Translations under genes and position numbers: made by a program | NCBI GenBank assembly: GCA_946186915.1 | Contig: CAMHOY010000014.1 | Location: 1,243 to 65,242, forward strand | Direction of reading: 5' to 3' | Source of the DNA: an uncultured Bacteroidales bacterium | Lineage (GTDB): Bacteria; Bacteroidota; Bacteroidia; Bacteroidales; Paludibacteraceae | DNA: 64,000 bases | The notes under the pieces: generated by a model | Database searches by the model: none | Told to the model about the DNA's origin: nothing | What the model saw: only the letters and a program-made list of their open reading frames with translations | Shown here: positions 1 to 64,000 of the stretch, one piece after another | Layout of the letters: each line of letters opens with the position of its first letter | Numbering within the stretch: position 1 is the first letter of the stretch

Positions 1-851
1 CTGCTCTCATGCAGAAAGGTCTCGAGTGCGCTGATTGCTCCGACGAACTCAAAGCAATGTTCAAAGAGTGGCTGGAGAACCAGAACTCCGCAGAGGTTAC
101 GAATCGTCTCTATGAGCCGATGGTGGCTGCTATGGAGAAATGCGGTTGCGACACCTGCAAGGAGATCCTCAAGCACAAAGATCATATCGTTAAACGCAGC
201 CAGTGGATCGTTGGTGGTGACGGTGCTTCCTATGATATCGGTTACGGCGGACTCGACCACGTCATCGCTTCCGGCGAAGATGTCAACATCCTCGTGCTCG
301 ATACCGAGGTGTACTCCAACACTGGTGGTCAGGCATCCAAGGCAACGCCGCTTGGCGCTATCGCTAAGTTCGCGGCTATGGGTAAGCGCGTTCGTAAGAA
401 AGACCTCGGTATGATTGCTACCACCTACGGATATGTTTACGTAGCACAGATCGCTATGGGCGCTGACCAGGCTCAGACCCTCAAGGCTATCCGTGAGGCG
501 GAAGCTTATCCCGGACCGTCGCTCGTCATCGCTTACGCTCCGTGTATCAACCACGGTCTGAAAGCAGGTATGGGCAAGTCCCAGGCTGAGGAAGCAAAAG
601 CTGTTGAGTGCGGTTACTGGCACCTCTGGCGTTACAACCCGCAGCTCGAGGCTGAAGGCAAGAACCCGTTCTCGCTCGACTCCAAAGAGCCGCAGTGGGA
701 TAAGTTCCAAGACTACCTCAAGGGTGAGGTTCGCTTCGCTTCGGTGGCTAAACAATTCCCGAACGAAGCTGCGGAATTGTTTGCAGCAGCGCAAGAAAAT
801 GCACAGTGGAGATATAAGAGTTATCTCCGTATGCTGGGTACAGCTTGGTAA
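1..851 (+). CDS. nifJ: pyruvate:ferredoxin (flavodoxin) oxidoreductase, C-terminal TPP-binding part (5' end lies outside the window)
   Basis: The frame is open to the window edge. It has the TPP-binding signature GGDGASYDIGYGGLDH...LVLDTEVYSNTGGQ and a typical PFOR C-terminus. Confidence 0.9.
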   Translation, partial: ALMQKGLECADCSDELKAMFKEWLENQNSAEVTNRLYEPMVAAMEKCGCDTCKEILKHKDHIVKRSQWIVGGDGASYDIGYGGLDHVIASGEDVNILVLDTEVYSNTGGQASKATPLGAIAKFAAMGKRVRKKDLGMIATTYGYVYVAQIAMGADQAQTLKAIREAEAYPGPSLVIAYAPCINHGLKAGMGKSQAEEAKAVECGYWHLWRYNPQLEAEGKNPFSLDSKEPQWDKFQDYLKGEVRFASVAKQFPNEAAELFAAAQENAQWRYKSYLRMLGTAW

Positions 852-884
852 CCGGAGAGGCTCCGGAGCCAAATAGCCATGCGG

Positions 885-937
885 GTACGCGCATGCGTAT
901 ATAATAAGGAGAGGCATCCATCCGGGTGCCTCTCTTT
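885..937. repeat. short hairpin-containing repeat, copy 1 (copy 2 at 17952-17996)
   Basis: The block GTACGCG..ATAATAAGGAGAGGCATCCAT(C/T)CGGGT(T)GC(C)TCTCTT is shared by both sites. Confidence 0.6.
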
Positions 938-940
938 GTG
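906..940 (+). terminator. stem-loop after nifJ
   Basis: AAGGAGAGGCA-N10-TGCCTCTCTTT followed by GTGTT. A second hairpin, CCGGAG-aggc-CTCCGG, lies at 852-866. Confidence 0.55.
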
Positions 941-1033
941 TTCCACCGAGCGACGACCGAGACACAAAACGGGCGTTTTTTCGCCCCAAAACGCCCCAAA
1001 ACCACATCCCCAAATTCAATTTCCGCCATAATA

Positions 1034-1065
1034 CTTGCATATGTCCGAAAAAAGTAGTAAATTTG
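1034..1065 (+). promoter_or_regulatory. Bacteroidetes-type promoter for the SLC13 gene
   Basis: -33 cTTG at 1034-1037 and -7 TAAATTTG at 1058-1065, 20 bp apart. It overlaps the 18-bp perfect palindrome AAATTTGCGCGCAAATTT at 1059-1076. Confidence 0.6.
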
Positions 1066-1258
1066 CGCGCAAATTTGTTTCGAAAAAGAAAATCTCGCAT
1101 GAGTTTGCACAAGCTTTTGCAGAGACGGAATTTGAGAAATACCGCGTCATCCAGGACCGTCTGTTTGAGTCGGATTTTGACAAGTTCACTCTGCCGACAT
1201 TGCCTTTTGAAGGAGCGGAAGATTAATGATTACCTGTCTGTAAAATAACGTATAAATA

Positions 1259-2773
1259 ATGGAAGAGTTTGTATTTTGGGGATTTAATCTGCATGCATGG
1301 ATTACTATTGTCACCGTGCTGGCGTTGTTTTCTATCTTGCTATTCACCAAAGTCCGTGCGGATGCAGTGTTTTTAGGTGCGATGGTGATCCTGTACGTCA
1401 CGGGTGTACTGGACGCCAAAGAGGCGTTCTCCGGTCTCAGCCAATCGTCTGTGGTAGTCGTGGGCGTGCTGTTTGTGGTAGTAGCCGGTCTAACCTATAC
1501 CGGTGTGCTGCAATGGATAGTGAAGAACCTGTTAGGTCAGCCCAAACGATGGAGCAATGCAGTCGTAAGGCTCATGTTACCGGTCGCGGGACTGAGTTCG
1601 TTCCTGAGCAATACTACGGTAGTGGCGCTGTTTATCGGGATTGTGAAGATGTGGTCGAAGAAACTTGGAATCGCCCCGTCGAAACTGTTGATTCCGCTTA
1701 GTTACGCCTCGGGAATGGGTGGTGTATGTACGTTGATAGGCACGCCGCCGAACCTGATTATCAGCGGGTTCTATGCCGAGGAGACGGGTATTCAGATGAA
1801 CGTGTTAGCAACAACTATTCCGGGTCTTTTCTGTCTGGCGGTAGGTGTGCTGTCCGTTATCGCCATGCGCCGTCTTTTGCCGGACCGTCAGGGGGTTGAT
1901 GATACGTATGAAGACACGACGGATTATACAGTGGAGATGGTGGTGCCGTCTTCCTGCAAATATATCGGCGAGACATTGGGTTATGCCGGGCTGATCAACG
2001 TAAACGGAGGCCGATTGATCAAGATGCACCATTTCGACGGAGTGGCAGTGCCGATAGATGAGAATGAGTTCATTATGGGCGGTGACAAACTGGTCTTTGC
2101 CGGAAATATCAAAAAGATCATGGAGTTGACCAAGACGTATGGCCTGGTGCCCGGCGACGAGGTGATCCATGTGGGTTTCAAGACGCTACTCTCTGCGCTG
2201 ATCATGATCGTGATGGTGGTACTGTCTGCTACGGGCGTCATGCCGCTGCTGATGAGTGCCTGTCTGGCGGCGTTAGCGATGGTAATCACTCGCTGCTGCA
2301 CACCCAACCAGGCCGTCAAATCCATAGACTGGAGTATTCTAGTCGTTTTCGCAGGCTCCGTAGTATTAGGATTGGCTATTCAGAAAACCGGTATTGCGGA
2401 GCGGATGGCAACTGGAATACTGGATATATGCGGCACGAATCCCATCGTCGTGATGACGGCGGTATGTTTGGTAGCCACTTTTATTACAGAGTTTATCTCC
2501 AATACGGCAGCCGGCGCGATGTTCTTTCCTATCATGTACCATGCAGCCGTCCAATTGGGCTACGAACCGATGACTTTCCTTATTGCCCTGATGATCAGCG
2601 TCAGCAGCAGTTTTGCTACGCCGATAGGCTCGCCGACCCATATGATGGTTTACGGTCCCGGAGGATACCGGTTTACAGACTTTCTGCGGATAGGTTTCTG
2701 GATGAACATTATCATACTTGCGGCGAATATATTCATTACGAATCTTATTTATCCGCTTACTCCGCTTGGGTAA
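1259..2773 (+). CDS. SLC13/DASS-family anion permease with an internal TrkA-C (RCK-C) domain
   Basis: 504 aa and polytopic. It has SNT(T/A) hairpin motifs (FLSNTTVVALF, FISNTAAGAMFFPI) and a soluble central insert resembling TrkA-C. Confidence 0.85.
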   Translation: MEEFVFWGFNLHAWITIVTVLALFSILLFTKVRADAVFLGAMVILYVTGVLDAKEAFSGLSQSSVVVVGVLFVVVAGLTYTGVLQWIVKNLLGQPKRWSNAVVRLMLPVAGLSSFLSNTTVVALFIGIVKMWSKKLGIAPSKLLIPLSYASGMGGVCTLIGTPPNLIISGFYAEETGIQMNVLATTIPGLFCLAVGVLSVIAMRRLLPDRQGVDDTYEDTTDYTVEMVVPSSCKYIGETLGYAGLINVNGGRLIKMHHFDGVAVPIDENEFIMGGDKLVFAGNIKKIMELTKTYGLVPGDEVIHVGFKTLLSALIMIVMVVLSATGVMPLLMSACLAALAMVITRCCTPNQAVKSIDWSILVVFAGSVVLGLAIQKTGIAERMATGILDICGTNPIVVMTAVCLVATFITEFISNTAAGAMFFPIMYHAAVQLGYEPMTFLIALMISVSSSFATPIGSPTHMMVYGPGGYRFTDFLRIGFWMNIIILAANIFITNLIYPLTPLG

Positions 2774-2799
2774 AATAATAACTAAAACAACAAAATACT

Positions 2800-3594
2800 A
2801 TGATGGATTTATTGATTCTTTTTGCGGTGGCGATGGCGGTTTCCGCAGTGGGGTGGAAATACTTTGTGTATTTCTTCAGTCTCGGTTACGGTTATGGCAT
2901 TGCCGCATTGGCAGTGACCATGGGCGTGCTATACCACGCGAATCTCTCGGTGCCGACAATTGCGATGTTGGTGCTGCTGCTGATTTTCGGAATCCGGCTT
3001 GGTACGTATCTTTTGGTGCGCGAACGCAAGGCAGTGGGGTACCGTAAGATTCTGTACGGCGAGGGACATTCGGAGAAGAAGCCTGCCGGCGTGATGATCA
3101 TGATATGGCTGTTCTGCGCGCTGCTGTACGTGGCGCAGGTGAGCCCTGTGGCTTTCCGGCTGGCGAACGGACCGCACGATAGCGAGCTGTGGGCATGGAT
3201 AGGTGCGGCGGTGGTGGCTTGCGGCATCTTGTTAGAGAGCATCAGCGACGCGCAGAAGAGTGCCGCCAAGAAAAAGAACCCGAAGCGGTTTGTGGATACC
3301 GGTCTGTACCGTATCGTCCGCTGCCCGAACTATCTGGGCGAAGTGACCATCTGGACGGGCGCGTTGCTCAGCGCGATTGGCGCAGGGCTGACTTGGTGGC
3401 AGTGGTTGATAGTAGGAATAGGGTACGCAGGTATCGTGTTTGTGATGTTCAGCGGCGCACGCCGGCTGGAGTTGCGTCAGAACGCCGCCTATGGCAATGA
3501 CCCCGAATATCAGGCGTACGTGAAGAAAACGCCTATCCTGATACCGTTCCTGCCTATTTATTCCGTAGCCCAATATGAATGGCTCAAGGCATGA
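2800..3594 (+). CDS. DUF1295 / steroid-5-alpha-reductase-like membrane protein
   Basis: 264 aa and multi-TM, with the C-terminal motif RIVRCPNYLGEVTIW typical of the DUF1295/ICMT-like fold. Confidence 0.8.
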   Translation: MMDLLILFAVAMAVSAVGWKYFVYFFSLGYGYGIAALAVTMGVLYHANLSVPTIAMLVLLLIFGIRLGTYLLVRERKAVGYRKILYGEGHSEKKPAGVMIMIWLFCALLYVAQVSPVAFRLANGPHDSELWAWIGAAVVACGILLESISDAQKSAAKKKNPKRFVDTGLYRIVRCPNYLGEVTIWTGALLSAIGAGLTWWQWLIVGIGYAGIVFVMFSGARRLELRQNAAYGNDPEYQAYVKKTPILIPFLPIYSVAQYEWLKA

Positions 3595-3595
3595 G
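3207..3595 (+). repeat. 389-bp direct repeat, copy 1 (copy 2 at 15662-16050)
   Basis: My manual alignment gives about 25 mismatches and no indels (~94% identity). Homology stops 1-2 nt after the stop codon. Confidence 0.9.
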
Positions 3596-3629
3596 GTTTT
3601 AATGTTTAGGGATTAGTGATTAGAGCAGT

Positions 3630-4880
3630 ATGAAAAGAGAATTGTTTTTCGTAGTGGCAGCGCTATGCACGGTGTGCATGGTGTCATGCAAGCCGGCACC
3701 CAAAGGCGAGATGGCATATCCGCAGGCCGAGTGGAGTGAGGCAGGTGAGATTCTAATGCACACACCCGGTGCGGAACTATTCAACGGAGTGATACATCCT
3801 TCGGCAGGCTTGTTTGAGCATTATTTTGATGTAGAGCAGGCCGCCGCGGAGCACCGCGAGTACATCCGTCTTTTGGAAAAAAACGGAATCCGCGTGCGTA
3901 CGGTTTACGAGATGTTGAATGAAACGGGGATAGATACGCTGCAGGCGTTAGCAGCCAAGGTGCTGAAATACGATATATCCGCCATCCCAGGTGAAGATGC
4001 AGAGGCGTCAGAGGCATACCGGGTACAGACGATTGAAGCGATGAGCCGGGGTGATCTGATCCGCTGTATTTTATTACAACCGACGGTCAAACTCAGCCGC
4101 ACGGACAATAATACCGGCTATGAGGCGCAGTATATCCAGAATCCGCTGATGAACCTCTATTTTACACGCGACCAGAGTATCACGACTCCGCGCGGACATG
4201 TGATTTGCAAGATGAATTCCTCACAGCGTGCGTCTGAGACAGATATCATCGAGGTTTGCTACGATCATTTAGGAGTGGATCCGGTGCTGCGTATAGAAGG
4301 TGAGGGACGGCTGGAGGGCGGCGATTATTTCCCTGCCGGCACCGTCTCGCTCATCGGCTGCGGCATGCGGACGAACCAAGAGGGCATCCGTCAAGTGATG
4401 GAGGCTGACGCGTTCGGACATGACACGGTTGTTGTCGTACGCGACCATAAGTTCTGGCAGATGCAGATGCACCTCGATACGTATTTCAATATCATCGACA
4501 GAAATCTGTGTACGATGGTGCGCAGCCGTCTGGAGGCAAAGCCGGATGAGCCGGAATACGCGACATGCGACATCTATGCCCGTGCAGCTGGAGAGAAGGA
4601 GTATCGCCTCATCACGGAAGATATGCCGTTTGTGGGTTTCCTGCGCGAACGGGGTATGCAGATTATCCCGATAGACCGTGAGGACGAAATGCACTATGCC
4701 AATAATTATCTCACCATTGCGCCACGTCATATCATGGCGGTGGGCGGTCAGAGTGCGGCATTGCAGCAACGGCTTCGCGATGCCGGAGTGAAAGTAGAGT
4801 GGGTGCCGTTGGAAAGCCTGATAGACGGTTACGGCGCCGCGCATTGCATGACGCAAGTAATGAACAGAATGAAACACTGA
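3630..4880 (+). CDS. arginine deiminase-family (amidinotransferase fold) protein with a lipoprotein signal peptide
   Basis: ADI signature blocks are present: FTRD, EGGD, MHLDTYFN and the C-terminal GAAHCMTQ with the catalytic Cys. The N-terminus MKRELFFVVAALCTVCMVSC is a lipobox-type signal. Confidence 0.8.
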   Translation: MKRELFFVVAALCTVCMVSCKPAPKGEMAYPQAEWSEAGEILMHTPGAELFNGVIHPSAGLFEHYFDVEQAAAEHREYIRLLEKNGIRVRTVYEMLNETGIDTLQALAAKVLKYDISAIPGEDAEASEAYRVQTIEAMSRGDLIRCILLQPTVKLSRTDNNTGYEAQYIQNPLMNLYFTRDQSITTPRGHVICKMNSSQRASETDIIEVCYDHLGVDPVLRIEGEGRLEGGDYFPAGTVSLIGCGMRTNQEGIRQVMEADAFGHDTVVVVRDHKFWQMQMHLDTYFNIIDRNLCTMVRSRLEAKPDEPEYATCDIYARAAGEKEYRLITEDMPFVGFLRERGMQIIPIDREDEMHYANNYLTIAPRHIMAVGGQSAALQQRLRDAGVKVEWVPLESLIDGYGAAHCMTQVMNRMKH

Positions 4881-4887
4881 CAGACTG

Positions 4888-4989
4888 ATGGAAGAGTTCA
4901 TTTTTTTTAGGTTTTAACATGCACGCATGGATCACGATAGTGACCGTGCTGGCATTGTTCGGCATTCTGCTGTTTACAAAGGTGCGCAC
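4888..4989 (+). pseudogene. 5' fragment of a second SLC13 permease gene (frameshifted and truncated)
   Basis: ATGGAAGAGTT... aligns with 1259-1363. It encodes ..FNMHAWITIVTVLALFGILLFTKVR against FNLHAWITIVTVLALFSILLFTKVR. A 1-nt indel creates a TAA stop, and homology ends at about 4989. Confidence 0.75.
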
Positions 4990-4990
4990 G

Positions 4991-5205
4991 TATTCCATGT
5001 TTTTATAGCATCGTTCCTGTTGGCGCGGATTGAGGTGCATCGCCGGATCATTGAAAAGCATCATCTGACCGCCCATGCCGTAATTGCTGAGCGGGGTGGA
5101 CATCTCTGTAAATTCAGGCGTTACGTAGATGGTTATGGTACGGAAATCGGGGCTGGCGTTTGTTATCTGCGCCAGCTCGCTGCGACGGATGATCAGGCAA
5201 TCACC
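4991..5205 (-). pseudogene. fragment resembling the N-terminal (non-HTH) half of a Bacteroides AraC-type regulator
   Basis: The reverse frame reads GDCLIIRRSELAQITNASPDFRTITIYVTPEF...LNPRQQERCYKNMEY. There is no HTH domain, a stop lies upstream, and the fragment is truncated at the 4990 junction. Confidence 0.3.
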
Positions 5206-5245
5206 AGCCTGCTTTTCGCCATTTTATTTTTGCTCGTCGGTCGGA

Positions 5246-5603
5246 TTAGCCTATTTCGCCCTTTTGTTGCTTTTGTGCGGATTTGGTGATGGTCTCGTGA
5301 TAGAAATAATTGACCACCACCGGTGGTTCGCCATGCTTGGCACGCACACTGTCATCATTACGCACATAAGGCAGATTCTCCGTCTCGCAGAAGGTGCGCA
5401 ACTGACCGTCCAACTCTGTCCAGTACGTGCGGTCTCTTTTTGAGTATATCTGGCGATACAAAGCATCCAATTCCGGGTGGTGTTCGTGCACCCAATTGGA
5501 TGTTGGCATTGTCCACTTGAACCGCAGCACGAATCTCAGCGTCGGTTGTGACGACGGTTTGCGACAAAGCAATCTGCACTCCTGCACACAGTAGAAATCT
5601 CAT
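5246..5603 (-). pseudogene. small ORF immediately after the NRPS stop, apparently frameshifted (possibly NTF2/SnoaL-like)
   Basis: A TAAATG junction links it to the NRPS. MRFLLCAGVQIALSQTVVTTDAEIRAAVQVDNANIQ (frame 1) continues as WVHEHHPELDALYRQIY...YFYHETI in a second frame, shifting near 5500. Confidence 0.3.
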
Positions 5604-8600
5604 TTACTCATCAAAGAATCCTAATTGGCTGATTGCGATTAGCATCCGATTGACATACGCGCTATCCGGTGCAGACCAATGGAAGCCCAAACGGAGCAGG
5701 ACTGCAGAGGTATAGCGGTTATCACGCTCGATAGTAACCGCCTTCTGTCCATGCGTCATGTCCTGGTATGCCAAGAGAGCGGACATGAGGCTGGCTTTCT
5801 TCGGGTCTTTGCTGGCCTCGAGAATCGCTTGCTGGAACTCGTCTTCCTCCACGTAACGGATGGACTTGCCTATCTTCTCAAAGCCCGCGAGGATATCGCC
5901 CAAGAGGTCGGTATGGTTATTGAAGGGTTGGAAGACGTTACACTCCTTCGGCGTAGAGGCAAGCAGTACGACTGCCTTTGCGGTCTCGTTCACCGGTGAG
6001 AACTCTGCCGGCGAGTCGTATTCGTCTATCGGACAGCAGCCAAGGGTTGAGAATACTTTGAGTCGTCCCATGTAACTATTCGTCTGGAAGTTCGCCTGGA
6101 ACTCACCGTCGTAGCTACGCGCAGCGAGGTTACCCACACGCATGATCTTAGCGTTCAGTCCATGACGAGCTACCGCTTCGAGAATGACACGTTCGGCAAG
6201 GAACTTCGACCGCATATAGCGGTTATCGAGGAACTGACCGAAATAGAGGAGACGCTCCGAGAGTTCGGGCACCGCTTTTCCATCGCCACGATCGACCCAA
6301 ATCTCTCCGACCGAAGTGGTGGATATATGTACGAGTCGTGTACCGGTCTTGAGACAGAACTCCACGCATCGCTCCGCGCCGCCGATATTCACCTGTTCGA
6401 TGTCGTCGGTCTTGGAGAAGTGCTTGACGTTCGCGGCGCAGTTAAAGACTGTCTGAATACTAATATCGGATAACTGATTACTGAAATCGTTTGTCACATC
6501 GCCGTTAACGACGAAGAGGCGGGAACCGAAGAGTTCATCAAAACGTCGGTCGAAATAGTAGAAGAGCAAGTTACGCAGACGTCGTTGCGCATCGTGCTGG
6601 TCTTTTCCGCGGACAAGACACGTGATGGTCTTGGCATCCGAGTCAATGAGTTCGCGCAAGACGTGGATACCGAGATAACCGGTAGCACCGGTGAGCAGTA
6701 CATTGCCTAACTCCTGACGCTCTCCGCGCAGGAACGTATTGAGATTATTGCGTTGCAGAATCGCATCAATGCCCGTATAATCGAAGGCTGCTGCTTCTTG
6801 GTCATTGGCCGTTTGTTCATCCGTGTCACCGGACAGGAACTGCGCCAAGAGACGCGGCGTCGGATGGGTGAAGATATCACCGTAAGCGACATGCTTGCCG
6901 GCTTTGTCCGCTTCGATGATGACACGGGTGACCATAAGAGATGTACCGCCGAGTTCGAAGAAGTTATCCGTAGCACCTATCTTATCCTGATTGAGGATGG
7001 AGGCGAATATGTCACAGAAGAGTTTCTCGTTGTCATTAGCCGGAGCTACGTAGTCGCGGTCGGTGTCGGTGAGTTGCGGAGCCGGAAGGGCACGTTTGTT
7101 CACTTTCTGGTTCTGGTTCAGTGGGATGACATCAATCTGCATGGTCGAAGCCGGTACCATGTACGGCGGTTTGCGATCACGGATGAAGGCATTGAGTGCC
7201 TGGATGTCAATCTTGCTGTCGCTGACGATATATGCCGCGATGAACTTACCTCCGTTGGGGTAATCAAAGGCCTGTACGGTAGCATCGTTGATGCCCGGGA
7301 ACTCACGGATGACCGCCTCAACCTCTTTGAGTTCGATACGGAAACCGCGGATCTTTACCTGACCATCCTGCCGTCCGACAAACTGAATATTGCTGTCTGC
7401 GAGATAGCGAACGACGTCACCGGTGCGGTAACAGCGAAGACCATTCCAGTCGATATAGGTCTCGGCGGTCTTGTCGGGACGGTTGAGGTAACCTCGGCTG
7501 ACTTGTGGACCGGAGACGAGCAGCTCGCCTGTAGCACCTACAGGCACACGGTGCAGGTCCTTATCAACGATGAAGAGCCGGAAGTTATCCAGCGGTTTGC
7601 CGATAGGGATATTCTTCTCCTGCTCGTGTATCGGATAGGTCGTCGTGAAGATCGTACACTCGGTCGGACCGTACGCGTTATGAAGCAGGTAGTTAGCCGG
7701 CGGCGCGATAGTCGCGAGTTTTTCTCCTCCCACAGACAAGTGCTTGAGGGAATGATTGTCGCAGTTCTGGGCAAACTGATAGCCGACCTGGGTCGTCATG
7801 AACGAATGGGTGATACCTTCGGCTTCGAAATAATGATTGAGATCCGGCAAGTTGAGTCGGATATCCTCGCCGATGATATAGACTGCTGCACCGCAAGTGA
7901 GCGCCGGGTACATATCCATCATGTTCGCATCGAAACCGTAGGAAGCGTACGCCGCCACTTTGTCTCCGGCATGGAGGTCATAATAGCGATGGTACCAATG
8001 ACAGAACGCCACAAGGTTGCGGTGCTCGAGTTGGCAGCCTTTGGGTACGCCGGTGGAGCCGGAGGTATAAAGGAGGATGAATAAATCCTGTGGATTTATA
8101 AGACCGCTATCGCTCAAAGTAGAAAGACCGCTATCGCTCAAAGTAGAAAGATCTTTTGTCAGGAGGACGGGGCCGGAGTATTCATTGACGATGGGACGGA
8201 GGTCGGTATCGGCGATGAGAAGGGACGCGTTGGCATCCTTCATCATGAAGTTCAGACGCTCTGCCGGATAAGACGGATCGAGCGGCTGGTACGCACAACC
8301 GGCTTTGAGGGCAGCCAAGGAAGCGACCACCATCCATTCGGAACGGTTGATGAGGATGGAAACGACTCGTTCGGATTTAATATCCGAACATTGGATATTG
8401 GTGATTGGTGATTGGTGATTGAGCACCTCATATATCTTCGCAGCGATGGTGTCCGTGCGTTCATCCACCTCTTTGTAGGTGAGGCGGACATCGTGATACA
8501 CGACCGCGAGATTATCGGGCGTCTCAGCCGCTTGCTTACGGAAGAGCGAGACGATGGTCTGGGTGTCGTCATAAGGCACCTCCGTCTGATTGAACGAGTC

Positions 8601-11519
8601 GAGCACCGCTGTCTGCGCTTTATTAAGAAGCGAGATAGCACGCAGAGGAGCGTTAGTGTTCGCCGCAAAAGCCAGCACGGCATTCGCTACCGACTGCGCG
8701 AGGTTGGTGATCAGCGCTTCGCTATACCATCCGTTGTCGTACTCGACCGCAATACTCGGCACGCCGTCCATCGGCATGATATAGAACGCGATCTTGAATT
8801 TCGGCACGTTCTGCTCCATGGTCTCGTCGGCGAAAACGGGTTTGCCAAAGACGCTATAGTTGCTCAGCACGCCCATCTGGTAAGCGAACATGATCTCCGC
8901 CTTCAAGTCATAATCCGCTGCTACGCGTGCAAACGGATAATCCTCGTGCGCGAGCGTTTGCTCGAAGGACTGCGCGTTCTCTTTAACAAACTCCTCTACC
9001 GTCTGGTTCGCTATCTTCGTAGTCAGCGCAAGGGTGTTGACGAACATTCCCATGGTGTTGTTCACCCGCAGGTTGCTTCGTCCGTTGGAGATGGTGGTGA
9101 TGCAGACATCATCTGTTCCTGCAAAACGTGCCAAGGAATAATAGACGGCGCTAAGGAGCACAGCTGCCGGCGTCACGCCTAATTGCGCTGCATATTTCTC
9201 CGCCGTAGGCATGTCGAAAGGTACGCAGACGCGTCCGTTCTCACCTTGCGGCAGGGCGTTGGTGAGGTCGGGTTGGATCTCGGTGACACTCTCTATTCCG
9301 GTGAGGCGCTCGGCGAAGAAGGCTTGCGCAGCCTTGAAGGACTCGCCTTCCTGCGCAGCTTTCTGCTCCGCCACGAACTGCGGATAGGAGCACATCTCGG
9401 GTTCGATCTCCTTGCCTTCCAGCAGGTCACAAATCTCATGGATGAAGAGGTCGTACGACGCGCCGTCGCACACGAGATGGTGGATGTCGCTCAACAGATA
9501 CAGATTCTTCTCCGTGCGCACGATGACGAAACGGAAAAGCAGGTCTTTCTGCAGGTTGAACGGATGTACGAACTCATGTTTGAAGGCATCCATCTGCGCC
9601 TCTTCGAGCGCTTTCTCGGGTACGTCGACAGCTGCTTCGTTCATCATCTGCTCGTCGATGGTCTGGATGACATCGGCTTCCTGAGTCGCAAAATGCACGA
9701 AGAGTTCGGAGTGGTTGAGCACCGCCTTGCGCACCGCTTGCCGTAATGCGTCGGCCTCTACGTCCAACGGCATCTGAATACAGATCGGCACGTTATAGAG
9801 CGTGGAGGTGGGGTTCTTCATGCATTCGAAATAGACGCCCATTTGAGCGAAGGAGAGAGGAGCTTCGCTCATTTGAGATTGGACATTTGAAATTTGAGAT
9901 TTTTCATTTTCGGTATCACGATGACCGCCTAACATCGCAGCGAGTATCTCATTCTCAATCGCTTGCAATGTGATGCCTTTGGTCATTTGTTTGGCATCGA
10001 GTTGGATGCCGAAACGCTTGAAGATCTGGGTTGCTAACTTGATGGCAGCGATAGAGGAGAGACCCATATAACGCAGGTCGGTCGTGATGCCGAACTCCTC
10101 CATATTGACAATCTTCGCGATGATGTCGTGTAGCTCCTGCTCGAGGACATTGAGGGGAGCCGCAGCCACAGCCTCCTCTACTTCGGGCTTGGGTGCTTCG
10201 GGCTTCGGCAGGGCACGTTTATCGACTTTCTGGTTCGGGTTGAGCGGTATAGCGTCAATCTGCATTGTTACCGCAGGCACCATGTAGGGCGGTTTGCTGT
10301 CACCAATAAAAGCATTGAGATCGTCGATATTGATCTTCTCGTCGCTTACTACGTACGCGGCGATGAACTTACCGCCATCCGGGTAGTCGAAGGCTTGCAC
10401 GGTAGCATCCTTGATACCGGGGAACTCACGAATGATGGCTTCTACCTCTTTGAGCTCGATACGGAAACCGCGGATCTTCACTTGTCCGTCCCGTCTGCCG
10501 ACAAACTCGATATTTCCGTCCTCGCGGTAGTGAACGATGTCGCCGGTTTTGTAGCAACGCAAGCCGTTCCAATCGACGAAGACTTCTGCGGTCTTCTCGG
10601 GTTGGTTGAGGTATCCGAGCGACACCTGCGGTCCGGCTACATAGAGTTCGCCGTCCGTGCCGGTCGGTACTTCTTGACCGTCCTGACCGACCACGATGAG
10701 TCGCGTACCGTTCGTATTGGCTTTGCCGATAGGTATATTGGGTTCGTTCTGCGTCACAAAGAAACTGCTGACATAGACGGTACACTCCGTCGGACCATAG
10801 CAGTTCATCAACTTATACGAAGGCGGATCGAGACTGATAAGTTTCTCGCCGCCCGTACCGAGCCACTGGAGGCCCGATATGTCGGGATAATTGAGCACGA
10901 GCTGCGTCGCCATCTGCGTCGTCATGAAGCAGTGGGTAATGTGCTCGTCCTGAATATATTGGTTGAGGCCCTCCAGGTCAAAACGGATCTCGTCGCCCAC
11001 GATGCAGATAGTAGCACCTGCCATGACGCAGCACCAGAGGTCCATCTGGAAGGCATCAAAACCGTAACCGGCATAAGTAGCGTACTTGCTTTGCGGAGTC
11101 AAGCCTATTGCCTGGACATGGAAATCAAGGAAGGCTAAGATATTCGCCTCGCTCAGCATAACACCTTTGGGAACACCGGTTGTACCGGAGGTATAGAGCA
11201 GCACGAATGCTTCATCACCATCGTACTTGGAGGCATCCTCCCGCATGAATTTCAGTCGTTCCTCGGGATAAGAGCCGTCGAGCGGCATAGCGGTCAAGCC
11301 TGCTTTCGCGATGGCGATAGGTGTCAGCACCATGAGTTCGTTACGGGGCACGATAAACGATGCCACTTTGTCACCGCAACGGGTGACGTACTGCGGATCG
11401 AGAGTGTCCGTCAAACGGTCTGCCTCTGCGAAGGTGATGCGTTTGTCCCCTGCGATGCAGAAGATATCATTCGGACGCTCGGCAACGTGTTTTTTGAAGT
11501 ATTCGATTAAGTGTTTCAT
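5604..11519 (-). CDS. bimodular non-ribosomal peptide synthetase, A-T-C-A-T-R (terminal thioester reductase)
   Basis: A1 core LLYTSGTTGVPKG lies at ~11165-11205 and the T1 motif MGLSSI at 10053-10058. The C-domain HHLVCDG is at 9462-9482. A2 core LLYTSGSTGVPKG is at 8038-8082 and the T2 motif FELGGTS at ~6937-6960. The R domain has LLTGATGYLG at ~6665-6705 and YMRSK. Confidence 0.95.
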   Translation of the reverse strand: MKHLIEYFKKHVAERPNDIFCIAGDKRITFAEADRLTDTLDPQYVTRCGDKVASFIVPRNELMVLTPIAIAKAGLTAMPLDGSYPEERLKFMREDASKYDGDEAFVLLYTSGTTGVPKGVMLSEANILAFLDFHVQAIGLTPQSKYATYAGYGFDAFQMDLWCCVMAGATICIVGDEIRFDLEGLNQYIQDEHITHCFMTTQMATQLVLNYPDISGLQWLGTGGEKLISLDPPSYKLMNCYGPTECTVYVSSFFVTQNEPNIPIGKANTNGTRLIVVGQDGQEVPTGTDGELYVAGPQVSLGYLNQPEKTAEVFVDWNGLRCYKTGDIVHYREDGNIEFVGRRDGQVKIRGFRIELKEVEAIIREFPGIKDATVQAFDYPDGGKFIAAYVVSDEKINIDDLNAFIGDSKPPYMVPAVTMQIDAIPLNPNQKVDKRALPKPEAPKPEVEEAVAAAPLNVLEQELHDIIAKIVNMEEFGITTDLRYMGLSSIAAIKLATQIFKRFGIQLDAKQMTKGITLQAIENEILAAMLGGHRDTENEKSQISNVQSQMSEAPLSFAQMGVYFECMKNPTSTLYNVPICIQMPLDVEADALRQAVRKAVLNHSELFVHFATQEADVIQTIDEQMMNEAAVDVPEKALEEAQMDAFKHEFVHPFNLQKDLLFRFVIVRTEKNLYLLSDIHHLVCDGASYDLFIHEICDLLEGKEIEPEMCSYPQFVAEQKAAQEGESFKAAQAFFAERLTGIESVTEIQPDLTNALPQGENGRVCVPFDMPTAEKYAAQLGVTPAAVLLSAVYYSLARFAGTDDVCITTISNGRSNLRVNNTMGMFVNTLALTTKIANQTVEEFVKENAQSFEQTLAHEDYPFARVAADYDLKAEIMFAYQMGVLSNYSVFGKPVFADETMEQNVPKFKIAFYIMPMDGVPSIAVEYDNGWYSEALITNLAQSVANAVLAFAANTNAPLRAISLLNKAQTAVLDSFNQTEVPYDDTQTIVSLFRKQAAETPDNLAVVYHDVRLTYKEVDERTDTIAAKIYEVLNHQSPITNIQCSDIKSERVVSILINRSEWMVVASLAALKAGCAYQPLDPSYPAERLNFMMKDANASLLIADTDLRPIVNEYSGPVLLTKDLSTLSDSGLSTLSDSGLINPQDLFILLYTSGSTGVPKGCQLEHRNLVAFCHWYHRYYDLHAGDKVAAYASYGFDANMMDMYPALTCGAAVYIIGEDIRLNLPDLNHYFEAEGITHSFMTTQVGYQFAQNCDNHSLKHLSVGGEKLATIAPPANYLLHNAYGPTECTIFTTTYPIHEQEKNIPIGKPLDNFRLFIVDKDLHRVPVGATGELLVSGPQVSRGYLNRPDKTAETYIDWNGLRCYRTGDVVRYLADSNIQFVGRQDGQVKIRGFRIELKEVEAVIREFPGINDATVQAFDYPNGGKFIAAYIVSDSKIDIQALNAFIRDRKPPYMVPASTMQIDVIPLNQNQKVNKRALPAPQLTDTDRDYVAPANDNEKLFCDIFASILNQDKIGATDNFFELGGTSLMVTRVIIEADKAGKHVAYGDIFTHPTPRLLAQFLSGDTDEQTANDQEAAAFDYTGIDAILQRNNLNTFLRGERQELGNVLLTGATGYLGIHVLRELIDSDAKTITCLVRGKDQHDAQRRLRNLLFYYFDRRFDELFGSRLFVVNGDVTNDFSNQLSDISIQTVFNCAANVKHFSKTDDIEQVNIGGAERCVEFCLKTGTRLVHISTTSVGEIWVDRGDGKAVPELSERLLYFGQFLDNRYMRSKFLAERVILEAVARHGLNAKIMRVGNLAARSYDGEFQANFQTNSYMGRLKVFSTLGCCPIDEYDSPAEFSPVNETAKAVVLLASTPKECNVFQPFNNHTDLLGDILAGFEKIGKSIRYVEEDEFQQAILEASKDPKKASLMSALLAYQDMTHGQKAVTIERDNRYTSAVLLRLGFHWSAPDSAYVNRMLIAISQLGFFDE
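8101..8148. repeat. perfect 24-bp tandem duplication inside the NRPS A2 domain
   Basis: AGACCGCTATCGCTCAAAGTAGAA occurs twice in tandem. It is in frame and encodes LSTLSDSG-LSTLSDSG just upstream of the A3 core. Confidence 0.95.
8397..8421. repeat. 7-bp x3 tandem repeat (GTGATTG) inside the NRPS
   Basis: ATTGGTGATTGGTGATTGGTGATTG spans 21 bp, is in frame, and encodes HQSPITN. Confidence 0.85.
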
Positions 11520-11520
11520 A

Positions 11521-11823
11521 TTATTCTATTGTAAAAAGGTTCTGGAAACCGCTCATGCGGAAGATGTCGCTCACGTCCTCATTGAGGTGGGTGATGCGAA
11601 TGGAGCCGCCTTTCGCCTCGGATTCTCGTTTGAGTTGCATGAAGAACCGCAAGCCGGCTGAAGAGATGTACTCGAGTTGCTCACAATCAATCTCCAGCGC
11701 TTTGTCGGCAAGTGCCAACACCTGATTCAGATCCTCTACTTGGGTTGTAGTAACTGTCGTGTCAAGTTCGCCGATAAAGCAAACACGCGTCTCTTGGTCA
11801 TTCGGAATAATGCTGATTTTCAT
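11521..11823 (-). CDS. STAS-domain anti-sigma-factor antagonist (SpoIIAA/RsbV-like)
   Basis: 100 aa with CEQLEYISSAGLRFF, the phosphorylatable-Ser context. Its stop lies 1 nt from the NRPS start codon. Confidence 0.85.
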   Translation of the reverse strand: MKISIIPNDQETRVCFIGELDTTVTTTQVEDLNQVLALADKALEIDCEQLEYISSAGLRFFMQLKRESEAKGGSIRITHLNEDVSDIFRMSGFQNLFTIE

Positions 11824-11856
11824 ATTGTATAAAAGTTTAATGTCGCTGCGCGACGT

Positions 11857-13872
11857 TTAAGAGTTTAAAAGTTTAATGAGCGTGAGGACGTTTTTATTCT
11901 CCTTCCGCTCGTAGTGCAGTTCATCAACGATTTGTCGGATGAGATGGATTCCCATTCCTCCCACCTGGCGTTCACCGGTTGCTTTCTCATTGGGCACATG
12001 CCCCGTGGGGTCAAAAGCGATGCCGTCGTCCTCCAACTGAATACTGACCGCTGATAACTGACAGCTAAGCTCTATTCTTATCTCCGTCGCTTGCGAATAA
12101 TGAAGAATATTCACGACAGCTTCTTCGGCCGCCACTTCGAGTTTTTTGAGTCCTTTCTTGTCCATGCCGTTGCATAATCCAAAGGTATGGATTGCCTTTC
12201 GCAGGACAGGCCACTGGTCTTTGTGGCAAGGCACGCGCAGCGTCACAGGCTGGACGGGGCTTGTCTTTCGAATCGTCATGAGGGTGATATCATCCGTTGG
12301 TTCGGCTTTTCCCATAAAAGCTTTAATAGCGCCGTACATATCCTCCTTGTTCGCTACGATCTCCGACCATCGCTTCATTCCTAACATCTCACGGGCGCTG
12401 TTCCGCGCTTCGGTCACGCCATCGGTGTAAAGAACGATTTTCTCTCCTTCGCCAATCATGCAGCCTTGCTCCACAAACGAATACCGGCCGTCATATCCCA
12501 ACGGGATATTCGGTTCAACGGTGAGGGGTGAGGGGTTACCGGTTACGGGTGAGGAGATGATCGGCGCACAGTGTCCGGCATTGCAGAAGAGCAGTTCGCC
12601 TGTAGGGATACACAGACTTCCCACAAAAGCCGTCACGAAAGTAAGGGAGGGGTTGTTCTCGCTAAGGACGGTATTGATTTCTTCCATGATCTGTTTGGGT
12701 GAGGTTGCTCTCACACCAGCTGCGCGGAAGAGGTTCACTGCAGCACTCATGAACATAGCGGCCGGAACGCCCTTGCCGCTCACATCTCCGATGATGAACC
12801 AGAGGACGTCTCCTTCGCGATGGAAGTCAAAGAAGTCGCCTCCTACTTCGCGCATCGGGACAAGGAAGGTATGGAGTTCAATATCTCCGTTCGCTTGGGC
12901 TTTGATCCGTTCCTTGTCGTCTTTCAGGATTCCCATTTGGATATCATGGGCGATTTGCAGTTCGTGCGACACCACCTCCCGTTCCGTCTCCAGACGGGCG
13001 TTCTCTTGTTCATCCCGTGTCATACGACGGATCAACAGGCCCACCACGAGGATACCTAACACGAACACGCCCAAAGGCAACAAGGTGCCCAAACGAAGAC
13101 TATCGATAACATGGCTGCGCGGAACGGCAGTGACCATTCGGATATTTATCGGCTGAAGAGTCTTGCGGGAAACGATCCATGAGCCATCGTCCAACTCTCC
13201 ATCTTTCGGCGCTCCGTCACTGGCGGCAAGGAGGGTCCCGTTGGAACTATAGAGCATACACTCTGCCTCCTCGAATGGCCGGAAATGGTCCAGCATATTG
13301 TGTATCCATTTCAAACTGAAATCAATACCTATGACGCAAATCAGATCGCCCTTCTCGTCCAGCACGTCATTCGAATAGGTATAGATCGGTTCGTCAAAAT
13401 CTTCATCTATATACGGGGTGCTCCAATAGCCTGCGTTGTTTTGCACGGCTCCTTTATACCACTCGCGTTCAAAATAATCATGCTCGGCATCCCCAAAAGG
13501 GCAGGAGACTATCGAATCCTTCGTACGATAGGAAGTCAAGCAGAACCACTTCCCTTTTTCCGGATAATAATACGGCGGGAAAGCTACATAGCAGGAATAA
13601 AAATTCGGATACCGTTTGATGAGTTCGTTGGTCTTGCTGTACAAATTCTCCGGGTGCGTCAGGTTCCTCTTCACCTCTTCTATCAGCTGAGCGTTGGCAT
13701 CCAGCGCGTCGTACAGTTCAAAACGCAGTTTCTCTTGGGCGATCTGCATCTCGAGTTCCATCTTCTCCTGAAAACGGAACCGCGACCTGCTATAGGACAC
13801 GTACGACTGTACTCCCATTCCGAGAAGAAGGAAAAGGGCCGCTAAAATATGTATGTACTTAAATCGTTTCAT
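11857..13872 (-). CDS. membrane sensor fusion: Cache-like periplasmic domain, TM, PP2C/SpoIIE phosphatase and RsbW-like HATPase kinase
   Basis: There is an N-terminal TM, a ~230-aa extracytoplasmic region and a second TM. The PP2C motifs are GGDFFDF...IIGDVSGKGVPAAMFMS...TDGVTEA...DDITL. The C-terminal kinase motifs are EEAVVNILHYS...EDDGIAFDP...GGMGIHLIR. Confidence 0.85.
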   Translation of the reverse strand: MKRFKYIHILAALFLLLGMGVQSYVSYSRSRFRFQEKMELEMQIAQEKLRFELYDALDANAQLIEEVKRNLTHPENLYSKTNELIKRYPNFYSCYVAFPPYYYPEKGKWFCLTSYRTKDSIVSCPFGDAEHDYFEREWYKGAVQNNAGYWSTPYIDEDFDEPIYTYSNDVLDEKGDLICVIGIDFSLKWIHNMLDHFRPFEEAECMLYSSNGTLLAASDGAPKDGELDDGSWIVSRKTLQPINIRMVTAVPRSHVIDSLRLGTLLPLGVFVLGILVVGLLIRRMTRDEQENARLETEREVVSHELQIAHDIQMGILKDDKERIKAQANGDIELHTFLVPMREVGGDFFDFHREGDVLWFIIGDVSGKGVPAAMFMSAAVNLFRAAGVRATSPKQIMEEINTVLSENNPSLTFVTAFVGSLCIPTGELLFCNAGHCAPIISSPVTGNPSPLTVEPNIPLGYDGRYSFVEQGCMIGEGEKIVLYTDGVTEARNSAREMLGMKRWSEIVANKEDMYGAIKAFMGKAEPTDDITLMTIRKTSPVQPVTLRVPCHKDQWPVLRKAIHTFGLCNGMDKKGLKKLEVAAEEAVVNILHYSQATEIRIELSCQLSAVSIQLEDDGIAFDPTGHVPNEKATGERQVGGMGIHLIRQIVDELHYERKENKNVLTLIKLLNS

Positions 13873-15233
13873 AAGTTAAAGATACCCAGCCCATTCAGGA
13901 AGATGAGCACGATAGCTATCGGTACGATCCAGCGGAGCGTGAAGATGAATAACGGGCGGAGCCATTGTTTGTACCGTTTCTGGCTGTACGGCACGAGGTC
14001 CTTGTCTTGTAACGGCATGAACCATCCTATGAACAGCGACATGGATAAGGCGCTAAGCGGCATCATGAATGTCGTGACGAGGGTGTCGCTCAAATCGAAA
14101 AGGCTGTGTCCGAAAAGTTTCAAACCGCTCCATACACCGGTCATGGAGAGTACATAGACTGCAACCGTTGCACAAATGACCGCGGTAGCAATCAACACGC
14201 TCTGATGGCGGTTCAGTTTACCATGGCTCAACTCCATGATGCTGACAACAATCACCTCCATCAACGAGATGGTTGAGGTGAGCGCAGCAATGAAGAGCAG
14301 GAGGAAGAAGAACACGCCGCTGATCCAGGCAAACGTCATGTGTTGCAAGACTGCCGGCAGCACGACGAAGACTAATTGCGGACCTTCAGCCGGGTTGAAA
14401 CCGAACGCGAACACCGCCGGAAAGATGATGATTCCCGCCAAGACAGCTACCAATGTGTCGAGGAGAATGACGATGAAGGACGTCTTGGTGGCGTCCTGGT
14501 CCTTCGGCATATAAGCGCCGTAAGTGATCATCAGACCAAGACCGACAGAGAGGCTGAAGAAACACTGACCTGCGGCAGTCATCACCACCGCGGGAGTGAT
14601 TTGTGAGAAATCAGGAGCAAGGAAGAAGCGCAGTCCCGTTCCGCTGCCCTCCAACAGCAGGACGCGGATCACCATCAAGGTCATCATGATGAACAAAAGA
14701 GGCATAAGGATCTTACTCAGCCGCTCGATACCGCTGCTCACTCCGAACCAAAGGATGGCGGCGGTGATAAGAACAGGGATGATGCCGCAAATGAGCATCT
14801 TGAGGGTATTGGAGGTATTGGCCGTAAAATGCGCGAGCAGTTCGTTCGTGCCCATGCCCGCGTACGAGTTGACCGTCGCTTCATACAAATAATCGACACA
14901 CCAGCCTGTCACCACGAAATAAAAGCCGGTGATGACAAACACCGTCAACGCGGACCACCACCCTAACCATTGCCAGTGGTTGTTGCCGCTGATAGCGCGG
15001 AATGCCGAGAAGGTTGATTTGCCCGCTTTTCTGCCTATCAGTATCTCCGTCATCAATAACGGCATACCGAACACGATCACACAAATAAGGTAAACAAGCA
15101 AAAAAGCACCACCGCCATTTTGACCTGCCTCATAAGGGAATTTCCATATATTGCCTAAACCGATAGCACTGCCCGCTGCGGCTAATATGACACCCAATTT
15201 GGAATTAAAACCCGATTTATTTGATTGTTCCAT
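13869..15233 (-). CDS. neurotransmitter:sodium symporter (NSS/SNF) family transporter
   Basis: GLGNIWKFPYEAGQNGGGAFL signature and 11-12 TMs. I moved the start to the ATG at 15233 because the tracked TTG at 15260 lies inside the -7 box. An ATGA overlap links it to the next gene. Confidence 0.9.
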   Translation of the reverse strand: MEQSNKSGFNSKLGVILAAAGSAIGLGNIWKFPYEAGQNGGGAFLLVYLICVIVFGMPLLMTEILIGRKAGKSTFSAFRAISGNNHWQWLGWWSALTVFVITGFYFVVTGWCVDYLYEATVNSYAGMGTNELLAHFTANTSNTLKMLICGIIPVLITAAILWFGVSSGIERLSKILMPLLFIMMTLMVIRVLLLEGSGTGLRFFLAPDFSQITPAVVMTAAGQCFFSLSVGLGLMITYGAYMPKDQDATKTSFIVILLDTLVAVLAGIIIFPAVFAFGFNPAEGPQLVFVVLPAVLQHMTFAWISGVFFFLLLFIAALTSTISLMEVIVVSIMELSHGKLNRHQSVLIATAVICATVAVYVLSMTGVWSGLKLFGHSLFDLSDTLVTTFMMPLSALSMSLFIGWFMPLQDKDLVPYSQKRYKQWLRPLFIFTLRWIVPIAIVLIFLNGLGIFNL

Positions 15234-15257
15234 AAGCTCGTCTCGTGAATTTGCGCG

Positions 15258-15289
15258 CAAAATTACTATTTTTTTTTCATATATGCAAG
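15258..15289 (-). promoter_or_regulatory. promoter of the NSS-PP2C-STAS-NRPS operon
   Basis: On the reverse strand: cTTG, 20 bp, then TAATTTTG. It overlaps the 12-bp palindrome TTTGCGCGCAAA at 15250-15261. Confidence 0.6.
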
Positions 15290-15337
15290 AGTAAATGGCA
15301 GAAATCGTTCAGAATCATCCGGTAGCGTTGCATTGGA

Positions 15338-15409
15338 TTAGTTTGTTACTTTCTTTACCAGCGTGAGGATGTTCTTGCCCTCCACGCGTTCGTAGCGGAT
15401 GATTCCGCT
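15338..15409 (-). pseudogene. C-terminal remnant of another PP2C/RsbW-type gene
   Basis: The reverse frame reads GIIRYERVEGKNILTLVKKVTN*, which aligns with the C-terminus DELHYERKENKNVLTLIKLLNS* of the 671-aa fusion protein. A stop lies upstream. Confidence 0.4.
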
Positions 15410-15661
15410 ATTTTACTCAAATTCTCCGTGCATTTCTGCCACGGGTACATATAACTTAACTTTTGTCAGAAGGTGGCACAGTTTTTGTGGTATATTTTAT
15501 AGTGTCAATCCGCCAAACTTGGCGGATACTTTCAGGCCCTCTTCCTCTCGTTTATGTTATACGAACGACGTGCTAATGACGCGGTAACCACCCGGTTATC
15601 ACGCGCTAATCACGCCCTTTTGGATGCTATTAACCCTTATAAAACCTCGATTTTAGGTCGA

Positions 15662-16049
15662 GGCGGTTGTGGCTTGCGGCATATTGCTGGAGAGCATCAG
15701 CGACGCGCAGAAGAGTGCCGCCAAGAAAAAGAACCCGAAGCGGTTTGTGGATACCGGTCTGTACCGTGTCGTCCGCTGCCCGAACTACCTGGGCGAAGTG
15801 ACCATCTGGACGGGCGCGTTGCTCAGCGCGATAGGTGCAGGGCTGACCTGGTGGCAGTGGCTGATAGTGGGAATAGGGTACGCAGGCATTGTGTTTGTGA
15901 TGTTCAGCGGCGCCCGCCGACTGGAGTTGCGTCAGAACGCCGCCTATGGCAATGACCCCGAATATCAGGCATACGTGAAGAAGACTCCGATTCTGATTCC
16001 GTTGCTACCTATTTATTCCGTAGCAAAATATGAATGGCTCAAGGCATGA
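15662..16049 (+). pseudogene. 3' fragment (126 codons) of a second DUF1295 gene; direct-repeat copy 2
   Basis: About 94% nt identity to 3207-3595, with only 3 aa differences. There is no 5' half. The hairpin CCTCGA-ttttag-GTCGAGG sits at the junction (15639-15659). Confidence 0.85.
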
Positions 16050-16067
16050 GTGTTATTTTATCATATA

Positions 16068-16742
16068 CTATATTTCGCTGGTGACAGGATTGTTTTTCAG
16101 TTTTGAAAGGCACCATGCGAATCCGCGGGCAAGGCGGAGATGGGGAGTGACGAAATGCCCGCCCTGCTCCATGACAAGCGTGCAGTGGTCGGCACCCAAC
16201 TGTTGCCGGAGCAAGTCATACTCCGTCCGGACGCAGTCTCCTACTACAGCAAAACGCCGGTTACGGGTTTTCTCTTCTTTGTCGCCCAGGCTGAGATAGA
16301 CCTTCCCGGTACGCACAGGATGAAGAGCGGCATACTCGTTCCAGCTATTCACCCAAAGGGACGGAGAGCAGGCGGCAACTGCGGCAAAAAGGTCTGATTG
16401 CGTGGCTGCCCATAACGCGAACAAACCGGCTAATGAGTACCCGCCGAGAATAATAGGCAGGCTGCCGTATTCATTCCGCAAATAAGGGATGAGGGACTCC
16501 GTTAAATAATTCAATGTTTCTCCGGCATGCAGACCAACCTCGGCATCTTTGGATACAAATGGATCCGCCCACGGCATCAGTTCTTTTTCCCAGTCGCGGA
16601 CAGGAACGCCGACAAAGACAAAAGGCGCGCATACGGCTTTGCGAATAGCACTTGTCTCATCATTGAGAGTCTCGTTCTCATGCTCGCCAGTCAACTGAAT
16701 AAGCAGTACTTGCGGTTGGGCGTCTGCGTACAGGATGCTCAT
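16068..16742 (-). CDS. alpha/beta-hydrolase, putative esterase family
   Basis: 224 aa with the nucleophile elbow GGYSLAGL and a distal His (GGHF). Confidence 0.7.
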
Positions 16743-17311
16743 CGTATTTCAATCATTTTAATTACTTTAGCCGGCACGCCGCCGACGATGCTATTAGCAG
16801 GCACATCTTTGGTGACTACGGCTCCGGCAGCAACGATGGCATTCTCGCCGATGGTCACACCCTGCAAAACAGTCACATTCGCCCCGAGCCACACTCGCTT
16901 GCCGATGTGTATCGGTTTGGCGGTCATACCTGCTCGCTGCGCCGGATCGGGAAGATGATTGAGCGTGCAGAGCGTAGCGTTATGCCCGATAAGCGCATCG
17001 TCATCAATGAAGATACCGCCTTGGTCTTGGAACTTACAGCCCATGTTGATGAACACCCGTTCGCCGATATGCGTGTTCTTGCCGCAGTCGGTATAGAACG
17101 GCGGAAACATACCGAACGACTCCGGCACATCTATCGCCCATAACTCACTTAGCAACCGTCGCAGTTCTTCGGGCGTGTGGTACGAGCCGTTGATCTCGGC
17201 GGTGATACGCAGGGCTTCCTGAGAATACTTATGGAACTCCATATGCAACTCCGAGCCGCCGATAATCGGCTCGTCCGTTGCCATTCGTTCACGAAATTGG
17301 TCTATTGTCAT
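16739..17311 (-). CDS. sugar O-acetyltransferase (Maa/LacA hexapeptide-repeat family)
   Basis: It has the Maa-type N-terminal helix followed by left-handed beta-helix hexapeptide repeats ([31 protein letters not shown]). A 4-nt overlap links it to the esterase. Confidence 0.85.
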
Positions 17312-17322
17312 GCTTATTTCTT

Positions 17323-17814
17323 TTACCCTAAGTCAGCAAAAATAATCCAGTATGGAGAATGGTAGGTCAACACACCTATGGTCAATATGCTGCACAATAT
17401 GAGCACAATCCATAGTCTCCAGTGATTCTGCACGAACGGCGCTGTCCGCCATCGTTTGGCAATGTGGATGGCGCCAAGCATACAAGCGATATAAATGGCG
17501 ATATCAAGCAGCATCAATTCATGCCGCACAAATACCCAATAAGAAAAAAACGCCATGACTATAAGCGGCATCACTGCCAGTCCTCCTAATACAGGTGCAC
17601 CTATTTCACGAATGTCGCGGCGACTAATAGTAAGATACAAACTCAGCAACAGCATTGGGTAAAAAACCATTTTCATGTGGGCCATCACACTCTCCGTCAC
17701 GGGGAAGATATAGCCCATAAAATGGTTGAAGAACGGCACGTGATGCACAAAATGCATGCTTGTACCAAAGACTATCAGCAATATAGCTGCTATGATTGTT
17801 TCTTTGCGGGTCAT
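17323..17814 (-). CDS. integral membrane protein of unknown function
   Basis: 163 aa with about 5 TM segments. I recognise no catalytic motif. Confidence 0.55.
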
Positions 17815-17951
17815 GATTCTCTTTTATGATTTAAAGCATTCAGTTTTATTCTTTTTGCTTTTCCCCTTTTTAATAAGGTGCTCTCTACGTACGCGGGTTG
17901 TTTAACAAGTCTTACCTCCGCATGCTCGGCACAGCGTGGTAATCCACGCGT

Positions 17952-17996
17952 GTACGCGTAATAATAAGGAGAGGCATCCATTCGGGTTGCTCTCTT
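17952..17996. repeat. short hairpin-containing repeat, copy 2
   Basis: It matches 885-937. The surrounding 117-bp segment is flanked by the 10-bp direct repeat ATAAGGTGCT (17873-17882 and 18000-18009). Confidence 0.6.
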
Positions 17997-18119
17997 ATTA
18001 TAAGGTGCTTTTTGCCAGAAGATGTATTCAAAACTAGCTTAAACCTTTAGTCGTCGATGCGGATGAAATAATTCAAAAATCATGCCAAATATTAACGCGT
18101 CCGATAAAAAAGCAAAAAA

Positions 18120-18150
18120 TTTGTGGGATTCAAAAAAAGTTGTACCTTTG
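18120..18150 (+). promoter_or_regulatory. promoter of the second sensor phosphatase gene
   Basis: TTTG at 18120-18123, 19 bp, then TACCTTTG at 18143-18150. Confidence 0.6.
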
Positions 18151-18190
18151 CACCCTGAATAAGAACCCCTGTCATGGCGTATAGTGATAT

Positions 18191-19816
18191 ATGAGATTCC
18201 GTACTTTACCCATAGTGGCTATTCTATTCGTTGCCGCGGCAATGGTTGTTCAGTTCGTCATCTCTTTTTCTTTGGAGAGAGAGCACGTGCGCGAGGTGGT
18301 TGAATACAAAATGCAGTTGGCGCAGAAGGACTTCTTCTACGTCTTGTTAGGTTTTCATAACGCGGCAGACGAGATACGGAAATATGTTCTGGAACATCCA
18401 GGCACTGAGCGCGAGTTATTAGAGGCGACCCGTTCGGAACTTGAGCGCTATCCGCATATAGACAATATTTTCGTTAAGTTTGCGCCTGGTGTCTATCAGG
18501 GCAAGGAGAGTAATTATTTCCCGCGTACATATCGTTCCCACGGTCAGACGATCACTACTGCGCATGGCTCGGATAGTTTGGATTACTACGTGCGCGACTG
18601 GTACACCGGTGCACTCCGATGCGACAGTAACGGTTATTGGTCAGAGCCGTATATAGGCGCAAGTACACAGACACTGATTGCATCCCATTCCATCAAAATA
18701 GAAGACGAACAAGGACGATTAGTAGGCGTAGTGGGAGATGATTTTAGGATCGAGTGGATGAAAGATATTCTCCAGGATATCAAGCCTCATGAAGAGGCGG
18801 TCTGTATTCTTCATGGAACGAACGGCAGCCTCATCGCTTCCTCTGACAATAGTACGCCGGAAAACGAGATGCGGTACAAGAACGATAAATGGCATTGGAT
18901 GGCCTATTCGCAGAGGATGTACCCGATCAACATGGAGTTGATGATCGCCGTGCCGAATCGTATCATTTGGCAGAGTATCCAAAAGAAGAGCCTTATTACG
19001 CTTTGTGTCCTGATTATCGGTATCGTTGTGCTCGTTCTGCTCTTTCGCCGGATTGAGAAAAACCAGAAAGCATACCTTCAGGTAGAGAATGAGCATAAAC
19101 TCATCCAAAATGAGATGCAGATTGCGCGGAATATCCAGAGAAGTATCTTGGTGCATGATTTCATAGATGACGAGCAGCTCTCTCTCCACGCGACATTAGT
19201 GCCTATGCAGAGCGTCGGAGGCGATCTGTATGATTTCTATCGTGACGGCGATTATGTGACCTTCATCATAGGCGACGTCAGCGGCAAAGGAATGCCTGCG
19301 GCGATGTTCATGTCCGCTACCGTGACGCTCTTTCGCGCTACTGTAAAACATCATTTGTCGCCCAATGTGATTATGGGGGAGATAAATTCCACACTCTCGT
19401 CGAACAACAGTTCGATGATGTTCGTGACCGCTTTTATCGGGCGGCTCCATCTACCGACAGGTCAACTGACGTACTGCAACGCCGGGCATCTGCCGCCTCT
19501 CATGGTGAAGGATGGACAGTGCCGCTGGTTCGATATGAAAGCGGCAAATGTCATTTTGGGGTTAGATGAGACCTACCATTTTACGGAGCAATCCACCACG
19601 CTCGATCATGGTGAGCAGGTCATCGTTTTTACCGATGGCGTTACAGAGGCGGAGAACGCCCGCAAAGAGTTGTTGGGTTTTGACCATCTGTTGGAGCAGT
19701 TGCAATCTGTTCAGCAGCCGATAGACGATCGGACGGTATTTGACGTAGTACGCCGGTTCAGCGCTGGTGCGGAACAATCGGATGACATTGCTATTATGAA
19801 CATAATGAGAAAATAA
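18191..19816 (+). CDS. membrane sensor PP2C/SpoIIE phosphatase (Cache-like domain, TM, PP2C; no kinase domain)
   Basis: The architecture and motifs are paralogous to 11857-13872 (GGDLYDF...IIGDVSGKGMPAAMFMS...TDGVTEA...SDDIAIM), but the protein ends after the PP2C domain. Confidence 0.85.
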   Translation: MRFRTLPIVAILFVAAAMVVQFVISFSLEREHVREVVEYKMQLAQKDFFYVLLGFHNAADEIRKYVLEHPGTERELLEATRSELERYPHIDNIFVKFAPGVYQGKESNYFPRTYRSHGQTITTAHGSDSLDYYVRDWYTGALRCDSNGYWSEPYIGASTQTLIASHSIKIEDEQGRLVGVVGDDFRIEWMKDILQDIKPHEEAVCILHGTNGSLIASSDNSTPENEMRYKNDKWHWMAYSQRMYPINMELMIAVPNRIIWQSIQKKSLITLCVLIIGIVVLVLLFRRIEKNQKAYLQVENEHKLIQNEMQIARNIQRSILVHDFIDDEQLSLHATLVPMQSVGGDLYDFYRDGDYVTFIIGDVSGKGMPAAMFMSATVTLFRATVKHHLSPNVIMGEINSTLSSNNSSMMFVTAFIGRLHLPTGQLTYCNAGHLPPLMVKDGQCRWFDMKAANVILGLDETYHFTEQSTTLDHGEQVIVFTDGVTEAENARKELLGFDHLLEQLQSVQQPIDDRTVFDVVRRFSAGAEQSDDIAIMNIMRK

Positions 19817-19830
19817 GGTCCTTGGACCCT

Positions 19831-21594
19831 TTAATCGTCAAGTCCGAATGCCTTGCCGGTGAGCATTTTGCCGTCACGGATTTCGCAATAACCGGAGAGG
19901 ATGTGATTGTGGTAATGGCGGTCTATTTTCCCAACAATGTTGATTTTCAGATGTTCACGCTCAAATCTATACCCTTCAATATGCAGTCCTGCCGGAAGAA
20001 ACTCTGACATGCTGCGCGTCAGCCGGCAGAGTATTTCTTCTTCTGTATCGTTGCTGTTTTCTTCCGGCACAATGTGCGCTACCAGCGGGCTGTTTCCTAT
20101 AGCTAACGGGCATACCAGTGCCTCTTTGACAGCCGGATCATCCCGCAGGCGGTTGGCTATATCAAAGAGATAAACTTTCTCCCCATCGGGAGCTTCTACA
20201 TATTGCGCCATGCGACCATAAATAAAGAGTTTGCCGTTATGGTCCAACTCGCCTAAGTCCTGGGTATGCAGCCATCCTCCCTGCAGTTTCGTCTTGTTCA
20301 GTTCCGGGTTGTTGATATAGCCGCCGGTGAGTGATTGCGTCTTCACTCGTATTTCTCCGCGTTGATTACAACCCAGTTCTTTGCCTTCTTCATCAAAGAT
20401 ACCTACAGTGACGCCCGGGAAAGGCGCGCCTACACACACGGCGTGGCGTGAGTAGTCTTTGTCGAAACCTGTCGGCTGGTAGTCCACCGTGCAGACTGAG
20501 AACGTCTCACTGAGTCCGTAGCCGGAGGTGAGCGCTACGGAACTGCCACAGGCTTCCATGACCTCGTTAATATGTTGCAGCGCCTGCGGTGTACATCCTT
20601 CACCACCCATGACGGGGAAACGGAAAAAACTCAGATCAGGACGTTTGCCGTTTTGGATAAGCCGATCAACATGATCTATGAGGTGTACCCATGAGGCACC
20701 GGTTGCCAGAGTTGTCTGAGGTCGGAGAGCAAGTATGTTCTTCGTGAAATGCCGAACGTCAGGACGCGGGTCGAGATAGACAGTCATGCCGCGGAAGAGA
20801 GGTGCCAGAACCAGCACAAAGAAGCCGGTACAGACAAAAGGCGGCAGTTGGCAATAAGAGGTTGTTCCCGCGCAGAAGGGGTTGCCATTCTCGTTGAAAG
20901 CCAAGGCATTGCGGAACATGGCAATCATCGCCTCGTCACTCATGCCGATTTGGCTCGCGACACCCTTACCGGATGTGCCGGAAGAACAGAAGATAAAGGC
21001 TGCTTTGCCTTTCTCAGCCGCTGCTTCCAGCGGACCATCGTAGTGCCCGAAATGGCGGATGGCGCTATCAGCTGTCAGGTATTTGGCTCTATGACGTTTT
21101 CTGAAATGTCTTATGCTGTTCAGTGGCGATGCCATCATCTTGAGCGGATACCCCATGGAGCGCGTTGCCGATACGATGACTACCTGCTCGAATTGCTCGC
21201 GTTGTAGTGTATTACGAATCATCTTTTCCATTCCGTCGAAGACGAAAGCAACGCGGCTTTTTCCTATCATGGTGTCCAGCGCCTGAGGCGATACCATCAA
21301 GTTGGGAAGGTTGGCTCTTACTCCCGTCATATCGGCGGCGAGCATGATATATATGAATTCCGGCAGAGAAGGCCCAAAGAGAAGCAATTCATCGCCCTCG
21401 GCCAATCCCATACCTTTGATGACGCGAGCCCAGAGGTGTACCTGCTTCACAAATGTCTGACGGCTGATACGGCGTCCGAAATATACAAGGGCGTCGTGGC
21501 GGTTTTCGTCAGCTAGGATACCGCGCTCCATAAATTTCCACAGGGTCTCATGAGAAGACTCGTTGTGTGGTGTGTTCTTCATCTCATTCTTCAT
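19831..21594 (-). CDS. AMP-dependent synthetase/ligase (acyl/aryl adenylate-forming enzyme)
   Basis: 587 aa with core motifs FCSSGTSGKGV, GYGLSET and TQDLG..D..G.L...GR. Confidence 0.8.
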   Translation of the reverse strand: MKNEMKNTPHNESSHETLWKFMERGILADENRHDALVYFGRRISRQTFVKQVHLWARVIKGMGLAEGDELLLFGPSLPEFIYIMLAADMTGVRANLPNLMVSPQALDTMIGKSRVAFVFDGMEKMIRNTLQREQFEQVVIVSATRSMGYPLKMMASPLNSIRHFRKRHRAKYLTADSAIRHFGHYDGPLEAAAEKGKAAFIFCSSGTSGKGVASQIGMSDEAMIAMFRNALAFNENGNPFCAGTTSYCQLPPFVCTGFFVLVLAPLFRGMTVYLDPRPDVRHFTKNILALRPQTTLATGASWVHLIDHVDRLIQNGKRPDLSFFRFPVMGGEGCTPQALQHINEVMEACGSSVALTSGYGLSETFSVCTVDYQPTGFDKDYSRHAVCVGAPFPGVTVGIFDEEGKELGCNQRGEIRVKTQSLTGGYINNPELNKTKLQGGWLHTQDLGELDHNGKLFIYGRMAQYVEAPDGEKVYLFDIANRLRDDPAVKEALVCPLAIGNSPLVAHIVPEENSNDTEEEILCRLTRSMSEFLPAGLHIEGYRFEREHLKINIVGKIDRHYHNHILSGYCEIRDGKMLTGKAFGLDD

Positions 21595-21596
21595 AT

Positions 21597-23009
21597 CTAT
21601 TTGACGGTTTTGTATAACCGTCGCATATCTTCAGGATTCTCTACAAAAGCCATCATCATCTGTCCCATAAAGGCGATGATAAAATGCGGATTCATACCTC
21701 CGTGCGGTACCAAACGCATAGAAGGTACGGCGAGCATGTGAACCAATGGGTTCTGTCCTTGATTGCTGATAGCACGGTATTGGTCGTATGCATATTTGTA
21801 AGGAAGCATGTCGTCCACCGGGCTATGGGCAATATAAACAGAATGCGCCGGAGTCCATCCGGACAGATCGTTATACTTGTTAAGGCATGCCAGCCATGCC
21901 TGTATCTTCGGGCAATCCAAATCGACCTGACCGTCTTCCAAGAGCATATCCGGTGCAACAAGACCCGCGAACGAATCAATTGTTGCGGAGACGGGGTCCA
22001 TAATCTCCGGGATGTAATGACAAACAGCCTCCAAGAAGGATATATTTCGTCCGTCCACTTGGTACTGGGGCTCGTTATACCATTGTGGAACAAGCTGTTC
22101 GGGCTTATATCCACCTAATTGTTCCTTTGTGAATGCTTTGAGATACCCCACCACTGTCACGGGCTTTAGATGAAAATCTTTCGCATCCCGGTATATGTAT
22201 TTCGTTAATTCCGGAACGATGGATACTCCTTCTACGATGAAGGAAGACCGTAATCGCAAGGTGTCTTTGAACCATTTCGGAGCCTCGGTGTCATACCATT
22301 TGTCGAAATACAGTGTAGGCATCGATCCTTGGGAACCGCCCCAGTTGGTGGTGTAGCCTTCCGGTGCCAGACTCACGCCATGTTGTTTCATGATTTCTAA
22401 TGCGGCTACGGTGCAATCAGCGAGCTGGCGGGTCGTGTGCATTGCCGATCCGCCGCCGTCAAACTCTATACCATGGGTAATGCCCCATTTTTGCAGGTCA
22501 GGCTCAATGATGACTGAATCCCAAAGTACTTTGAGCGGCACATACATCAGGCTCCGGGATGGAGCCCACTCCGGGTTGAAGAACGCTTGATGCGTATGGA
22601 GCGAGATAGTTTTCGCCTGATGAGGGATGCTTGCGTCTTTATGGTGAAGAAACGTGACTCGCCCGGAAAGGACGACATTGCGTTCATCGACAGTTTGGCT
22701 CCGGTAAGTAAATGTGTAACTCTGTATTTCCCAGCAGCGCTTGGAGAAAAAGCCCAGACCGCACTCTTTGGCAAAACGCCTGTTCAGTCGGGGTATATGC
22801 GAATAGACTTTGGCTCTAAAAAGAGCCTTCAGCCATGGAAGAGCACCGGATCGGATTCCCTTAAGCAGGGCCGTGAAAGAAGGAGAACCTAAAGATTCTG
22901 CAAATTCGCCTGGTGTATAATGATATTCCGAAAGGATGCTAACCAAGCTTTGCTTGGAGAGTTCCCATTGCTTGGCGGAGATTCCTCTGCTTGTCACTTT
23001 ATTAACCAT
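21597..23009 (-). CDS. putative serine hydrolase/lipase-like protein
   Basis: GGSQG matches the GxSxG pattern, and there is a C-terminal His. I moved the start to the ATG at 23009 because the tracked TTG at 23057 lies in the -7 box. It is 2 nt upstream of the AMP-ligase gene. Confidence 0.45.
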   Translation of the reverse strand: MVNKVTSRGISAKQWELSKQSLVSILSEYHYTPGEFAESLGSPSFTALLKGIRSGALPWLKALFRAKVYSHIPRLNRRFAKECGLGFFSKRCWEIQSYTFTYRSQTVDERNVVLSGRVTFLHHKDASIPHQAKTISLHTHQAFFNPEWAPSRSLMYVPLKVLWDSVIIEPDLQKWGITHGIEFDGGGSAMHTTRQLADCTVAALEIMKQHGVSLAPEGYTTNWGGSQGSMPTLYFDKWYDTEAPKWFKDTLRLRSSFIVEGVSIVPELTKYIYRDAKDFHLKPVTVVGYLKAFTKEQLGGYKPEQLVPQWYNEPQYQVDGRNISFLEAVCHYIPEIMDPVSATIDSFAGLVAPDMLLEDGQVDLDCPKIQAWLACLNKYNDLSGWTPAHSVYIAHSPVDDMLPYKYAYDQYRAISNQGQNPLVHMLAVPSMRLVPHGGMNPHFIIAFMGQMMMAFVENPEDMRRLYKTVK

Positions 23010-23054
23010 CTCGTGTCGTCTGGCTTTTAATTGAGTTTTGGCTCTTACAGCCTG

Positions 23055-23086
23055 CAAAGGTACTACTTTTTTTTGAAGTATGCAAG
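23055..23086 (-). promoter_or_regulatory. promoter of the hydrolase/AMP-ligase pair
   Basis: On the reverse strand: cTTG, 20 bp, then TACCTTTG. Confidence 0.6.
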
Positions 23087-23164
23087 TTAAATGCAGAATT
23101 TTCCTATAAATCGGTGGATTTATAGGCTTATATCAGCTTTTTCGTACCCAAGACTCAGGCCGAA

Positions 23165-24061
23165 CTATTCCAAATTGTTGAGATCAATAAGCCGGTTGAC
23201 GATGGCGTAGATGGTAAGACCTGCTGTCGAATGAATATTCAGCTTGCGGGTAATATGTTTGCGGTGTGAAACGACGGTGTGTTGGGAGATACATAACACA
23301 TCTGCAATCTCTTTGTTACTCAGTCCCCTTACGACTTGGATAAGCACATCCCGCTCGCGGCTACTCAGTTCTTCCGTCTCGTGCTGGGTATCTTGCTGTT
23401 TGGTCGTATGGCGATGTTTGGTAAGCATTGGATAGAGGATGTCGTCTTCAATCGCACAATGGTCGGCAAAGTCCTGCTCCGTGTGCCATAGATCACTCAT
23501 GACACTGATGAGCAGATAGGTGATGGTGTCATCTTGTTCAGAGACCGTTCCATCCGTTTGTCGGGTGGTCGTTCCGGGATAATACTTGATGATCAGGTTT
23601 TTAATCTCCGTCAGTTTGGAGGTAATACGCTCGTCATCATGCTCGTGCTCCTCGAACAACCCGGCGTTCTCATGCTCAATGTGCGTACGTATCTCATCGA
23701 CGAACTCGTCGTAGCATCGAAGAATAAGTCCCGGAATCTTCGTGGTCGGATCAGCCGGAATGATGGCTTCTATAAGTGCCCTGCGCAGACGTGGCAGGCG
23801 GAAATTCAGGAAATAGTTGTGTGCGTTCTGTAGGTAGCGTTGCAGGGTAGGGACGTCAATGTCTGCCGGCAGAGCTTTTTGCTTGAAGACTTTGTAATTC
23901 ACAATAGCCAGAAAAGTAGGCGTATGTACATTATGCGCAGAGCAGACCTGCTCTATGGTCTGTTCTCCCACTCCCATCTCCAGCCCGAAACGGCTGATGA
24001 TCTGTATAGCATCCTCCTCGCGCGACATCAAATCGCATATCTTGTCAGTCCCTTTATACAT
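23165..24061 (-). CDS. LuxR-type HTH transcriptional regulator with a non-receiver N-terminal domain
   Basis: The C-terminus LSSRERDVLIQVVRGLSNKEIADVLCISQHTVVSHRKHITRKL is a LuxR/GerE HTH. The N-terminal ~220 aa are rich in His/Glu helices (HIEHENAGLFEEHEHDDE). Confidence 0.75.
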   Translation of the reverse strand: MYKGTDKICDLMSREEDAIQIISRFGLEMGVGEQTIEQVCSAHNVHTPTFLAIVNYKVFKQKALPADIDVPTLQRYLQNAHNYFLNFRLPRLRRALIEAIIPADPTTKIPGLILRCYDEFVDEIRTHIEHENAGLFEEHEHDDERITSKLTEIKNLIIKYYPGTTTRQTDGTVSEQDDTITYLLISVMSDLWHTEQDFADHCAIEDDILYPMLTKHRHTTKQQDTQHETEELSSRERDVLIQVVRGLSNKEIADVLCISQHTVVSHRKHITRKLNIHSTAGLTIYAIVNRLIDLNNLE

Positions 24062-24084
24062 GGCGTTTTATTCAAAAAACGCTG

Positions 24085-24116
24085 CAAAATTACTGTTTTT
24101 TTGCGATATGGGCAAA
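24085..24116 (-). promoter_or_regulatory. promoter of the LuxR-type regulator gene
   Basis: On the reverse strand: TTTG, 20 bp, then TAATTTTG. Confidence 0.6.
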
Positions 24117-24151
24117 TCCATAGGCAAAAATCCCTAAAAATGGGGATGAAT

Positions 24152-24508
24152 TTAGAGTTGATGGTTTAACGGTTTAAGGTTTAGGATTTTGTTGTTCATT
24201 TCCTCTCTTTTGCGCTCGTAGTAGGCGTGTCGTTTCGGGTTTTCGGGAAACCACCCACGCAGGACGCGCTTCTCTTGCTTGATCACTTCGCCAATTCCCC
24301 AGAAACAGGAGAATGCAAACGCTCCTAAGATGGTAGAGATGATGTAGTTCTCAACCAGCAGCGAAGCCGTTGTAGAGATTAATCCTGTTACGAAGAACAC
24401 CCACCATCCTTTACGCCCGAAGTAATACTCCAGCTTGATGGTGACGGGATGACAGATGCCGATACTCAGAAAAACGACAGCGCCAATGATAAGTCCTGTA
24501 TAATTCAT
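24152..24508 (-). CDS. small membrane protein (3-4 TM), function unknown
   Basis: 118 aa with a hydrophobic N-terminal two-thirds and a basic C-terminal tail. Confidence 0.55.
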   Translation of the reverse strand: MNYTGLIIGAVVFLSIGICHPVTIKLEYYFGRKGWWVFFVTGLISTTASLLVENYIISTILGAFAFSCFWGIGEVIKQEKRVLRGWFPENPKRHAYYERKREEMNNKILNLKPLNHQL

Positions 24509-24533
24509 TTTAATTCTTAATTTTTAATTTGTC

Positions 24534-25184
24534 TTAATGACAAAACATAAATCCGAAGTAGAGCCTTGGACCTGTAGGCATGCATAGTACGGAACGATGG
24601 AATGCTAACATCCAGTCGAGCCGGAAGGTGATGTGCACTTTGCGCGTCAGGCAATAATCGCATCCCACGTAAGGCGTGACGTAGAAGAAGGACTGTTTGT
24701 GGAAGGTGCTGTTCTTGTCCGGTTCCCAACTGTCCTGATTGCCGTCCAGGATGTACAATCCCTTCATCGAACCTCCACCAATGACGCCGCCGATGTACGG
24801 CCATGCTTTGTCCAGCCGCCAGCAGCAGTCTGCCAAGACACCTCCGCATCCTACGCGAATATAACTTCCGCTTTTGAGCACGTCGCGGCAGTCGGTGGTA
24901 CCGCCGGGCATAGTGCTCACGAAGCCTTCAAAACCCGTGCGCAGATGTTTCCATAGATGTACGCGCAAGGCACCTCCGATGCCGAACAAGGCTCCCTGCG
25001 GACTGCATAAACGCCCATCGGGAGTCATAGGCGCGTTGCCGTCACGGCCGAACAGATAGCCGGTATGTAGCATCATACCACCCGAAAAACCTTGATAAAC
25101 CTTGTTTTTAGCAATGCCTTCATGCACCTGTGCACAGAGAGCGGTGGTCATCAAGAGGGACAAGAATAGTACTTTTGCTCGCAT
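24534..25184 (-). CDS. putative outer-membrane beta-barrel protein
   Basis: Signal peptide MRAKVLFLSLLMTTALCAQV, followed by a Gly/aromatic-rich alternating pattern. A -7 box TACTTTTG (reverse strand) lies at 25202-25209. Confidence 0.5.
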   Translation of the reverse strand: MRAKVLFLSLLMTTALCAQVHEGIAKNKVYQGFSGGMMLHTGYLFGRDGNAPMTPDGRLCSPQGALFGIGGALRVHLWKHLRTGFEGFVSTMPGGTTDCRDVLKSGSYIRVGCGGVLADCCWRLDKAWPYIGGVIGGGSMKGLYILDGNQDSWEPDKNSTFHKQSFFYVTPYVGCDYCLTRKVHITFRLDWMLAFHRSVLCMPTGPRLYFGFMFCH

Positions 25185-25283
25185 AGTTGAAAAATTTGCT
25201 GCAAAAGTACGATGATTTTCTTAAATAAAAATTAAGAATTTCTTAAGAAGCAATAAATTCCCTACAAATAGGGATAAAAGCAT

Positions 25284-25880
25284 TTATGCCAAGGGTACGA
25301 TTAACTCATTCCTTGTTCCGTTAATGTCGAGAGACAGGGAAAAATGGTGCATTGTGAGGCGCGAAGAGAGTCTCAACACACCGGGCTTGGCGCCGGGCAT
25401 GAGGGCGGCAAGTACGCCGTCTAATAATTTGCGAAGCGCTTTGGGCTCAATGGTCAGCTCGTTGACAAACGGTGTCAGGTTCATTTGCGGAACCAGTCCG
25501 GCGGAACGAATCTCCACTTCATGGCTTTTCAGCCATTCGGCTAAGAAGAGAGGCAGGTCGATGGTGTGTTGCATGACCACCTGCTCCATTTGGAAGATAA
25601 ACCCGATACCGCGGATGGCTTTTACGGGATGCTTGGCGTTCCAGCCCATTTTGCGGCGCAGCGCATTGAGATGTACGTCTATCGTACCGGTGTCGTACTG
25701 GAAGCGGTCACCCCATATATGGTCGAGCAGTTCCTGCCGCGTGCATATCCGGTTCGGATGCGCGGTAAGAAAGTCCAGCAAACCGTATTCCAGACCGGTC
25801 AGGTGTACCTCTTGCCCGTCTTTGTGTACACTCCGCTGTTCGCGGTCAATGGTAATATGTTCAGTAATGGTCGTCCACAT
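25284..25880 (-). CDS. orphan OmpR/PhoB-type winged-helix DNA-binding protein (no receiver domain)
   Basis: The N-terminal wHTH reads VHLTGLEYGLLDFLTAHPNRICTRQELLDHIWG...TIDVHLNALRRKM...IRGIGFIF. The C-terminal ~100 aa belong to no family I can name. Confidence 0.7.
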   Translation of the reverse strand: MWTTITEHITIDREQRSVHKDGQEVHLTGLEYGLLDFLTAHPNRICTRQELLDHIWGDRFQYDTGTIDVHLNALRRKMGWNAKHPVKAIRGIGFIFQMEQVVMQHTIDLPLFLAEWLKSHEVEIRSAGLVPQMNLTPFVNELTIEPKALRKLLDGVLAALMPGAKPGVLRLSSRLTMHHFSLSLDINGTRNELIVPLA

Positions 25881-25888
25881 TGGCGGTG

Positions 25889-25920
25889 CAAAGGTACGCT
25901 ATTTATTTGATATATGCAAA
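25889..25920 (-). promoter_or_regulatory. promoter of the wHTH gene
   Basis: On the reverse strand: TTTG, 20 bp, then TACCTTTG. Confidence 0.6.
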
Positions 25921-25951
25921 TAATTCCGTTATTTTTCACAATATTTGGTTA

Positions 25952-25982
25952 TTGCCTGTATGCGGAAAAAGCAGTAATTTTG
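25952..25982 (+). promoter_or_regulatory. promoter of the porin-imelysin-DUF1111-CcsA operon
   Basis: aTTG at 25952-25954, 20 bp, then TAATTTTG at 25975-25982. It is divergent from the wHTH promoter. Confidence 0.55.
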
Positions 25983-26025
25983 CACTATGAAAAATGAAAG
26001 CCGATAAGTGAAAGGCGAAAAGAAT

Positions 26026-27459
26026 ATGTATAGACAAACAATTGTTACTATTTTATTGATTTTAAGCGCTTTATGTGTGTGCGCGGAAGATAGCATCAAA
26101 GTGAGTGCCTCGGATCTGCAGGCGCTCATGCAACGTGTGGAACGCTTGGAACAAGCGCAGACGCATCCTCAAAAAGTGGGATACGCGGATAGTGTAGGCA
26201 GCGTTACGCGGCAACGCCGTTTTACGATCGGCGGTTACGGAGAGGTGACGGCGAAGCATTGTTTCTATTCCAACAACTACCTGCGTTACGGCAAGAATCC
26301 GGAGAAGTACGCGAATGACCATTATGGCGAGTTTGATCTGCCGCATGTAGTTATCTACATGGGATATGACTTCGGTCACGGCTGGAGTGTCGGTACGGAG
26401 ATCGAGTTCGAGCACGGCGGCACGGAGAGTGCCATCGAGATCGAGGAGGAAGAAGGCGGTGAATACGAGAGCGAGATAGAGCGAGGCGGTGAAGTGGCGT
26501 TGGAGCAGTTCTGGTTGCAGAAAGCGTTCAACCGCTATGCCATCCTGCGTGCGGGAATGCAGGTCATTCCGGTCGGCGGATTGAATGCGCACCATGAGTC
26601 AACGGAGTATTTTGGCGTTTATCGCAACGAGGGTTCATTCACAATTATCCCGAGTACCTGGCATGAGGTGGCATTGACGTTTATGGGCAGTACGCAGAAC
26701 GGCTGGCACTATCAGGCGATGTTCCTGCCGGGACTGGACAGCGACCGTTTTAACCGGAAGAACTGGATTAAGCCTGGGGCAGGAAGTCCGTATGAGTTCA
26801 AGTTGGCGAACGTCTTTGCCGGAATGGCGCGGGTTGATTATACAGGCGTCAAAGGCTTAAGACTGAGTTTGAGCGGTTATTGCGGCAACTCGTTCCGTAA
26901 CACGCTCAGTAAGAGCAATGCCGAACTGGACGCGAGTGCGTACAAGGATGTCAAGGGAACAGTTTCTATAGGTGCGTTTGACTTTGCATACAAGGACCAC
27001 GGAGCCATTGTACGCGGTGAGTTTCTCTATGGTCACTTGAGTGATGCCGCTGCTATCACGCAGTACAACATCTCAATGCGCAAGGGTAGTGTCAGTTCCA
27101 AGCAATGGGTGGCGTCTGACGCGTTGGCGGCTGGTATTGAGGCAGGCTATGATTTCTTCAGCCTGAATAGAAAACTGGTTGAGAAAAAGCAGGCCTTTTA
27201 CCTCTTTGCGCGGTACGACTACTATGACTCCATGTTCCGCTACGACAACAAGCCTACTGACATGTACGCTTGGTGCGGCAGGCATCGCTTGGCGGTGGGA
27301 ATCAACTATTTCCCCATCAAGCAGATCGGCGTAAAGGCGGAGTTCTCGTACGGCATCTTAAAACAAGGTACGCGCGCGGACGGTACGCGCGGCAAACTAT
27401 ATAACGACGAGCCGCAAATAGCAGTAGGCATCGTCTATGCAGGATTTTACCAATTATAA
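26026..27459 (+). CDS. outer-membrane porin-like beta-barrel protein
   Basis: Signal peptide MYRQTIVTILLILSALCVCA, an N-terminal coiled-coil segment, beta-strand periodicity and a C-terminal aromatic residue. I moved the start to the ATG at 26026. Confidence 0.55.
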   Translation: MYRQTIVTILLILSALCVCAEDSIKVSASDLQALMQRVERLEQAQTHPQKVGYADSVGSVTRQRRFTIGGYGEVTAKHCFYSNNYLRYGKNPEKYANDHYGEFDLPHVVIYMGYDFGHGWSVGTEIEFEHGGTESAIEIEEEEGGEYESEIERGGEVALEQFWLQKAFNRYAILRAGMQVIPVGGLNAHHESTEYFGVYRNEGSFTIIPSTWHEVALTFMGSTQNGWHYQAMFLPGLDSDRFNRKNWIKPGAGSPYEFKLANVFAGMARVDYTGVKGLRLSLSGYCGNSFRNTLSKSNAELDASAYKDVKGTVSIGAFDFAYKDHGAIVRGEFLYGHLSDAAAITQYNISMRKGSVSSKQWVASDALAAGIEAGYDFFSLNRKLVEKKQAFYLFARYDYYDSMFRYDNKPTDMYAWCGRHRLAVGINYFPIKQIGVKAEFSYGILKQGTRADGTRGKLYNDEPQIAVGIVYAGFYQL

Positions 27460-27471
27460 AATAGTTACATT

Positions 27472-28644
27472 ATGAGAAAGATTTTCAAGTTGGCACTGAG
27501 TGCCGCATGCGTCATGGGAATGGCGGCATGTAACAATGGAGGAACCGATGTCAAGTCGGACAAGGAAACGGCGTTGCAACAAGCAGTAACGCCGTACGTT
27601 AACAACACGGTCATTGCGACTTATAAGTATATGGCTGACGCCGGAGTGACGTTGCTGGAGCAGACACAAACGATTCTTGAGAAAGTGGAGAAAGGAGAGG
27701 ATTATACCCAGCAAATGAAAGATGCAGGTACATCGTGGCGTTTGATGCGTAAGTACTGGGAGCAGAGTGAGGCTTTCCTTTATGGTCCGGCTTTTCACCA
27801 CTCTATCGACCCGCATATCGACAGTTGGCCGTTGGATTTTAACCAGATGAATGCGCTGCTCAACGACCCCGTCCGCATGGCGCAGTTGGAAGAGGATGGC
27901 GGTCGGTATGTCGGCGATGTGCTCGGCTATGCCCTCAAGGGCTTCCATGCCTGCGAGTTCCTGCTGTTTGAGTCGGTTATGCAAGACGGTCGTGCGGTAG
28001 GTACCGGTCGTCCCCATGCGGCTAACCTCACCCATGCCGAGGCGGTTTATCTGAACGCTATCGTAGAGGACCTCGTTCAACAGGCCATCCTGCTCGAGTA
28101 CGCATGGGCAGGCGAAGTGAGTGATGAGAAGATGGCGTTGCTCGAAGAAGCCGAGATAGAGCCGTTTGAAGATCACTACGGAGAGCAGATGATCAACGCC
28201 GGTAAAGCGGGATCGATCTATGTGAGCTATCAGGATGTAGCCGAAGAGATTATCGCGGGTTGCGTGGACATAGCCGGCGAAGTGGCGGACCTGAAGATGG
28301 GTAACCCGTATATAAGCAGTACCGCGGAGGAACGCGATTATATCGAGAGCCCGTACAGTTGTACCTCCACTGAAGATTTTGCGGATAATATCCGTTCCAT
28401 CCAGCACGCTTACTGCGGTGCGCAGACGGGTGACCTATCCGTGTCCAATTATATTTATCGTCAGGATGCCGAACTGGATGCATCCGTGCGCAAAGCAATC
28501 CAAGAGGCAATAGAGGCGATTGAGAAGATTGACAACTTTGAGAACACCGCGCAGAACAACCCGCAGGTCAAAGCGGCGATAGACAAAGTGGCTGCGCTCG
28601 AAGACTTGCTCAATGACGAAGTCATGCCGCTATTGTCGAAATAA
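27472..28644 (+). CDS. imelysin (peptidase M75 / EfeO-like) family lipoprotein
   Basis: Lipoprotein signal ..GMAAC and the GxHxxE motif (KGFHACEFLLFE). Confidence 0.75.
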   Translation: MRKIFKLALSAACVMGMAACNNGGTDVKSDKETALQQAVTPYVNNTVIATYKYMADAGVTLLEQTQTILEKVEKGEDYTQQMKDAGTSWRLMRKYWEQSEAFLYGPAFHHSIDPHIDSWPLDFNQMNALLNDPVRMAQLEEDGGRYVGDVLGYALKGFHACEFLLFESVMQDGRAVGTGRPHAANLTHAEAVYLNAIVEDLVQQAILLEYAWAGEVSDEKMALLEEAEIEPFEDHYGEQMINAGKAGSIYVSYQDVAEEIIAGCVDIAGEVADLKMGNPYISSTAEERDYIESPYSCTSTEDFADNIRSIQHAYCGAQTGDLSVSNYIYRQDAELDASVRKAIQEAIEAIEKIDNFENTAQNNPQVKAAIDKVAALEDLLNDEVMPLLSK

Positions 28645-28682
28645 GAACAAGGATTAGAGTTTAGAGATTAAAGTTTAGAGAT

Positions 28683-30266
28683 ATGAAAAAAGAATTTTTA
28701 TTAATGGCTTTGTTTGCCGCTGTTATGGTTGGTTGCAGGCCGGGAGAAGGCGGTGGAGAAGAGCCGCAGACTGACATGCCGGACTGGTACTACACCGGTG
28801 GTAAGTTAGGAACGACGACGAACACCTCTTCCATGACGTTCCGTCAGCCCACACCGGCAACGGAACAGGCCGGATTGGGTGGTTTGTTCGCGCAAGGCGA
28901 TAATATCGCCGAGAAAGATTTCGTGACCAATACGACAGGTCGTCAGCATGGTTTGGGACCGGTTTATGTACGTGCATCGTGCCAGCATTGCCACCCGAAT
29001 TACTCGCATGGCACGTCTGTTCCGGAAGGAGTGTATAATGCCAAAGATCAAGGCAACGGAACGCTCCTCGTGGTCATTAATCCCCAGACACAGGCTTATG
29101 TGCCGTGGTTAGCCGGCATGCCGCAACTCTTCGGAGCAAAGCCCTTCAAGGCTCCGTTAGATCCCGACCAGATTACCGTCACATGGAAGACCGCGACGGA
29201 CGAGCACGGCAATAAGTTCGCTGATGGCGAGACGTATGAGTTGCGTTACCCGGAGGTGAAGATGCCCAAGACGGCTGTCTATGTCTATAACCAAGGTTAC
29301 CGCGATCCGGACGGCTTGCTGGAGAGCGAGGGATATGAGGTGAAGTTAGAGAACACAATCGGTGTATATGGTTCCGGTCTGTTGGACGCTATTCCTGATC
29401 AGGACATCATCGACCAGTACGCCAAAGAGGCAGCTGACGGCAAGTTGAAGAATGGTCTCAACCCTGCTTTCTGGGACGGCACTTTCCAAACGACCGGTTA
29501 TTACAAGAACGATCCGCAGTGGGGGCCTAAGCGCTTCACGTACGCCCTGACACGTGGTCCTATCATGGATGCCGCAGGTGCGAATGCTATCTGGAATATC
29601 ACTAACGTCACCCGTAGCGACCGCAAGTATCACTACCTGGATCTCAACGGAAAGATTTATGCCGAGTATGCATCGAAAGATCCGGAAGTGCAGGCAGAGT
29701 TCGGTACGCAGGAAGAGATATATAACTATCTGACGAGCAAAGAACTGCCGGTAGAGATGACCGACGAGGAGTTTACGCAAGTCATGGTATGGCACCGCGG
29801 ACTGGCTGTTCCCGCAGCGCGTAACGTGACCGACCCCAAAGTGCTGAAAGGTAAGGAGTTGTTCACCCAGATCGGGTGCGATTACTGTCATCGTCCTACA
29901 TGGACTACCGGACCGGACGAGGTGCGTGACCCGAACAATTTCCCGGTTACCGCTCAGATGCCGCGTTACCCGAATCAGAAGATATGGTCATATACCGACA
30001 TGGTGCAGCATAAGCTGTGTATGGAGAATGATATCCGAACCGGATGGTGCCGTACAACACCGCTCTGGGGACGTGGCCTGCATAAAAAAGCAACGGGTGA
30101 CAAATACGAGGCGCGTATGCATGACACTCGTGCGCGCAACGTCATCGAAGCAATCATGTGGCATGGGTACAGTCAGGAGAGTGATGCGTACTACCCGACA
30201 CAGCAGTTCTATAAACTGAATAAAGAAGACAGAGATGCAATCGTGGCTTTCATCAATGCGATCTAA
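28683..30266 (+). CDS. di-haem cytochrome c enzyme, DUF1111 family (peroxidase-like)
   Basis: Two CxxCH haem sites (CQHCHP, CDYCHRP) and a lipoprotein signal ..MVGC. Confidence 0.8.
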   Translation: MKKEFLLMALFAAVMVGCRPGEGGGEEPQTDMPDWYYTGGKLGTTTNTSSMTFRQPTPATEQAGLGGLFAQGDNIAEKDFVTNTTGRQHGLGPVYVRASCQHCHPNYSHGTSVPEGVYNAKDQGNGTLLVVINPQTQAYVPWLAGMPQLFGAKPFKAPLDPDQITVTWKTATDEHGNKFADGETYELRYPEVKMPKTAVYVYNQGYRDPDGLLESEGYEVKLENTIGVYGSGLLDAIPDQDIIDQYAKEAADGKLKNGLNPAFWDGTFQTTGYYKNDPQWGPKRFTYALTRGPIMDAAGANAIWNITNVTRSDRKYHYLDLNGKIYAEYASKDPEVQAEFGTQEEIYNYLTSKELPVEMTDEEFTQVMVWHRGLAVPAARNVTDPKVLKGKELFTQIGCDYCHRPTWTTGPDEVRDPNNFPVTAQMPRYPNQKIWSYTDMVQHKLCMENDIRTGWCRTTPLWGRGLHKKATGDKYEARMHDTRARNVIEAIMWHGYSQESDAYYPTQQFYKLNKEDRDAIVAFINAI

Positions 30267-31353
30267 ACCCGCGACTTGGTTGCTGCACATTGCTCTGGGG
30301 ACAATCGTCCTCGGAGCGTGTGTGACGCATTTCTTTGGTGTGCAAGGAGAAATACACCTTCGTGCAGATAAGGCCGAGACGCTGACCGTTAACCCGTTCA
30401 ACAGGACACATTCCCTTTCTCTCTTCCTATGGGATTTTCAAGTGGTCTATGATGCTTCCGATAACCCTGTGGATTTCGTTTCGGACTTGCGGTTGTTGGA
30501 TAGAGGAAAATCACAAAGCGCCAATGACAAATCACAAATAACAGTGGATGAGGGGACTGTGCAGATGAACAAACCGCTCAAGTATCATGGTTTTCGTTTC
30601 TGTCAGTCGGATTATGATAGCGACCTGCAGGGCGTGGTCTTTTCGTATAACTACGACCCGTGGGGTATTGGCATCACATATGCCGGCTATGCTCTGCTGC
30701 TGTTGGGAATGTTGGTGTTTTTCTTTCAGAGACATAGCCGTTTCCGGGCATTGCTGAATCAGTCTGTATTCCGTCAGCACAGCGGTCTTTATGCAGTCAG
30801 TGCAGTGGTTCTGATTATCGTGCTTGCGGTCATCATGACGCGTGTCGTCACTCCCAAACCGCCTCTGGAACCGGTTCTGCAGACGCCTCTGTTGGGTATT
30901 CATGTCTCGGTGATTATGTTGTCATATACGCTTTTTGCCATCATGATGGTGAATGGTATACTCGGCATCTATGCGGTTATAGCTCAGAAAAAAGCAACGG
31001 GGTTGCGAAAAGAAAAACTTTCAACTTTTAACTTTCAACTTTCAACGGTATCGCAGATACTTCTTTACCCTGCGGTGTTCTGCCTGGCTGCAGGCATCTT
31101 CATTGGTGCGGTTTGGGCGAATCTGTCATGGGGAAGGTATTGGGGCTGGGACCCGAAAGAAACATGGGCCCTGATTACCCTGCTGGTCTATGCCTTACTC
31201 CTTCATTGGCCGTGGATTAAGAAGTATTCAGCCGTCAGCAGGCAGCATTCAGACATCCTCTACCATGTCTTGTGCGTAGTAGCTTTTCTGTTTGTCCTCT
31301 TCACGTATTTCGGAGTGTCTTACCTCCTCGGAGGACTTCATTCGTATGCTTGA
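30235..31353 (+). CDS. cytochrome c assembly protein, CcsA/ResC-like with a short ResB-like N-terminus
   Basis: Trp-rich haem-handling motif WGRYWGWDPKETWALITLLVY and multiple TMs. The start is uncertain (30235 or 30256). Confidence 0.75.
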   Translation: MQSWLSSMRSKPATWLLHIALGTIVLGACVTHFFGVQGEIHLRADKAETLTVNPFNRTHSLSLFLWDFQVVYDASDNPVDFVSDLRLLDRGKSQSANDKSQITVDEGTVQMNKPLKYHGFRFCQSDYDSDLQGVVFSYNYDPWGIGITYAGYALLLLGMLVFFFQRHSRFRALLNQSVFRQHSGLYAVSAVVLIIVLAVIMTRVVTPKPPLEPVLQTPLLGIHVSVIMLSYTLFAIMMVNGILGIYAVIAQKKATGLRKEKLSTFNFQLSTVSQILLYPAVFCLAAGIFIGAVWANLSWGRYWGWDPKETWALITLLVYALLLHWPWIKKYSAVSRQHSDILYHVLCVVAFLFVLFTYFGVSYLLGGLHSYA

Positions 31354-31396
31354 TTACATGATGCCACCCAAAATATAGAGAAAAATGTCATAATAA

Positions 31397-31428
31397 TTTG
31401 CGTATATCAGATAATTGTCGTACATTTG
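31397..31428 (+). promoter_or_regulatory. promoter of the GH97 gene
   Basis: TTTG at 31397-31400, 20 bp, then TACATTTG at 31421-31428. Confidence 0.6.
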
Positions 31429-31448
31429 CAACGAAAATTACAATTACC

Positions 31449-33443
31449 ATGAGACGAGTTGTTTTTCTCTTGCTATGTACGCTGTTGATGTTGTCTTGCG
31501 GCACGAAGCATGTCAGTTCGCCGGATGGCGGTATAGAAGTGTTTTTCCGTCTGACGGATGAAGGTGTTCCCCAATACCGTGCAATGCAAGACGGTGCGCC
31601 GGTGATAGAATGGTCCGCGATGGGACTGGTGACTGCGGAACAGGACCTGACGCAGGGTTTTCGCGTGTTGCGGACAGAGCGTTCTTCTTTCAGCGACCGT
31701 TGGGAAACGGTATGGGGCGAAGAGCGTTGGATCACGGACAATCACCGCGAGTGGCGCGTGGCATTGCAGCATACCTCCGGCCGGCGGATGGATATACTCT
31801 TCCGTGTGTTCGATGACGGTTTTGCTTTCCGTTATGTTTTCCCGGATGCTGATGGCCCGATGATTGTCATGGATGAAGCGACGGAGTACCGTTTTGCGCG
31901 GAATCATGAAGCTTGGTCTATCCCATGGCGCACGGAATATTATGAAGGGATATGGAGAAAGTCGCCTGTCAGCAATCAGCCTTCGCCCATCAGCGGGGAC
32001 ACACTTTGTTCTCCGGTAACCATTGAGCGTTCCGATGGAGGGTATATATTCATTCATGAAGCGGCGTTGACCGATTATCCGGCGCAAAATCTCTATACGC
32101 AGGATGGCGCATTACGAACCTATCTCACGCCATGGATGGAGAAGGGAAAAACCACCGGTATAAAGGCCTATGTAACAGCTCCTTTTGCTACTCCCTGGCG
32201 CATGGTTATCATGGCCCATGACTTGCAGGAGATGGTGGCAAGCCGAATCATGCTCAACCTGAACGAACCATGCCGGATAGACGACACATCGTGGATCAAA
32301 CCGATGAAGTTCATGGGTATATGGTGGGGCATGCACATGAAGTCGATGACTTGGGAACAGGGCCCTCTTCATGGTGCTACCACGGAGAACATGACGCGAT
32401 ATATGCGTTTTGCGAAAGCCCATGGTATAGATGCTGTGCTGGCAGAAGGATGGAACAAAGGGTGGGAGGACTGGAAGCATTTCTCCTTCACCGAACCGTA
32501 TGATGACTGGGACATGGACTACCTGAGTCGTTTGGCTGACAGTCTGGGAGTGCAGATCATCGGGCATAACGAGACAGGAGGCAACGCTGCTGATTATGAG
32601 GAGGTATTGGATGAAGCGTATGCGTATCATCAGGCGCATGGTATCCATGTCATCAAGACGGGTTACGTAGCCCCCATCATTCGTACGAAGGATGGACTGC
32701 AATGGAATAAAGGGCAGTCGGGCGTTCGCCACTACCGCAAGGTGATTGAGACGGCGGCAAAATACCGTATATGCATCGATAACCACGAACCCGTCATGCC
32801 GACAGGTCTGCAACGCACCTATCCGAATCTGATGTCGCAGGAAGGAGTGCGCGGACAGGAGTGGAACGCATGGAGTGCCGATGGCGGCAGTCCTTGCGAG
32901 CATGTGACGGTGCTGCCTTTCACGCGTATCATGGCCGGGCCGGTGGATTATACGCCGGGAGTGTTTGCCTTCGAAAACCCCGCAATGCCTCAGACGCGTG
33001 TTCACTCGACTTTGGCGAATCAGTTGGGCCTGTTCGTCTGCTTGTACAGTCCGCTGCAGATGGCTTGTGACCTGCCTGAAAACTACAGCAAGCACCCTCA
33101 GGCGTTCGCCTTCATTGAGACAGTGCCGTGCGACTGGGAGCGCTCAATGCTATTGGACGGCAAGATAGGAGACTTCTGTGTCTTTGCCCGTCAGGAGCGT
33201 GGAAGTGCGCGTTGGTTCATAGGCGGTATAACCGATGAGCAAGCCCGCGAAGTGACGATTCCGCTGGCGATGTTAGAGGCAGGAAAAACGTATCTGGCTA
33301 CCATCTATCACGATAGTGACGATGCCGATTGGCAGACAAATCCGTATGGATTGACAATCGAACAACGTGAGGTGTGCAGTACCGACACGCTTCGTCTGCG
33401 TATGGCCTCCGGCGGCGGTCTGGCAATAGCCATCCGCCTATAG
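31449..33443 (+). CDS. glycoside hydrolase family 97 (alpha-glucosidase/alpha-galactosidase type)
   Basis: Lipoprotein signal MRRVVFLLLCTLLMLSC and GH97 blocks (IKTGYV, NHEPVMPTGLQRTYPNLMSQEGVRGQE). I moved the start to the ATG at 31449, downstream of the promoter. Confidence 0.85.
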   Translation: MRRVVFLLLCTLLMLSCGTKHVSSPDGGIEVFFRLTDEGVPQYRAMQDGAPVIEWSAMGLVTAEQDLTQGFRVLRTERSSFSDRWETVWGEERWITDNHREWRVALQHTSGRRMDILFRVFDDGFAFRYVFPDADGPMIVMDEATEYRFARNHEAWSIPWRTEYYEGIWRKSPVSNQPSPISGDTLCSPVTIERSDGGYIFIHEAALTDYPAQNLYTQDGALRTYLTPWMEKGKTTGIKAYVTAPFATPWRMVIMAHDLQEMVASRIMLNLNEPCRIDDTSWIKPMKFMGIWWGMHMKSMTWEQGPLHGATTENMTRYMRFAKAHGIDAVLAEGWNKGWEDWKHFSFTEPYDDWDMDYLSRLADSLGVQIIGHNETGGNAADYEEVLDEAYAYHQAHGIHVIKTGYVAPIIRTKDGLQWNKGQSGVRHYRKVIETAAKYRICIDNHEPVMPTGLQRTYPNLMSQEGVRGQEWNAWSADGGSPCEHVTVLPFTRIMAGPVDYTPGVFAFENPAMPQTRVHSTLANQLGLFVCLYSPLQMACDLPENYSKHPQAFAFIETVPCDWERSMLLDGKIGDFCVFARQERGSARWFIGGITDEQAREVTIPLAMLEAGKTYLATIYHDSDDADWQTNPYGLTIEQREVCSTDTLRLRMASGGGLAIAIRL

Positions 33444-33470
33444 CAGAAAAGTGATTTTTTTGCTCAAAAA

Positions 33471-33502
33471 TTTGCACATGTCAAAAAAAAGCAGTACCTT
33501 TG
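33471..33502 (+). promoter_or_regulatory. promoter of yceD-rpmF
   Basis: TTTG at 33471-33474, 20 bp, then TACCTTTG at 33495-33502. Confidence 0.6.
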
Positions 33503-33519
33503 CAGCCGATTTTGCACCT

Positions 33520-33969
33520 ATGAGCGAGCAGAACCACTATATCGTCGATCTGAAACGCCTGCCTTTAGGCACGCATCTATTTGATTTTCAGTTAGATAGC
33601 GATTTCTTTTCTTCTCTTGAGAAGACGGAGATAATCAGCGGTGACGTGGCATGCAAAGCGGTGCTTAATCTCCGGGAGGAGGATTATCAGCTCAATATTA
33701 CGGTTCATGGAACTGTGTTTGTTGTGTGTGACAGATGCCTTGACCCGATGCCCCTTGAAATAGACGATGAGCAGGAGATATTTTCGGAAGACGAAGAAAT
33801 GTCAAATGACAAATCTCAAATGTCAACTATTGATCTCTCCTGGCTTGCATATGAAATAGTAAGTATCAATATTCCGATCGTTCACAGTCACCAAGCGGGT
33901 GAGTGCAACAAGCAGATGGAACTTCTCCTCCATGATCACCTTTGTGATGAACCGGATCCCGAAAATTGA
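33520..33969 (+). CDS. DUF177 (YceD-like) protein
   Basis: It has the conserved position upstream of rpmF and a CDRC...metal-site motif. I moved the start to the ATG at 33520. Confidence 0.7.
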   Translation: MSEQNHYIVDLKRLPLGTHLFDFQLDSDFFSSLEKTEIISGDVACKAVLNLREEDYQLNITVHGTVFVVCDRCLDPMPLEIDDEQEIFSEDEEMSNDKSQMSTIDLSWLAYEIVSINIPIVHSHQAGECNKQMELLLHDHLCDEPDPEN

Positions 33970-34152
33970 TCAATATAGAATAAACGTATTGTAAAATAAT
34001 TAATTCCTCTTCACTGGTTAAGAGGCGCCCTTTAACCTACGGACGGAAACCAAGGAACGTAGTGACTGTTTGCGGACGTAAGCGCGAGGGCATGATGTAG
34101 CGCTATCACGAGGGCTTTGCCCGAAGTCGCGCGAGTCATAGCCAGCAGCGCA

Positions 34153-34335
34153 ATGGCACATCCTAAAAGAAGACAATCGCACACCCGCCAAGCGAAACGT
34201 CGTACCCATGACGTAGTGAAGGCTCCGACATTGGCAACATGTCCGAACTGCGGTGCACTTCACATTTACCACACTGTCTGCCCGTCCTGTGGCTATTACC
34301 GTGGCAAATTGGCAGTCGAGAAAGCAGAGGCTTAA
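34153..34335 (+). CDS. rpmF: 50S ribosomal protein L32
   Basis: MAHPKRRQSHTRQAKRRTHD..CPNCG....H.VCPSCGYY. I trimmed the start to the conserved MAHPKR. Confidence 0.9.
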   Translation: MAHPKRRQSHTRQAKRRTHDVVKAPTLATCPNCGALHIYHTVCPSCGYYRGKLAVEKAEA

Positions 34336-34360
34336 TCGAGGTGAGAAGTGAAAAGTGAAA

Positions 34361-34407
34361 GGTGAAAGGTGGTTGTCCCCCTTTTGCCTTTTCACCTTAT
34401 TTTATTT
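34361..34407 (+). terminator. rho-independent terminator after rpmF
   Basis: GGTGAAAGG-N17-CCTTTTCACC followed by TTATTTTATTT. Confidence 0.6.
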
Positions 34408-34487
34408 AACGCGTGCGTGAGCACGTATGTGACCCGTGAGAGTCACTTGGGAAAATGTTTAATGTTTAATGTTAATGTGTAAAGAAC

Positions 34488-35474
34488 ATGTTTGACAACC
34501 ATTCCAACAATGAGGGAGAACGTCGGCCTCGTCCGCGCTTTCATCGTGACGGAGAACAGCCGTCCCGTCCTCGTTTCCAGCGCGACGGAGACTATCAGTC
34601 CCGCCCGCGGTTTCAACGCGAAGGCGATGAGCAACGCCCTCGTTTTCATCATGACGGCGAGCGCCGTCCGAACCGTCCGTTCGGCAAACCTAAACGTAAC
34701 GACGGACTCTATTCCGAGCGTAAACAACTGAACTATCGTCAGCAGCACGAGGATCCGACGAAGCCGATTCGTCTGAATAAATATCTGGCCAATGCCGGTA
34801 TCTGTTCCCGTCGCGAAGCCGATGATTTTATTCAGGCCGGCGTAATCACCGTGAATGGCCAGGTAGTGGATAATCTGGGTGTGAAGGTGCTCCCGACCGA
34901 TGAAGTGCGTTTTCATGACCAGCCTGTACGCCGCGAGCGCAAGGTGTATATTTTGCTTAATAAACCCAAGAACACGGTAACAACAACCGATGATCCGCAA
35001 GAGCGTCACACGGTGATTGATATCGTTCGCAATGCCTGTGCGGAGCGAATCTATCCGGTGGGTCGCCTGGACCGTAACACAACCGGCGTACTGTTGCTTA
35101 CTAATGATGGTGATCTGGCCGCCAAACTGACCCATCCGAAATTTCATAAGAAAAAGATCTATGCCGTGACGCTGGATAAGGAGTTGGATGAAGTGGATGA
35201 GGCAATCATCCGTACCGGAGTGGTGCTGGATGATGAGCGAATCACTCCCGATGCACTGGAGTTTCCGAAAGGTGACCGCAAACATATCGGTCTGGAGATT
35301 CACTCGGGCCAGAATCGTGTAGTGCGCCGTATCTTTGAGAAAGTAGGATATAAGGTGGTTAACCTTGATCGCGTCTCTTTCGCCGGCCTGACGAAGAAGA
35401 ACGTAGGCCGTGGCAAATGGCGTTTCCTGACGCCCAAAGAGGTCGCTTTCCTGCAAATGGGTAATTTTGACTAA
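34488..35474 (+). CDS. RluB/RsuA-family pseudouridine synthase with an Arg-rich repeat N-terminus
   Basis: S4 domain IRLNKYLANAGICSRREAD and the catalytic motif VGRLDRNTTGVLLLTNDG. The N-terminus has RPRF(H/Q)RDG repeated four times. Confidence 0.85.
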   Translation: MFDNHSNNEGERRPRPRFHRDGEQPSRPRFQRDGDYQSRPRFQREGDEQRPRFHHDGERRPNRPFGKPKRNDGLYSERKQLNYRQQHEDPTKPIRLNKYLANAGICSRREADDFIQAGVITVNGQVVDNLGVKVLPTDEVRFHDQPVRRERKVYILLNKPKNTVTTTDDPQERHTVIDIVRNACAERIYPVGRLDRNTTGVLLLTNDGDLAAKLTHPKFHKKKIYAVTLDKELDEVDEAIIRTGVVLDDERITPDALEFPKGDRKHIGLEIHSGQNRVVRRIFEKVGYKVVNLDRVSFAGLTKKNVGRGKWRFLTPKEVAFLQMGNFD

Positions 35475-35573
35475 CCACACCGAAACTTACCACGCCGAAG
35501 GCGTAACAAAAAATCGTGCCCTCGTGGCTAAGAAAAAATCGTGCCCTTGTGGCTAAGAATTAGAAATTAGAAA

Positions 35574-38500
35574 TTGAAGCGTAGCTTCCATTACATATTA
35601 TTCGCCATCACGGTAGCGCTGTCGGTCGTTGCCGGCATAATGATGTTCCATGTGAATGTCAATGCCGACATGACGAAATACCTGCCGGATAACTCGCAGA
35701 TGAAGCGGGGATTGGAGATCGTTACTTCCGAGTTCGGTTCTTCCGCCCAGATGTCCGGCGCGGATGTCCATGTGATGTTCGAAGGTGTTCGCCCAAAGGA
35801 GATTCCGGGAATACGGACGCTTCTGGAGGCTTATCCGGATGTGCAGGGCGTGACCTATCGCTATTCGTCCGACAGTACGCACACGGTCTTTGATCTCGAT
35901 GTGCCGAAGTCGGTGGACCAGAAGGAGTTAGGCAAACAGATCAGCACCCGTTTTGGAGGAAACTGCGTAGTGGAGACCAGCCAGGACGGTGCGACACCGC
36001 CGATGTCGGTGATGATCTTTGCCGCCGTGCTGATCATGGTGGTGCTCTTCGTGATGGCGCAGAGTTGGTTTGAACCGATCGTCATTCTGGCAACGGCTCT
36101 GCTGGCAATCGTGCTGAATATGGGTACAAATGCCTTGCTGCCTTCGGTATCTATCACGACGAACTTCATCGGTTCGATCCTGCAGGCTGTCCTCTCGCTC
36201 GATTATTGTATCGTGCTGCTGAACCGTTATCGTCAGGAGCAGGATGAGCATACCGACCGCCGTACAGCTGTCATTGCAGCCAACAGGGCCGTTCGTAAGG
36301 CAGCACCGTCCATCCTCTCGTCGGCCCTCACAACCGTCGTAGGACTGCTGATGCTCTGTTTCATGCGATTGAAGATAGGTGCGGACATGGGTATTGTACT
36401 GGCTAAGGGTGTGGTCTGCTCGCTGATATGTACCTTTACGGCTATGCCGTCACTGATGCTCCTCTTCCGCCGGACGATCAACGCGACCGCGAAGAAAGCA
36501 TATGTTCCTCCGACGGACGGGTTGGCGAGGTTTGTGGCACGGCATAAACTGCCGATGGCAGTGGGTGCCATCCTGCTATTCCTCGTCTCATGGTTCTTCG
36601 CCGGCCGCACAACGATCTTCTTCTCCGCAGAGGCTGAGTCGCAGATAGAGAAAATCTTCCCTGCGCCGAATCCGGTCGTACTCGTGTATGATACGCAGGA
36701 TGAGGACTCGGTGTACGGCCTGGTGGACAGTCTGATGGCGCAGCCCGGTATCCAGTCGGTCATCAGTTATCCGACGTTGATGAGCCAACCGCTCACGCCG
36801 CAGGAGATGACGAGCCATGTGCGGAGCCTGATGATCAATTTCAAGGATATGATGCCGGAAGGAACGAATGTCCCCCCGGAGGCACTCAATGTGCTGACGC
36901 CCGAGATGGTTCAGATCGTCTATTACATGCGCACCAAAGACTCGACGGAGACGCAATATACCTTCCCGGATATAGCCCGCTTCCTGCATACCCATGTGGC
37001 ATCCAATCCGCTTTTCTCGGCGTATCTGGATGATGAGATGAAGTCGCAGATAGCACTCCTGCAGTCCATGCTCGATGTCCCGCAAGCGAAAGAAACCTCT
37101 CCCCAGCCCTCCCCAGAAGGGAAGGGTGTGGCAAAGGAGTCTCCCAAAGATTCTCTTCCCCTCAGGGAGGAGGTAGAGGTAGGCTCCCTTCCCCGCGAGA
37201 CCATCGCACCCCTAACCCCTAATCCTCTAACCTCTAATCCCTTAACTCCCGACACACTCGAGATCCCGCAGATAGAGATAGACCGCATAGCCGTCGTACC
37301 GTTCATCGAGCGTCTGAATGCAACGCAGACCTCCGCTATTACGGTGGAGATGCGCAAACTGACGGACACCATGGCGATACGTCTGCCTATGTCGGTCAAC
37401 GAGATGTCTATCTTTATCGGTTCTACGCAGATACAGACGCGTCTGGTATATGGCTATGCCCCCGGACATGTGAAGAAGATGAGCCCGTTGCAGTACGTGC
37501 ATCTGCTGGTCGATGACCTGTTCAAACGCCCCGGCTTGGCAGGAATGATCTCGGAAGAGCAGCGTACGCAGTTAGGTCAGCGGGCGCACTTGATGGATCT
37601 GGCGGATGAGAATGCATCGTTGACGCCTTCCGACCTGAATATTCTGCTTCGTGCGTTCGGTATCGATGGTTTCTCGGATGAGGAACTGATGGCGATTGCT
37701 TATCCGCCGAAGAAAGAAGAACCGGTGATTCCTGTTAGTTCACCGGAGGAGATCGTCAACTCGCTGGCGGTCATCCAGTCGGCGCTGCATAGTACCGACA
37801 CCGCTCGCGCTATCGATGCAGAGACATATAACCGCTCGAGGAACATTGCGAATGAGACCAAGAAACATCATGGTCCTTCCCGCGCGGACCAGCAGGCGGA
37901 ACTGTTTACCGAACTGGTCTTCGGCGGCAAGTCCTATACAGCTGATGAGATGGCCGTCAGACTGGCGCGTCTGATGAAATTGTCGGATGTCAAGTCCGAA
38001 CCCGTCACACCGGCACAGATGTCGCTGTTGTACGATTATTACGGTTCTACCATCGGTCGTTGTGACACGCTTCGTATGGGTTTCGGACCGTTGCTGACCT
38101 ATCTGTGCGACACGTTGGTATACGACCCGCGACTGGCGGAGATATTGCCGGATTCGATACAACTGAAGGCGAAGGATATCCATGCGCAGATAACCACCGG
38201 ATTAGGCCAGTTGCGCAAGGAGAACTTCTCGCTGTTAGTCGTCCTGTCGTCCTTGCCGCCTGAGTCTCCCGAGACATACGAATTCGTGGATACGCTTACC
38301 GCACTCGCAGATGCCCGCATGCCGCACGAACACTATTATGTAGGTGAATCGGTGATGTACGCGGAGATGAGAGACGGGTTTGACCATGAGATGGAGGTCG
38401 TCACATGGCTGACTATCCTTTCTATCTTCCTTATCGTCGCTCTCACGTTCCGTTCGGTCATCGTGCCGACAATTCTGGTGCTGACGGTCATGACTGCCGT

Positions 38501-38924
38501 ATATGTCAATGTAGTGGTGGCCGGAATCGTTTCCGGACAGATGCTATACCTCGCGTACCTCATTGTGCAAGCCATCCTTATGGGTGCCACCATCGATTAT
38601 GGTATCCTCTTCGCGAACTACTACCGCGAGAGCCGCAAGACTATGTTACCGGTAGATGCTGTATGCGCGGCATACAGGGGGTCGATACGAACCATCCTCA
38701 CTTCGGGACTGATCATGGTTATCGGTCCGGGGGCGATGGCGTTGGCTATAGATGATCTGATGATCAGTAATATCGTCGGATGTCTGGCTGTCGGTGCGTT
38801 TGTGGCCGTGGTGCTGACGCTTACCGTCCTGCCTGCCGTACTGATAGCACTCGACAAGTGGGTCGTGTACGGCAAACAAAACCGCTATACCGGCGAAGAA
38901 GAAAAGCTAATACCTAACAACTAA
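35574..38924 (+). CDS. MMPL/RND-superfamily (HAE3-like) membrane transporter with a long central soluble region
   Basis: 1116 aa with two 5-6 TM bundles (~aa 140-300 and ~950-1100), each preceded by a soluble domain. The TTG start keeps the N-terminal TM. Confidence 0.7.
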   Translation: MKRSFHYILFAITVALSVVAGIMMFHVNVNADMTKYLPDNSQMKRGLEIVTSEFGSSAQMSGADVHVMFEGVRPKEIPGIRTLLEAYPDVQGVTYRYSSDSTHTVFDLDVPKSVDQKELGKQISTRFGGNCVVETSQDGATPPMSVMIFAAVLIMVVLFVMAQSWFEPIVILATALLAIVLNMGTNALLPSVSITTNFIGSILQAVLSLDYCIVLLNRYRQEQDEHTDRRTAVIAANRAVRKAAPSILSSALTTVVGLLMLCFMRLKIGADMGIVLAKGVVCSLICTFTAMPSLMLLFRRTINATAKKAYVPPTDGLARFVARHKLPMAVGAILLFLVSWFFAGRTTIFFSAEAESQIEKIFPAPNPVVLVYDTQDEDSVYGLVDSLMAQPGIQSVISYPTLMSQPLTPQEMTSHVRSLMINFKDMMPEGTNVPPEALNVLTPEMVQIVYYMRTKDSTETQYTFPDIARFLHTHVASNPLFSAYLDDEMKSQIALLQSMLDVPQAKETSPQPSPEGKGVAKESPKDSLPLREEVEVGSLPRETIAPLTPNPLTSNPLTPDTLEIPQIEIDRIAVVPFIERLNATQTSAITVEMRKLTDTMAIRLPMSVNEMSIFIGSTQIQTRLVYGYAPGHVKKMSPLQYVHLLVDDLFKRPGLAGMISEEQRTQLGQRAHLMDLADENASLTPSDLNILLRAFGIDGFSDEELMAIAYPPKKEEPVIPVSSPEEIVNSLAVIQSALHSTDTARAIDAETYNRSRNIANETKKHHGPSRADQQAELFTELVFGGKSYTADEMAVRLARLMKLSDVKSEPVTPAQMSLLYDYYGSTIGRCDTLRMGFGPLLTYLCDTLVYDPRLAEILPDSIQLKAKDIHAQITTGLGQLRKENFSLLVVLSSLPPESPETYEFVDTLTALADARMPHEHYYVGESVMYAEMRDGFDHEMEVVTWLTILSIFLIVALTFRSVIVPTILVLTVMTAVYVNVVVAGIVSGQMLYLAYLIVQAILMGATIDYGILFANYYRESRKTMLPVDAVCAAYRGSIRTILTSGLIMVIGPGAMALAIDDLMISNIVGCLAVGAFVAVVLTLTVLPAVLIALDKWVVYGKQNRYTGEEEKLIPNN

Positions 38925-38937
38925 CTGCTAACAACTT

Positions 38938-39789
38938 TTGATCAGCGATCAAAAATATGACACTGTCATCACGCCGCGAGACAAACTGCTGGCGATAGAC
39001 TGGAAGGAACTATGGCGTTACCGTGATATGTTCGTTCTTTTCGTGCAGCGTAACTTCCGCACGGCCTACAAGCAGACCATCCTTGGTCCGCTGTGGTTCC
39101 TCATCACGCCGGTCCTCTCCGTAATCGTCTATGTGACGGTCTTCGGCGGGATCGCAAACATTCCTACGGATGGTGTGCCTCCGATCTTGTTTTACTTGCT
39201 CGGTATATCTGTCTGGGGCTATTTTGCCAGCTGTCTGAGTGCTACGTCCAACTCGTTTGTATCGAACGCGGACATCTTCGGCAAGGTCTATTTCCCGCGC
39301 ATCATCATGCCGCTGGTAGCCGTCACGACCAACCTCTTGTCGTTTGCTATCCAGTTGGCGATCTTTACGGTGTTCTACATCTATTATGTAGCTACCGGAA
39401 CGGAACTGGTCATTCATTGGCAGATCGTTCTTTTCCCTGTGCTCATCATCCTCTTGGCGCTGATGGCAGTGGGTTTCGGAATGATCTTCTCTTCCATGAC
39501 CACCAAGTATCGCGACCTGCAGATCATGCTCAATAAAGTCATCTCGCTATGGGTGTATGTCACGCCGGTGATCTATCCGTTGAGTATGGTGACCAATCCC
39601 AAACTGCATCTGGCGATGAGTCTGAATCCCGTCACGCCGGTGATGGAAGCGATGAAGTTCTCGCTGCTCGGTGCCGGCCAGTTCTCATGGCTTTGGCTCG
39701 CGTACAGCGCAGGCTTCACCCTGTTGCTGCTCATCTTCGGATTGATGCTGTTTAATAAAGTACAAAAATCCTTCATGGATACCGTCTGA
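38938..39789 (+). CDS. ABC-2 type polysaccharide/O-antigen export permease (Wzm/TagG-like), copy 1
   Basis: WRYRDMFVLFVQRNFRTAYKQTILGPLWF, six TMs and GKVYFPR. It uses a TTG start. Confidence 0.8.
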   Translation: MISDQKYDTVITPRDKLLAIDWKELWRYRDMFVLFVQRNFRTAYKQTILGPLWFLITPVLSVIVYVTVFGGIANIPTDGVPPILFYLLGISVWGYFASCLSATSNSFVSNADIFGKVYFPRIIMPLVAVTTNLLSFAIQLAIFTVFYIYYVATGTELVIHWQIVLFPVLIILLALMAVGFGMIFSSMTTKYRDLQIMLNKVISLWVYVTPVIYPLSMVTNPKLHLAMSLNPVTPVMEAMKFSLLGAGQFSWLWLAYSAGFTLLLLIFGLMLFNKVQKSFMDTV

Positions 39790-39796
39790 ATACTGA

Positions 39797-40657
39797 ATGC
39801 TGAATACTGAGAACTCCACATATTGGACGACAGAAATAAGCCCAACGACTTTTTCGAAGGGCTTGGGACTGCGTGAACTATGGCAGAAGAAGTACCTGAT
39901 ATGGCTCTTTATCAAGCGCGATATCACGGTGCAGTTCAAGCAGACCATTTTCGGAATGGGCTGGTATTTCATCTCGCCGCTTTTCACGATGTTTATGTAT
40001 ATCGTGGTTTTCGGTCGCGTGGCCGGTATTCCGACGGATGATATCCCGCAACCGGTATTCTATTTGTCGGGTATCTGTCTCTGGGAGTATTTCTCGGAAT
40101 GTCTCACTGCGGTATCGGGTACTTTCCAGAAGAACGCTTCGCTGTATGGTAAAGTGTATTTCCCCCGACTGGTATCGCCGGTGTCGGTAGTCATCTCGAA
40201 GTTGTTCCGCTTCTCGTTGCAACTCGCTACGTTTGTCGCTGTTTATCTGTTCTATGTGATAAAAGGTGTGGACCTGCATCCGAACGCTTATCTGTTGCTC
40301 TTCCCGGTACTGCTGTTGTTGATCCAATGCTTAGCACTGGGTCTCGGACTGGTCATCTCGTCGCTAACCACCAAATATCGCGATTTGACCAATTTCTTCG
40401 GTGTCTTTGTCTCGCTCTGGATGTACGCTACGCCGATAGTCTATCCGCTCAGTTATGTCACGAATCCGACGCTGCATAAGATCATGTTGCTCAATCCCAT
40501 GACGGCGATCATCGAGACCTTCAAATACGGCGCATACGGAGCCGGTCAGTTCTCCTGGACTGCCCTTGGTTACAGTGCCGTCTTTACGTTTGTGTTGCTC
40601 TTCATCGGTATCGCGATGTTCAACCGCAAGCAGAAGTTCTTCATTGATACGATATAA
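39797..40657 (+). CDS. ABC-2 type polysaccharide/O-antigen export permease (Wzm/TagG-like), copy 2
   Basis: Paralogue of the preceding gene, about 45% aa identity by eye (FIKRDITVQFKQTIFGMGWY, GKVYFPR). Confidence 0.8.
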   Translation: MLNTENSTYWTTEISPTTFSKGLGLRELWQKKYLIWLFIKRDITVQFKQTIFGMGWYFISPLFTMFMYIVVFGRVAGIPTDDIPQPVFYLSGICLWEYFSECLTAVSGTFQKNASLYGKVYFPRLVSPVSVVISKLFRFSLQLATFVAVYLFYVIKGVDLHPNAYLLLFPVLLLLIQCLALGLGLVISSLTTKYRDLTNFFGVFVSLWMYATPIVYPLSYVTNPTLHKIMLLNPMTAIIETFKYGAYGAGQFSWTALGYSAVFTFVLLFIGIAMFNRKQKFFIDTI

Positions 40658-40705
40658 CCAAAGGTTATAAGATATTAGCAGTTAGTAATTAGCCATTAGC
40701 CTACC

Positions 40706-41065
40706 ATGAGAGATTTTCATAAAATAGATGTGTGGAAACGCAGTCATCAGTTGACTGTAGCAATATATAAGATAACGGAAACTTTCCCTAAGGATGAAAT
40801 ATTCGGTTTGACATCCCAAATTCGTAGAGCGATATCGTCAGTCCCTACTAATATCGCAGAAGGATGTGGGCGGAATAGTGATGCAGAATTATTTAATTTT
40901 CTTAATATCGCATCTGGCTCGGCTGCGGAAGTAGAATATCAAATAGTATTATCAAAGGAACTTGGCTATATTGCTGAACCTGTGGCAACTGAGTTGGCAA
41001 ATGAGATTGCCGAAATTAGAAAAATGCTCGGCTCATATATGAGAAAACTAAAAGCTAACAACTAA
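40706..41065 (+). CDS. four-helix-bundle protein (23S rRNA intervening-sequence protein family)
   Basis: 119 aa with family-typical blocks (W.....L...IY..T..FPK.E.FGL.SQ.RRA..S...NIAEG). Confidence 0.8.
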   Translation: MRDFHKIDVWKRSHQLTVAIYKITETFPKDEIFGLTSQIRRAISSVPTNIAEGCGRNSDAELFNFLNIASGSAAEVEYQIVLSKELGYIAEPVATELANEIAEIRKMLGSYMRKLKANN

Positions 41066-41097
41066 AAGCTAACAACTAATAGCTAAATTTTTAAGCC

Positions 41098-42678
41098 ATG
41101 CTAATAAAAATTTACTCCGCTGCTCCCGTCGGAATAGATGCCGTTCCGGTGACGATAGAGGTACATGCAGTGCCGGGGTTCGATTTTACGCTCGTCGGCT
41201 TGCCGGATAATGCCGTGAAAGAATCGCACGAACGTATCCTCGCGGCGCTGACGGTGAACAACCAGGAGACCCTTCACCGTGCTTATACCATCAATATGGC
41301 GCCGGCAGATATCAAGAAAGAAGGGGCTGCGTTCGATCTGCCGCTGGCTGTCGGCATGCTCGCCGGTGCGGAGAAACTGAAGACGAAAGAATTGGCACAC
41401 TATATGATTGTGGGCGAATTGTCGCTGGACGGTTCGCTGCAGCCTATTCGCGGCGCACTGCCCATCGCGCTCTGTGCACGCAAAGCAGGTTTCAAAGGGC
41501 TCATCCTTCCTGTCGAGAACGCAGAGGAAGCAGCGGTGGTGGAGGGATTGGATGTGTATGGACTCAATGACCTGATGGAGGTGGTTCGTTTCCTGAACGG
41601 AGAACCCAAAGATGAACTCAATCCCGAGGATAAGTTTGAACCGGTGCATGTCAATACGCAGGCGCTGTTTGACGAACTGGCTTTTCCTTCTGATATGGAT
41701 TTTGCAGACGTGCGCGGTCAGTTCAAAGTGCGGCGGGCGGTGGAGATTGCTGCCGCGGGAGGACATAATATGATCATGGTAGGACCTCCGGGTGCCGGTA
41801 AGTCGATGATCGCCAAGCGTATCCCTTCCATCCTGCCGCCACTCACACTCGAAGAGGCACTCGAGACCACAAAGATACATTCCATCGCCGGCCTGACCAA
41901 TAAACGGCGTGGGGCGCGCGGATCGCTCATCGTACAGCGTCCTTTCCGTTCCCCTCATCATACGATCACCGATGTTGCCCTCGTGGGCGGAGGACAGAAC
42001 CCGCATCCCGGAGAGATATCTCTGGCCCATAACGGCGTGCTCTTCCTCGATGAACTACCGGAATACAAACGCTCGGCATTGGAGGTGATGCGACAACCGC
42101 TCGAGGACAGAAAAATCACCGTGGCGCGTGCCAAGGACACCGTCGAATATCCGGCATCGTTCATGCTCGTAGCGGCGATGAACCCTTGTCCCTGCGGACA
42201 TTACGGGGAGAATAACCCCGCCCATCCTTGTACGTGTACTCCTGCGCAAGTGCATCGGTATTTATCGAAGATAAGCGGACCGTTGCTCGACCGTATAGAT
42301 ATACAATGCGAGATCGAAGCGGTGCCTTACGAGCAACTGCGGGATACGCAACCCGGAGAATCATCCGCCGCCATCCGCGAACGGGTGCTTAAAGCACGCG
42401 CCATCCAGAACGAGCGGTTCAAGCACAGCCGCCTCGTGCATTGTAACGCAATGATGAATTCGAAGATGGTGCGCCAGTATTGCGCGCTGGATACAGACTG
42501 CGATAAACTCTTGGAGTTTACCATGACCAAACTCGGCCTCTCTGCGCGGGCTTACGACCGCATCTTGAAAGTAGCACGAACTATCGCCGACATAGAAGGT
42601 GCGCAGGATATTCAGAAAAATCACCTGCTGGAAGCCATCTCCTATCGCTCTCTTGACCGCTCCACGTGGGCGGGGTAG
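41098..42678 (+). CDS. comM: YifB/ComM-family Mg-chelatase-like AAA+ ATPase
   Basis: N-terminal Lon-like domain, Walker [10 protein letters not shown], Walker B LFLDELPE and a Cys cluster CPCGHYG...CTC. Confidence 0.9.
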
Positions 42679-42790
42679 ATTATAGAATCTGCGCAGCGTG
42701 ATTTTGATTTCCTCTCCCCTCCCGGGGAGGAGGTCGAAGGTACAACAAAAATTGCAAATATGCAAGTTTTCGAGCGAAAAATATAGTATT

Positions 42791-43303
42791 AAATCAAAAA
42801 CGCGGCGGTACGACCTTTCGGTCTAATGTTTATCGTCTATTAGTCGCTCGTGAGCAAGCTCCCAGCGCCTAATACCCGCTAATCATTTTGTCCGGCTTGA
42901 TAGCCGTCCTACCGCCTTACAAAAATACGCTTCGCTCACAAAAATGTCCAAAAATTGCTTCGCAATGCGGGTGTAACAATCCCTACGTGCCGAATGGATT
43001 TTTGAAAGTGAAACGCAGTGCAACGCTTTTTTGTGAGTCATGGAATGACGTGTTTTTCGTAAGCAGCCGTCCAAAACACTATAAAATTTTATTTATGTTT
43101 ATGGCTGGCACGCAGAATAGTTTAGTATGTAGCAGCTTGCGCTGCAGCGGATTAGACTATTATGAGGCGCTGGGAGCTCGCTCACAAGCGTGCATAAGAG
43201 GCAGATACGCTCAAGGCCGCGTCGGCCGGGATAATGAACTATTCTAAGTGACAGTGTTTATATAGGTTTATTTTCCTCTTTTGACGGCTGCGTGTTTTTG
43301 ATT
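42791..43303. repeat. nested-palindrome element, copy A (513 bp)
   Basis: The termini are AATCAAAAACGCG.../...CGTGTTTTTGATT. Internal arm pairs include GTGAGCAAGCTCCCAGCGCC with GGCGCTGGGAGCTCGCTCAC, and CTCACAAAAA with TTTTTTGTGAG. Confidence 0.75.
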
Positions 43304-43363
43304 ACATATAATTTCTATTTTCTCTCGCTCAAAAAATATTTTTACTATAATTTTCAAGATTTA

Positions 43364-43395
43364 TTTGCATAATTCGATAGAAAAGTGTATCTTTG
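43364..43395 (+). promoter_or_regulatory. promoter of rubrerythrin
   Basis: TTTG at 43364-43367, 20 bp, then TATCTTTG at 43388-43395. Confidence 0.6.
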
Positions 43396-43430
43396 CAGCG
43401 AAAATTATTAACCCTTAAATTTACAAGATT

Positions 43431-43973
43431 ATGAAAGATTTAAAAGGAACAAAGACCGAGAAAAACCTCATGGAGGCTTTCGCCGGAGAGTCAATGGCGC
43501 GTAACAAATACACCTTCTTTGCTTCGAAGGCGAAGAAAGACGGATACGTGCAGATCAGCAAGATTTTTGAAGAGACTGCTGCTAACGAGAAAGAGCATGC
43601 AGAGCTCTGGTATAAATATCTCAATGGAGGCAAGATCAGCGGTACGACGGATAACTTGGCGGATGCAGCTGCCGGTGAGAATGCCGAGTGGACCGACATG
43701 TATGCCCGTATGGCGAAAGAGGCGGAGGAAGAAGGATTTACGGAGATCGCCGCTAAGTTCGCGATGGTAGCTGCAATCGAGAAGCACCATGAAGAGCGCT
43801 ATCGCAAACTGCTGAAAAATATCGAGGACAAGGTGGTCTTCTCCCGCGAAGGGGATTGTATCTGGCAGTGCTCCAACTGCGGTCATATCGTAGTCGGCAA
43901 AGCCGCTCCGGAAGAGTGCCCTGTCTGCCATCACGCCCAGGCCTATTTCCAACTCTTAGCGGAAAACTATTAA
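43431..43973 (+). CDS. rbr: rubrerythrin
   Basis: Di-iron ExxH helices ([19 protein letters not shown]) plus a C-terminal rubredoxin CxxC...CPVC. Confidence 0.9.
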
Positions 43974-44101
43974 CCGTTCACCCGTTCATCCGTTAACCCG
44001 TTCAACCGTTAACCCGTTCATCCGTTAACCCGTTAACCCGTTCATCCGTTCATCCGTTAACCCGTTCATCCATTAACCCGTTAACCCGTTAACCCGTTCA
44101 A
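43974..44101. repeat. 16 tandem copies of an 8-bp unit CCGTTMAN
   Basis: Two main variants, CCGTTAAC and CCGTTCAT, are interleaved. The array fills the rbr/kinase intergenic space exactly, from the rbr stop to 13 nt before the next ATG. Confidence 0.95.
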
Positions 44102-44114
44102 CTTTCAACATCAT

Positions 44115-45008
44115 ATGACTCCGAAACTAATTGATCTCGCCGAATACGAGCGAGTAGGCGAGGGCGCGAATGGCGCCAGTTATAATCATCGCCAGGATCC
44201 TAACATCATGCTCAAACTCTATTTCCGTAACTATGAAGCTGCGGAACTGGAGTTGGAACTGGCGCGTAAAGTGTATAACGCAGGTATCCCGACGCCCGAA
44301 CCGGGTGACCTCGTGACGGACGGCAAACAGGTCGGTATCCGTTTCCGCCGTCTGGTGGATAAGAAGTCCTTCTCCCGCGCTTGCGGAGATAATCCCGAGA
44401 AGACCGAACTCTACGGACAGCAGTTCGCTCAGATGTGTCTCGCGCTGCATAACACCCATGTGGATACGACCCTTTTTGAGAACGTCAAGGATCGTCTGTA
44501 TGCCATGCTGGAAGCCAACCCGGACTTCACGCCGGATCAGAAGCAGAAGATCCACGACTATATCGCTGCCGCACCGGATGCGGACACCGCTATCCACGGC
44601 GACCTCCAGTTCGGTAACGGTATCTTCATCCCTTCCGGTGAGAAATTCTTCATCGATCTGGGCGATTTCTGCTATGGTTTCCCGTTCTTCGATCTGGGCA
44701 TGGTCTATCTCTGCTGCTGCCTTAATGACGAGGCATGGACGATGGAGGTGAACCATATGTCCAATGCTACCGCGCGCCGTTTCTGGGATGCCTTTGCGGA
44801 TGCGTACTTCCATTCGCCGGAATGCCCGCTCATCCCTTATGGTTTCAAGGATAAGAACGGCAAACCGCTCTTCGGACCCGGAGCAGACCTGGAGCAAGTG
44901 GAAGATCTCGTGAAAATCTACGCCGGACTCAAGACCCTTATCGTCGAGCGCGACACCCATTGCCCCATGCCGCAGTTCCGAGCTATGCTCGAAGGAACGG
45001 TTTATTGA
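44115..45008 (+). CDS. APH/choline-kinase-like phosphotransferase
   Basis: Gly-rich loop GEGANGASY, catalytic loop IHGDLQFGN and DLGDF. Confidence 0.7.
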   Translation: MTPKLIDLAEYERVGEGANGASYNHRQDPNIMLKLYFRNYEAAELELELARKVYNAGIPTPEPGDLVTDGKQVGIRFRRLVDKKSFSRACGDNPEKTELYGQQFAQMCLALHNTHVDTTLFENVKDRLYAMLEANPDFTPDQKQKIHDYIAAAPDADTAIHGDLQFGNGIFIPSGEKFFIDLGDFCYGFPFFDLGMVYLCCCLNDEAWTMEVNHMSNATARRFWDAFADAYFHSPECPLIPYGFKDKNGKPLFGPGADLEQVEDLVKIYAGLKTLIVERDTHCPMPQFRAMLEGTVY

Positions 45009-45060
45009 TACGCGAAAAGGCGATTTTTCGTACAAAAAGCACTTTTTTCGTACTTTTCTT

Positions 45061-45091
45061 CCCATATATTTGGATATATGGGATTTTTTTT
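45061..45091 (+). terminator. rho-independent terminator
   Basis: CCCATATAT-ttgg-ATATATGGG followed by ATTTTTTTT. Confidence 0.65.
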
Positions 45092-45100
45092 GTACCTTTG
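45069..45100 (+). promoter_or_regulatory. promoter of the rfb operon, nested in the terminator hairpin
   Basis: TTTG at 45069-45072 lies in the hairpin loop. TACCTTTG at 45093-45100 follows 20 bp later. Confidence 0.6.
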
Positions 45101-45138
45101 CCGCCCGAATAATTACCGCATAAATCGGAGACGAAAGA

Positions 45139-45912
45139 ATGAAAGTAGTATTATTAGCCGGAGGGTTTGGTACCCGCATTAGCGAGGAGAGCCATTTGAA
45201 ACCCAAACCAATGATTGAAATTGGCGGAAAGCCTATCTTGTGGCATATCATGAAATGGTACAGCCGCTTTGGTATCAATGAGTTTATCATTTGTGCTGGG
45301 TACAAGCAGGATGTTATCAAGGAATGGTTCGCCAATTATTTCATCCACTCGAGTGATGTGACGTTTGATTTTACCAATGGCAACGAAGTCATCGTCCATA
45401 GCCAGCACGCGGAGCCGTGGAAGGTGACGGTAGTCGATACCGGATTGAATACCATGACCGGCGGACGTGTCAAGCGCATCAAGGACTACGTCGGCAATGA
45501 GCCCTTTATGCTGACCTACGGAGATGCCGTGGGCGATATTGATATCGATGCGTTGCTGGCGTATCACAAGAAGAGCGGACGTATTGGTACCGTGTCGGTG
45601 TATAATTTCGGTCAGAACAAAGGTGTGCTGGAGGTACAGGACGGCGAAGTGAAAGCCTTCCGCGAAAAGTCCGATCTGGACGGAGACCTGATCAATATCG
45701 GTTTCATGGTCTTCGAGCCGCAGTTCTTCGATATGATTGATGGCGACGATACGATTCTGGAGCGTGACCCGATGGAGCGTCTGTTGGAGCAGAAACAACT
45801 CATGGCTTATACCCATCATGGCTTCTGGCAGTGCATGGATACCATGCGTGAAAAGGAGAAACTGGAGAAACTGATTGCGGACAAGAAAGCTCCTTGGATT
45901 TATTGGAAATAA
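45139..45912 (+). CDS. rfbF: glucose-1-phosphate cytidylyltransferase
   Basis: MKVVLLAGGFGTRISEESHLKPKPMIEIGGKPILWHIM, 257 aa. Confidence 0.9.
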   Translation: MKVVLLAGGFGTRISEESHLKPKPMIEIGGKPILWHIMKWYSRFGINEFIICAGYKQDVIKEWFANYFIHSSDVTFDFTNGNEVIVHSQHAEPWKVTVVDTGLNTMTGGRVKRIKDYVGNEPFMLTYGDAVGDIDIDALLAYHKKSGRIGTVSVYNFGQNKGVLEVQDGEVKAFREKSDLDGDLINIGFMVFEPQFFDMIDGDDTILERDPMERLLEQKQLMAYTHHGFWQCMDTMREKEKLEKLIADKKAPWIYWK

Positions 45913-45936
45913 TAACCTGCAAATATATTCATTCTT

Positions 45937-47280
45937 ATGAGTAAAAAAGAAGAGTTAAAACAGCAAATATTGGATCTCACGCGTGAGTATTACCGTGAGG
46001 TGCATGGTCAGAAGAAAGAGTTCAAACCCGGAGAGACGTTTGTTAACTATGGCGGACGTTATTTCGACGATCAGGAAGTCGTTAATCTCGTGGACTCGTC
46101 GTTGGATTTCTGGCTGACAGCCGGACCGTGGGCGCATAAGTTCGAGACACGTCTGGCGAAATGGCTGGGTGTCAAATACTGCGCCGTATGTAACTCCGGC
46201 AGTAGTGCCAACCTCTTGGCGTTCTTTACGCTGACATCCCCTAAACTGGGAGAGAGAGCGATCAAACGCGGCGATGAGGTGATTACGGTCGCTGCGGGCT
46301 TCCCGACAACCGTCAATCCGATCATCCAGTTCGGCGCTGTCCCGGTGTTCGTGGATGTGGCGCTGCCGGGCTTCGATATCGACGTGACGAAGTTGGAAGC
46401 GGCGTATAGCCCGAAAGTGAAAGCTGTCATGATCGCGCACTCGCTGGGCAATCCGTTTAATATCAAAGCCGTGAAGGCGTTCTGCGACAAGCATCACCTC
46501 TGGCTGATAGAGGATAACTGCGATTCCCTGGGCTCGGAATATACGATTGACGGCGTGACGAAGAAAACCGGCACATGGGGAGATCTCGGTACGAGCAGTT
46601 TCTATCCTCCTCATCATATGACGATGGGCGAAGGCGGAGCGGTCTATACCAATGATCCGTTGCTGGATAAGATCGTCCGTTCGTTCCGCGATTGGGGACG
46701 CGACTGCTGGTGCGTCGGCGGTGTGGATAACACCTGTAAGATGCGCTTCACCGGCCAGTTCGGCGAACTGCCGCAAGGATATGATCATAAATATGTCTAT
46801 AGCCATTTCGGTTTCAATCTGAAGATCACCGACATGCAGGCGGCTATCGGCTGCGCGCAGTTGGAGAAACTGGATACGATTGTAGCGGCGCGTCGTAAGA
46901 ACTGGACGAGACTGCATGAAGGGCTGAAGGATCTCCCGCAGTTGATTCTTCCGGAAGCGGAGACCAACAGCAATCCGTCGTGGTTCGGTTTCCTGGTCGC
47001 TGTGAAGGAAGATGCAGGCTTCACCCGTAATGACTTGACCGGTTTCCTGGAGAGCCGTAAGATCCAGACGCGTAACCTCTTTGCCGGCAACCTGATCAAG
47101 CATCCTGCTTTTGACGAACTGCGCAAGAGCGGCGAAGGCTATCGTGTGGTGGGTGAACTGAAGATGACCGATTTCGTGATGACGAACGGCTTCTGGATTG
47201 GCGTCTATCCCGGCATGACCGACGACATGCTTGATTGGATGATAACGAGTATTAGAGAATTTTGCGATGGCAAACATTGA
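45937..47280 (+). CDS. rfbH: CDP-6-deoxy-D-xylo-4-hexulose 3-dehydrase (E1; DegT/RfbH family)
   Basis: The SSLDFWLTAGPW block, NSGSSANL and a PLP/PMP-fold length of 447 aa. Confidence 0.85.
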   Translation: MSKKEELKQQILDLTREYYREVHGQKKEFKPGETFVNYGGRYFDDQEVVNLVDSSLDFWLTAGPWAHKFETRLAKWLGVKYCAVCNSGSSANLLAFFTLTSPKLGERAIKRGDEVITVAAGFPTTVNPIIQFGAVPVFVDVALPGFDIDVTKLEAAYSPKVKAVMIAHSLGNPFNIKAVKAFCDKHHLWLIEDNCDSLGSEYTIDGVTKKTGTWGDLGTSSFYPPHHMTMGEGGAVYTNDPLLDKIVRSFRDWGRDCWCVGGVDNTCKMRFTGQFGELPQGYDHKYVYSHFGFNLKITDMQAAIGCAQLEKLDTIVAARRKNWTRLHEGLKDLPQLILPEAETNSNPSWFGFLVAVKEDAGFTRNDLTGFLESRKIQTRNLFAGNLIKHPAFDELRKSGEGYRVVGELKMTDFVMTNGFWIGVYPGMTDDMLDWMITSIREFCDGKH

Positions 47281-48349
47281 TATGTATAAAGATTTCTACC
47301 GAGGCAAGCGTGTCCTGGTGACAGGACAAACGGGCTTCAAAGGCTCGTGGCTTGCCATCTGGCTGCACGAGCTGGGAGCGGAAGTGATCGGCGTGGCGCT
47401 GGATCCGCAAACGGACAAAGATAACTTCGTGCTGTCCGGAATAGGCAAGAAGATCACAGCCGACCTGCGTGCAGACATCCGCGACGGAGAAGCGATGAAG
47501 CGTATCTTCCGCGAGTATCAACCGGAGATAGTGTTCCACTTGGCTGCGCAACCTCTGGTGCGTCTCAGTTATGACGAACCGGTGGAGACCTGGCAAGCGA
47601 ACGTGATGGGCACCATCAACGTGATGGAGGCTTTCCGCCAGTGCCCGTCGGCGAAAGTGGCGGTGATGATCACTACCGACAAATGCTATGAGAACCGCGA
47701 GCAGAACCATGCCTATACGGAAGATGAACCGATGGGTGGTTATGATCCGTACAGCAGCAGCAAGGGTGCTTGCGAGATCGCTATCAGCAGCTGGCGCCGC
47801 TCCTTCATGAATCCGGCGGATTATGCTAAGCACGGCAAGTCTATTGCCTCAGTGCGCGCGGGAAATGTAATAGGTGGCGGCGATTGGGCAAAAGACCGTA
47901 TCATCCCGGATTGCATCCGCGCTATTGAAGCCGGACAACCTATCGCTATCCGTAACCGTCATTCCGTACGTCCGTGGCAGCATGTACTGGAGCCGTTGAG
48001 CGGCTATATGCTCCTTGCGCAGAAGATGTGGGACAACCCCACAGCGTATTGCGAGGGATGGAACTTCGGCCCGAAGATGGATGCAGTGGTGCCGGTATGG
48101 GATGTGGCGACGATGTTGACGCGCGAATACGGAGAAGGCACACTCCTGGATCAGACCGAACCCAATGCTCCGCATGAGGCGAACCTGCTGATGCTGGATA
48201 TCACCAAGGCGCAGACGCGTCTGGACTGGCAACCTCGTCTGACTACGGCTGAGGCTATCGCGCTCACTGCTGATTGGTACAAACGCTACCGGACGGAAGA
48301 TGTGTATGCCCTGTGTGTGGAGGAGATAGAGAAATTTATAAAGAGATGA
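47267..48349 (+). CDS. rfbG: CDP-glucose 4,6-dehydratase
   Basis: GKRVLVTGQTGFKGSWLAIWL and an SDR YxxxK (YSSSK). It overlaps rfbH by 14 nt. Confidence 0.9.
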   Translation: MANIDMYKDFYRGKRVLVTGQTGFKGSWLAIWLHELGAEVIGVALDPQTDKDNFVLSGIGKKITADLRADIRDGEAMKRIFREYQPEIVFHLAAQPLVRLSYDEPVETWQANVMGTINVMEAFRQCPSAKVAVMITTDKCYENREQNHAYTEDEPMGGYDPYSSSKGACEIAISSWRRSFMNPADYAKHGKSIASVRAGNVIGGGDWAKDRIIPDCIRAIEAGQPIAIRNRHSVRPWQHVLEPLSGYMLLAQKMWDNPTAYCEGWNFGPKMDAVVPVWDVATMLTREYGEGTLLDQTEPNAPHEANLLMLDITKAQTRLDWQPRLTTAEAIALTADWYKRYRTEDVYALCVEEIEKFIKR

Positions 48350-48882
48350 CGATAGAGAAAACACCCATAGAAGGACTGCTGATCCTGCAGACTGAGAACC
48401 ATGAAGATAATCGTGGCTCGTTCCAGAAATTGTTCAATCGTGACTTCTTCCTGGAGCATGGCTTGGCTACGGATTTCTGCGAGTTCTATTACTCGCTCAA
48501 CCGCAAGGATGTAGTGCGCGGTATGCATTTCCAGACCCCTCCGGCTGACCATGTGAAGATGGTTTATGTCAGTCATGGCCGTATCATGGATGCGGTGGTG
48601 GATATCCGCAAAGGTTCCGCTACGTATGGCAAGTGCTTTACCATCGAGTTGGATGACAAACAGGGCAGATACCTGTATATCCCGAAGGGATTGGCGCATG
48701 GCTTCGTGTCCTTGGCCGATGAGACGATCGTCAATTATGCCCAGACCAGTTGTTACGACCGCGACCATGACTGCGGCGTGGACAGCATGTCGGTAGGCGT
48801 GGATTGGGGAGTGGCTGATCCTATCCGTTCGGGACGTGATCTGACTTTCCCGGCATTGGAAAACTTTGAATCACCGTTTTGA
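48346..48882 (+). CDS. RmlC-like cupin sugar-nucleotide 3,5-(or 5-)epimerase
   Basis: DNRGSFQKLF...VRGMHFQ...KMVYVSHGRIMDAVVDIR...YIPKGLAHGF. An ATGA overlap links it to rfbG. I moved the start to 48346. Confidence 0.8.
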   Translation: MTIEKTPIEGLLILQTENHEDNRGSFQKLFNRDFFLEHGLATDFCEFYYSLNRKDVVRGMHFQTPPADHVKMVYVSHGRIMDAVVDIRKGSATYGKCFTIELDDKQGRYLYIPKGLAHGFVSLADETIVNYAQTSCYDRDHDCGVDSMSVGVDWGVADPIRSGRDLTFPALENFESPF

Positions 48883-48884
48883 GT

Positions 48885-49739
48885 ATGAATATATTGGTAA
48901 CAGGCAGTAGCGGTTTCGTAGGTTCTCATCTGTGTGCACGTCTGAGACAAGAGCATAAGGTGTTCTATCTCGCTCGTCCGCATAACCCTGCACAGCAACC
49001 GGGAGCTGACGGAAACACGTTCTTCTTTGCGGATAATAACATCGGAGCCTTGACGCTTTTCCTTCGCCAGAATCAGATAGAGGGCATCATCCATTTGGCT
49101 TCCTTGTATCTGCAGACGCATCAGGAGAAAGATATCCCGAGTCTGATACAGTCCAATGTGTACTTGGGTACGGCGATATTGGAAGCGGCAAGCAAGGCGG
49201 GTGTCCAATGGTTTATCAACACCGGTACTATCTGGCAGAACTTCAATGCACCCGATGGCTCGGATCGCTATTGCCCGGTCAATCTGTATGCGGCTACCAA
49301 GCAGGCATTCATGGACCTGGCTAAGTTCTATTCCGAGACAACGGATATGAGGATTTGTACGCTTAAGCTGTGCGATACGTACGGTCCGAACGATACGCGT
49401 CGTAAGATTTATGCGTTGTTTGAGGAGAATGCGCGTACAGGCGAGTTGCTGCAGATGTCTGCCGGCGAACAGAAGATGGATATCCTGCATATCGATGATG
49501 TGGTGGAGGGTTTTGTCCATCTGGCTCAGATGATGCATGACGGAGAGAAACTGCAGGATGAGTATGTCCTCTCTTCCGGCAACCAACTGTCGTTGCGCGA
49601 GTTGGCAGCCAGATATGAGCAGGAGCATCATGTGCATTTGAATATAGAGTGGGGAGCCCGTCCTTACCGTCCGCGCGAGGTCATGACGCCCTACAAAGGC
49701 AACCTCCTCCCCGCCTGGCAACCGCAAAAAAGAGAGTAA
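48885..49739 (+). CDS. NAD(P)-dependent SDR sugar-nucleotide reductase/epimerase
   Basis: ILVTGSSGFVGSHL Rossmann motif and YAATK. The ATG at 48885 is preferred over the tracked TTG at 48879. Confidence 0.75.
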   Translation: MNILVTGSSGFVGSHLCARLRQEHKVFYLARPHNPAQQPGADGNTFFFADNNIGALTLFLRQNQIEGIIHLASLYLQTHQEKDIPSLIQSNVYLGTAILEAASKAGVQWFINTGTIWQNFNAPDGSDRYCPVNLYAATKQAFMDLAKFYSETTDMRICTLKLCDTYGPNDTRRKIYALFEENARTGELLQMSAGEQKMDILHIDDVVEGFVHLAQMMHDGEKLQDEYVLSSGNQLSLRELAARYEQEHHVHLNIEWGARPYRPREVMTPYKGNLLPAWQPQKRE

Positions 49740-49806
49740 AAAAAAGTTTATAAAGTTTAAAAGGTGTATTTGCCCTAAAGGGCGTTTAATGAACATTGAC
49801 ATAGTT

Positions 49807-50338
49807 AATCAAAAACACGGAATCAACAACGCTATCGCGTCTTACGTAATAGTTCCTTAATCTACTTGTGAGCAAGCTCCCAGATAGTTTAATGACCTAT
49901 TCCGCTAAGCACCAACGGTAAATCATTGTTGCTTGATTCCTCACAAAAACGCACTATGTTTACAAAAAATCGGGTTCTACAAACCCTTTCAAAAACCCAT
50001 GCGGTGTGTAGATATAAAAATGTTACGCCATGCATTGATGAGGTTTTTGATAGTGGAATGCAATGAAACGCTTTTTTGTGAGTGCAACGAATTTTTGTAA
50101 GCAGCTGACAGTGCACATGTGGGCAATGTCGAAGCAGAAATGACAATTAGGCTGTCTAGGAGTCTTGCTCACAAGCGCGAATTAATGGGGTCCCCGGCAA
50201 ATTTTAATTTGTGGGGAGAATGCGTAGCGCAATACGTAGCACTCTATAAGAGCTGTGCTCGTAATCGTGCGAGTATTAGCGTAAGCAAAAGGCGCGTGGG
50301 CCGTAGGCATAGCGGACGTAAGCTGCGCGTTTTTGATT
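49807..50338. repeat. nested-palindrome element, copy B (532 bp)
   Basis: The termini are AATCAAAAACACGG.../...CTGCGCGTTTTTGATT. Internal pairs include CTTGTGAGCAAGCTCCCAGATAG with CTGTCTAGGAGTCTTGCTCACAAG. Confidence 0.75.
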
Positions 50339-50365
50339 GACTAATTAACTAACAATACAACTGTA

Positions 50366-50812
50366 ATGCCTGACAAAACAACGATACATATGGCTCCGGA
50401 ACCTCGCAAAACGGAACTTGTTAATGCCACCTACGGCATTGTCGGTGCGATGATAGAAGTATATAAGAACCTCGGGGGTGGTTTGCCGGAGTATATCTAC
50501 CAAGAGGCTCTCTTTACGGAGCTGCAAACCAACGGCTTTATGGTACACAAAGAGTTGGAGTATCATCCCATTTACAAGGGCAAACCTCTTAATGCCTATC
50601 TAAAAATGGATTTGGTGGTAGAGACGCCTATCGGCAATGTGATAGTGGAATGCAAGGCTTTGACGGCGCTTACCGAACGGGAGCATTATCAAACCTTTGG
50701 GTACCTGCGCGGAACGGGATGGCCTGTGGCGATACTTGTCAACTTTGGTGCCAGCCCACGTGCACAGATAGAGCGATTTTATAATGACAATAACACCATC
50801 GCGGTGTTTTAA
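50366..50812 (+). CDS. GxxExxY-family protein (PD-(D/E)xK-like small protein)
   Basis: The family signature GGGLPEYIYQEAL is present, as is E.K in VIVECKAL. 148 aa. Confidence 0.8.
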   Translation: MPDKTTIHMAPEPRKTELVNATYGIVGAMIEVYKNLGGGLPEYIYQEALFTELQTNGFMVHKELEYHPIYKGKPLNAYLKMDLVVETPIGNVIVECKALTALTEREHYQTFGYLRGTGWPVAILVNFGASPRAQIERFYNDNNTIAVF

Positions 50813-50826
50813 ACAGAAAGGAGATA

Positions 50827-51090
50827 AATCAAAAACCCATGCGGCGTGTGGATATTAAAAATGTACACTATGAATTGAAAAGTTTTTGATAGTGGAATGT
50901 AATGGAACGCTTTTTTGTGAGTGAAACGAGTTTTTGTAAGCAGCTGACAGTGCACATGATTGGGCAATGTCGAAGCAGAAATGACAATTAGGCTGTCTAG
51001 GAGTCTTGCTCATAAGCAGACTAAATGGCATTTACGCTCAAGGCCGCGTAGGCCAATAGCCATGCGGACGTAGGCTGCGCGTTTTTGATT
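50827..51090. repeat. nested-palindrome element, copy C (right arm only, 264 bp)
   Basis: About 90% identical by eye to the right arm of copy B (49989-50170), with the same right terminus. Confidence 0.75.
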
Positions 51091-51117
51091 TAAAAATAAA
51101 CAGAAAAATATATAACA

Positions 51118-52410
51118 ATGAGTACAGCGATTGAATTCAATCATGTAAGCAAGCAATACCGCCTCGGCCTGGTCTCAACCAAGACCTTGTCCCATGACAT
51201 CCGCCGCTTCTGGATCACGAACGTCCTCGGCAAGGAGGACCCGTATCTCAAGATCGGCGAGACCAACGACCGTGCCTCCAAAGGCAACTCCGAGTACGTC
51301 TGGGCGCTGCGCGACATCGATTTCAAGGTCGAGCAAGGCGACGTCGTCGGCATCATCGGCAAGAACGGTGCCGGCAAATCTACACTTCTTAAACTACTCT
51401 CCAGAGTAACTGGACCTACTACAGGTACCATCAAAGCACGTGGCCGAATAGGTTCTCTCCTGGAGGTCGGCACAGGTTTCCATCCGGAACTGACGGGCCG
51501 CGAGAATATCTTCATGAACGGCGCTATCCTCGGCATGAGCCGTAGTGAGATTCAGGCCAAACTCGACGAGATTATCGACTTCTCCGGCTGCGAACGCTAT
51601 ATTGACACCCCGGTGAAACGCTATTCGAGTGGTATGACCGTCCGTCTGGGCTTCGCCGTGGCTGCTTTCCTCGAACCCGAGATTCTCGTTGTGGACGAAG
51701 TCCTTGCCGTCGGCGATGCCGAGTTCCAAAAGAAAGCCATCGGCAAGATGAAAGACGTCTCCACCGGCGAAGGCCGCACCGTCCTTTTTGTGAGTCATAA
51801 TATGGCTTCTATCCGAAGCCTTTGTAAGACAGGTGTGGTGCTTGACAAAGGAAGTGTTGCTTATATGGGGAATGTATTTAATGCAGTTGATTTTTATTTG
51901 TCACAAAATGCTTTTGTGCAAACAGCGACGCATGTAGATATTGAGGAGTCTCAGCACGATAAGAATCGTAGTATGGATGCGAAGATTATTATGGCTGAGT
52001 TTGTGGATGATAAATCTGTCTTTGCATCCGATGAAGATATTCGCATTCGTGTCAAAGTGCAATCTAGAGTTAATATCAATGAATGCCGGGTAAATATTGG
52101 TATATACAATGCAGATGAGACGCCAATAGGGTCATATTCATCTGATGCATTCTTTAAACTTAAAGTTGGAGAACTTAAATTACTAGAATATACATTGCAT
52201 CGTCCTAATCTTGCATTGGGCTCATACTCCCTAGCTTTCTCTGTGGGGATGGGAAATGCGCAAACAGGGGAAACCAATTTGGATGTGGTTCATCATGTGC
52301 TGACTTTCGATATAGATAGAATGTCTAAAGATGAAAAGAAGTTTTTCGTAAAGTGGGATAAGAGTTGGGGAACCATGCGTTTTGAAGCCTCGGTGAAAGA
52401 AATTGCGTAA
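51118..52410 (+). CDS. polysaccharide/O-antigen ABC transporter ATP-binding protein (Wzt/TagH-like) with a C-terminal extension domain
   Basis: Walker A GKNGAGKST, signature YSSGM, Walker B ILVVDE and H-loop FVSHN. A ~180-aa beta-rich C-terminal domain follows. Confidence 0.85.
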   Translation: MSTAIEFNHVSKQYRLGLVSTKTLSHDIRRFWITNVLGKEDPYLKIGETNDRASKGNSEYVWALRDIDFKVEQGDVVGIIGKNGAGKSTLLKLLSRVTGPTTGTIKARGRIGSLLEVGTGFHPELTGRENIFMNGAILGMSRSEIQAKLDEIIDFSGCERYIDTPVKRYSSGMTVRLGFAVAAFLEPEILVVDEVLAVGDAEFQKKAIGKMKDVSTGEGRTVLFVSHNMASIRSLCKTGVVLDKGSVAYMGNVFNAVDFYLSQNAFVQTATHVDIEESQHDKNRSMDAKIIMAEFVDDKSVFASDEDIRIRVKVQSRVNINECRVNIGIYNADETPIGSYSSDAFFKLKVGELKLLEYTLHRPNLALGSYSLAFSVGMGNAQTGETNLDVVHHVLTFDIDRMSKDEKKFFVKWDKSWGTMRFEASVKEIA

Positions 52411-52469
52411 TTGCTTCAGAAAAAGGAAACATCCAGTCAGGTTGGACACCATATAAACACATTTAGTAT

Positions 52470-53366
52470 ATGCTTTTTTCGATACTAATACCAACATATA
52501 ATAACGAGCAAACTATTGCAAAAGCAATTAATTCGGCATTAAATCAGAATTATGCAGATGAATATGAGATTATAGTCGTTAATAATGCATCTACAGATTC
52601 AACACTGCAGAAGATACAATCCTTTTCAGATTCCCGAGTGAAAGTATTTTCGAATGATCATACAGTACATATGTACGAGAATCATAATCTATGCATTCAG
52701 CATGCCCAAGGGGATTATGTAATCTTTTGCCATGCGGATGACGAATTATGCCCAAGTTCGTTAACCATATTATCGGAGGAGTTAAAAAAAAGATATTTTC
52801 CTTCAAAATGTATGATGTGGGGGTATAGTATGATTCGCGATTTTTCTCGGCACAAGAATGATTTTAAAATCAATCAAATGTTTAGTGGTGAGATTGCAAA
52901 GCGTGTATTTGTACAAGGTGGTTTAACTCCTTCGGGCACATGCTTTTCTCGGGAGGCTATGGTTTTGATAGGTGGATTTCCAATTGTGAGAGATACATAT
53001 GATATAGACTGGATTTTTGAAACAATTGCTGCTTTTAATGGATGGGAATTTGAGATGATTGACCGTTTATTATATAGAAGAGAATATGCCTCTACATATA
53101 CGGATGATCTTGCTCCTGAAATTCGTCAAAAACAGGTTAAAATAGCAGCAAACTCCATTTACTCTCATTTAAATTCCAAGCAGCAATATGAATTAAAATG
53201 CATGTGGTGGGAAGGAATAGCAGGCAACTTTGACCATATATTTGCAACGTCGCCTCCTACCAAAGAAGAACGGTTGGAAGCGTTAATGCAACGATATAAA
53301 AACGCTCCTTGGAAAGTATGGAAACTCCTCAAGTGGGTTCTTGTAAAGTACGAAATTTGGAAGTAA
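52470..53366 (+). CDS. family 2 glycosyltransferase
   Basis: FSILIPTYNNEQTIAKAINSALNQ...IIVVNNASTDST...CHADDEL. Confidence 0.85.
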   Translation: MLFSILIPTYNNEQTIAKAINSALNQNYADEYEIIVVNNASTDSTLQKIQSFSDSRVKVFSNDHTVHMYENHNLCIQHAQGDYVIFCHADDELCPSSLTILSEELKKRYFPSKCMMWGYSMIRDFSRHKNDFKINQMFSGEIAKRVFVQGGLTPSGTCFSREAMVLIGGFPIVRDTYDIDWIFETIAAFNGWEFEMIDRLLYRREYASTYTDDLAPEIRQKQVKIAANSIYSHLNSKQQYELKCMWWEGIAGNFDHIFATSPPTKEERLEALMQRYKNAPWKVWKLLKWVLVKYEIWK

Positions 53367-53436
53367 AGATTCGAATTGTTCCGCAAACTCCTAACCGGTA
53401 GACCAATACAACTATAAATGAAATTGAACAAATAAC

Positions 53437-54456
53437 ATGGATAATCCATTTAAAGAATATATTGAGACAGTACAAGAATTAGTCGCTTTGGAAGAAAAAA
53501 GCGAGCTTGCCTCGTATATATCAGAATCTAATATTGAAGCGGTTTTTGTCAGGTATGACAACTGGAATGGAGGAACAGAGTTCTATGATATAGCGATTAG
53601 TGTTCCAATCAAGGTGTTCGCGAGGATTAGATCAAAAATATCTGACGAGGAACAAACTATACGTAATGCTTTTAATGACGCAATGCATGGTGCAAATGAT
53701 TCCGTAAGGCTTAATGAAGTGAAGATTGTTCCGAGTAAATCAGCATCTGTCTCAAATATATCAATCACAGATGACGAGTCTATGTGGAAATATAATTATT
53801 ATCGATTATTCATTAGCCATCTCACGAAAGATAAAATAAGGGCGTCATATATTAAAGAAATTTTATTGCGATATGGAATAGATTGTTTTGTGGCCCATGA
53901 AGATATTTCTCCATCGAAAGAATGGCAGACAGTTATCGAAAATGCTTTATCTTCCACGGATGCACTCTGTGCTATTTTATCTCCAAATTTTATCAAGAGC
54001 CAATGGTGCGATCAAGAAGTAGGGTTCGCTTTAGGACGTCGTAAACTGGTTATACCAATCAGCTGCGGCGTAATTCCCTATGGCTTTATTGGGAAGTGGC
54101 AGGCAATTAAATCTGATGGCAAATCAAGGAATCAAGTTGCAAATGATGTGTTTAAGGCTATATGTACCAATGAGATTACGCGAAGCGGATATCTTGAGAA
54201 GCTGTTAAACCTAATAGTGGGCGCAAAATCGAAAGATGAAGCTTTGCAATTCTTAAACGTTTTTAAAGATATTAATGAAGTTGAAAAAAGATATGTAGAT
54301 ATCCTATATTCCCATTATGCAGATAATCACATATTAATGGAAAATGAATGCGTGAAAATAGCAAATCCCATATTTGAGCAGAATGGTCTTGAGACAATCA
54401 AGAAGAAGTCGCCCATAGAAACTCCAGTACCTCAAAATATAGATTTACCATTCTAA
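53437..54456 (+). CDS. TIR-domain protein with unknown N- and C-terminal domains
   Basis: Central TIR signature: LFISHLTKD...CFVAHEDISPSKEW...AILSPNFIKSQWCDQEVGFALG. The Glu after the WC motif is conserved. Confidence 0.75.
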   Translation: MDNPFKEYIETVQELVALEEKSELASYISESNIEAVFVRYDNWNGGTEFYDIAISVPIKVFARIRSKISDEEQTIRNAFNDAMHGANDSVRLNEVKIVPSKSASVSNISITDDESMWKYNYYRLFISHLTKDKIRASYIKEILLRYGIDCFVAHEDISPSKEWQTVIENALSSTDALCAILSPNFIKSQWCDQEVGFALGRRKLVIPISCGVIPYGFIGKWQAIKSDGKSRNQVANDVFKAICTNEITRSGYLEKLLNLIVGAKSKDEALQFLNVFKDINEVEKRYVDILYSHYADNHILMENECVKIANPIFEQNGLETIKKKSPIETPVPQNIDLPF

Positions 54457-54461
54457 ACATA

Positions 54462-55163
54462 ATGACTGAAACAAATTTAATAGAGTTTTTTTGTCAACCA
54501 ATGAATTTCGTGCAAGGGATTATTTTATTAACTCTATCTATAGGGTTATATTGGTTAATTGCATATTTTAGAAAATCAGGAAGCAATACTGCCGACAAGA
54601 AGGATAAGCGTGGGATTTCTTATGAGGGCAAAAAAGGCGAGAATATAGCAGATGAAGAAGATCAGGTTTCTCAAACGCAAAAAGAAAGGTTAATAAAAAT
54701 CTTATATATTGCAGAAAAGATTAACCAAGCGCAAAACAAATATTTTCTATACTTGTACGATCTTTCAAACAGAACGAGGTTAGATAAGTTAGTAGAAGAT
54801 ATCAATGAACTATTAACTGATTTATATCACGAGCAAAGATTAGCAAATATTTTTCTACCAGATGAACAGCAAAAGATGATGGATGAATTAGTTACAAATG
54901 CTAGTGGTATCGTGGTCGAGTTGTCAACAAACTCTTCAAATGCTGGTAATTGTATATCTGCCTTTAATCATTTTATGGATTATGCCAATATTCATAAAGA
55001 AGAGCAAAGCACATATTGGGAACATTCTAAAAAATGTATGGGGCAAATTGAAGAAATGAAAAAGAAAAAACTGATGTTTAAGGAAGAATATCAGCAATCA
55101 ATACAGAAATATGCAAGTTGGTTAGGTGAGTACATTAGACAGAATATAAAAGTAATGGAGTGA
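54462..55163 (+). CDS. single-pass membrane protein with an all-helical C-terminal region
   Basis: TM segment GIILLTLSIGLYWLIAYF, a Lys-rich linker and then ~150 aa of predicted helix. It begins 5 nt after the TIR stop. Confidence 0.5.
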   Translation: MTETNLIEFFCQPMNFVQGIILLTLSIGLYWLIAYFRKSGSNTADKKDKRGISYEGKKGENIADEEDQVSQTQKERLIKILYIAEKINQAQNKYFLYLYDLSNRTRLDKLVEDINELLTDLYHEQRLANIFLPDEQQKMMDELVTNASGIVVELSTNSSNAGNCISAFNHFMDYANIHKEEQSTYWEHSKKCMGQIEEMKKKKLMFKEEYQQSIQKYASWLGEYIRQNIKVME

Positions 55164-55263
55164 AGTCATAGTGGCGTGGGTTGTGATTGTCGGACTAAAC
55201 TCTAATAGTCTAATACTACATTTCTTTTCTAAGATGTGAAATAAAGAAAAGTTTAGCAATACC

Positions 55264-57042
55264 ATGGTTGAAATATGTTATTTCTTTATACAAAGTTTTC
55301 GTTCTCTACATGAAATAGGAATCAGTCTGGATGCGCATTATTTGTATTCAATCGATAAGGAGAAAAGAGAGATAATGATAAGACCGAATCCTACTTATGT
55401 GAAAGGGTTCTGGTCTGAAGGTATATCATCTATTTCTGCTATTGTCGGGAATAACGGAGCAGGAAAAACATCTGCCTTACTATATATGATTCAAGCATTA
55501 GAGGAAGGAAATGGAGAGGATGAAGTGATGGCAATTATCATATATAGGCAGAATGGAGTATTATATGCTTATATGCCGGAGAGTTATAGTTATGGCTATA
55601 GTTTAATATGTGATATCTCAGAACCAATTCATTTGGTAAAACAAAGGCCAAGATTGAATATATTTTATTATTCGTCATATTTCCGACCATATCAAAATTG
55701 GTTCGAACCGGGCGAAGGAGAATTTAGCGGTGTATATAATGCATCTGATACATGGCGATTGATAAAAGACTATCAAGATTATGCTAATATAGATACGATG
55801 CATCGGACAGAATCTGTCGGCGAGCATATGGACGCCCTACATATTCAAGACAACAACAGAATAGTGCAGCTAATTTGTGACAGGGAGTTGCGTGAACTTC
55901 TGCCAAAGAATACAATCCCACAATATATTATCATTAGTCCGAATATGTCAGGTTACGACCGACTGAACTACGAGCGAAGAAAAAAGGATCCTCGGGGGGA
56001 CGGGATTTCTTTACCTTTATTCGAATCGTCAGAGGAGAAAGGCCTGGCTGATATAGTAACTGCGAGTTTGTGCAGTATCGGAGTTGAGCACGCAATGTTA
56101 TCTGACTATGTCCAAAATATTCTTGATAAATGGGCAGACTTATTCAAAGAAAAAAAGAATGTGCAAACAGCATTGGCAGAATTAGCGGATGAGTTTATTG
56201 AAGTGCATGAGCATATTCAAGAGTTGCAGGAGGTTGTTCTTTTTTTGAAAGATACATGCGAGAAAGGTGATGATATCGATGTGTTGTATATCGATTCCAA
56301 TAAGCCGGACAGTTACGAATGTATTAATAAACTGAAGGAATATTTCTCGATGCGCTCCTTTGTTGTGGCGCATTATTTTGATTTGTATTTTTCTCATGTC
56401 CCTTATTCTACTTCTCGATTGAGTTCTGGAGAATATGACATGCTCAAATTTTTCTCTCGGTTATATGATGCAGTCTGCATACAGCCGAGTCGCTTTGACA
56501 ATCTGACCAGCCCGCAATTATTATTGATTGATGAGGCAGAGAATAGCTATCATCCAGAATGGCAAAGAAAGTTTGTAAGTCTGTTAGTGAAGTTCACGCA
56601 AGCACTTTATGGCAGAACCGGAAATCATAGAGCATTTCAGATTATATTGACCACCCATTCCCCTATTCTATTGTCGGATATTCCCCGAATGTTTGTCAAT
56701 TATCTCGAAAAAGATGAAGAAACAGGACTAGTGTCAGTATCAAGTCGACAACCAGAGACCTTTGGCACGAATGTTTTTGAATTGTATAAGCATGCGTTCT
56801 TTATGGATAAAGGGCTGATTGGGGAGTTTGCTCAAGATAAAATAAGGGGTGTCCAATATGCGATAGAGCATCGCACTCTTTCCAGAGATGAAATCTTGCA
56901 AACGATAGAGTTAATAGGAGATAAAGCGATAAAAATTTATTTTTATTCGTTATTGGAAAGAGATGGCGAGGAAGAAATGCTGTCATATTATGAGCATAAA
57001 GTATTAGAACTAAAGGATAATATACATGCAGCAGATAAATAA
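55264..57042 (+). CDS. ABC-like AAA ATPase (AAA_15/21 type; Septu PtuA-like)
   Basis: Walker A GNNGAGKTS, Walker B LLLIDEAENSYHP and TTHSPILL. Confidence 0.75.
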   Translation: MVEICYFFIQSFRSLHEIGISLDAHYLYSIDKEKREIMIRPNPTYVKGFWSEGISSISAIVGNNGAGKTSALLYMIQALEEGNGEDEVMAIIIYRQNGVLYAYMPESYSYGYSLICDISEPIHLVKQRPRLNIFYYSSYFRPYQNWFEPGEGEFSGVYNASDTWRLIKDYQDYANIDTMHRTESVGEHMDALHIQDNNRIVQLICDRELRELLPKNTIPQYIIISPNMSGYDRLNYERRKKDPRGDGISLPLFESSEEKGLADIVTASLCSIGVEHAMLSDYVQNILDKWADLFKEKKNVQTALAELADEFIEVHEHIQELQEVVLFLKDTCEKGDDIDVLYIDSNKPDSYECINKLKEYFSMRSFVVAHYFDLYFSHVPYSTSRLSSGEYDMLKFFSRLYDAVCIQPSRFDNLTSPQLLLIDEAENSYHPEWQRKFVSLLVKFTQALYGRTGNHRAFQIILTTHSPILLSDIPRMFVNYLEKDEETGLVSVSSRQPETFGTNVFELYKHAFFMDKGLIGEFAQDKIRGVQYAIEHRTLSRDEILQTIELIGDKAIKIYFYSLLERDGEEEMLSYYEHKVLELKDNIHAADK

Positions 57043-57967
57043 AAATAGTGGGCGATTGGGTTTTGACGGACAGTTTCGGAAATGGGAAACAATAGAAGAT
57101 GAATTCAAAACGAGATTCCTATCTGGAATAATAACCGAGTTACAAACTATGCAGCAATCTTCAGACCCGAAATTTCACGGATTGTTGCGATGGTGTATTG
57201 ATAATACTGTAGATTGGATTGTAGCTAAGCCACTTGCATTGAAAACGGCGAAAGAAACAGCTGATAGATTGGGATATACGGAGTTGCTAAAAGGAGATAA
57301 GATATTCCGCGACCAATTAAAAAATGCATACGGATATGACCATGATAAATTGTTGTTTTTAGCAAATTGGTTAAATGTGAAGACTTGTCCGTATTGCAAT
57401 ATGCATTACACGCTTTATGCAGAGGACTATATAAAGAAAAGAACGATTCATAAAATGGCGAAATTCCAGTTTGACCATTTCTATAGCAAAGCAGAATATC
57501 CGATGTTTGGCATGTCGATGTATAACTTGATTCCATCGTGTGCATCTTGTAATCAAGGCAAATCGAAAGGTGAACTCAGTTTGGATTTTCATCCATATTA
57601 TACGGATATAGGAAGGAATTTTAAATTTGAGGTAAAGAATCCAATACCGCTTTTGATTGGGAAAGATGAAGATGATTTGGATGTCCATTTAATGCCCATA
57701 AATGGGGCGAATCTGACTGACTTTAAGAATAAATTCCATATAGAAGGATTATACCAGCGTCATAAAGATGTGGCACGAGAGGTGTTTGCTAGAGCATATG
57801 TTGATGCATATTATGGTAATTGGATGAACTTTGCTTTTCTGGAAGATCAAAAATTAGCAGAAAGGATAAGTAAAGGATTTTATTATAGCGAGGATGAAAT
57901 TGAATTGCGCCCTATGACTAAATTCCAACAAGACCTGTGGAAACAGGCGAAAGGAATAATTGGGTAA
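57026..57967 (+). CDS. HNH endonuclease (Septu PtuB-like)
   Basis: CPYCN...FDHF...YNLIPSCASCNQGK (CxxC-DH-N-CxxC). It overlaps the ATPase gene by 17 nt. Confidence 0.7.
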   Translation: MQQINKNSGRLGFDGQFRKWETIEDEFKTRFLSGIITELQTMQQSSDPKFHGLLRWCIDNTVDWIVAKPLALKTAKETADRLGYTELLKGDKIFRDQLKNAYGYDHDKLLFLANWLNVKTCPYCNMHYTLYAEDYIKKRTIHKMAKFQFDHFYSKAEYPMFGMSMYNLIPSCASCNQGKSKGELSLDFHPYYTDIGRNFKFEVKNPIPLLIGKDEDDLDVHLMPINGANLTDFKNKFHIEGLYQRHKDVAREVFARAYVDAYYGNWMNFAFLEDQKLAERISKGFYYSEDEIELRPMTKFQQDLWKQAKGIIG

Positions 57968-59203
57968 TTGTTGGGTGTGAAGAGTAACGAAGGACTGAAC
58001 ATATCATCCAAAGAGTTATCTCCTGAAGGGCGTAAACAACTGTGTGCCACGTTAGGGCTAAATATGCTTGCTTATCGAGTGCAAGCAAATTGGTTATTTG
58101 CGCGCCTTCAAGAGAAACAAGAAACAAATCAGGATTTACTATTTCGAATAACCATCATCAGTATGGATTTGTGTGCGTCTATTCGTGCATGTCTGCGATA
58201 TGAGAACTCTTATGAGCGAAGGTATCATATCAAGTATATGATAGTTAATCTATACGAAGCATACAGCGCATTTTATAATGAGGCTTCGGATAGAAAATCG
58301 TATATAGCCAAATGGGAAAGTAGAAATCCTTCCATAAAGGATGATGAAGTGTATGTAGCATTATGCAAAGAGTTAGAAGGATTGAGAGTACAATTACATG
58401 ATGATATCAAAGATTCGCGTAATAGTTTTGCGCATTATGATGACGATCCTATAGAGACTGCAAAATTCATACTCGGCATAGATAGCGAAGAAAAACCAAC
58501 GAGATGGAGTTGCGATTTGCTTAAGGTTTTTCATATGATGAAGAAGGTGTGTGAAACGCGACATAAATTCGTTATTGATGCGTCGGTACAGTCTATCTCG
58601 TTAGAGACAATTATAGTGGGATTGGTTCGTAAACAGTTGAGAAGCAATAAGGATTTGATAGAATGTGTAATGGAGGTGTCGGGGACAGCAGAGAAAGATT
58701 TGCGAGAAGACATTTGCTCGTTTGAGTTTATCAAAAAGTATGGCGATAATAGTCAAGAGATAGTTTTGCTACTCATGAGAATCAATGTCTTGATTCAAAT
58801 CATGCGTGCTGATTTGGCATCGGCAGTAAAGGCTTGTATTTATTCGGATTCAGATATGGAATGTGTGATGCAAATCCGTAGATTAGTTATCATCCGGCAG
58901 GAAGGAATTGGACATTTGCAAGATTTGTGGAGTCAGATGCCGGAAACGCTTATTGATAAGGAGGATAATGCGCATATAGAAGCGATAAAGAATGAGATTC
59001 TAAACGGAGAACGGAACAAATTGCTTCACTATCGTTACAGGAGTAGCGATTATATAAAGTTCTGCTATGCATATTGCTCTAATAGTCTTAATATGATTAA
59101 TGGATTGATTGATGTGCCACCATTGCTGAATGAGTTAACTGCTCTGGAACAAAGCCTGACACGAAAATTGCTGAGAGTTAGAGACGAAAATCTCCATAAT
59201 TAG
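57968..59203 (+). CDS. helical protein with two Rx4H motifs (tandem HEPN-like)
   Basis: RNSFAH lies in the first half and RNKLLH in the second, each at the end of a ~190-aa helical unit. It starts directly after the HNH stop. The start codon is uncertain (TTG at 57968, first ATG at 58064). Confidence 0.5.
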   Translation: MLGVKSNEGLNISSKELSPEGRKQLCATLGLNMLAYRVQANWLFARLQEKQETNQDLLFRITIISMDLCASIRACLRYENSYERRYHIKYMIVNLYEAYSAFYNEASDRKSYIAKWESRNPSIKDDEVYVALCKELEGLRVQLHDDIKDSRNSFAHYDDDPIETAKFILGIDSEEKPTRWSCDLLKVFHMMKKVCETRHKFVIDASVQSISLETIIVGLVRKQLRSNKDLIECVMEVSGTAEKDLREDICSFEFIKKYGDNSQEIVLLLMRINVLIQIMRADLASAVKACIYSDSDMECVMQIRRLVIIRQEGIGHLQDLWSQMPETLIDKEDNAHIEAIKNEILNGERNKLLHYRYRSSDYIKFCYAYCSNSLNMINGLIDVPPLLNELTALEQSLTRKLLRVRDENLHN

Positions 59204-59267
59204 AGCTATTAATAGGTGAAAAAATACTTGTTTTGATTACAAAATAAAGAAAAAAAACATTTTTGTG

Positions 59268-59298
59268 TCCATATACTTGTGTATATGGATTATTTTTT
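59268..59298 (+). terminator. rho-independent terminator
   Basis: TCCATATAC-ttgt-GTATATGGA followed by TTATTTTTT. Confidence 0.75.
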
Positions 59299-59307
59299 GT
59301 AATTTTG
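59276..59307 (+). promoter_or_regulatory. promoter of the second GT2 gene, nested in the terminator hairpin
   Basis: cTTG at 59276-59279 lies in the hairpin loop. TAATTTTG at 59300-59307 follows 20 bp later. Confidence 0.55.
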
Positions 59308-59333
59308 TACGCTAAATTGTGATATAAAATCAA

Positions 59334-60191
59334 ATGAAAACCAACCAACCATTATTTTCGGTACTGATTGCCAATTATAATAATGGCAAATATCTGATGG
59401 ATGCGGTAGAGAGTGTCCGTCAGCAGACGTATGCGAACTGGGAGATTGTTCTGGTGGATGATGCATCTACGGATAACTCCAAAGAATTATACAAGGAGTT
59501 AGAAAAAGACGAACGTATCCATATCTATCGCAATGATAAGAATATGGGCTGCGGCTATACGAAGCGTCGATGTGCTGAGTTGGCAAAAGGAGACTTGTGT
59601 GGTTTTTTAGATCCGGATGATGTGTTATTACCAAATGCGATAGGGGATAGTGTGAGGAATCTGGAAGCACATCCGGATTGTGTGCTGAGTTTTTCAAGGT
59701 TCTATACTTGTGATGAGAAATTGAACAAGACGGGTGAGTGCCGATTATTAGAACTGAATGGCAAGAGTTATTTCGAGAATCGTGATTATTGTCCCGAGCA
59801 CTTCGTCGCATTCCGTAAAGAGGCGTATGATAAATCGGGGGGAATAGATGCAACTCTGAAAGCTGGAGTAGACCAAGATTTGTATTTTCGGTTGGAAGAG
59901 GTAGGCGAGGCAGTGGTCCTTAATAAATTCACGTATCTGTATCGACAGAACACGAATGCATTGACATCGAATCCATATTGGTGCTATTATTGGAATACAA
60001 TTGTGCGGCATAATACTTGTCAACGTCGCGGCTTGCCGGATAAGGACTATGCGTATGCGGACTTCTTGCAGATAGTGACAGAGAATGAAAAATATGCACA
60101 AGAACAAGTAGTGAAGATGCAACAATCCAAAGCCTACCGCCTAGGTAAATTGTTGCTCAAACCATTTGGATGGATGAAGAGAAAGAAATGA
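59334..60191 (+). CDS. family 2 glycosyltransferase
   Basis: FSVLIANYNNGKYLMDAVESVRQQ...IVLVDDASTDNS...LDPDDVL. Confidence 0.85.
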   Translation: MKTNQPLFSVLIANYNNGKYLMDAVESVRQQTYANWEIVLVDDASTDNSKELYKELEKDERIHIYRNDKNMGCGYTKRRCAELAKGDLCGFLDPDDVLLPNAIGDSVRNLEAHPDCVLSFSRFYTCDEKLNKTGECRLLELNGKSYFENRDYCPEHFVAFRKEAYDKSGGIDATLKAGVDQDLYFRLEEVGEAVVLNKFTYLYRQNTNALTSNPYWCYYWNTIVRHNTCQRRGLPDKDYAYADFLQIVTENEKYAQEQVVKMQQSKAYRLGKLLLKPFGWMKRKK

Positions 60192-60216
60192 TAAATTATT
60201 AAAACAAATTTGAATC

Positions 60217-60627
60217 ATGGCATCTAAAACTTACACCTTGAATTTTATTGGTTATAAATGGGAGAAAGATTTGCCTAATGAGACAGGTATCTATCTCACG
60301 TATACAGTAAAATACAATGAAAACGAACAAAAGTATTATCTAGATAAACTAGTTTATATTGGGGAATCTGAGGATATAAAAGAGCGCCAGGCTGAACATT
60401 TTGCAGATGGAGACTATCCTCGGGGTACGAAATTAGCATATGCATATGCTTTGTTATCAGGTGATGAGAATCATCGTAAACGATGTGAAGCTGCTTTGAT
60501 ATTCAAAGTAAAACCCGAATGGAATACAGCAAACAAACAGTCATTCAACTATGAATCAACTACTGTAGATTCAGTTGGAGAGCACTTTGGCATCCCCGAA
60601 GAATTCATCGTGAGTAGATTGATTTAG
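60217..60627 (+). CDS. stand-alone GIY-YIG-like nuclease domain protein
   Basis: GIYLTY...LVYIGESEDIKERQAEH...CEAALI...WN. The GIY, YIG, R, E and N positions are in the expected order. Confidence 0.55.
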   Translation: MASKTYTLNFIGYKWEKDLPNETGIYLTYTVKYNENEQKYYLDKLVYIGESEDIKERQAEHFADGDYPRGTKLAYAYALLSGDENHRKRCEAALIFKVKPEWNTANKQSFNYESTTVDSVGEHFGIPEEFIVSRLI

Positions 60628-60687
60628 AAAAGCATAGAAGGCATATCAACTTGGTAAAGCGTTGTTGCGGTTGAGAAGGAAATAGTT

Positions 60688-61869
60688 ATGTTTGAATCTA
60701 TAGTCATAAAATATAATAAACACTATCATACTCTCGGTAATATAATCGAGTGCTTGTTGTTTTATGACGACGTGAATCTTATTGTCGACAAAATAGAGGA
60801 TTTGCCATCCTTGTGGGCAAAAATTGGAATAGATGGATTAATCCGACTTAAAAACTATGGACTACATCTATTTATGTCGACAAGCACAATTGGATGTGGA
60901 GATGTAACAGGGAATGGAGAAGATGTATACTATTTTCATTTATGTGAAGAAAGTATGCGACATCGTATTTGCGAAAAAGCGGTTAAGGAATTTTATGAGA
61001 CAGAGACATTAGATTCGAAAAAACAAAAAATCGTGCAACTCTATCATGATGCATCCGAGGATTTCTCATACCCAGAACGTGCGAGAGAGGCAATGCATGA
61101 TGATATATACCAGCATTTCGTACATAAAGAAATACTTCAAGCTCAACTAAAGGAGATAAACTCACCGCTTTCTATGTTTGATCCGCATAATAAGTATGAG
61201 TTTAAAAAAGTATCTAATGGCTTTGTCTTTAACACTACATTGTTGACCGGAGAGTTAGAAGAACAAGCACGTAGGGAAGGCTATGTAGATATGCAATTCA
61301 GACATGCTACATTTTTGATTAAGCTTACTGAAATGTATGGAGTAATGGATTTTGCTGCAGAAAAAGATAGTGCTCTGTGTGTTACACCTGCTGAGTCTAT
61401 TATTGTTTCATGTAAGCAAAAGGATATACTACAGAGATATTCAGAAGAGCATACTCAAATAGAGAATTTCGAGAAATTAGAGGTGTCTTCGTTTGCGAGC
61501 ATAGCAGAGGTTGTGGATTCAGGAGAAAAGTCCATTGATGAAATATGCGAATTGCTTGATTGTGCACAAGAATTTAAGGATTGGAAAAGAAGTTTGTCCA
61601 ATGAAAGTGATTTCTTGGTAGAATATCAAAAAGCACTGCAATCTAATTTGCCGTGGGTGCAGAGATTACCTATTAAATGGACTCGTCTAATACTCACATC
61701 CGGAATAGGCCTTATTCCTCTAGTAGGAAGTGTATTAGGCCCTGTTGCAAGCGGACTGGATACCTTCTTGATTGACAAGTGGCAAGCAGGTGGTTGGAAA
61801 CCGGCACAGTTTGTAAATGGTGAACTGAAGCGGTTTGTGAGCGAAATGAAAAAGGATGAGACACGATAA
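60688..61869 (+). CDS. hypothetical protein with a C-terminal hydrophobic/Gly-rich segment
   Basis: 393 aa with no recognisable catalytic motif. The C-terminus ILTSGIGLIPLVGSVLGPVASGL is probably membrane-inserting. Confidence 0.45.
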   Translation: MFESIVIKYNKHYHTLGNIIECLLFYDDVNLIVDKIEDLPSLWAKIGIDGLIRLKNYGLHLFMSTSTIGCGDVTGNGEDVYYFHLCEESMRHRICEKAVKEFYETETLDSKKQKIVQLYHDASEDFSYPERAREAMHDDIYQHFVHKEILQAQLKEINSPLSMFDPHNKYEFKKVSNGFVFNTTLLTGELEEQARREGYVDMQFRHATFLIKLTEMYGVMDFAAEKDSALCVTPAESIIVSCKQKDILQRYSEEHTQIENFEKLEVSSFASIAEVVDSGEKSIDEICELLDCAQEFKDWKRSLSNESDFLVEYQKALQSNLPWVQRLPIKWTRLILTSGIGLIPLVGSVLGPVASGLDTFLIDKWQAGGWKPAQFVNGELKRFVSEMKKDETR

Positions 61870-61898
61870 TCGAAAATGGAAAAACTAAAACAATACAA

Positions 61899-61906
61899 TA
61901 TATTTG
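61899..61906 (+). promoter_or_regulatory. possible -7 box for the DUF262 operon
   Basis: TATATTTG lies 25 nt upstream of the ATG. There is no good -33 element. Confidence 0.4.
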
Positions 61907-61930
61907 TCAAATTTTTAATAGTTTAATATT

Positions 61931-63100
61931 ATGGAAGAACTAGATGAAAAAATGTATGATGGTGACTACGATGTGAATGAGGATGACGTTAATGTTACCG
62001 AATACAACATATCTGTAGCGCCTAATGATTTTAACATTAAGACAATTTTTGACTTTATAGAGCATGGTGTTGTTAAAATCCCAGCATTTCAAAGGAATTA
62101 TGTCTGGGATATTAAACACGCATCAAAATTAATAGAGTCTCTACTCATTGGCGTACCCATTCCGCAAGTATTCTTGTATGAAGAGAAGAAGAATAGTTTT
62201 TTAGTAATAGATGGACAGCAACGCTTGATGACTATTTATTATTTTATGAAAAAGCGTTTCCCTCGTAAGGATAAGCGTGTGGAATTGAGACAAATATTTG
62301 ATCAGAAACATACAATACCGGATGAAATTCTTCATGATAATCAATATTTTAGTGACTTTAACTTAGTGCTTCCTGAAAATTTACCAGATAAAAAAAACAG
62401 GTTTAACAAGAAAAATTATGCCACATTAAATGACGAAGATAGAATATCCTTTGAACTAAAGACGCTAAGAAATATTATAGTCAAGCAAGCAGTAGTTGAA
62501 GAGGATGACTCTGTGGTATTTGAGATATTTAATCGTCTTAATTCCGGAGGCGTCAACTTAAAACCGCAAGAGATACGCACTAGTTTATTTCATTCGGCTT
62601 TCTATGATATGCTTTATCGCATAAACCTAATAGAACAATGGAGGTACTTGCTGACGAATGAGACACCAAATATTAATATGAAAGATGTCGAAATCTTACT
62701 TCGGGGATTTGCTATGTTAGTTCTTCATGGGGAGTATAAACCAAGCATGAATAAATTTTTAAATGTATTCTCTAGAAAAGCACAGAGTTTTAAAGAAGGG
62801 GATATTGCGTTTTACGAAGGTTTATTTGTCCGGTTTTGTGAAATGATGTCGGCATTAGAAGACAATTCGATATTTTTAACAAACAAGAATCGATTTAATA
62901 TATCTGTTTACGAGGCGGTGTTCACTGCGTTATGCGAAGAGGCATATATTGCTAAAGACGTGTCTCTTATTAAGGAGACAACCATAGAAAAGATTAAAGC
63001 ACTTAAAGAGGATCCTGCATTTTTAAACGCTTCCTTGCAAAGCACAGCTAGCTCTAATAATGTAACGATTCGTATTAAGAAGGCGAAAGAAATGTTATGA
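61931..63100 (+). CDS. DUF262 (ParB/GmrSD N-terminal-like) protein without a DUF1524 nuclease domain
   Basis: IPAFQRNYVW and VIDGQQRLMT motifs. Confidence 0.85.
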   Translation: MEELDEKMYDGDYDVNEDDVNVTEYNISVAPNDFNIKTIFDFIEHGVVKIPAFQRNYVWDIKHASKLIESLLIGVPIPQVFLYEEKKNSFLVIDGQQRLMTIYYFMKKRFPRKDKRVELRQIFDQKHTIPDEILHDNQYFSDFNLVLPENLPDKKNRFNKKNYATLNDEDRISFELKTLRNIIVKQAVVEEDDSVVFEIFNRLNSGGVNLKPQEIRTSLFHSAFYDMLYRINLIEQWRYLLTNETPNINMKDVEILLRGFAMLVLHGEYKPSMNKFLNVFSRKAQSFKEGDIAFYEGLFVRFCEMMSALEDNSIFLTNKNRFNISVYEAVFTALCEEAYIAKDVSLIKETTIEKIKALKEDPAFLNASLQSTASSNNVTIRIKKAKEML

Positions 63101-63645
63101 GTACGGCGGTAGATAACATATGGCAAGAGTATGTGTCTGTGCGCGACCTTTTAACCGAATTGAAAGAAGTTTCTGCATTGAGCGATTACACAAATACTAT
63201 GCGTAAGGTAATAATTTTATCTTGCGGTAGTTATTTTGAGCATGAAATGACAGAAATGTTGAAGGGTTATGTGTTAGAAGCAAGTAATGGTAATGAACTT
63301 ATTGCATCATTTCTTGAAAAACAAGCTATACAGCAGCGGTATCATACCCTATTTGATTGGGGTAAGCAAGACGAACCGGGTCAACCAAGTACGTCCGCGA
63401 AAAAATTCTGGAAACTATTTGGGAATGATTTTTGCACGAATGTGGAGATAATAATCAAAGAGAAGCCAGATGTTAAAGAATCGCAAGAGGCATTTCTGGA
63501 ATTAGGACATTTGCGTAATATATTAGTACATAGCAATTTCGCTGACTATATTTATGCAGATAAGACACCGGAAGAGATTTTTTCGTTATATCAGAAAGCA
63601 AGTAAGTTTATTCCTTTTATTAAGGAAAAGTTAAACGAGCAATAG
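63097..63645 (+). CDS. small HEPN-like protein
   Basis: Rx4H motif in ELGHLRNILVHSNF within an all-helical 182-aa protein. An ATGA overlap links it to the DUF262 gene. Confidence 0.55.
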   Translation: MSTAVDNIWQEYVSVRDLLTELKEVSALSDYTNTMRKVIILSCGSYFEHEMTEMLKGYVLEASNGNELIASFLEKQAIQQRYHTLFDWGKQDEPGQPSTSAKKFWKLFGNDFCTNVEIIIKEKPDVKESQEAFLELGHLRNILVHSNFADYIYADKTPEEIFSLYQKASKFIPFIKEKLNEQ

Positions 63646-63744
63646 CAGGACAATAATCAAGAGCGGAGTATGGAGGAAAGATGATGTCGAGATTTGGGCA
63701 AAGAATGGGGAGCAGATATTGAATTAATAATACAAAAATTATAT

Positions 63745-64000
63745 ATGGGAGCAATATTACATAAACTTATTTCAATACACGGGATTGGCAAATTCTGTAA
63801 GTATGATTTAGTAAAACCAGGATGGAATGGAATCTTTTCGGATTGTAATGCAATCTATGCAGACAACGGCAGTGGGAAGACGACATTTACGCAGATTTTA
63901 AAATCGCTGAGTAAAGAGTCTGACATCAAAACTTTGCAGAAAAGGAAATCCTTTGATTATAGTGAAGATGTTTTGATTGACATGTTGGCATCAAATGGTA
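63745..64000 (+). CDS. AAA_13-type (RloC/PrrC-like) ATPase, N-terminal part (runs off the window)
   Basis: ISIHGIGKFCKYD....IYADNGSGKTTFTQILKSL. This N-terminal layout is typical of the family. Confidence 0.55.
   Translation, partial: MGAILHKLISIHGIGKFCKYDLVKPGWNGIFSDCNAIYADNGSGKTTFTQILKSLSKESDIKTLQKRKSFDYSEDVLIDMLASNG

What the first reader, a model, noticed from the sequence alone, without database searches (positions are those of the whole stretch)
3207..16050. 12-kb insertion bracketed by 389-bp direct repeats of the DUF1295 3' end, with gene debris at both junctions
**Seen in the sequence.**
- 3207-3595 and 15662-16050 align without indels, with about 25 mismatches (~94% identity). There are only 3 aa changes, so the divergence is mostly synonymous.
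- Copy 1 is the end of an intact gene. Copy 2 has no 5' half.
- Between the copies lie the ADI-like gene, a frameshifted 5' stub of a second SLC13 gene (4888-4989), an AraC-like fragment, a broken small ORF, the NRPS operon and an RsbW-like C-terminal remnant (15338-15409). There is also about 250 bp of hairpin-rich non-coding DNA (ATCCGCCAA-act-TTGGCGGAT at 15508-15528).

**Inference.** The segment arrived by homology-driven (Campbell-type single crossover, or homology-facilitated) integration. The donor would be a related lineage that also had SLC13-DUF1295 synteny. Recombination between the repeats could also remove the segment again.

**Alternative.** An old tandem duplication of SLC13-DUF1295 was later overwritten by the island.
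Basis: partly seen in the sequence, partly recalled or inferred. Interest (0 to 1): 0.65.

Follow-up and report, generated by a model that had tools for sequence, protein, structure and literature searches.

The report
Truncated gene copy at island junction
The 389-bp repeat is real, but it is scar tissue from a later microhomology-mediated rearrangement beside an NRPS gene block that was already in place in a rumen Paludibacteraceae genome, so this is ordinary genome plasticity, not a new integration mechanism.

Summary
Window 3207-3595 and 15662-16050 match without gaps, with 25 mismatches, 21 at third codon positions, and 3 amino-acid changes.

The main interpretation, that a crossover between the repeats integrated the segment, is contradicted.
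- Sister genomes (RGIG4295 contig JAFTZQ010000031, a 567-kb scaffold and others) are collinear with window 1822-15672. They carry the NRPS block but have no copy 2 and no esterase.
- They diverge from the window exactly after the 11 nt GGCGGTTGTGG (15662-15672). These 11 nt are also DUF1295 nt 408-418, so this is a microhomology junction.
- Empty sites exist, but they read DUF1295|OMP (L031) and ADI|OMP (L012), not DUF1295|esterase.
- DUF1295-ADI(-SLC13) is an ancestral operon found in 8 relatives. The SLC13 stub is that operon's third gene.
- Copy 2 keeps 7 nt of a DUF1295-ADI junction at its right end. It is therefore a remnant of a second DUF1295-ADI locus, cut on both sides.
- Copy 2 shows no decay. 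Strain differences in it are all synonymous and partly match copy 1, which points to gene conversion.

Whether the junction arose by deletion within the chromosome or by imported DNA is unresolved. Interest is low to moderate.

The parts
9..851 (+). 3' end of the nifJ-like pyruvate:ferredoxin oxidoreductase gene; conserved left anchor of the variable region
   Evidence: Pfam TPP_enzyme_C. It is 96% aa identical to nifJ in L014 and L031.
945..1091 (+). Promoter-type region that in relatives lies directly upstream of DUF1295. It contains the palindrome AATTTGCGCGCAAATT and the 42-nt element 1034-1075, which recurs inverted at 15248-15289.
   Evidence: Matches L019, L023, L025, L029 and L076 immediately upstream of their DUF1295 genes. 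Inverted repeat I1. The motif occurs only at these two places in the window.
1068..1223 (+). C-terminal remnant (about 52 aa) of a RhuM-family gene
   Evidence: tblastn with L026 c17 (Pfam Virulence_RhuM): 79% over aa 293-344. 94.8% nt identity to L026 9741-9874.
1259..2773 (+). Intact SLC13/CitMHS transporter gene, SLC13(a)
   Evidence: Pfam CitMHS and Na_sulph_symp. 99% identical to L012 and 98-100% to RGIG4295.
2800..3594 (+). Intact DUF1295 gene. Repeat copy 1 is its 3' end (3207-3595). Positions 2943-3435 are a recombination tract relative to L012.
   Evidence: Pfam DUF1295. About 40 mismatches to L012 fall within 2943-3435, against about 1% divergence in the flanking genes. Allelic variants at 3187-3267 appear in four runs.
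3630..4880 (+). ADI-like (arginine deiminase family) gene; ancestral downstream partner of DUF1295
   Evidence: Pfam ADI. DUF1295-ADI adjacency is seen in L012, L014, L017, L018, L022, L026, L030 and L047.
4888..5005 (+). Frameshifted 5' stub (39 codons) of a second SLC13 gene. It is the third gene of the ancestral DUF1295-ADI-SLC13 operon.
   Evidence: Collinear with L018 and L026, which have the full-length gene at the same 7-nt spacing after ADI. Carries a 1-nt insertion relative to the L014 stub.
4982..5212 (-). Internal fragment of an AraC-family regulator gene
   Evidence: 93.5% nt identity to L028 12543-12773. The intact L028 gene hits HTH_18, HTH_AraC and AraC_binding.
5213..5527 (-). 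Intergenic DNA plus the 3' remnant (about 83-93 aa) of a radical-SAM gene
   Evidence: 85.6% nt identity to L028 12953-13236. The intact L028 gene hits Radical_SAM.
5604..11519 (-). NRPS with domain order A-T-C-A-T-R (1971 aa)
   Evidence: Pfam AMP-binding, PP-binding, Condensation and NAD_binding_4. The operon module 5598/5603-15234/15288 recurs in other contexts: L178, L183, L188 and, reordered, L177.
11521..11823 (-). STAS-domain (anti-sigma antagonist-like) gene
   Evidence: Pfam STAS.
11857..13872 (-). Cache sensor, SpoIIE phosphatase and HATPase_c_2 fusion gene
   Evidence: Pfam.
13869..15233 (-). SNF/NSS-family sodium symporter gene (454 aa as called in public assemblies)
   Evidence: Pfam SNF. 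P0001 is 454 aa and 100% identical.
15338..15400 (-). 3' remnant of another SpoIIE-HATPase_c_2 gene
   Evidence: 11 of 21 aa identical to the C-terminus of the operon's own protein. 82.6% nt over 46 nt to the 3' end of the L183 homologue.
15396..15661 (.). 266-nt non-coding right flank of the NRPS block, with a hairpin at 15508-15527
   Evidence: 100% identical in 8 same-species contigs. 99-100% identical to RGIG4295-type contigs.
15662..15672 (+). GGCGGTTGTGG: 11-nt microhomology at the junction. It is shared by the block's flank in sister genomes and by DUF1295 nt 408-418.
   Evidence: The alignment of the window, L190, L189 and copy 1 diverges immediately after these 11 nt. T at the position equivalent to 3213 is the commonest DUF1295 allele, in 20 of 30 sequences. 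An RNA-library contig also leaves the window at 15672.
15662..16056 (+). Repeat copy 2: the 3' 389 nt of a second DUF1295 gene plus 7 nt of a compact DUF1295-ADI spacer, up to the AT of the ADI start codon
   Evidence: Homology to L014, L017, L018, L022, L026, L030 and L047 runs to 16056. Junction sequences TGAGTGTTAT|G.
16057..16110 (.). Second junction zone: an 11-nt spacer and the last 14 codons of the esterase gene. It has no counterpart in the closest esterase relative.
   Evidence: L089 (96.6% nt) matches window 17123-16110 only. Its esterase tail and downstream sequence differ.
16068..16742 (-). Esterase-family gene, convergent with copy 2
   Evidence: Pfam Esterase. It is rare: only L089 (94% aa) and L090 (64%) are close among 313 metagenome hits.
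16739..17311 (-). Hexapeptide-repeat acetyltransferase gene. The border at 17311 is a strain-variable insertion point.
   Evidence: Pfam Hexapep. L169 and L170 carry about 3 kb of extra genes between it and the DUF6512 gene.

Best explanation
The window comes from a rumen Paludibacteraceae genome. In this group the stretch between nifJ and a LuxR/hemerythrin gene (window 23165-24061) is a hot spot for rearrangement. DUF1295 is the one conserved gene there, and the genes on both sides of it differ from species to species.

**Step 1 (shown).** Copy 1 belongs to an ancestral operon, DUF1295-ADI-SLC13.

**Step 2 (shown by comparison).** About 11 kb came to lie between ADI and a convergent outer-membrane-protein (OMP) gene. 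This block holds the SLC13 stub, AraC and radical-SAM debris, a mobile NRPS-STAS-SpoIIE/HATPase-SNF operon, a HATPase remnant and about 430 nt of non-coding flank. That is the state still seen in the RGIG4295-type sister lineage. It has only one DUF1295 sequence at this locus.

**Step 3 (junction shown, mechanism inferred).** In the window's lineage the right flank of the block was fused at an 11-nt microhomology (GGCGGTTGTGG) to position 408 of a second DUF1295 gene. This removed that gene's 5' half and the OMP side. The second gene was once followed by its own ADI gene, because 7 nt of that compact junction survive. A second break between 16057 and 16110 joined it to the esterase gene. The fusion was either a RecA-independent deletion to a downstream resident DUF1295-ADI locus, or import of DNA from a relative by homology-facilitated illegitimate recombination.

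**Step 4 (shown).** Since then copy 2 has not decayed. It exchanges short patches with functional DUF1295 alleles by gene conversion.

The 389-bp direct repeats are therefore a by-product, not the integration substrate. They remain a possible substrate for RecA-mediated loss of ADI plus the NRPS operon. No island-free subpopulation was seen.
For: **The block preceded copy 2.**
- L189-L192 (including RGIG4295 contig JAFTZQ010000031) align with window 1822-15672. They have no second DUF1295 match and no esterase.
- The shared backbone is 98-100% identical in SLC13(a), in 4572-5572 and in 15322-15672.

**The junction.**
- The window and L190/L189 are identical through GGCGGTTGTGG and then diverge. 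The same 11 nt match DUF1295 copy 1 and the commonest DUF1295 allele.

**Empty sites.**
- L031: the DUF1295 stop is followed 46 nt later by the OMP stop (12,234 bp absent).
- L012: the ADI stop is followed about 140 nt later by the OMP 3' end (10,964 bp absent).

**Ancestral operon.**
- DUF1295-ADI occurs in 8 relatives and DUF1295-ADI-SLC13 in L018 and L026. The stub is collinear with them.

**Right end of copy 2.**
- It keeps TGAGTGTTAT of the compact DUF1295-ADI junction.
- L089 homology starts only at 16110.

**A second DUF1295 locus is plausible.**
- RGIG4295 and RUG11067 each have two full copies.
- L013 and L016 show OMP...DUF1295-HlyD-RND-...-LuxR-c14. The window has LuxR and c14 7-10 kb right of copy 2.

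**No decay in copy 2.**
- It has 2 unique nucleotides and 1 conservative unique residue.

**Gene conversion.**
- Same-species contigs (L169-L171) have 0-3 mismatches per 500 nt outside a few tracts (parts of the NRPS, SpoIIE/SNF in L171, copy 2, the Hex gene) but 8-16 mismatches per 500 nt around copy 2.
- 12 of 12 differences inside copy 2 are at codon position 3.
- 8 of the 12 equal the copy-1 state, including a cluster of 5 in 16 nt in L171.

**The NRPS operon moves as a module.**
- It is found in other contexts in L178, L183, L188 and L177.

**Junctions are real.** They recur in independent assemblies.
Against: - The direction of change is inferred by parsimony: the OMP adjacency is shared by three arrangements, and a truncated gene must be derived. 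It was not observed directly.
- No genome with a full-length DUF1295 next to this esterase, and none with a full second copy downstream of the NRPS block on one contig, was recovered. The source of copy 2 is therefore unidentified.
- RGIG4295's own second DUF1295 locus (L017) has different neighbours from the window's right side.
- Pervasive allele mosaicism blurs any dating.
- The contig-level patchiness read as gene conversion could in part be assembler mixing of the two repeats.
- The depth evidence against an island-free subpopulation comes from contig word depth only.
Confidence: 0.7

Rival explanations
1. First reader's main model. A circular donor molecule carrying a DUF1295 3' fragment, ADI, the SLC13 stub and the NRPS operon integrated by a single homologous crossover inside the 389-bp homology of a resident nifJ-SLC13-DUF1295-esterase locus, creating both repeats at once.
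For: - Direct repeats of a gene's 3' end bracket about 12 kb.
- Copy 2 is as diverged as an orthologue from another species.
- Relatives with DUF1295-ADI-SLC13 synteny exist as potential donors.
Against: - Carriers of the same interior, with a 98-100% identical backbone, lack copy 2 and the esterase, and end at the OMP gene.
- The left end of copy 2 is an 11-nt microhomology with sequence that continues differently in those carriers.
- The predicted empty site was not found. The closest esterase relative has no DUF1295 beside it.
- L012 shares SLC13-DUF1295-ADI at 99% but without the block.
Confidence: 0.05
2. First reader's alternative. A tandem duplicate of an SLC13-DUF1295 unit lay downstream of ADI. 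The NRPS block overwrote its middle in one event, leaving the SLC13 5' stub and the DUF1295 3' end as the two edges.
For: - The stub and copy 2 are in the right order and orientation to be the two ends of one SLC13-DUF1295 unit.
- Gene orders in the genus are circularly permuted: DUF1295-ADI-SLC13 against SLC13-DUF1295-ADI. That pattern is typical of tandem duplication followed by loss.
Against: - In the sister lineage the stub and the whole block are present without any DUF1295 fragment, so the two edges were not made together.
- The stub sits at the native 7-nt spacing after ADI, as in L018 and L026. It is explained by the ancestral operon alone.
- Copy 2 carries the remnant of an ADI start, not of an SLC13 end, on its right. 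On its left it has an illegitimate joint.
Confidence: 0.08
3. The window's arrangement is ancestral. The RGIG4295-type lineage later replaced copy 2 and the esterase side with the OMP side, using the same 11-nt site.
For: - The junction is formally symmetrical: both forms share sequence up to 15672.
- Recombination is rampant at this locus.
Against: - The OMP gene is the right-hand neighbour in three independent arrangements: L031, L012 and the RGIG4295 type. In each the homology starts at the same point, the OMP stop codon.
- The flank in RGIG4295 continues with an imperfect repeat of the same motif (GAGGCGGTTGTGGG / GAGGCGGTTGCGGGG), as native sequence would.
- A 5'-truncated gene cannot be an original state.
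Confidence: 0.08
4. Copy 2 is a functional short gene (126-aa ORF, 15669-16049, GTG start) kept by selection. That would explain why it is intact.
For: - The ORF is open and gene callers call it.
- Strain differences inside it are all synonymous.
- Many 126-aa DUF1295 entries exist in the protein collection.
- RNA-library contigs cover it.
Against: - The 126-aa entries I inspected are gene-calling artefacts of a conserved internal Met in full-length or frameshifted genes.
- The synonymous-only pattern is equally expected if variants are imported by conversion from functional copies.
- I saw no match to the Bacteroidetes -33/-7 promoter consensus upstream by eye. scan_promoters_terminators was not run on this stretch.
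- The RNA contigs are unstranded. Most extend into full-length DUF1295 sequence of other organisms, or are contiguous with the convergent esterase gene.
- The junction is young relative to the 98-100% identical sister backbone.
Confidence: 0.05

Closest known systems
Microhomology-mediated illegitimate recombination, including homology-facilitated illegitimate recombination (HFIR) in naturally transformable bacteria. Reported as joints of 3-10 bp in S. pneumoniae, A. baylyi and P. stutzeri, as summarised in PMC6382021; original papers by de Vries & Wackernagel 2002 and Prudhomme et al. 2002 are as cited there.
   Same: A short GC-rich microhomology (11 nt) lies exactly at the joint between unrelated sequences. 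One partner is cut inside a gene. The uninterrupted versions of both partners exist in relatives.
   Different: No transformation or homologous anchor has been shown here, and a simple intrachromosomal deletion gives the same joint. 11 nt is at or just above the reported 3-10 bp range. Natural competence of these bacteria is unknown.
Chromosomal hot spots or regions of genome plasticity flanked by conserved core genes (general concept; my own knowledge)
   Same: The anchors are conserved (nifJ, DUF1295, the OMP gene, LuxR/c14). Gene content between them is unrelated across at least 25 species-level genomes. There are many gene remnants and strain-level indels.
   Different: The variable content is mostly ordinary transport and metabolic genes plus one NRPS operon. 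No integrase, transposase or tRNA gene is associated with this block in the window.
Campbell-type integration of a circular molecule by one homologous crossover, as in suicide-plasmid integrants (my own knowledge)
   Same: The end product looks alike: direct repeats of the homologous segment bracketing the intervening DNA, which can be lost again by recombination between the repeats.
   Different: Carriers of the intervening DNA without the second repeat exist. One repeat end is an illegitimate joint. The expected empty site is absent.
Intrachromosomal (ectopic) gene conversion between a gene and its pseudogene or partial copy (my own knowledge)
   Same: Short clustered patches of copy 2 carry the state of copy 1 in some strains. 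All differences are synonymous variants already segregating in functional alleles.
   Different: This was inferred from assembled contigs only. The tract lengths and the direction of conversion have not been measured.
AusA-type dimodular NRPS with a terminal reductase (S. aureus aureusimine/phevalin synthetase; PMC12153313), for the cargo and not for the repeat
   Same: Domain order A-T-C-A-T-R in one polypeptide of about 2000 aa.
   Different: It is co-transcribed here with a partner-switching set (STAS and Cache-SpoIIE-HATPase_c_2) and an NSS-family symporter. The product and substrate specificity were not examined.

Membership tests
Campbell-type (single homologous crossover) integrant | Every carrier of the inserted DNA carries both copies of the homologous segment, one at each end | tested here: not met
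   L189-L192 carry window 1822-15672 but only one DUF1295 sequence.
Campbell-type (single homologous crossover) integrant | The empty site equals the outer flanks joined through a single copy of the repeat (here nifJ-SLC13-DUF1295-esterase) | tested here: not met
   The empty sites found are DUF1295|OMP (L031) and ADI|OMP (L012). The closest esterase contig, L089, has no DUF1295. Sampling is limited to public assemblies.
Campbell-type (single homologous crossover) integrant | Both ends of each repeat are ends of homology, not illegitimate joints with third-party sequence | tested here: not met
   The left end of copy 2 overlaps by 11 nt with flank sequence that continues differently in sister genomes.
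Integrase-borne genomic island with att repeats | A tyrosine or serine recombinase gene inside or next to the island | tested here: not met
   Pfam on every large ORF between 3596 and 15661 gives ADI, NRPS, STAS, SpoIIE/HATPase and SNF only. The debris is AraC and radical SAM. Small ORFs were not scanned.
Integrase-borne genomic island with att repeats | Short, near-identical direct repeats (att core) at both ends, often at a tRNA or gene 3' end | tested here: not met
   The repeats are 389 bp and 6.4% diverged. No Rfam family, and therefore no tRNA, reached its gathering score in 1-30000. find_trnas was not run.
Microhomology-mediated illegitimate junction (deletion or HFIR) | A few to about ten shared nucleotides exactly at the joint, with both parental sequences continuing differently | tested here: met
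   GGCGGTTGTGG is shared by the flank (L189, L190) and DUF1295 nt 408-418. Divergence is immediate on both sides.
Microhomology-mediated illegitimate junction (deletion or HFIR) | For HFIR specifically: a homologous anchor on the other side of the imported DNA, and a foreign origin for that DNA | not testable with these tools
   No donor or recipient genome with the window's right-hand genes could be retrieved.
Region of genome plasticity (hot spot) | Conserved anchors with unrelated gene content between them across related genomes | tested here: met
   Gene-order table for 30 loci: DUF1295 is conserved at 94-98% aa, and its neighbours differ in nearly every species.
Ectopic gene conversion between the repeats | Clustered differences between strains that match the other copy, in otherwise near-identical strains | tested here: met
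   L171 has 5 sites in 16 nt (15983-15998) that all equal copy 1. There are 8-16 mismatches per 500 nt at copy 2 against 0-1 in the flanks. Caveat: this rests on assembled contigs.
AusA-like dimodular reductase-terminated NRPS (cargo) | Domain order A-T-C-A-T-R | tested here: met
   Pfam domain positions in the 1971-aa protein.
AusA-like dimodular reductase-terminated NRPS (cargo) | Product is a dipeptide aldehyde or pyrazinone | not tested
   No specificity prediction or chemistry was done.

The most novel reading that the evidence does not exclude
The truncated DUF1295 copy may not be mere scar tissue. It could be maintained by conversion and/or selection as a homology arm. That would let the 12.4-kb ADI-NRPS segment be lost and regained by RecA recombination within rumen populations. 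More broadly, DUF1295 may serve in this genus as a dedicated recombination anchor around which whole gene cassettes are exchanged with junctions at gene boundaries.
Probability: 0.06. Interest if true: 0.6.

Novelty: new member of a known kind. Interest (0 to 1): 0.27.

Why it matters
**A cautionary case.** A textbook-looking pair of direct repeats around a biosynthetic island turns out not to record the island's integration. Comparative loci show three successive states: empty, filled, and filled plus rearranged. The informative joint comes down to 11 nt.

**For rumen microbiology.**
- An AusA-like NRPS operon, linked to partner-switching regulators and an NSS transporter, moves as a module among Paludibacteraceae.
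- It sits in a hot spot where alleles are swapped at sub-gene scale.

**For annotation.** It explains several pseudogene fragments and a spurious 126-aa 'steroid 5-alpha reductase family' ORF.

It does not open a new mechanism.

Tried and rejected
1. **Recurrent 126-aa short form of DUF1295.** The protein search returned many 126-aa entries. The two groups I inspected were artefacts. One was a full-length gene called from an internal Met (L184). The other was a frameshifted gene split into 105 and 126 aa (L185-L187). Rejected.
2. **Esterase as the resident neighbour of DUF1295.** A metagenome scan with the esterase gave only one close relative, L089. It has a different esterase tail and no DUF1295.
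3. **Structured RNA or tRNA target at the junctions.** Rfam at gathering thresholds found nothing in 1-30000.
4. **Island-free subpopulation or deletion joint.** Logan contigs of four DNA runs show similar depth on the island and its flanks, and no joint skipping 12,455 nt. Contigs break at the repeats, so the power is low.
5. **Expression of copy 2.** RNA-library contigs are unstranded and mostly derive from full-length DUF1295 genes of other organisms. Inconclusive.
6. **Locating the donor allele of copy 2.** No species representative is closer than 93.6%. Segment-wise nearest neighbours change along the gene.
7. **L169's copy 2 looking only 85% similar to copy 1.** This was a run of N in that scaffold, not divergence.
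8. **SNF-based look-ups (P0011, P0012, P0016, P0031, P0034).** These showed other contexts for the operon or for SNF alone, but not the window's right junction.

Full report
**1. The observation**

Window 3207-3595 and 15662-16050 align over 389 columns with no gaps and 25 mismatches (93.6% identity).
- 21 mismatches fall on codon position 3, 4 on position 1 and none on position 2.
- The two translations differ at 3 of 129 residues.
- Identity collapses immediately outside the repeat: 12-20% to the left and about 30-40% to the right.

Copy 1 is the 3' end of an intact 264-aa DUF1295 gene (2800-3594). Copy 2 has no 5' half.

- ADI-like gene at 3630-4880.
- Frameshifted SLC13 stub at 4888-5005, with T8 instead of T7.
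- AraC fragment at 4982-5212 and a radical-SAM 3' remnant at 5213-5496. I recognised both by matching intact genes in locus L028.
- Minus-strand operon of NRPS (A-T-C-A-T-R), STAS, Cache-SpoIIE-HATPase_c_2 and SNF.
- HATPase_c_2 C-terminal remnant at about 15338-15400.
- 266 nt of non-coding DNA with a hairpin.

Both junctions of copy 2 recur in independent assemblies from several samples (L003, L169-L175). This is not a misassembly.

**2. Organism and neighbourhood**

A scan of species-representative genomes with the DUF1295 protein returned 80 loci. The closest are rumen and gut Paludibacteraceae/Bacteroidales MAGs at 94-98% aa identity.

I built a gene-order table for 30 of these loci (Pfam labels).
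- DUF1295 is conserved, but the genes on both sides differ in almost every species. Neighbours include SLC13, ADI, GH43, a Na/Pi cotransporter, a PepSY-like gene, GtrA, SBF, RhuM and an RND efflux pump.
- Recurrent anchors are nifJ on the left (L014, L021, L027, L031) and HlyD-RND-...-LuxR/hemerythrin-c14 on the right (L013, L016).
- The window has the last two at 23158-24093 and from 25935.

The region is a hot spot for rearrangement.

**3. What lies just right of copy 1 is ancestral**

DUF1295-ADI adjacency occurs in L012, L014, L017, L018, L022, L026, L030 and L047. L018 and L026 have the full operon DUF1295-ADI-SLC13.
- The window's stub is collinear with that third gene and sits at the same 7-nt spacing after ADI.
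- So 3596-5005 is the old context of copy 1, not imported cargo.

L012 (RUG11067) is 99% identical to the window across SLC13(a) and ADI. Two things stand out.
- It has about 40 mismatches confined to DUF1295 positions 2943-3435, which is a recombination tract.
- It loses homology at 4882, just after the ADI stop.

Logan contigs of four runs carry part of the L012-type allele at 3187-3267. DUF1295 alleles are therefore mosaic even within the species.

**4. The NRPS operon is a module**

Homology to other carriers spans only window 5598/5603 to 15234/15288.
- L178 carries it next to a resolvase and a DUF3987 gene.
- L183 and L188 carry it in other contexts.
- L177 has a reordered version.

**5. 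The decisive comparison**

A look-up of a SpoIIE-HATPase homologue returned RGIG4295 contig JAFTZQ010000031 (L190), a 567-kb scaffold (L189) and two more contigs (L191, L192).

All four are collinear with window 1822-15672. The shared stretch runs SLC13(a), DUF1295, ADI, stub, debris, NRPS operon, HATPase remnant and the 266-nt flank.

Identity along it is mosaic.
- 98-100% in SLC13(a), in 4572-5572 and in 15322-15672.
- 60-88% in the 5' part of ADI, in SpoIIE and in SNF.

This means a very recent shared backbone with imported alleles.

These contigs contain no second DUF1295 sequence and no esterase.
- The alignment shows identity through ...CCTCGATTTTAGGTCGA GGCGGTTGTGG.
- The window then continues CTTGCGGCAT..., which is DUF1295.
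- The sister lineage continues GATTGAGGCGGTTGCGGGG..., then 167 nt, then the stop codon of a convergent OMP gene (CarboxypepD_reg/OMP_b-brl_3).

The 11 nt GGCGGTTGTGG (15662-15672) are also DUF1295 nt 408-418. T at the position equivalent to 3213 is the commonest allele, in 20 of 30 sequences. The left end of copy 2 is therefore a microhomology joint. An 11-nt overlap is far beyond chance, at roughly 4^-11.

An RNA-library contig also leaves the window exactly at 15672 with a variant of the sister-type continuation.

**6. Empty sites**

- In L031 (RGIG5934) the DUF1295 stop is followed after 46 nt by the OMP stop codon, and then by about 8 kb collinear with the right side of L189. Relative to L031, 12,234 bp are inserted in the RGIG4295 type.
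- In L012 the ADI stop is followed after about 140 nt by the same OMP 3' end. Relative to L012, 10,964 bp are inserted.

The right boundary, the OMP stop codon, is the same in all three arrangements. The order of states is most simply:
1. DUF1295(-ADI)|OMP.
2. DUF1295-ADI-[stub, debris, NRPS operon, flank]|OMP.
3. The window, in which the flank is fused to the interior of another DUF1295 and the OMP side is gone.

**7. The right end of copy 2**

Against loci with the compact DUF1295-ADI junction (TGAGTGTTATG...), copy 2 matches through 16056, up to the AT of the ADI start codon.
- Copy 1 uses a different, 35-nt spacer.
- Copy 2 therefore came from a DUF1295 gene that had its own ADI behind it.
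- A second break lies between 16057 and 16110.

The closest esterase relative, L089, is 96.6% nt identical to window 17123-16110 and then differs in the esterase tail and downstream. The window's tail (LSKLKNN...) resembles tails of other esterase alleles. This end may therefore be a homologous exchange within the esterase gene.

**8. State of copy 2**

Compared with 29 orthologues, copy 2 has 2 unique nucleotides and one conservative unique residue (I to V).
- Its K and L states are the common ones.
- The Q in copy 1 is the oddity.
- There is no stop codon, no indel and no excess of non-synonymous change.

This fits a young truncation, consistent with the 98-100% identical sister backbone.

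Same-species contigs (L169-L171) have 0-3 mismatches per 500 nt outside a few tracts. The divergent tracts are parts of the NRPS gene, the SpoIIE/SNF region in L171 (20 mismatches in one 500-nt bin), copy 2 (8-16 mismatches per 500 nt) and the hexapeptide gene.
- Inside copy 2, 12 of 12 strain differences are at codon position 3.
- 8 of the 12 equal the copy-1 state, including 5 sites within 16 nt in L171 (also visible).

I read this as ectopic gene conversion from functional DUF1295 alleles. The caveat is that assemblers can mix repeats.

**9. Mechanism**

*Shown:*
- The NRPS-bearing block was in place before copy 2.
- The left joint of copy 2 is an 11-nt microhomology.
- The right end of copy 2 is a second break.

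*Inferred:* the event was one of two kinds.
- **(a) Deletion within the chromosome.** The flank was joined to a downstream, directly oriented DUF1295-ADI locus. This is plausible for two reasons. RGIG4295 and RUG11067 each have two full copies. L013 shows OMP...DUF1295...LuxR-c14 in the same order as the window.
- **(b) Replacement of the right side by DNA from a relative.** One end would be joined illegitimately, as in homology-facilitated illegitimate recombination, which is described with 3-10-bp joints (PMC6382021).

I cannot choose between them. I would put it at roughly 55:45 in favour of (a).

*Consequence:* the two repeats are a substrate for RecA-dependent loss of ADI plus the NRPS operon.
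- Depth across the block equals the flanks in four runs, and no 12,455-nt skip was reported.
- Contig data have little power here.

**10. Rivals**

- **Campbell-type integration** fails on three defining features (see the membership table).
- **A tandem SLC13-DUF1295 unit overwritten by the island** fails because the stub and island exist without the DUF1295 fragment.
- **The window's arrangement as ancestral** is unparsimonious, given the shared OMP boundary.
- **A functional 126-aa gene** is not supported.

**11. Verdict**

This is a real and well-described repeat whose meaning is different from the one proposed. It is a truncated second DUF1295 allele left by illegitimate recombination at the edge of a pre-existing NRPS block in a recombination hot spot, and it is kept looking fresh by youth and gene conversion. 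It is a new example of known processes. Interest is low to moderate.

Noticed in passing
window 5604-15289 (minus strand): An AusA-like NRPS (A-T-C-A-T-R) is co-oriented with a STAS protein, a Cache-SpoIIE-HATPase_c_2 fusion and an NSS-family symporter under one promoter. The same four-gene module recurs in several Bacteroidales contexts (L178, L183, L188; reordered in L177). A partner-switching regulatory set attached to a small NRPS is unusual.
   Followed up: partly
window 6836-10836: Strains that are otherwise nearly identical (0-3 mismatches per 500 nt) differ by 10-18% inside the NRPS gene (C and second A domain region). This suggests allele or sub-domain swapping by recombination.
   Followed up: partly
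window 8100-8147: A perfect 24-bp tandem duplication (AAGACCGCTATCGCTCAAAGTAGA x2) lies inside the NRPS gene, in frame. One-base gaps relative to the window are listed at 8133 and 8135 in some Logan contigs.
   Followed up: no
window 1034-1075 and 15248-15289: A 42-nt element (86% complementary, inverted) contains a Bacteroidetes-type -33/-7 promoter and the palindrome AATTTGCGCGCAAATT. It sits upstream of SLC13(a) and of the SNF operon. Many unrelated metagenome contigs join at 15257-15288, and depth is raised there, so the element is widespread. Many relatives have a related palindrome (GCACGCAGTTTGCGTGC) upstream of DUF1295.
   Followed up: partly
window 901-936 and 17961-17996: A 36-nt hairpin-containing element (ATAATAAGGAGAGGCATCC...GCCTCTCTT) is repeated at 92% identity downstream of nifJ and downstream of the DUF6512 gene. 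Copies also occur in L019, L021, L023 and L027 near DUF1295. It is probably a shared terminator.
   Followed up: no
window 17311-17323; L169 5019-7932, L170 4115-7992: There is a strain-level indel between the hexapeptide acetyltransferase gene and the DUF6512 gene. L169 and L170 carry about 3 kb of extra genes there (YjbR, transglutaminase-core, and Fic/MarR or an Asp-protease protein).
   Followed up: no
window 18191-23057: A second Cache-SpoIIE phosphatase (without HATPase_c_2) lies next to a stand-alone AMP-binding enzyme and a 470-486-aa protein without Pfam hits. It may be a second, partial cluster related to the NRPS operon.
   Followed up: no
L185 4525-5251, L186, L187: In another Bacteroidales lineage the DUF1295 gene is split by a frameshift into 105-aa and 126-aa ORFs. 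The split is identical in contigs from three samples.
   Followed up: partly
L018/L026 versus window, L012, L014: The three-gene operon occurs in circularly permuted orders in the genus: DUF1295-ADI-SLC13 against SLC13-DUF1295-ADI. In the window a RhuM 3' remnant precedes it. This hints at an older tandem duplication and loss, independent of copy 2.
   Followed up: partly

What the first reader, a model, noticed from the sequence alone, without database searches (positions are those of the whole stretch)
5604..15289. A-T-C-A-T-R NRPS in Bacteroidales, co-transcribed with an NSS transporter and a partner-switching pair
**Seen in the sequence.**
- A 1971-aa NRPS has a complete two-module set of core motifs and a terminal SDR-type reductase (GATGYLG, YxxxK).
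- No TE domain, MbtH-like gene or PPTase gene is present in the window.
- The four intact genes form one tight minus-strand unit behind a single promoter. Junctions are the ATGA overlap at 13869-13872, a 33-nt gap at 11824-11856 and a 1-nt gap at 11520. A further broken ORF abuts the NRPS stop (TAAATG at ~5601-5606).

**Established knowledge.** A-T-C-A-T-R with reductive release is the architecture of AusA (aureusimine) and of the gut-Clostridia dipeptide-aldehyde/pyrazinone synthetases. NRPSs are uncommon in gut Bacteroidales, whose biosynthetic clusters are mostly saccharide or aryl-polyene types.

**Inference.** The product is a dipeptide aldehyde, dihydropyrazinone or amino alcohol. The NSS transporter may import a precursor amino acid or export the product.
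Basis: partly seen in the sequence, partly recalled or inferred. Interest (0 to 1): 0.75.

Follow-up and report, generated by a model that had tools for sequence, protein, structure and literature searches.

The report
Rumen Bacteroidales reductase-ending NRPS operon
A rumen-type Bacteroidales bacterium carries an intact two-module peptide synthetase, probably making a hydrophobic dipeptide aldehyde, in one operon with an amino-acid importer and a phospho-switch sensor pair; it is a sound find but an ordinary one, because it belongs to a large, already catalogued and chemically uncharacterised gene-cluster family.

Summary
Four minus-strand genes at 5604-15233 encode an MhsT-like NSS transporter, a Cache-PP2C-RsbW-kinase fusion, a STAS protein and a 1971-aa A-T-C-A-T-R NRPS, joined exactly as described.

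- **NRPS integrity.** Every catalytic motif is present and invariant in 86 relatives. dN/dS is 0.03-0.12 in every domain, including the first A domain, which lacks about 40 residues.
- **Missing partners.** No PPTase, MbtH-like gene, MatE or TE was found in the 64 kb.
- **Habitat claim.** At least 80 species-level genomes, nearly all ruminant-gut Bacteroidales MAGs, carry full-length relatives (40-97% identity).
- **Regulators.** The PP2C/STAS pair is a hallmark of the family: STAS lies upstream on the same strand in 54 of 66 informative loci. The same linkage was described in 2010 for Methanobrevibacter ruminantium NRPS clusters and recurs in Methanobrevibacter contigs fetched here.
- **NSS.** It is a sporadic accessory and more likely an importer than an exporter.

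Verdict: a new member of a known kind, product untested. The open point is how a partner-switching module controls an NRPS. Its retention in archaea, which lack sigma factors, hints at a sigma-independent output.

The parts
5604..11519 (-). NRPS, 1971 aa, A1-T1-C-A2-T2-R
   Evidence: ORF; Pfam domains; motifs invariant in 86 relatives; dN/dS 0.03-0.12 in every domain.
10185..11519 (-). A1 adenylation domain (aa 1-445). About 40 residues are missing between core motifs A2 and A3. Hand-derived specificity code: DAMFGGCVYK.
   Evidence: Alignment to LgrA: q8-97 matches 211-302 and q102-442 matches 345-685. AF2 pLDDT 82.9, pTM 0.79. Foldseek TM 0.80-0.81 to the LgrA A domain. Code conserved in 67 of 86 relatives.
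9915..10154 (-). T1 carrier domain, non-canonical GLSSI (Ser488/489)
   Evidence: Pfam PP-binding, 2 stretches. GLSSI invariant in 86 of 86.
8580..9884 (-). Condensation domain with HHLVCDG
7080..8564 (-). A2 adenylation domain (code DAMFSGAIFK) with two hypervariable repeat-bearing loops
6810..7034 (-). T2 carrier domain, GGTSL
5607..6722 (-). Terminal thioester reductase (SDR) with TGATGYLG, STTSV and YMRSK
   Evidence: NAD_binding_4. End-to-end alignment with 6VTJ PCP-R. Motifs invariant.
11521..11823 (-). Single-domain STAS protein (anti-sigma-antagonist type) with candidate phospho-site Ser55 in LEYISSAGLR
   Evidence: Pfam STAS and TIGR00377. Ser55, Gly57 and Arg59 invariant in 53 of 53. 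Same motif in the Methanobrevibacter STAS.
11857..13872 (-). Membrane sensor fusion: TM, Cache/PDC, TM, PP2C (SpoIIE) phosphatase, RsbW-like HATPase_c_2 kinase
   Evidence: Pfam. Catalytic residues invariant in 57 homologues; kinase N and G boxes in 53-54 of 57 (G2 glycines 54-55). Best PDB match Rv1364c.
13869..15233 (-). NSS (SNF-family) transporter, MhsT-like, 454 aa from ATG 15233
   Evidence: Pfam SNF and NF037979. MhsT 4US3, E 7e-78, full length.
15258..15265 (-). Candidate Bacteroidetes -7 promoter motif TAATTTTG, 24 nt upstream of the NSS ATG
   Evidence: Sequence and motif scan. Suggestive only, because the count equals chance.
15332..15400 (-). Fossil of the 3' end of another RsbW-like kinase gene (IRYERVEGKNILTLVKKVTN*)
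   Evidence: tblastn 52% over 23 aa, E 0.006. Resembles the C-terminus of the intact fusion, LHYERKENKNVLTLIKLLNS*.
18191..19816 (+). Paralogous Cache-PP2C sensor phosphatase without a kinase domain; a possible second input to the same STAS
   Evidence: Pfam. Clusters with the fusion.

Best explanation
This is a chromosomal operon of a ruminant-gut Bacteroidales bacterium that makes, and conditionally controls, a small reductively released dipeptide.

**Biosynthesis (inferred from intact domains).**
- A1 and A2 each activate a hydrophobic amino acid and load it on T1 and T2.
- C forms the dipeptidyl thioester on T2.
- The terminal R domain releases it with NAD(P)H as a dipeptide aldehyde.
- With a free N-terminus, the aldehyde cyclises to a dihydropyrazinone or pyrazinone.

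**Supply (inferred).**
- The MhsT-like NSS transporter most likely imports the hydrophobic precursor amino acid(s).

**Control (inferred from domain content and conservation).**
- The membrane sensor reads an extracytoplasmic ligand through its Cache domain.
- It then sets the balance between its own kinase and PP2C phosphatase activities on Ser55 of the STAS protein.
- The phosphorylation state of STAS decides whether the synthetase system is productive.

**Output step (not shown).**
- I favour a sigma-independent protein-protein output (about 45%) over classical release of a sigma factor (about 30%).

**Priming.**
- It must come from a PPTase encoded outside the window.
For: **NRPS intact.**
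- All domains are found.
- Every core motif is invariant in 86 relatives of 75-97% identity.
- dN/dS is 0.03-0.12 per domain against L001 and L003, including the shortened N-terminus of A1.
- A1 models as a complete A domain, with pLDDT 83 and TM 0.80-0.81 to LgrA.
- T2-R aligns end to end with the solved PCP-R 6VTJ (E 2e-91) and with the AusA R domain (E 2e-47).
- AusA is the best NCBIfam model.

**Hydrophobic substrates.**
- The pocket codes DAMFGGCVYK and DAMFSGAIFK contain no charged residue apart from the Asp235 and Lys517 found in every amino-acid-activating A domain. They are near-constant in the family.
- The NSS is a full-length relative of the hydrophobic amino-acid importer MhsT.

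**Operon.**
- The junctions are a 4-nt overlap, a 33-nt gap and a 1-nt gap.

**Functional link to the switch.**
- In 66 loci with at least 3 kb of upstream flank, STAS lies upstream on the same strand in 54, and the PP2C fusion in 50. The pair has diverged to about 28-35% identity.
- STAS Ser55 is invariant in 53 of 53.
- PP2C metal-binding residues are invariant in 57 of 57, and the kinase N and G boxes in 53-54 of 57 (G2 glycines 54-55).
- The same gene set (Ser phosphatases, anti-sigma antagonist, MatE) flanks NRPS mru0068 in M. ruminantium (PMC2812497).
- It also flanks an NRPS in Methanobrevibacter contigs L081 and L082. Their STAS carries the identical LEYISSAGLR motif.
Against: - No product, expression or phosphorylation data exist.
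- The specificity codes were derived by hand and match no code I can name.
- R domains cannot be sorted into 2-electron and 4-electron types from sequence (PMC8024701).
- A1 lacks about 40 residues found in every solved A domain, and T1 has GLSSI instead of GG(H/D)S(L/I).
- No PPTase lies in the 64 kb.
- The NSS accompanies the NRPS in only 6-9 of 80 loci, so its link is weaker.
- No exporter is present here, whereas 30-31 related loci have MatE and an outer-membrane barrel.
- The promoter motif is no more frequent than chance.
Confidence: 0.7

Rival explanations
1. The R domain performs a four-electron reduction, so the product is a dipeptide amino alcohol rather than an aldehyde or pyrazinone.
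For: R domains of both kinds share the same motifs, and the extent of reduction cannot be read from sequence (PMC8024701). The closest solved relative, Mru_0351, has an unknown product.
Against: The only relative with a solved R-domain structure whose product is known is AusA, an aldehyde former with the same A-T-C-A-T-R layout. From my own recollection, not checked here, the human-gut family of Guo et al. 2017 gives aldehydes and pyrazinones.
Confidence: 0.12
2. The shortened A1 and the unusual T1 are non-functional. The enzyme then works as a single module or needs loading in trans, so no dipeptide is made by the route described.
For: A deletion of about 40 aa between motifs A2 and A3. T1 has GLSSI rather than GGxS. 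The first 100 residues match known A domains only weakly.
Against: - dN/dS is 0.04-0.06 for A1 and 0.05-0.12 for its N-terminal 110 aa.
- All A3-A10 motifs and GLSSI are invariant in 86 relatives.
- The same short A1 also occurs behind a starter C domain in P0095 and P0096.
- The AF2 model is a complete two-subdomain A fold.
- In the A2 domains of this family the same segment is a hypervariable loop, so it is dispensable.
Confidence: 0.05
3. The switch works in the textbook way. The RsbW-like kinase domain sequesters a sigma factor encoded elsewhere. Dephosphorylated STAS displaces it, and the freed sigma factor transcribes the operon.
For: The STAS protein scores above the curated cutoff of the anti-sigma-antagonist superfamily model TIGR00377. 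The kinase domain hits RsbW, RsbA and SpoIIAB anti-sigma models only far below their cutoffs, and its Pfam family HATPase_c_2 is the RsbW-type kinase fold. The best PDB relatives are SpoIIAA, RsbV and Rv1364c.
Against: - No sigma-factor gene recurs in the 10-kb flanks of 80 loci. Only PP2C, STAS, OM barrel, MatE, PPTase and NSS recur.
- The same STAS/PP2C set stays linked to this NRPS family in Methanobrevibacter, and archaea have no sigma factors.
- STAS sits translationally coupled directly in front of the synthetase.
Confidence: 0.3
4. The NSS transporter is a hitch-hiking neighbour with no role in the pathway.
For: An NSS gene is near the NRPS in only 6-9 of 80 loci. The closest full loci, L001 and L003, end their homology exactly at the sensor gene start. 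A fossil of another RsbW gene lies just upstream of the NSS, which shows local rearrangement.
Against: The ATGA overlap with the sensor gene implies translational coupling. NSS genes recur at different positions (upstream or downstream) next to distant family members, including L010, L020, L021, L030 and L063. MhsT-like hydrophobic specificity fits the A-domain pockets.
Confidence: 0.35

Closest known systems
AusA/PznA aureusimine synthetase of Staphylococcus aureus
   Same: Dimodular A-T-C-A-T-R. The terminal R releases a dipeptide aldehyde that cyclises to a pyrazinone. It is the best NCBIfam model, and the AusA R structure 4F6L matches at E 2e-47.
   Different: - The score is 1132 bits against an equivalog cutoff of 2500.
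- No adjacent PPTase (AusB) is present.
- A1 is about 40 aa shorter.
- The phylum differs.
- It is linked to a partner-switching module and an NSS.
Methanobrevibacter ruminantium M1 NRPS clusters (mru0068 with mru0066/67/69/71; mru0351; PCP-R structure 6VTJ)
   Same: Rumen habitat and an R-terminated NRPS. It is the closest solved structure for T2-R (E 2e-91, end to end). It is flanked by Ser phosphatases, an anti-sigma antagonist and MatE (PMC2812497; L081 and L082). Its STAS carries the same LEYISSAGLR motif.
   Different: - The host is an archaeon.
- A starter C domain or four modules.
- Phosphatase and kinase are separate genes.
- MatE is present there and absent here.
- Products are equally unknown.
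Human-gut Clostridia dipeptide-aldehyde/pyrazinone NRPS family (Guo et al., Cell 2017; recalled, paper not held)
   Same: Small R-terminated NRPSs of gut anaerobes, with or without a starter C domain. The same three architectures are seen here among relatives.
   Different: Different phylum and host animal. Sequence relationship to the characterised members could not be tested with these tools. Two Clostridia loci (L061, L073) are about 40% identical.
SypE/SypA of Vibrio fischeri, and the similar HsbR/HsbA and Rv1364c
   Same: One protein carries both an RsbW-like kinase and a PP2C phosphatase acting on a single-domain STAS protein. The module is embedded in a biosynthetic locus. The SypA output is not a known sigma factor (PMC4517449, PMC8256260). 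Rv1364c is the best PDB hit for the fusion.
   Different: - The input here is a periplasmic Cache domain rather than a receiver or PAS domain.
- The domain order differs.
- The controlled pathway is an NRPS rather than a polysaccharide or flagellar pathway.
MhsT (Bacillus halodurans NSS transporter, 4US3)
   Same: Full-length homology, E 7e-78. Bacterial Na+-coupled importer of hydrophobic amino acids.
   Different: Substrate untested. Here it is encoded as the first gene of an NRPS operon.

Membership tests
Dimodular NRPS with terminal thioester reductase (AusA-type architecture) | Two adenylation domains with core motifs A3-A10, including the P-loop and Lys517 | tested here: met
   Motifs are present and invariant in 86 relatives. 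A1 lacks about 40 aa between A2 and A3 but folds as an A domain.
Dimodular NRPS with terminal thioester reductase (AusA-type architecture) | Two carrier domains with a phosphopantetheinylated Ser | tested here: inconclusive
   PP-binding is found twice. T2 has canonical GGTSL. T1 has GLSSI, which is non-canonical but invariant. The modification itself is not testable, and no PPTase lies in the window.
Dimodular NRPS with terminal thioester reductase (AusA-type architecture) | Condensation domain with HHxxxDG | tested here: met
   HHLVCDG at 680-686 is invariant except V683 and C684, which are conservatively substituted in 4 and 2 of 86.
Dimodular NRPS with terminal thioester reductase (AusA-type architecture) | C-terminal SDR reductase with GxxGxxG and a Ser/Thr-Tyr-Lys triad | tested here: met
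   TGATGYLG, STTSV and Y1768/K1772 are invariant. The domain aligns with 6VTJ and 4F6L.
AusA equivalog (NCBIfam NF047350) | Whole-protein score at or above the curated cutoff of 2500 bits | tested here: not met
   1132.5 bits.
Dimodular NRPS with terminal thioester reductase (AusA-type architecture) | Product is a dipeptide aldehyde or pyrazinone | not testable with these tools
   Needs expression and LC-MS.
Partner-switching module (STAS, PP2C, RsbW-type kinase) | Single-domain STAS with a conserved phosphorylatable Ser | tested here: met
   TIGR00377 scores 57.1 bits against a cutoff of 53.45. Ser55 is invariant in 53 of 53.
Partner-switching module (STAS, PP2C, RsbW-type kinase) | PP2C/SpoIIE phosphatase with metal-binding Asp residues | tested here: met
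   GGD346, D363, TDG484 and DD527-528 are invariant in 57 of 57.
Partner-switching module (STAS, PP2C, RsbW-type kinase) | RsbW/SpoIIAB-type Ser kinase with N and G boxes | tested here: met
   HATPase_c_2, E 4e-20. E583, N588, D615xG617 and G638/G639/G641 are conserved in 53-55 of 57.
Partner-switching module (STAS, PP2C, RsbW-type kinase) | A cognate sigma factor as the switched partner | tested here: not met
   No recurrent sigma-like gene in the flanks of 80 loci. One encoded elsewhere in the genome cannot be excluded.
Rumen/gut PP2C-STAS-NRPS(-MatE-PPTase) cluster family | PP2C sensor and STAS directly upstream of an R-terminated NRPS on the same strand | tested here: met
   True of the window and of 50-54 of 66 informative loci.
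Rumen/gut PP2C-STAS-NRPS(-MatE-PPTase) cluster family | MatE exporter, outer-membrane barrel and Sfp-type PPTase in the cluster | tested here: not met
   Present in 30, 31 and 12-15 related loci but absent from the whole window. The window's sub-clade (L001-L009, L016, L017, L053) generally lacks them.
NSS/SNF transporters, MhsT-like | Full-length NSS fold above family thresholds | tested here: met
   PF00209 scores 190.8 bits and NF037979 scores 144 bits against a cutoff of 50. MhsT matches at E 7e-78 over 2-452. Substrate not testable.

The most novel reading that the evidence does not exclude
The Cache-PP2C-kinase/STAS module does not act through a sigma factor. Instead, phospho-regulated STAS acts directly on the assembly line, its priming or its export, as a post-translational on/off switch for non-ribosomal peptide synthesis.

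Three observations leave this open:
- The same STAS subfamily, with an identical LEYISSAGLR phospho-motif, stays glued to this NRPS family in Bacteroidales, in Clostridia and in Methanobrevibacter, and archaea have no sigma factors.
- In M. ruminantium a second STAS, phosphatase and kinase set sits beside the PPTase.
- No sigma gene recurs in 80 loci.
Probability: 0.35. Interest if true: 0.65.

Novelty: new member of a known kind. Interest (0 to 1): 0.35.

Why it matters
R-terminated NRPSs of gut anaerobes make reactive peptide aldehydes. In the human-gut examples these inhibit host proteases (my recollection of Guo et al. 2017, not checked here).

The rumen harbours thousands of such clusters whose products and triggers are unknown. 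This window gives a compact, exporter-less, PPTase-less representative that should be easy to express. It has nearly invariant specificity codes across 86 relatives, so one experiment would annotate a large group.

The broader value lies in the regulatory question. A sensor-kinase-phosphatase/STAS module has been faithfully linked to these synthetases across two domains of life. Understanding it could tell us what environmental cue switches on these metabolites in the rumen. It could also show whether STAS proteins can regulate enzymes directly.

Tried and rejected
- **Exact-sequence look-up.** The NRPS is not on record, so the source sample stays unknown.
- **Rfam.** Nothing reached the gathering score over the whole window.
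- **Sigma-70 promoter and terminator scan.** Counts were at or below shuffled expectation, so it is uninformative for a Bacteroidetes operon.
- **Bacteroidetes -7 motif.** One well-placed site, but the count equals chance.
- **Amino-acid-sensing Cache (dCache_1AA motif).** Rejected as a family feature. The window protein has residues I aligned by eye to the motif's Arg, Trp, Tyr and Asp (R136, W138, Y154, D172), but the Arg and Trp are not conserved among 57 sensors.
- **GATTAG repeats at both ends of the 12-kb segment as terminal inverted repeats.** Rejected: 4 matches in the window against 4.3 expected.
- **Broken ORF as a pathway gene (MbtH or PPTase).** Rejected. It has no Pfam hit, and its start is a signal-peptide fragment of an unrelated secreted protein.
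- **Literature.** Guo et al. 2017 and Donia et al. 2014 are not held. Searches for STAS or partner-switching with NRPS, and for rumen peptide aldehydes or pyrazinones, gave nothing specific apart from Leahy 2010.
- **Substrate prediction.** Not possible beyond 'hydrophobic', because NRPSpredictor, antiSMASH and MIBiG are not available.
Full report
**1. What is in the sequence.**

- The junctions follow from these coordinates: a 4-nt ATGA overlap, a 33-nt gap and a 1-nt gap.
- TAAATG at the NRPS stop is visible.

Pfam and NCBIfam give the following.
- NRPS: two AMP-binding domains, two PP-binding domains, one Condensation domain (552-973) and NAD_binding_4 (1609-1849), with no thioesterase.
- 100-aa protein: STAS, passing the anti-sigma-antagonist model TIGR00377.
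- 671-aa protein: MCP-like PDC/Cache (81-192), SpoIIE/PP2C (355-535) and HATPase_c_2 (552-667). Sensor, phosphatase and RsbW-type kinase are therefore fused in one membrane protein.
- Transporter: SNF family.

The mechanical TTG start of the NSS lies inside TAATTTTG (15265-15258), which fits the Bacteroidetes -7 consensus TAnnTTTG. The likely start is ATG 15233.

**2. Is the synthetase intact?**

All catalytic signatures are readable.
- In an alignment with 85 relatives of 75-97% identity they are invariant: both P-loops, both A10 lysines, HHxxxDG, T1 GLSSI, T2 GGTSL, TGATGYLG, STTSV and YxxSK.
- Pairwise dN/dS against the orthologues in L001 and L003 is 0.03-0.12 for each of the six domains.

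The weak point is A1.
- Against LgrA, residues 8-97 align with 211-302 and residues 102-442 with 345-685. About 40 residues between core motifs A2 and A3 are therefore missing.
- The deletion is a stable feature of the sub-family. It also occurs behind a starter C domain in P0095 and P0096.
- The N-terminal 110 residues have dN/dS of 0.05-0.12.
- AlphaFold2 with 24 sequences gives pLDDT 82.9 and pTM 0.79. Foldseek puts the model on LgrA A domains with TM 0.80-0.81.
- In the A2 domains of the family the same inter-motif segment is a hypervariable loop full of short repeats, so it is evidently dispensable.

I conclude that A1 is functional. T1 is probably functional too, but its priming cannot be tested here.

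**3. Specificity and product.**

I used PheA numbering anchored on FDxS, the GGE motif, YGPTE and the A10 lysine.
- The ten pocket residues are DAMFGGCVYK for A1 and DAMFSGAIFK for A2. These are shared by 67 and 75 of 86 relatives.
- Apart from the Asp235 and Lys517 common to amino-acid-activating A domains, both pockets are hydrophobic or small. This points to Leu, Ile, Val, Met or Phe-type substrates. That is an inference, since no predictor was available.

The T2-R didomain aligns from end to end with the PCP-R of M. ruminantium Mru_0351 (6VTJ, E 2e-91), and less well with AusA (4F6L, E 2e-47).

Established NRPS chemistry predicts reductive release of a dipeptidyl thioester as an aldehyde. 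With a free amine this cyclises to a dihydropyrazinone or pyrazinone (summarised in PMC8210680, and PMC8024701). Sequence cannot distinguish two-electron from four-electron reduction.

**4. How common is it, and where?**

The protein search returned more than 100 clusters with full-length matches. Three architectures were found.
- A-T-C-A-T-R, about 1960-2030 aa, which is the window type.
- C-A-T-C-A-T-R, 2375-2457 aa.
- A-T-C-A-T-C-A-T-R, about 3000-3090 aa.

In one-genome-per-species GTDB contigs, the 80 best loci were kept.
- They have 40-97% identity over essentially the whole protein.
- All but two are labelled Bacteroidales, Prevotella(ceae), Paludibacteraceae, Muribaculaceae or similar.
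- Judging by isolate names (RUG, RGIG and named cattle, sheep, goat, deer, yak or buffalo samples), most come from ruminant digestive-tract MAG collections.

A published survey of 8,160 rumen genomes counted 5,346 NRPS clusters, 934 of them in Bacteroidaceae (PMC8241843). The statement that NRPSs are rare in gut Bacteroidales therefore does not hold for this habitat. I found no paper characterising a product of these clusters.

**5. The neighbours.**

I called ORFs in all 80 loci, clustered them and annotated the recurrent clusters. The family-wide order is:
- Cache-PP2C(-kinase), then STAS.
- Often an Alginate_exp-like outer-membrane barrel (31 loci).
- The NRPS.
- Often MatE (30 loci) and an Sfp-type PPTase (12-15 loci).

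Among the 66 loci with at least 3 kb of upstream flank:
- STAS is upstream on the same strand in 54.
- The PP2C protein is upstream in 50.
- 64 of all 80 loci have one or the other somewhere in the locus.

This holds even though the pair has diverged to about 28-35% identity.
- STAS Ser55, in LEYISSAGLR, is invariant in 53 of 53 and corresponds by position to the phospho-serine of SpoIIAA.
- The PP2C metal ligands are invariant in 57 of 57, and the kinase N and G boxes are conserved in 53-54 of 57 (G2 glycines 54-55).

The window's own sub-clade has only sensor, STAS and NRPS. The window and L027 add the NSS. No MatE, barrel or PPTase homologue occurs anywhere in the 64 kb, and there is no MbtH signature.

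The NSS is a full-length relative of MhsT, the hydrophobic amino-acid importer (E 7e-78). NSS genes recur next to distant family members, but only in 6-9 loci and at variable positions.

**6. Already known.**

[quoted passage not shown] It also reports a further PPTase, STAS, phosphatase and kinase cluster elsewhere in the genome.

I confirmed this linkage independently.
- Methanobrevibacter contigs L081 and L082 carry NRPS(A-T-R), MatE, STAS and two SpoIIE genes.
- Their STAS is 36% identical to the window's and has the identical LEYISSAGLR motif.
- L083 shows the same NRPS-MatE pair beside archaeal L21e and Rpb4 genes.

The coupling of a partner-switching module to this NRPS family is therefore old, spans Bacteria and Archaea, and has been on record since 2010. 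Its mechanism has not been studied, as far as my searches show.

**7. How it most likely works.**

Shown by sequence:
- An intact dimodular reductase-terminated NRPS.
- A catalytically complete kinase/phosphatase sensor.
- A STAS protein with a conserved Ser.
- Tight operon junctions and strong synteny.

Inferred:
- Hydrophobic dipeptide aldehyde or pyrazinone product.
- Precursor import by the NSS.
- Ligand-dependent control of STAS phosphorylation.
- Priming by a PPTase encoded outside the window.

The output is open. Three points argue against the textbook sigma route and for a direct target, as with SypE/SypA in the Vibrio syp locus (PMC4517449, PMC8256260).
- No sigma gene recurs in 80 loci.
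- The module is retained in sigma-less archaea.
- STAS is translationally coupled to the synthetase.

I put this at about 45% against 30% for the textbook route within the regulatory step, and 0.35 as a stand-alone claim.

**8. Verdict.**

This is a new member of a known kind. It is a compact representative of a very large, catalogued, chemically uncharacterised rumen family. Its regulatory linkage is conserved and was described before, but it remains unexplained. Interest is moderate to low (0.35). The regulatory question is where follow-up would pay.

Noticed in passing
window 2800-3594 (+) and 15681-16049 (+), bracketing 3595-15680: The 3' half (about 370 bp) of a DUF1295 gene is present twice in direct orientation, at about 95% DNA and 97% aa identity. 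One copy is part of the intact gene and the other is a 5'-truncated fragment. Together they bracket a 12.1-kb segment holding an ADI-family gene, gene remnants and the whole NRPS operon. Homology stops right after the stop codon. This looks like the scar of a recombination or insertion event that brought in or rearranged the cassette. No integrase or transposase lies in the segment.
   Followed up: partly
window 15332-15400 (-): A 23-codon fossil (IRYERVEGKNILTLVKKVTN*) resembles the C-terminus of an RsbW-like kinase domain. It lies just upstream of the NSS promoter region, which suggests an older partner-switch gene was disrupted when the NSS arrived.
   Followed up: partly
window 5246-5603 (-): The 'broken ORF' abutting the NRPS stop begins with a signal peptide plus about 25 residues that are 51% identical to the start of a secreted repeat protein in L007. 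The remainder is in another frame and has no Pfam match. It is a gene remnant and not part of the pathway.
   Followed up: yes
window 18191-19816 (+): A paralogous TM-Cache-PP2C sensor phosphatase without a kinase domain lies 3 kb upstream of the operon on the opposite strand. It could be a second input to the same STAS, as RsbU and RsbP are in Bacillus. Some relatives (L017, L022, L065) also carry two PP2C genes.
   Followed up: partly
window 8100-8151 and 8397-8421 (within the A2 domain): Two repeats sit inside the two hypervariable surface loops of the A2 domain: a perfect 24-bp tandem repeat x2.2 (LSTLSDSG twice) and a 7-bp repeat x3.6 (CACCAAT on the coding strand, HQSPITN). These loops account for much of the length variation among relatives. 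A one-unit slip of the 7-bp repeat would frameshift the NRPS.
   Followed up: partly
window 10206-10616 versus 7083-7493: The C-terminal sub-domains of A1 and A2 are about 85% identical in protein and 76% in DNA over 411 bp, against 50% for the domains overall. This indicates intragenic duplication or gene conversion between the two modules.
   Followed up: partly
window about 52000-64000: GC drops from about 0.50 to about 0.35-0.38. The island follows a Wzt-type ABC ATPase. It mixes family-2 glycosyltransferases with defence-like genes: a TIR-domain protein (53437-54456), an AAA_21/AAA_15 ATPase (55264-57042) and a GmrSD-family nuclease (61931-63100).
   Followed up: partly
window 19831-24061 (-): A stand-alone AMP-binding enzyme (587 aa), a 486-aa protein with no Pfam match and a hemerythrin-GerE/LuxR regulator lie upstream of the second sensor. 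They are not conserved next to the NRPS in relatives.
   Followed up: no
L002 15964-17112 and L003 16060-17813 versus window 1274-4859: In close relatives, the ADI-family gene (L002) or the CitMHS transporter gene (L003) follows the NRPS in the same orientation. In the window the CitMHS-DUF1295-ADI block is inverted relative to the NRPS. The flanks of the cassette are therefore rearranged between close genomes, while homology ends exactly at the NRPS stop.
   Followed up: partly
L002 around 14276 (window 7126-7188): The orthologous NRPS of MAG RUG13090 is split into two ORFs by an indel of about 60 nt near the A2-T2 linker. This is either a pseudogene or an assembly error.
   Followed up: no
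window 15568-15615 and 15645-15665: An 11-bp tandem repeat (ACGCGCTAATC x4.4, 72% matches) and a short hairpin (CCTCGA-N7-TCGAGG) lie directly at the junction with the DUF1295 fragment. Their function is unknown.
   Followed up: no

Follow-up and report, generated by a model that had tools for sequence, protein, structure and literature searches.

A variable octamer array between a rubrerythrin gene and a kinase gene in an uncultured Bacteroidales bacterium

The rubrerythrin-kinase junction and its octamer array

In the window, that is, the whole 64,000-nt stretch of DNA that was analysed, the gap between a rubrerythrin gene and the gene of a kinase is occupied by a 128-bp array of sixteen contiguous, head-to-tail 8-nt units on the + strand. 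The features of this junction are as follows:

43388-43395, + strand: Bacteroidota-type -7 promoter box TATCTTTG, 36 nt before the rubrerythrin ATG (TANNTTTG scan)
43431-43973, + strand: rubrerythrin gene, 180 aa, whose TAA abuts the first repeat unit (PF02915, PF21349, NCBIfam)
43974-44101, + strand: octamer array, sixteen 8-nt units (Tandem Repeats Finder, unit listing)
44102-44114, + strand: 13-nt non-repeat leader CTTTCAACATCAT, directly 5' of the kinase start codon
44115-45008, + strand: APH-family phosphotransferase (kinase), 297 aa (PF01636; resembles TIGR02172)

The rubrerythrin scores 260 bits against its NCBIfam equivalog model (cut-off 200), and the kinase scores 202 bits against TIGR02172, under the cut-off of 228. 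Downstream of the kinase lie a glucose-1-phosphate cytidylyltransferase (above its NCBIfam cut-off) and then a DegT-type aminotransferase, which form part of a CDP-sugar and polysaccharide block.

Fifteen of the sixteen units fit CCGTTNNN, the family being CCGTT[C/A]A[C/T/A], and the five bases of the CCGTT core are invariant in these fifteen. The array consists of seven copies of CCGTTAAC, five of CCGTTCAT, two of CCGTTCAA, and one each of CCGTTCAC and CCATTAAC. Tandem Repeats Finder reports a period of 8 with 16.2 copies (score 153) as well as a period-16 superstructure (score 191). The repetition is far beyond chance, and the repeat is imperfect, its longest identity run at a repeat lag being 21 nt. 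The first base of the array directly follows the rubrerythrin TAA (43971-43973, a gap of 0 nt), and the array ends 13 nt short of the kinase ATG at 44115. The original prediction, made from the sequence of the window, had read sixteen units between exactly these edges, and the letters and coordinates agree with it. It had also described two alternating variants; two major variants are indeed present, but they do not strictly alternate, and five variants in all occur in irregular order. The array was rightly said not to be a CRISPR array, the units being contiguous and free of spacers, and the GTTAAC palindrome that had been pointed out is found within the AAC units. Genome-wide, this palindrome is neither over- nor under-represented, and a restriction-related role was rejected on the counts (284 observed vs 284.9 expected). 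With a period of 8 bp, neighbouring sites do not face the same side of the DNA helix. The sense strand is C-rich and G-poor, with stop codons in all six frames.

Signals of transcription and RNA structure were sought around the array. A scan with TANNTTTG found no further + strand -7 box between the box at 43388 and the kinase ATG, the next ones lying at 45065 and 45093, before the cytidylyltransferase. No terminator-like hairpin was found from the end of rubrerythrin up to the kinase. As RNA, the array with its flanks folds at -15.7 kcal/mol, no better than shuffled sequences (z-score 0.16), and the Rfam 15 covariance models gave no match up to E = 1 in window positions 43200-44500. With the fold, the hairpin scan and Rfam all negative, a hidden structured RNA or terminator at the array was rejected. 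The kinase has no alternative in-frame start, and the first in-frame stop is 33 nt upstream of its ATG. The kinase is probably co-transcribed with rubrerythrin, in which case the array would be an intercistronic spacer. Since the kinase has no promoter box of its own, its expression would depend on the DNA upstream.

Allelic variation among conspecific strains

Conspecific contigs from rumen metagenomes were found by exact-protein look-up with the cytidylyltransferase, and look-up with the kinase added one strain; neither the exact-protein look-up with rubrerythrin nor a metagenome scan for the array's 3' junction gave a match. All the conspecific contigs found have rubrerythrin, spacer and kinase in this same order. 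Nine flank-plus-gap haplotypes yield eight spacer alleles, which range from 57 to 141 nt:

141 nt: 16 octamers (the window and L021)
107 nt: 10 octamers and heptamers
101 nt: 10 octamers
100 nt: 10 octamers, in another order
92 nt: 9 octamers and three CATTAAA
71 nt: 2 octamers and seven CACTAAC/CACTAAA
57 nt (two alleles): 2 octamers and four heptamers

In some strains, unrelated heptamers stand in place of most of the octamer array, and the position of the 13-nt leader (44102-44114) is taken by CTTTCAGCATCAT or by a heptamer array that reaches the kinase ATG. Five gaps without repeats on these contigs (13, 7, 130, 24 and 2 nt) are constant in length. The other repeat-bearing gap checked, before an MMPL gene (window 35475-35639), varies from 84 to 165 nt across strains, depending on the number of AATTAGA heptamers (one to three) and on how often a 25-nt repeat is present (zero to two copies). 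The original prediction had proposed a slippage-prone spacer and called for a check of its length between strains. The part of this proposal that concerns length polymorphism is borne out by the 2, 9, 10 or 16 octamers of the conspecific strains; the spacer is not invariant, and it varies only between haplotypes.

Where the 2,070-nt flanks of assemblies are the same or differ at a single base, the arrays are identical, one such haplotype having been recovered from six samples (majority alleles only). Distinct flank haplotypes, except the pair formed by the window and L021, differ pairwise by at least 27 bases, and each has its own spacer length in all but two cases; those two, both of 57 nt, differ in sequence. 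In a tree of the flanks, the alleles with 2, 9 and 10 octamers fall in one well-supported clade. Because the flank haplotypes bear distinct spacer alleles, the array changes faster than point substitution separates strains. There is no sign of rapid switching within a lineage in the consensus assemblies, where minority alleles would be hidden. Since identical flanks carry identical arrays, the array behaves like a variable-number tandem repeat (VNTR) and not like a fast on/off switch.

The gap between comM and rubrerythrin (window 42679-43430) also varies. It measures 34 nt in most strains, 525 nt in L193, and 752 nt in the window and L192; its extra DNA includes a palindromic element, and the rubrerythrin promoter box lies inside the same gap.

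The conspecific contigs also contain cassettes built around PF05635, the four-helix-bundle family known from 23S rRNA intervening sequences. In L192 (12137-12720) and L197 (12137-12911), an inserted PF05635 gene separates the aminotransferase from the gene that follows it, at a site corresponding to window position ~47281, 3.2 kb downstream of the array; the window strain has no such insertion. On the 5' side of the cassette are four to five ATGAACGR units, the last of which supplies the PF05635 ATG, and on the 3' side are ~22 (L192) or ~45 (L197) units of the CCGTTAAC type. With ATGAACGR before the gene and CCGTTAAC-type units after it, the two sides are inverted arms drawn from the octamer family of the array itself. 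The nearest PF05635 gene to the array lies 2.9 kb upstream and has flanking heptamers of its own. This gene (~40706-41065, region 40658-41097) is preceded by ATTAGCN heptamers at 40674-40700 and followed by AACTAAAAGCTAAC repeats at 41044-41087, the two sets being about 71% complementary by eye; each strain has one of two alleles of it, with gap lengths of 440 or 510-581 nt.

Related arrays in the genome, the genus and other phyla

The genome of the window (G000; 2.13 Mb, 37 contigs, 49% G+C, self-trained gene calls) was searched for arrays, defined as at least 3 copies of a 4-12-nt unit over at least 24 nt. There are ~551 such arrays, i.e. 25.9 per 100 kb or ~260 per Mb. Most are 7-mers and 8-mers: the counts are 278 for a period of 7 nt, 135 for 8 nt, 60 for 11 nt and 34 for 9 nt, and none of the 551 has a 5-nt unit. 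Their locations are as follows:

Gaps between co-directional genes: 259 of 551
Inside called genes: 218 of 551
Divergent gaps: 29 of 551
Convergent gaps: 28 of 551
Contig ends: 17 of 551

Of the 614 co-directional gaps that measure 30-250 nt, 118 consist of array over at least half their length. Within co-directional gaps, 164 of the 259 arrays begin no more than 10 nt from the upstream stop codon, and an array in these gaps lies at a median of 3 nt from the stop and 17 nt from the start that follows. Of the 195 heptamer and octamer arrays in such gaps, 65 have the stop codon itself as their first unit in register, as compared with 9 for the start codon, and 141 arrays are nearer the stop as against 53 nearer the start (p = 2e-10). 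The arrays of this genome are anchored on stop codons.

The genome holds 259 different canonical units, many of which recur, at up to 24 loci, and the strand bias of the arrays is 154:92. The CCGTT family occupies 21 loci, and the array of the window is the longest of them, in keeping with an earlier suggestion that it is an extreme case of the word-repeat leaders of this genome. Where CCGTT-family arrays lie in co-directional gaps, the C-rich strand is sense in 4 and antisense in 10. Among the 57 pairs of similar neighbouring arrays in the genome, 47 are direct and 10 inverted, and word families common to neighbouring gaps hint at some copying process between loci.

Several further observations concern arrays in other settings. 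Most of the heptamer and octamer arrays within called genes are internal (126 of 169 lie at least 60 nt from either gene end), and a super-period of 21 or 24 nt keeps the frame of gene-internal arrays open. One 2,631-nt frame contains 13 CCGTT-family units (G000 C3:143849-143964), and the MMPL transporter, which carries ACCCCTA repeats (window 37208-37246), ranges from 1,094 to 1,135 aa across strains. The ~60 arrays of 11-nt units, such as AGTGCGTGATA (G000 C3:1208-1263, C6:43912-43961 and C5:40775-40824), lie farther from genes, with a median of ~72-74 nt to both stop and start, and perhaps constitute an element type of their own, distinct from the 7-8-nt arrays. The gene mutS is trailed by an 11-unit CCGTTCAT/CCGTTAAT array that fills the gap to the next gene (G000 C22:19366-19453). 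Seventeen of the arrays stand at contig ends (e.g. the ends of C1, C4 and C16, both ends of C15 and C18, and the start of C33), so the repeats evidently break short-read assembly.

The density of arrays is likewise high in the relatives of this bacterium: five congeneric genomes (80 kb of each) have 19-25 arrays per 100 kb, as compared with 1.2-7.5 in five other families of the order (one genome each). High array density is a genus-level trait that coexists with intact mismatch repair. MutS and MutL are uninterrupted in the genome of the window as well as across the genus and are present in all or nearly all of the 41 genomes searched, and loss of mismatch repair was therefore rejected as the cause of the arrays and of their density. 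The insertion loops that MutS of Escherichia coli corrects measure about 4 nt at most, so slippage loops of 7-8 nt would escape repair anyway. Loss of the flap nuclease of Pol I is not supported either, since the 5'-3' exonuclease and polymerase domains lie in one 781-aa frame. According to a statement of Mrazek and colleagues quoted in PMC4692102, the excess of heptamers has been proposed to reflect how long a stretch of DNA the polymerase holds in its active site.

At the level of the junction, rubrerythrin and the kinase are adjacent in none of 36 other species of the genus; there, a terminator hairpin or a different gene usually comes after rubrerythrin. In species G003, a related TGGTTCAT/CGGTTCAT octamer array comes after the same rubrerythrin stop codon and is followed by comM. 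The kinase follows a RelA/SpoT-like gene in five other species, and that gene lies elsewhere in the genome of the window (G000 C2:133423-134475), followed by an HD-domain gene; the kinase was thus relocated behind rubrerythrin in the species of the window. Where this genome has arrays, the orthologous gaps of other species contain different units or no array, which, taken with the non-adjacency, indicates that the junction is species-specific and that arrays turn over quickly.

Elsewhere, CCGTT[A/C]A[C/T] arrays were found in no fewer than 118 stretches, which represent many phyla, and genomes of Longimicrobium have dozens of such loci. In several of the Longimicrobium genomes, dozens of loci bear pure (CCGTTCAC)n arrays, which reach 15 units and are often accompanied by CCTCACAC arrays (L062-L141, e.g. 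L083, L116 and L133), and pure (CCGTTCAC)n arrays are also present in genomes of Betaproteobacteria, Verrucomicrobiota, Leptospiraceae and candidate phyla. The recurrence of CCGTTCAC across phyla can, with low certainty, be ascribed to independent origins. In a control of 400 Bacteroidota genomes, the NN of CCNNTCAC arrays is never GT but one of five other pairs, and CCNNTCAC in reverse is equally frequent; on the strength of this control, the CCGTT word is not regarded as universally special, and that view of CCGTTCAC was rejected.

Interpretation and relation to known repeats

The array has all four features of a long-unit simple sequence repeat, namely contiguous units, occurrence at many loci, copy-number variation and a position close to a stop codon. 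In the summary that PMC4692102 gives of the survey by Mrazek, Guo and Shah (2007), long simple sequence repeats have units of 5-11 nt and are dominated by heptamers. The GGGAATC arrays of Xanthomonas and the GGGGA(C/T)T arrays of Nostoc belong to the same class (Rehm et al. 2015, PMC4692102). Like these, the present arrays consist of head-to-tail 7-8-nt units with lineage-specific words at many loci; they are mostly intergenic between co-oriented genes, nearer the end of the upstream gene than the next start, and they vary extensively in length and sequence among close relatives. They differ in that their words are not G-rich, so that no quadruplex is possible, in that octamers are nearly half as common as heptamers, and in that 259 canonical units coexist at ~260 arrays per Mb. 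TAACTGA direct repeats have been described in marine Beggiatoaceae, cyanobacteria and five Bacteroidetes including Paludibacter propionicigenes (MacGregor 2015, PMC4679880). As with these and the cyanobacterial STRR heptamers, the words fill the space upstream of start codons in genomes where Shine-Dalgarno sites are rarely used, strains differ by unit-sized indels, contigs break in arrays, and some arrays lie in frame inside genes. In Beggiatoaceae, however, one word is dominant and has a fixed 'forward' orientation beside start codons (PMC4679880), whereas the arrays described here are stop-anchored and made of many words with a strand bias of 154:92, and no candidate binding protein or regulon is evident for them. 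None of the papers searched contains the octamer itself. Taken as a whole, the array is an ordinary member, though of unusual length, of a class of repeats that has been known since the STRR sequences of cyanobacteria.

Phase-variable loci were also compared, such as the tetranucleotide repeats in lic1A of Haemophilus influenzae and the heptanucleotide repeats in the hmw promoters (PMC2651432, PMC12721329). The array shares with such contingency loci a tandem repeat beside a block of surface-polysaccharide-related genes, with a unit number that varies between strains. It differs from them in lying outside the reading frame and not between promoter elements, in being imperfect, and in being identical in all assemblies with identical flanks. 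A placement suited to phase variation was thus not found, as the array is intercistronic, its gap has no -7 box and the kinase has no alternative in-frame start. The 23S rRNA intervening-sequence cassettes resemble the locus insofar as the octamer family of the array forms inverted arms in two conspecific strains; the studied array, unlike those cassettes, has neither an inverted partner nor an enclosed PF05635 gene beside it, and it was not classed as a PF05635 hairpin cassette.

In our judgement, with a probability of roughly 70%, the array is a long-unit simple sequence repeat, i.e. a bacterial VNTR, that makes up the whole intercistronic spacer of a probable rubrerythrin-kinase transcript. 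Units would be gained and lost by slipped-strand mispairing or by unequal exchange between 8-nt units, the 8-nt loops presumably being too long for correction by MutS/MutL, and new units would then mutate into the CAT, AAC, CAC and CAA variants. Duplications that start at or just after the stop codon would persist, because they leave both proteins intact, and those that interfere with the ~13-20 nt immediately 5' of the start codon would be removed. Translation in Bacteroidota starts without a Shine-Dalgarno site, from unstructured leaders, so that a G-poor, unstructured spacer of 57-141 nt with stops in every frame would be tolerated. The array may be close to neutral, and its only likely effect would be on the distance between the cistrons and hence on the degree of translational uncoupling. 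Plain slippage leaves three things unaccounted for: the preference for 7- and 8-nt units with no 5-mers, the recurrence of the word at 21 loci in both orientations, and the sharing of words between neighbouring gaps.

The unit number might alternatively be adaptive, setting the stop-start distance and so grading the translation of the kinase (through coupling or re-initiation) or the stability of the mRNA, with selection keeping the lengths. Each distinct haplotype has its own allele beside repeat-free gaps of invariant length, the last ~13 nt before the kinase ATG are free of octamers, and the kinase has no promoter box of its own, all of which would suit such a role; nevertheless, we regard it as unlikely. 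About one fifth of the operon gaps of 30-250 nt bear arrays, before genes of all kinds, which a mutational process fits better than hundreds of separate tuning devices, and the alleles follow the flank haplotypes as neutral markers would. It is harder still to sustain the proposal that the units are sites for a protein recognising CCGTT, as the original prediction had put it, or its complement, in DNA or in mRNA, that would regulate the kinase or shape the nucleoid. The number of sites changes eight-fold between strains (2-16), partly through exchange for unrelated heptamers; a site every 8 bp does not keep step with the helical turn; and hundreds of unrelated words behave alike, in 259 unit families. 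The family also occurs in both orientations to transcription (4 sense and 10 antisense in co-directional gaps), which argues against an RNA motif. Against this stand the CCGTT core in fifteen of the sixteen units, the 21 loci of the family in this genome and the similar arrays in several phyla. The 400-genome control, in which GT was never used and the reversed pattern was as frequent, also speaks against binding sites. We consider binding sites extremely unlikely, and with the same range of 2-16 sites and the off-phase period, an operator- or iteron-type array was set aside.

A further possibility, to which we give little credence, is that the array is an arm, docking site or recombination site of a mobile cassette, or the joint of the rearrangement that placed the kinase behind rubrerythrin. 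The two PF05635 genes of the genome are both flanked by arrays, but there are only two of them to 551 arrays. Similarly, two CCGTT arrays of other phyla adjoin PF05635-like genes, and 3 of the 118 CCGTT-array loci in other genomes hold such a gene, while 115 have none nearby. The same word family does form inverted arms around the PF05635 gene in L192 and L197, and the rubrerythrin-kinase junction is confined to this species, the kinase standing behind the RelA/SpoT-like gene in five others; yet no inverted partner of the array was found within 8 kb in the window, and inverted pairs make up only 10 of the 57 pairs of similar neighbouring arrays. A broader and similarly improbable idea is that stop-anchored octamer and heptamer arrays are the working ends of a gene-shuffling system, in which arrays would be docking or recombination sites for genes that move between operon gaps, and paired arrays would form RNA hairpins that excise the message of an inserted gene from the transcript of the operon. 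It is suggested by the shared words of the inverted arms, by the word families shared between neighbours and by the position of the array on a species-specific junction.

The reading as a VNTR-type spacer places the array in a repeat class already surveyed in Xanthomonas, Nostoc, Beggiatoaceae and some Bacteroidetes. What is added here is a clean series of natural alleles at a single operon junction (2, 9, 10 and 16 units together with a varying heptamer array), a genome-wide measure of stop-codon anchoring, and a genus-level high density of arrays despite intact mismatch repair. The arrays break short-read assemblies, and they could serve as VNTR-type strain markers for this uncultured rumen lineage. 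Finally, the allelic series offers a ready test of how spacer length affects translation of the downstream cistron where initiation is not led by a Shine-Dalgarno site.
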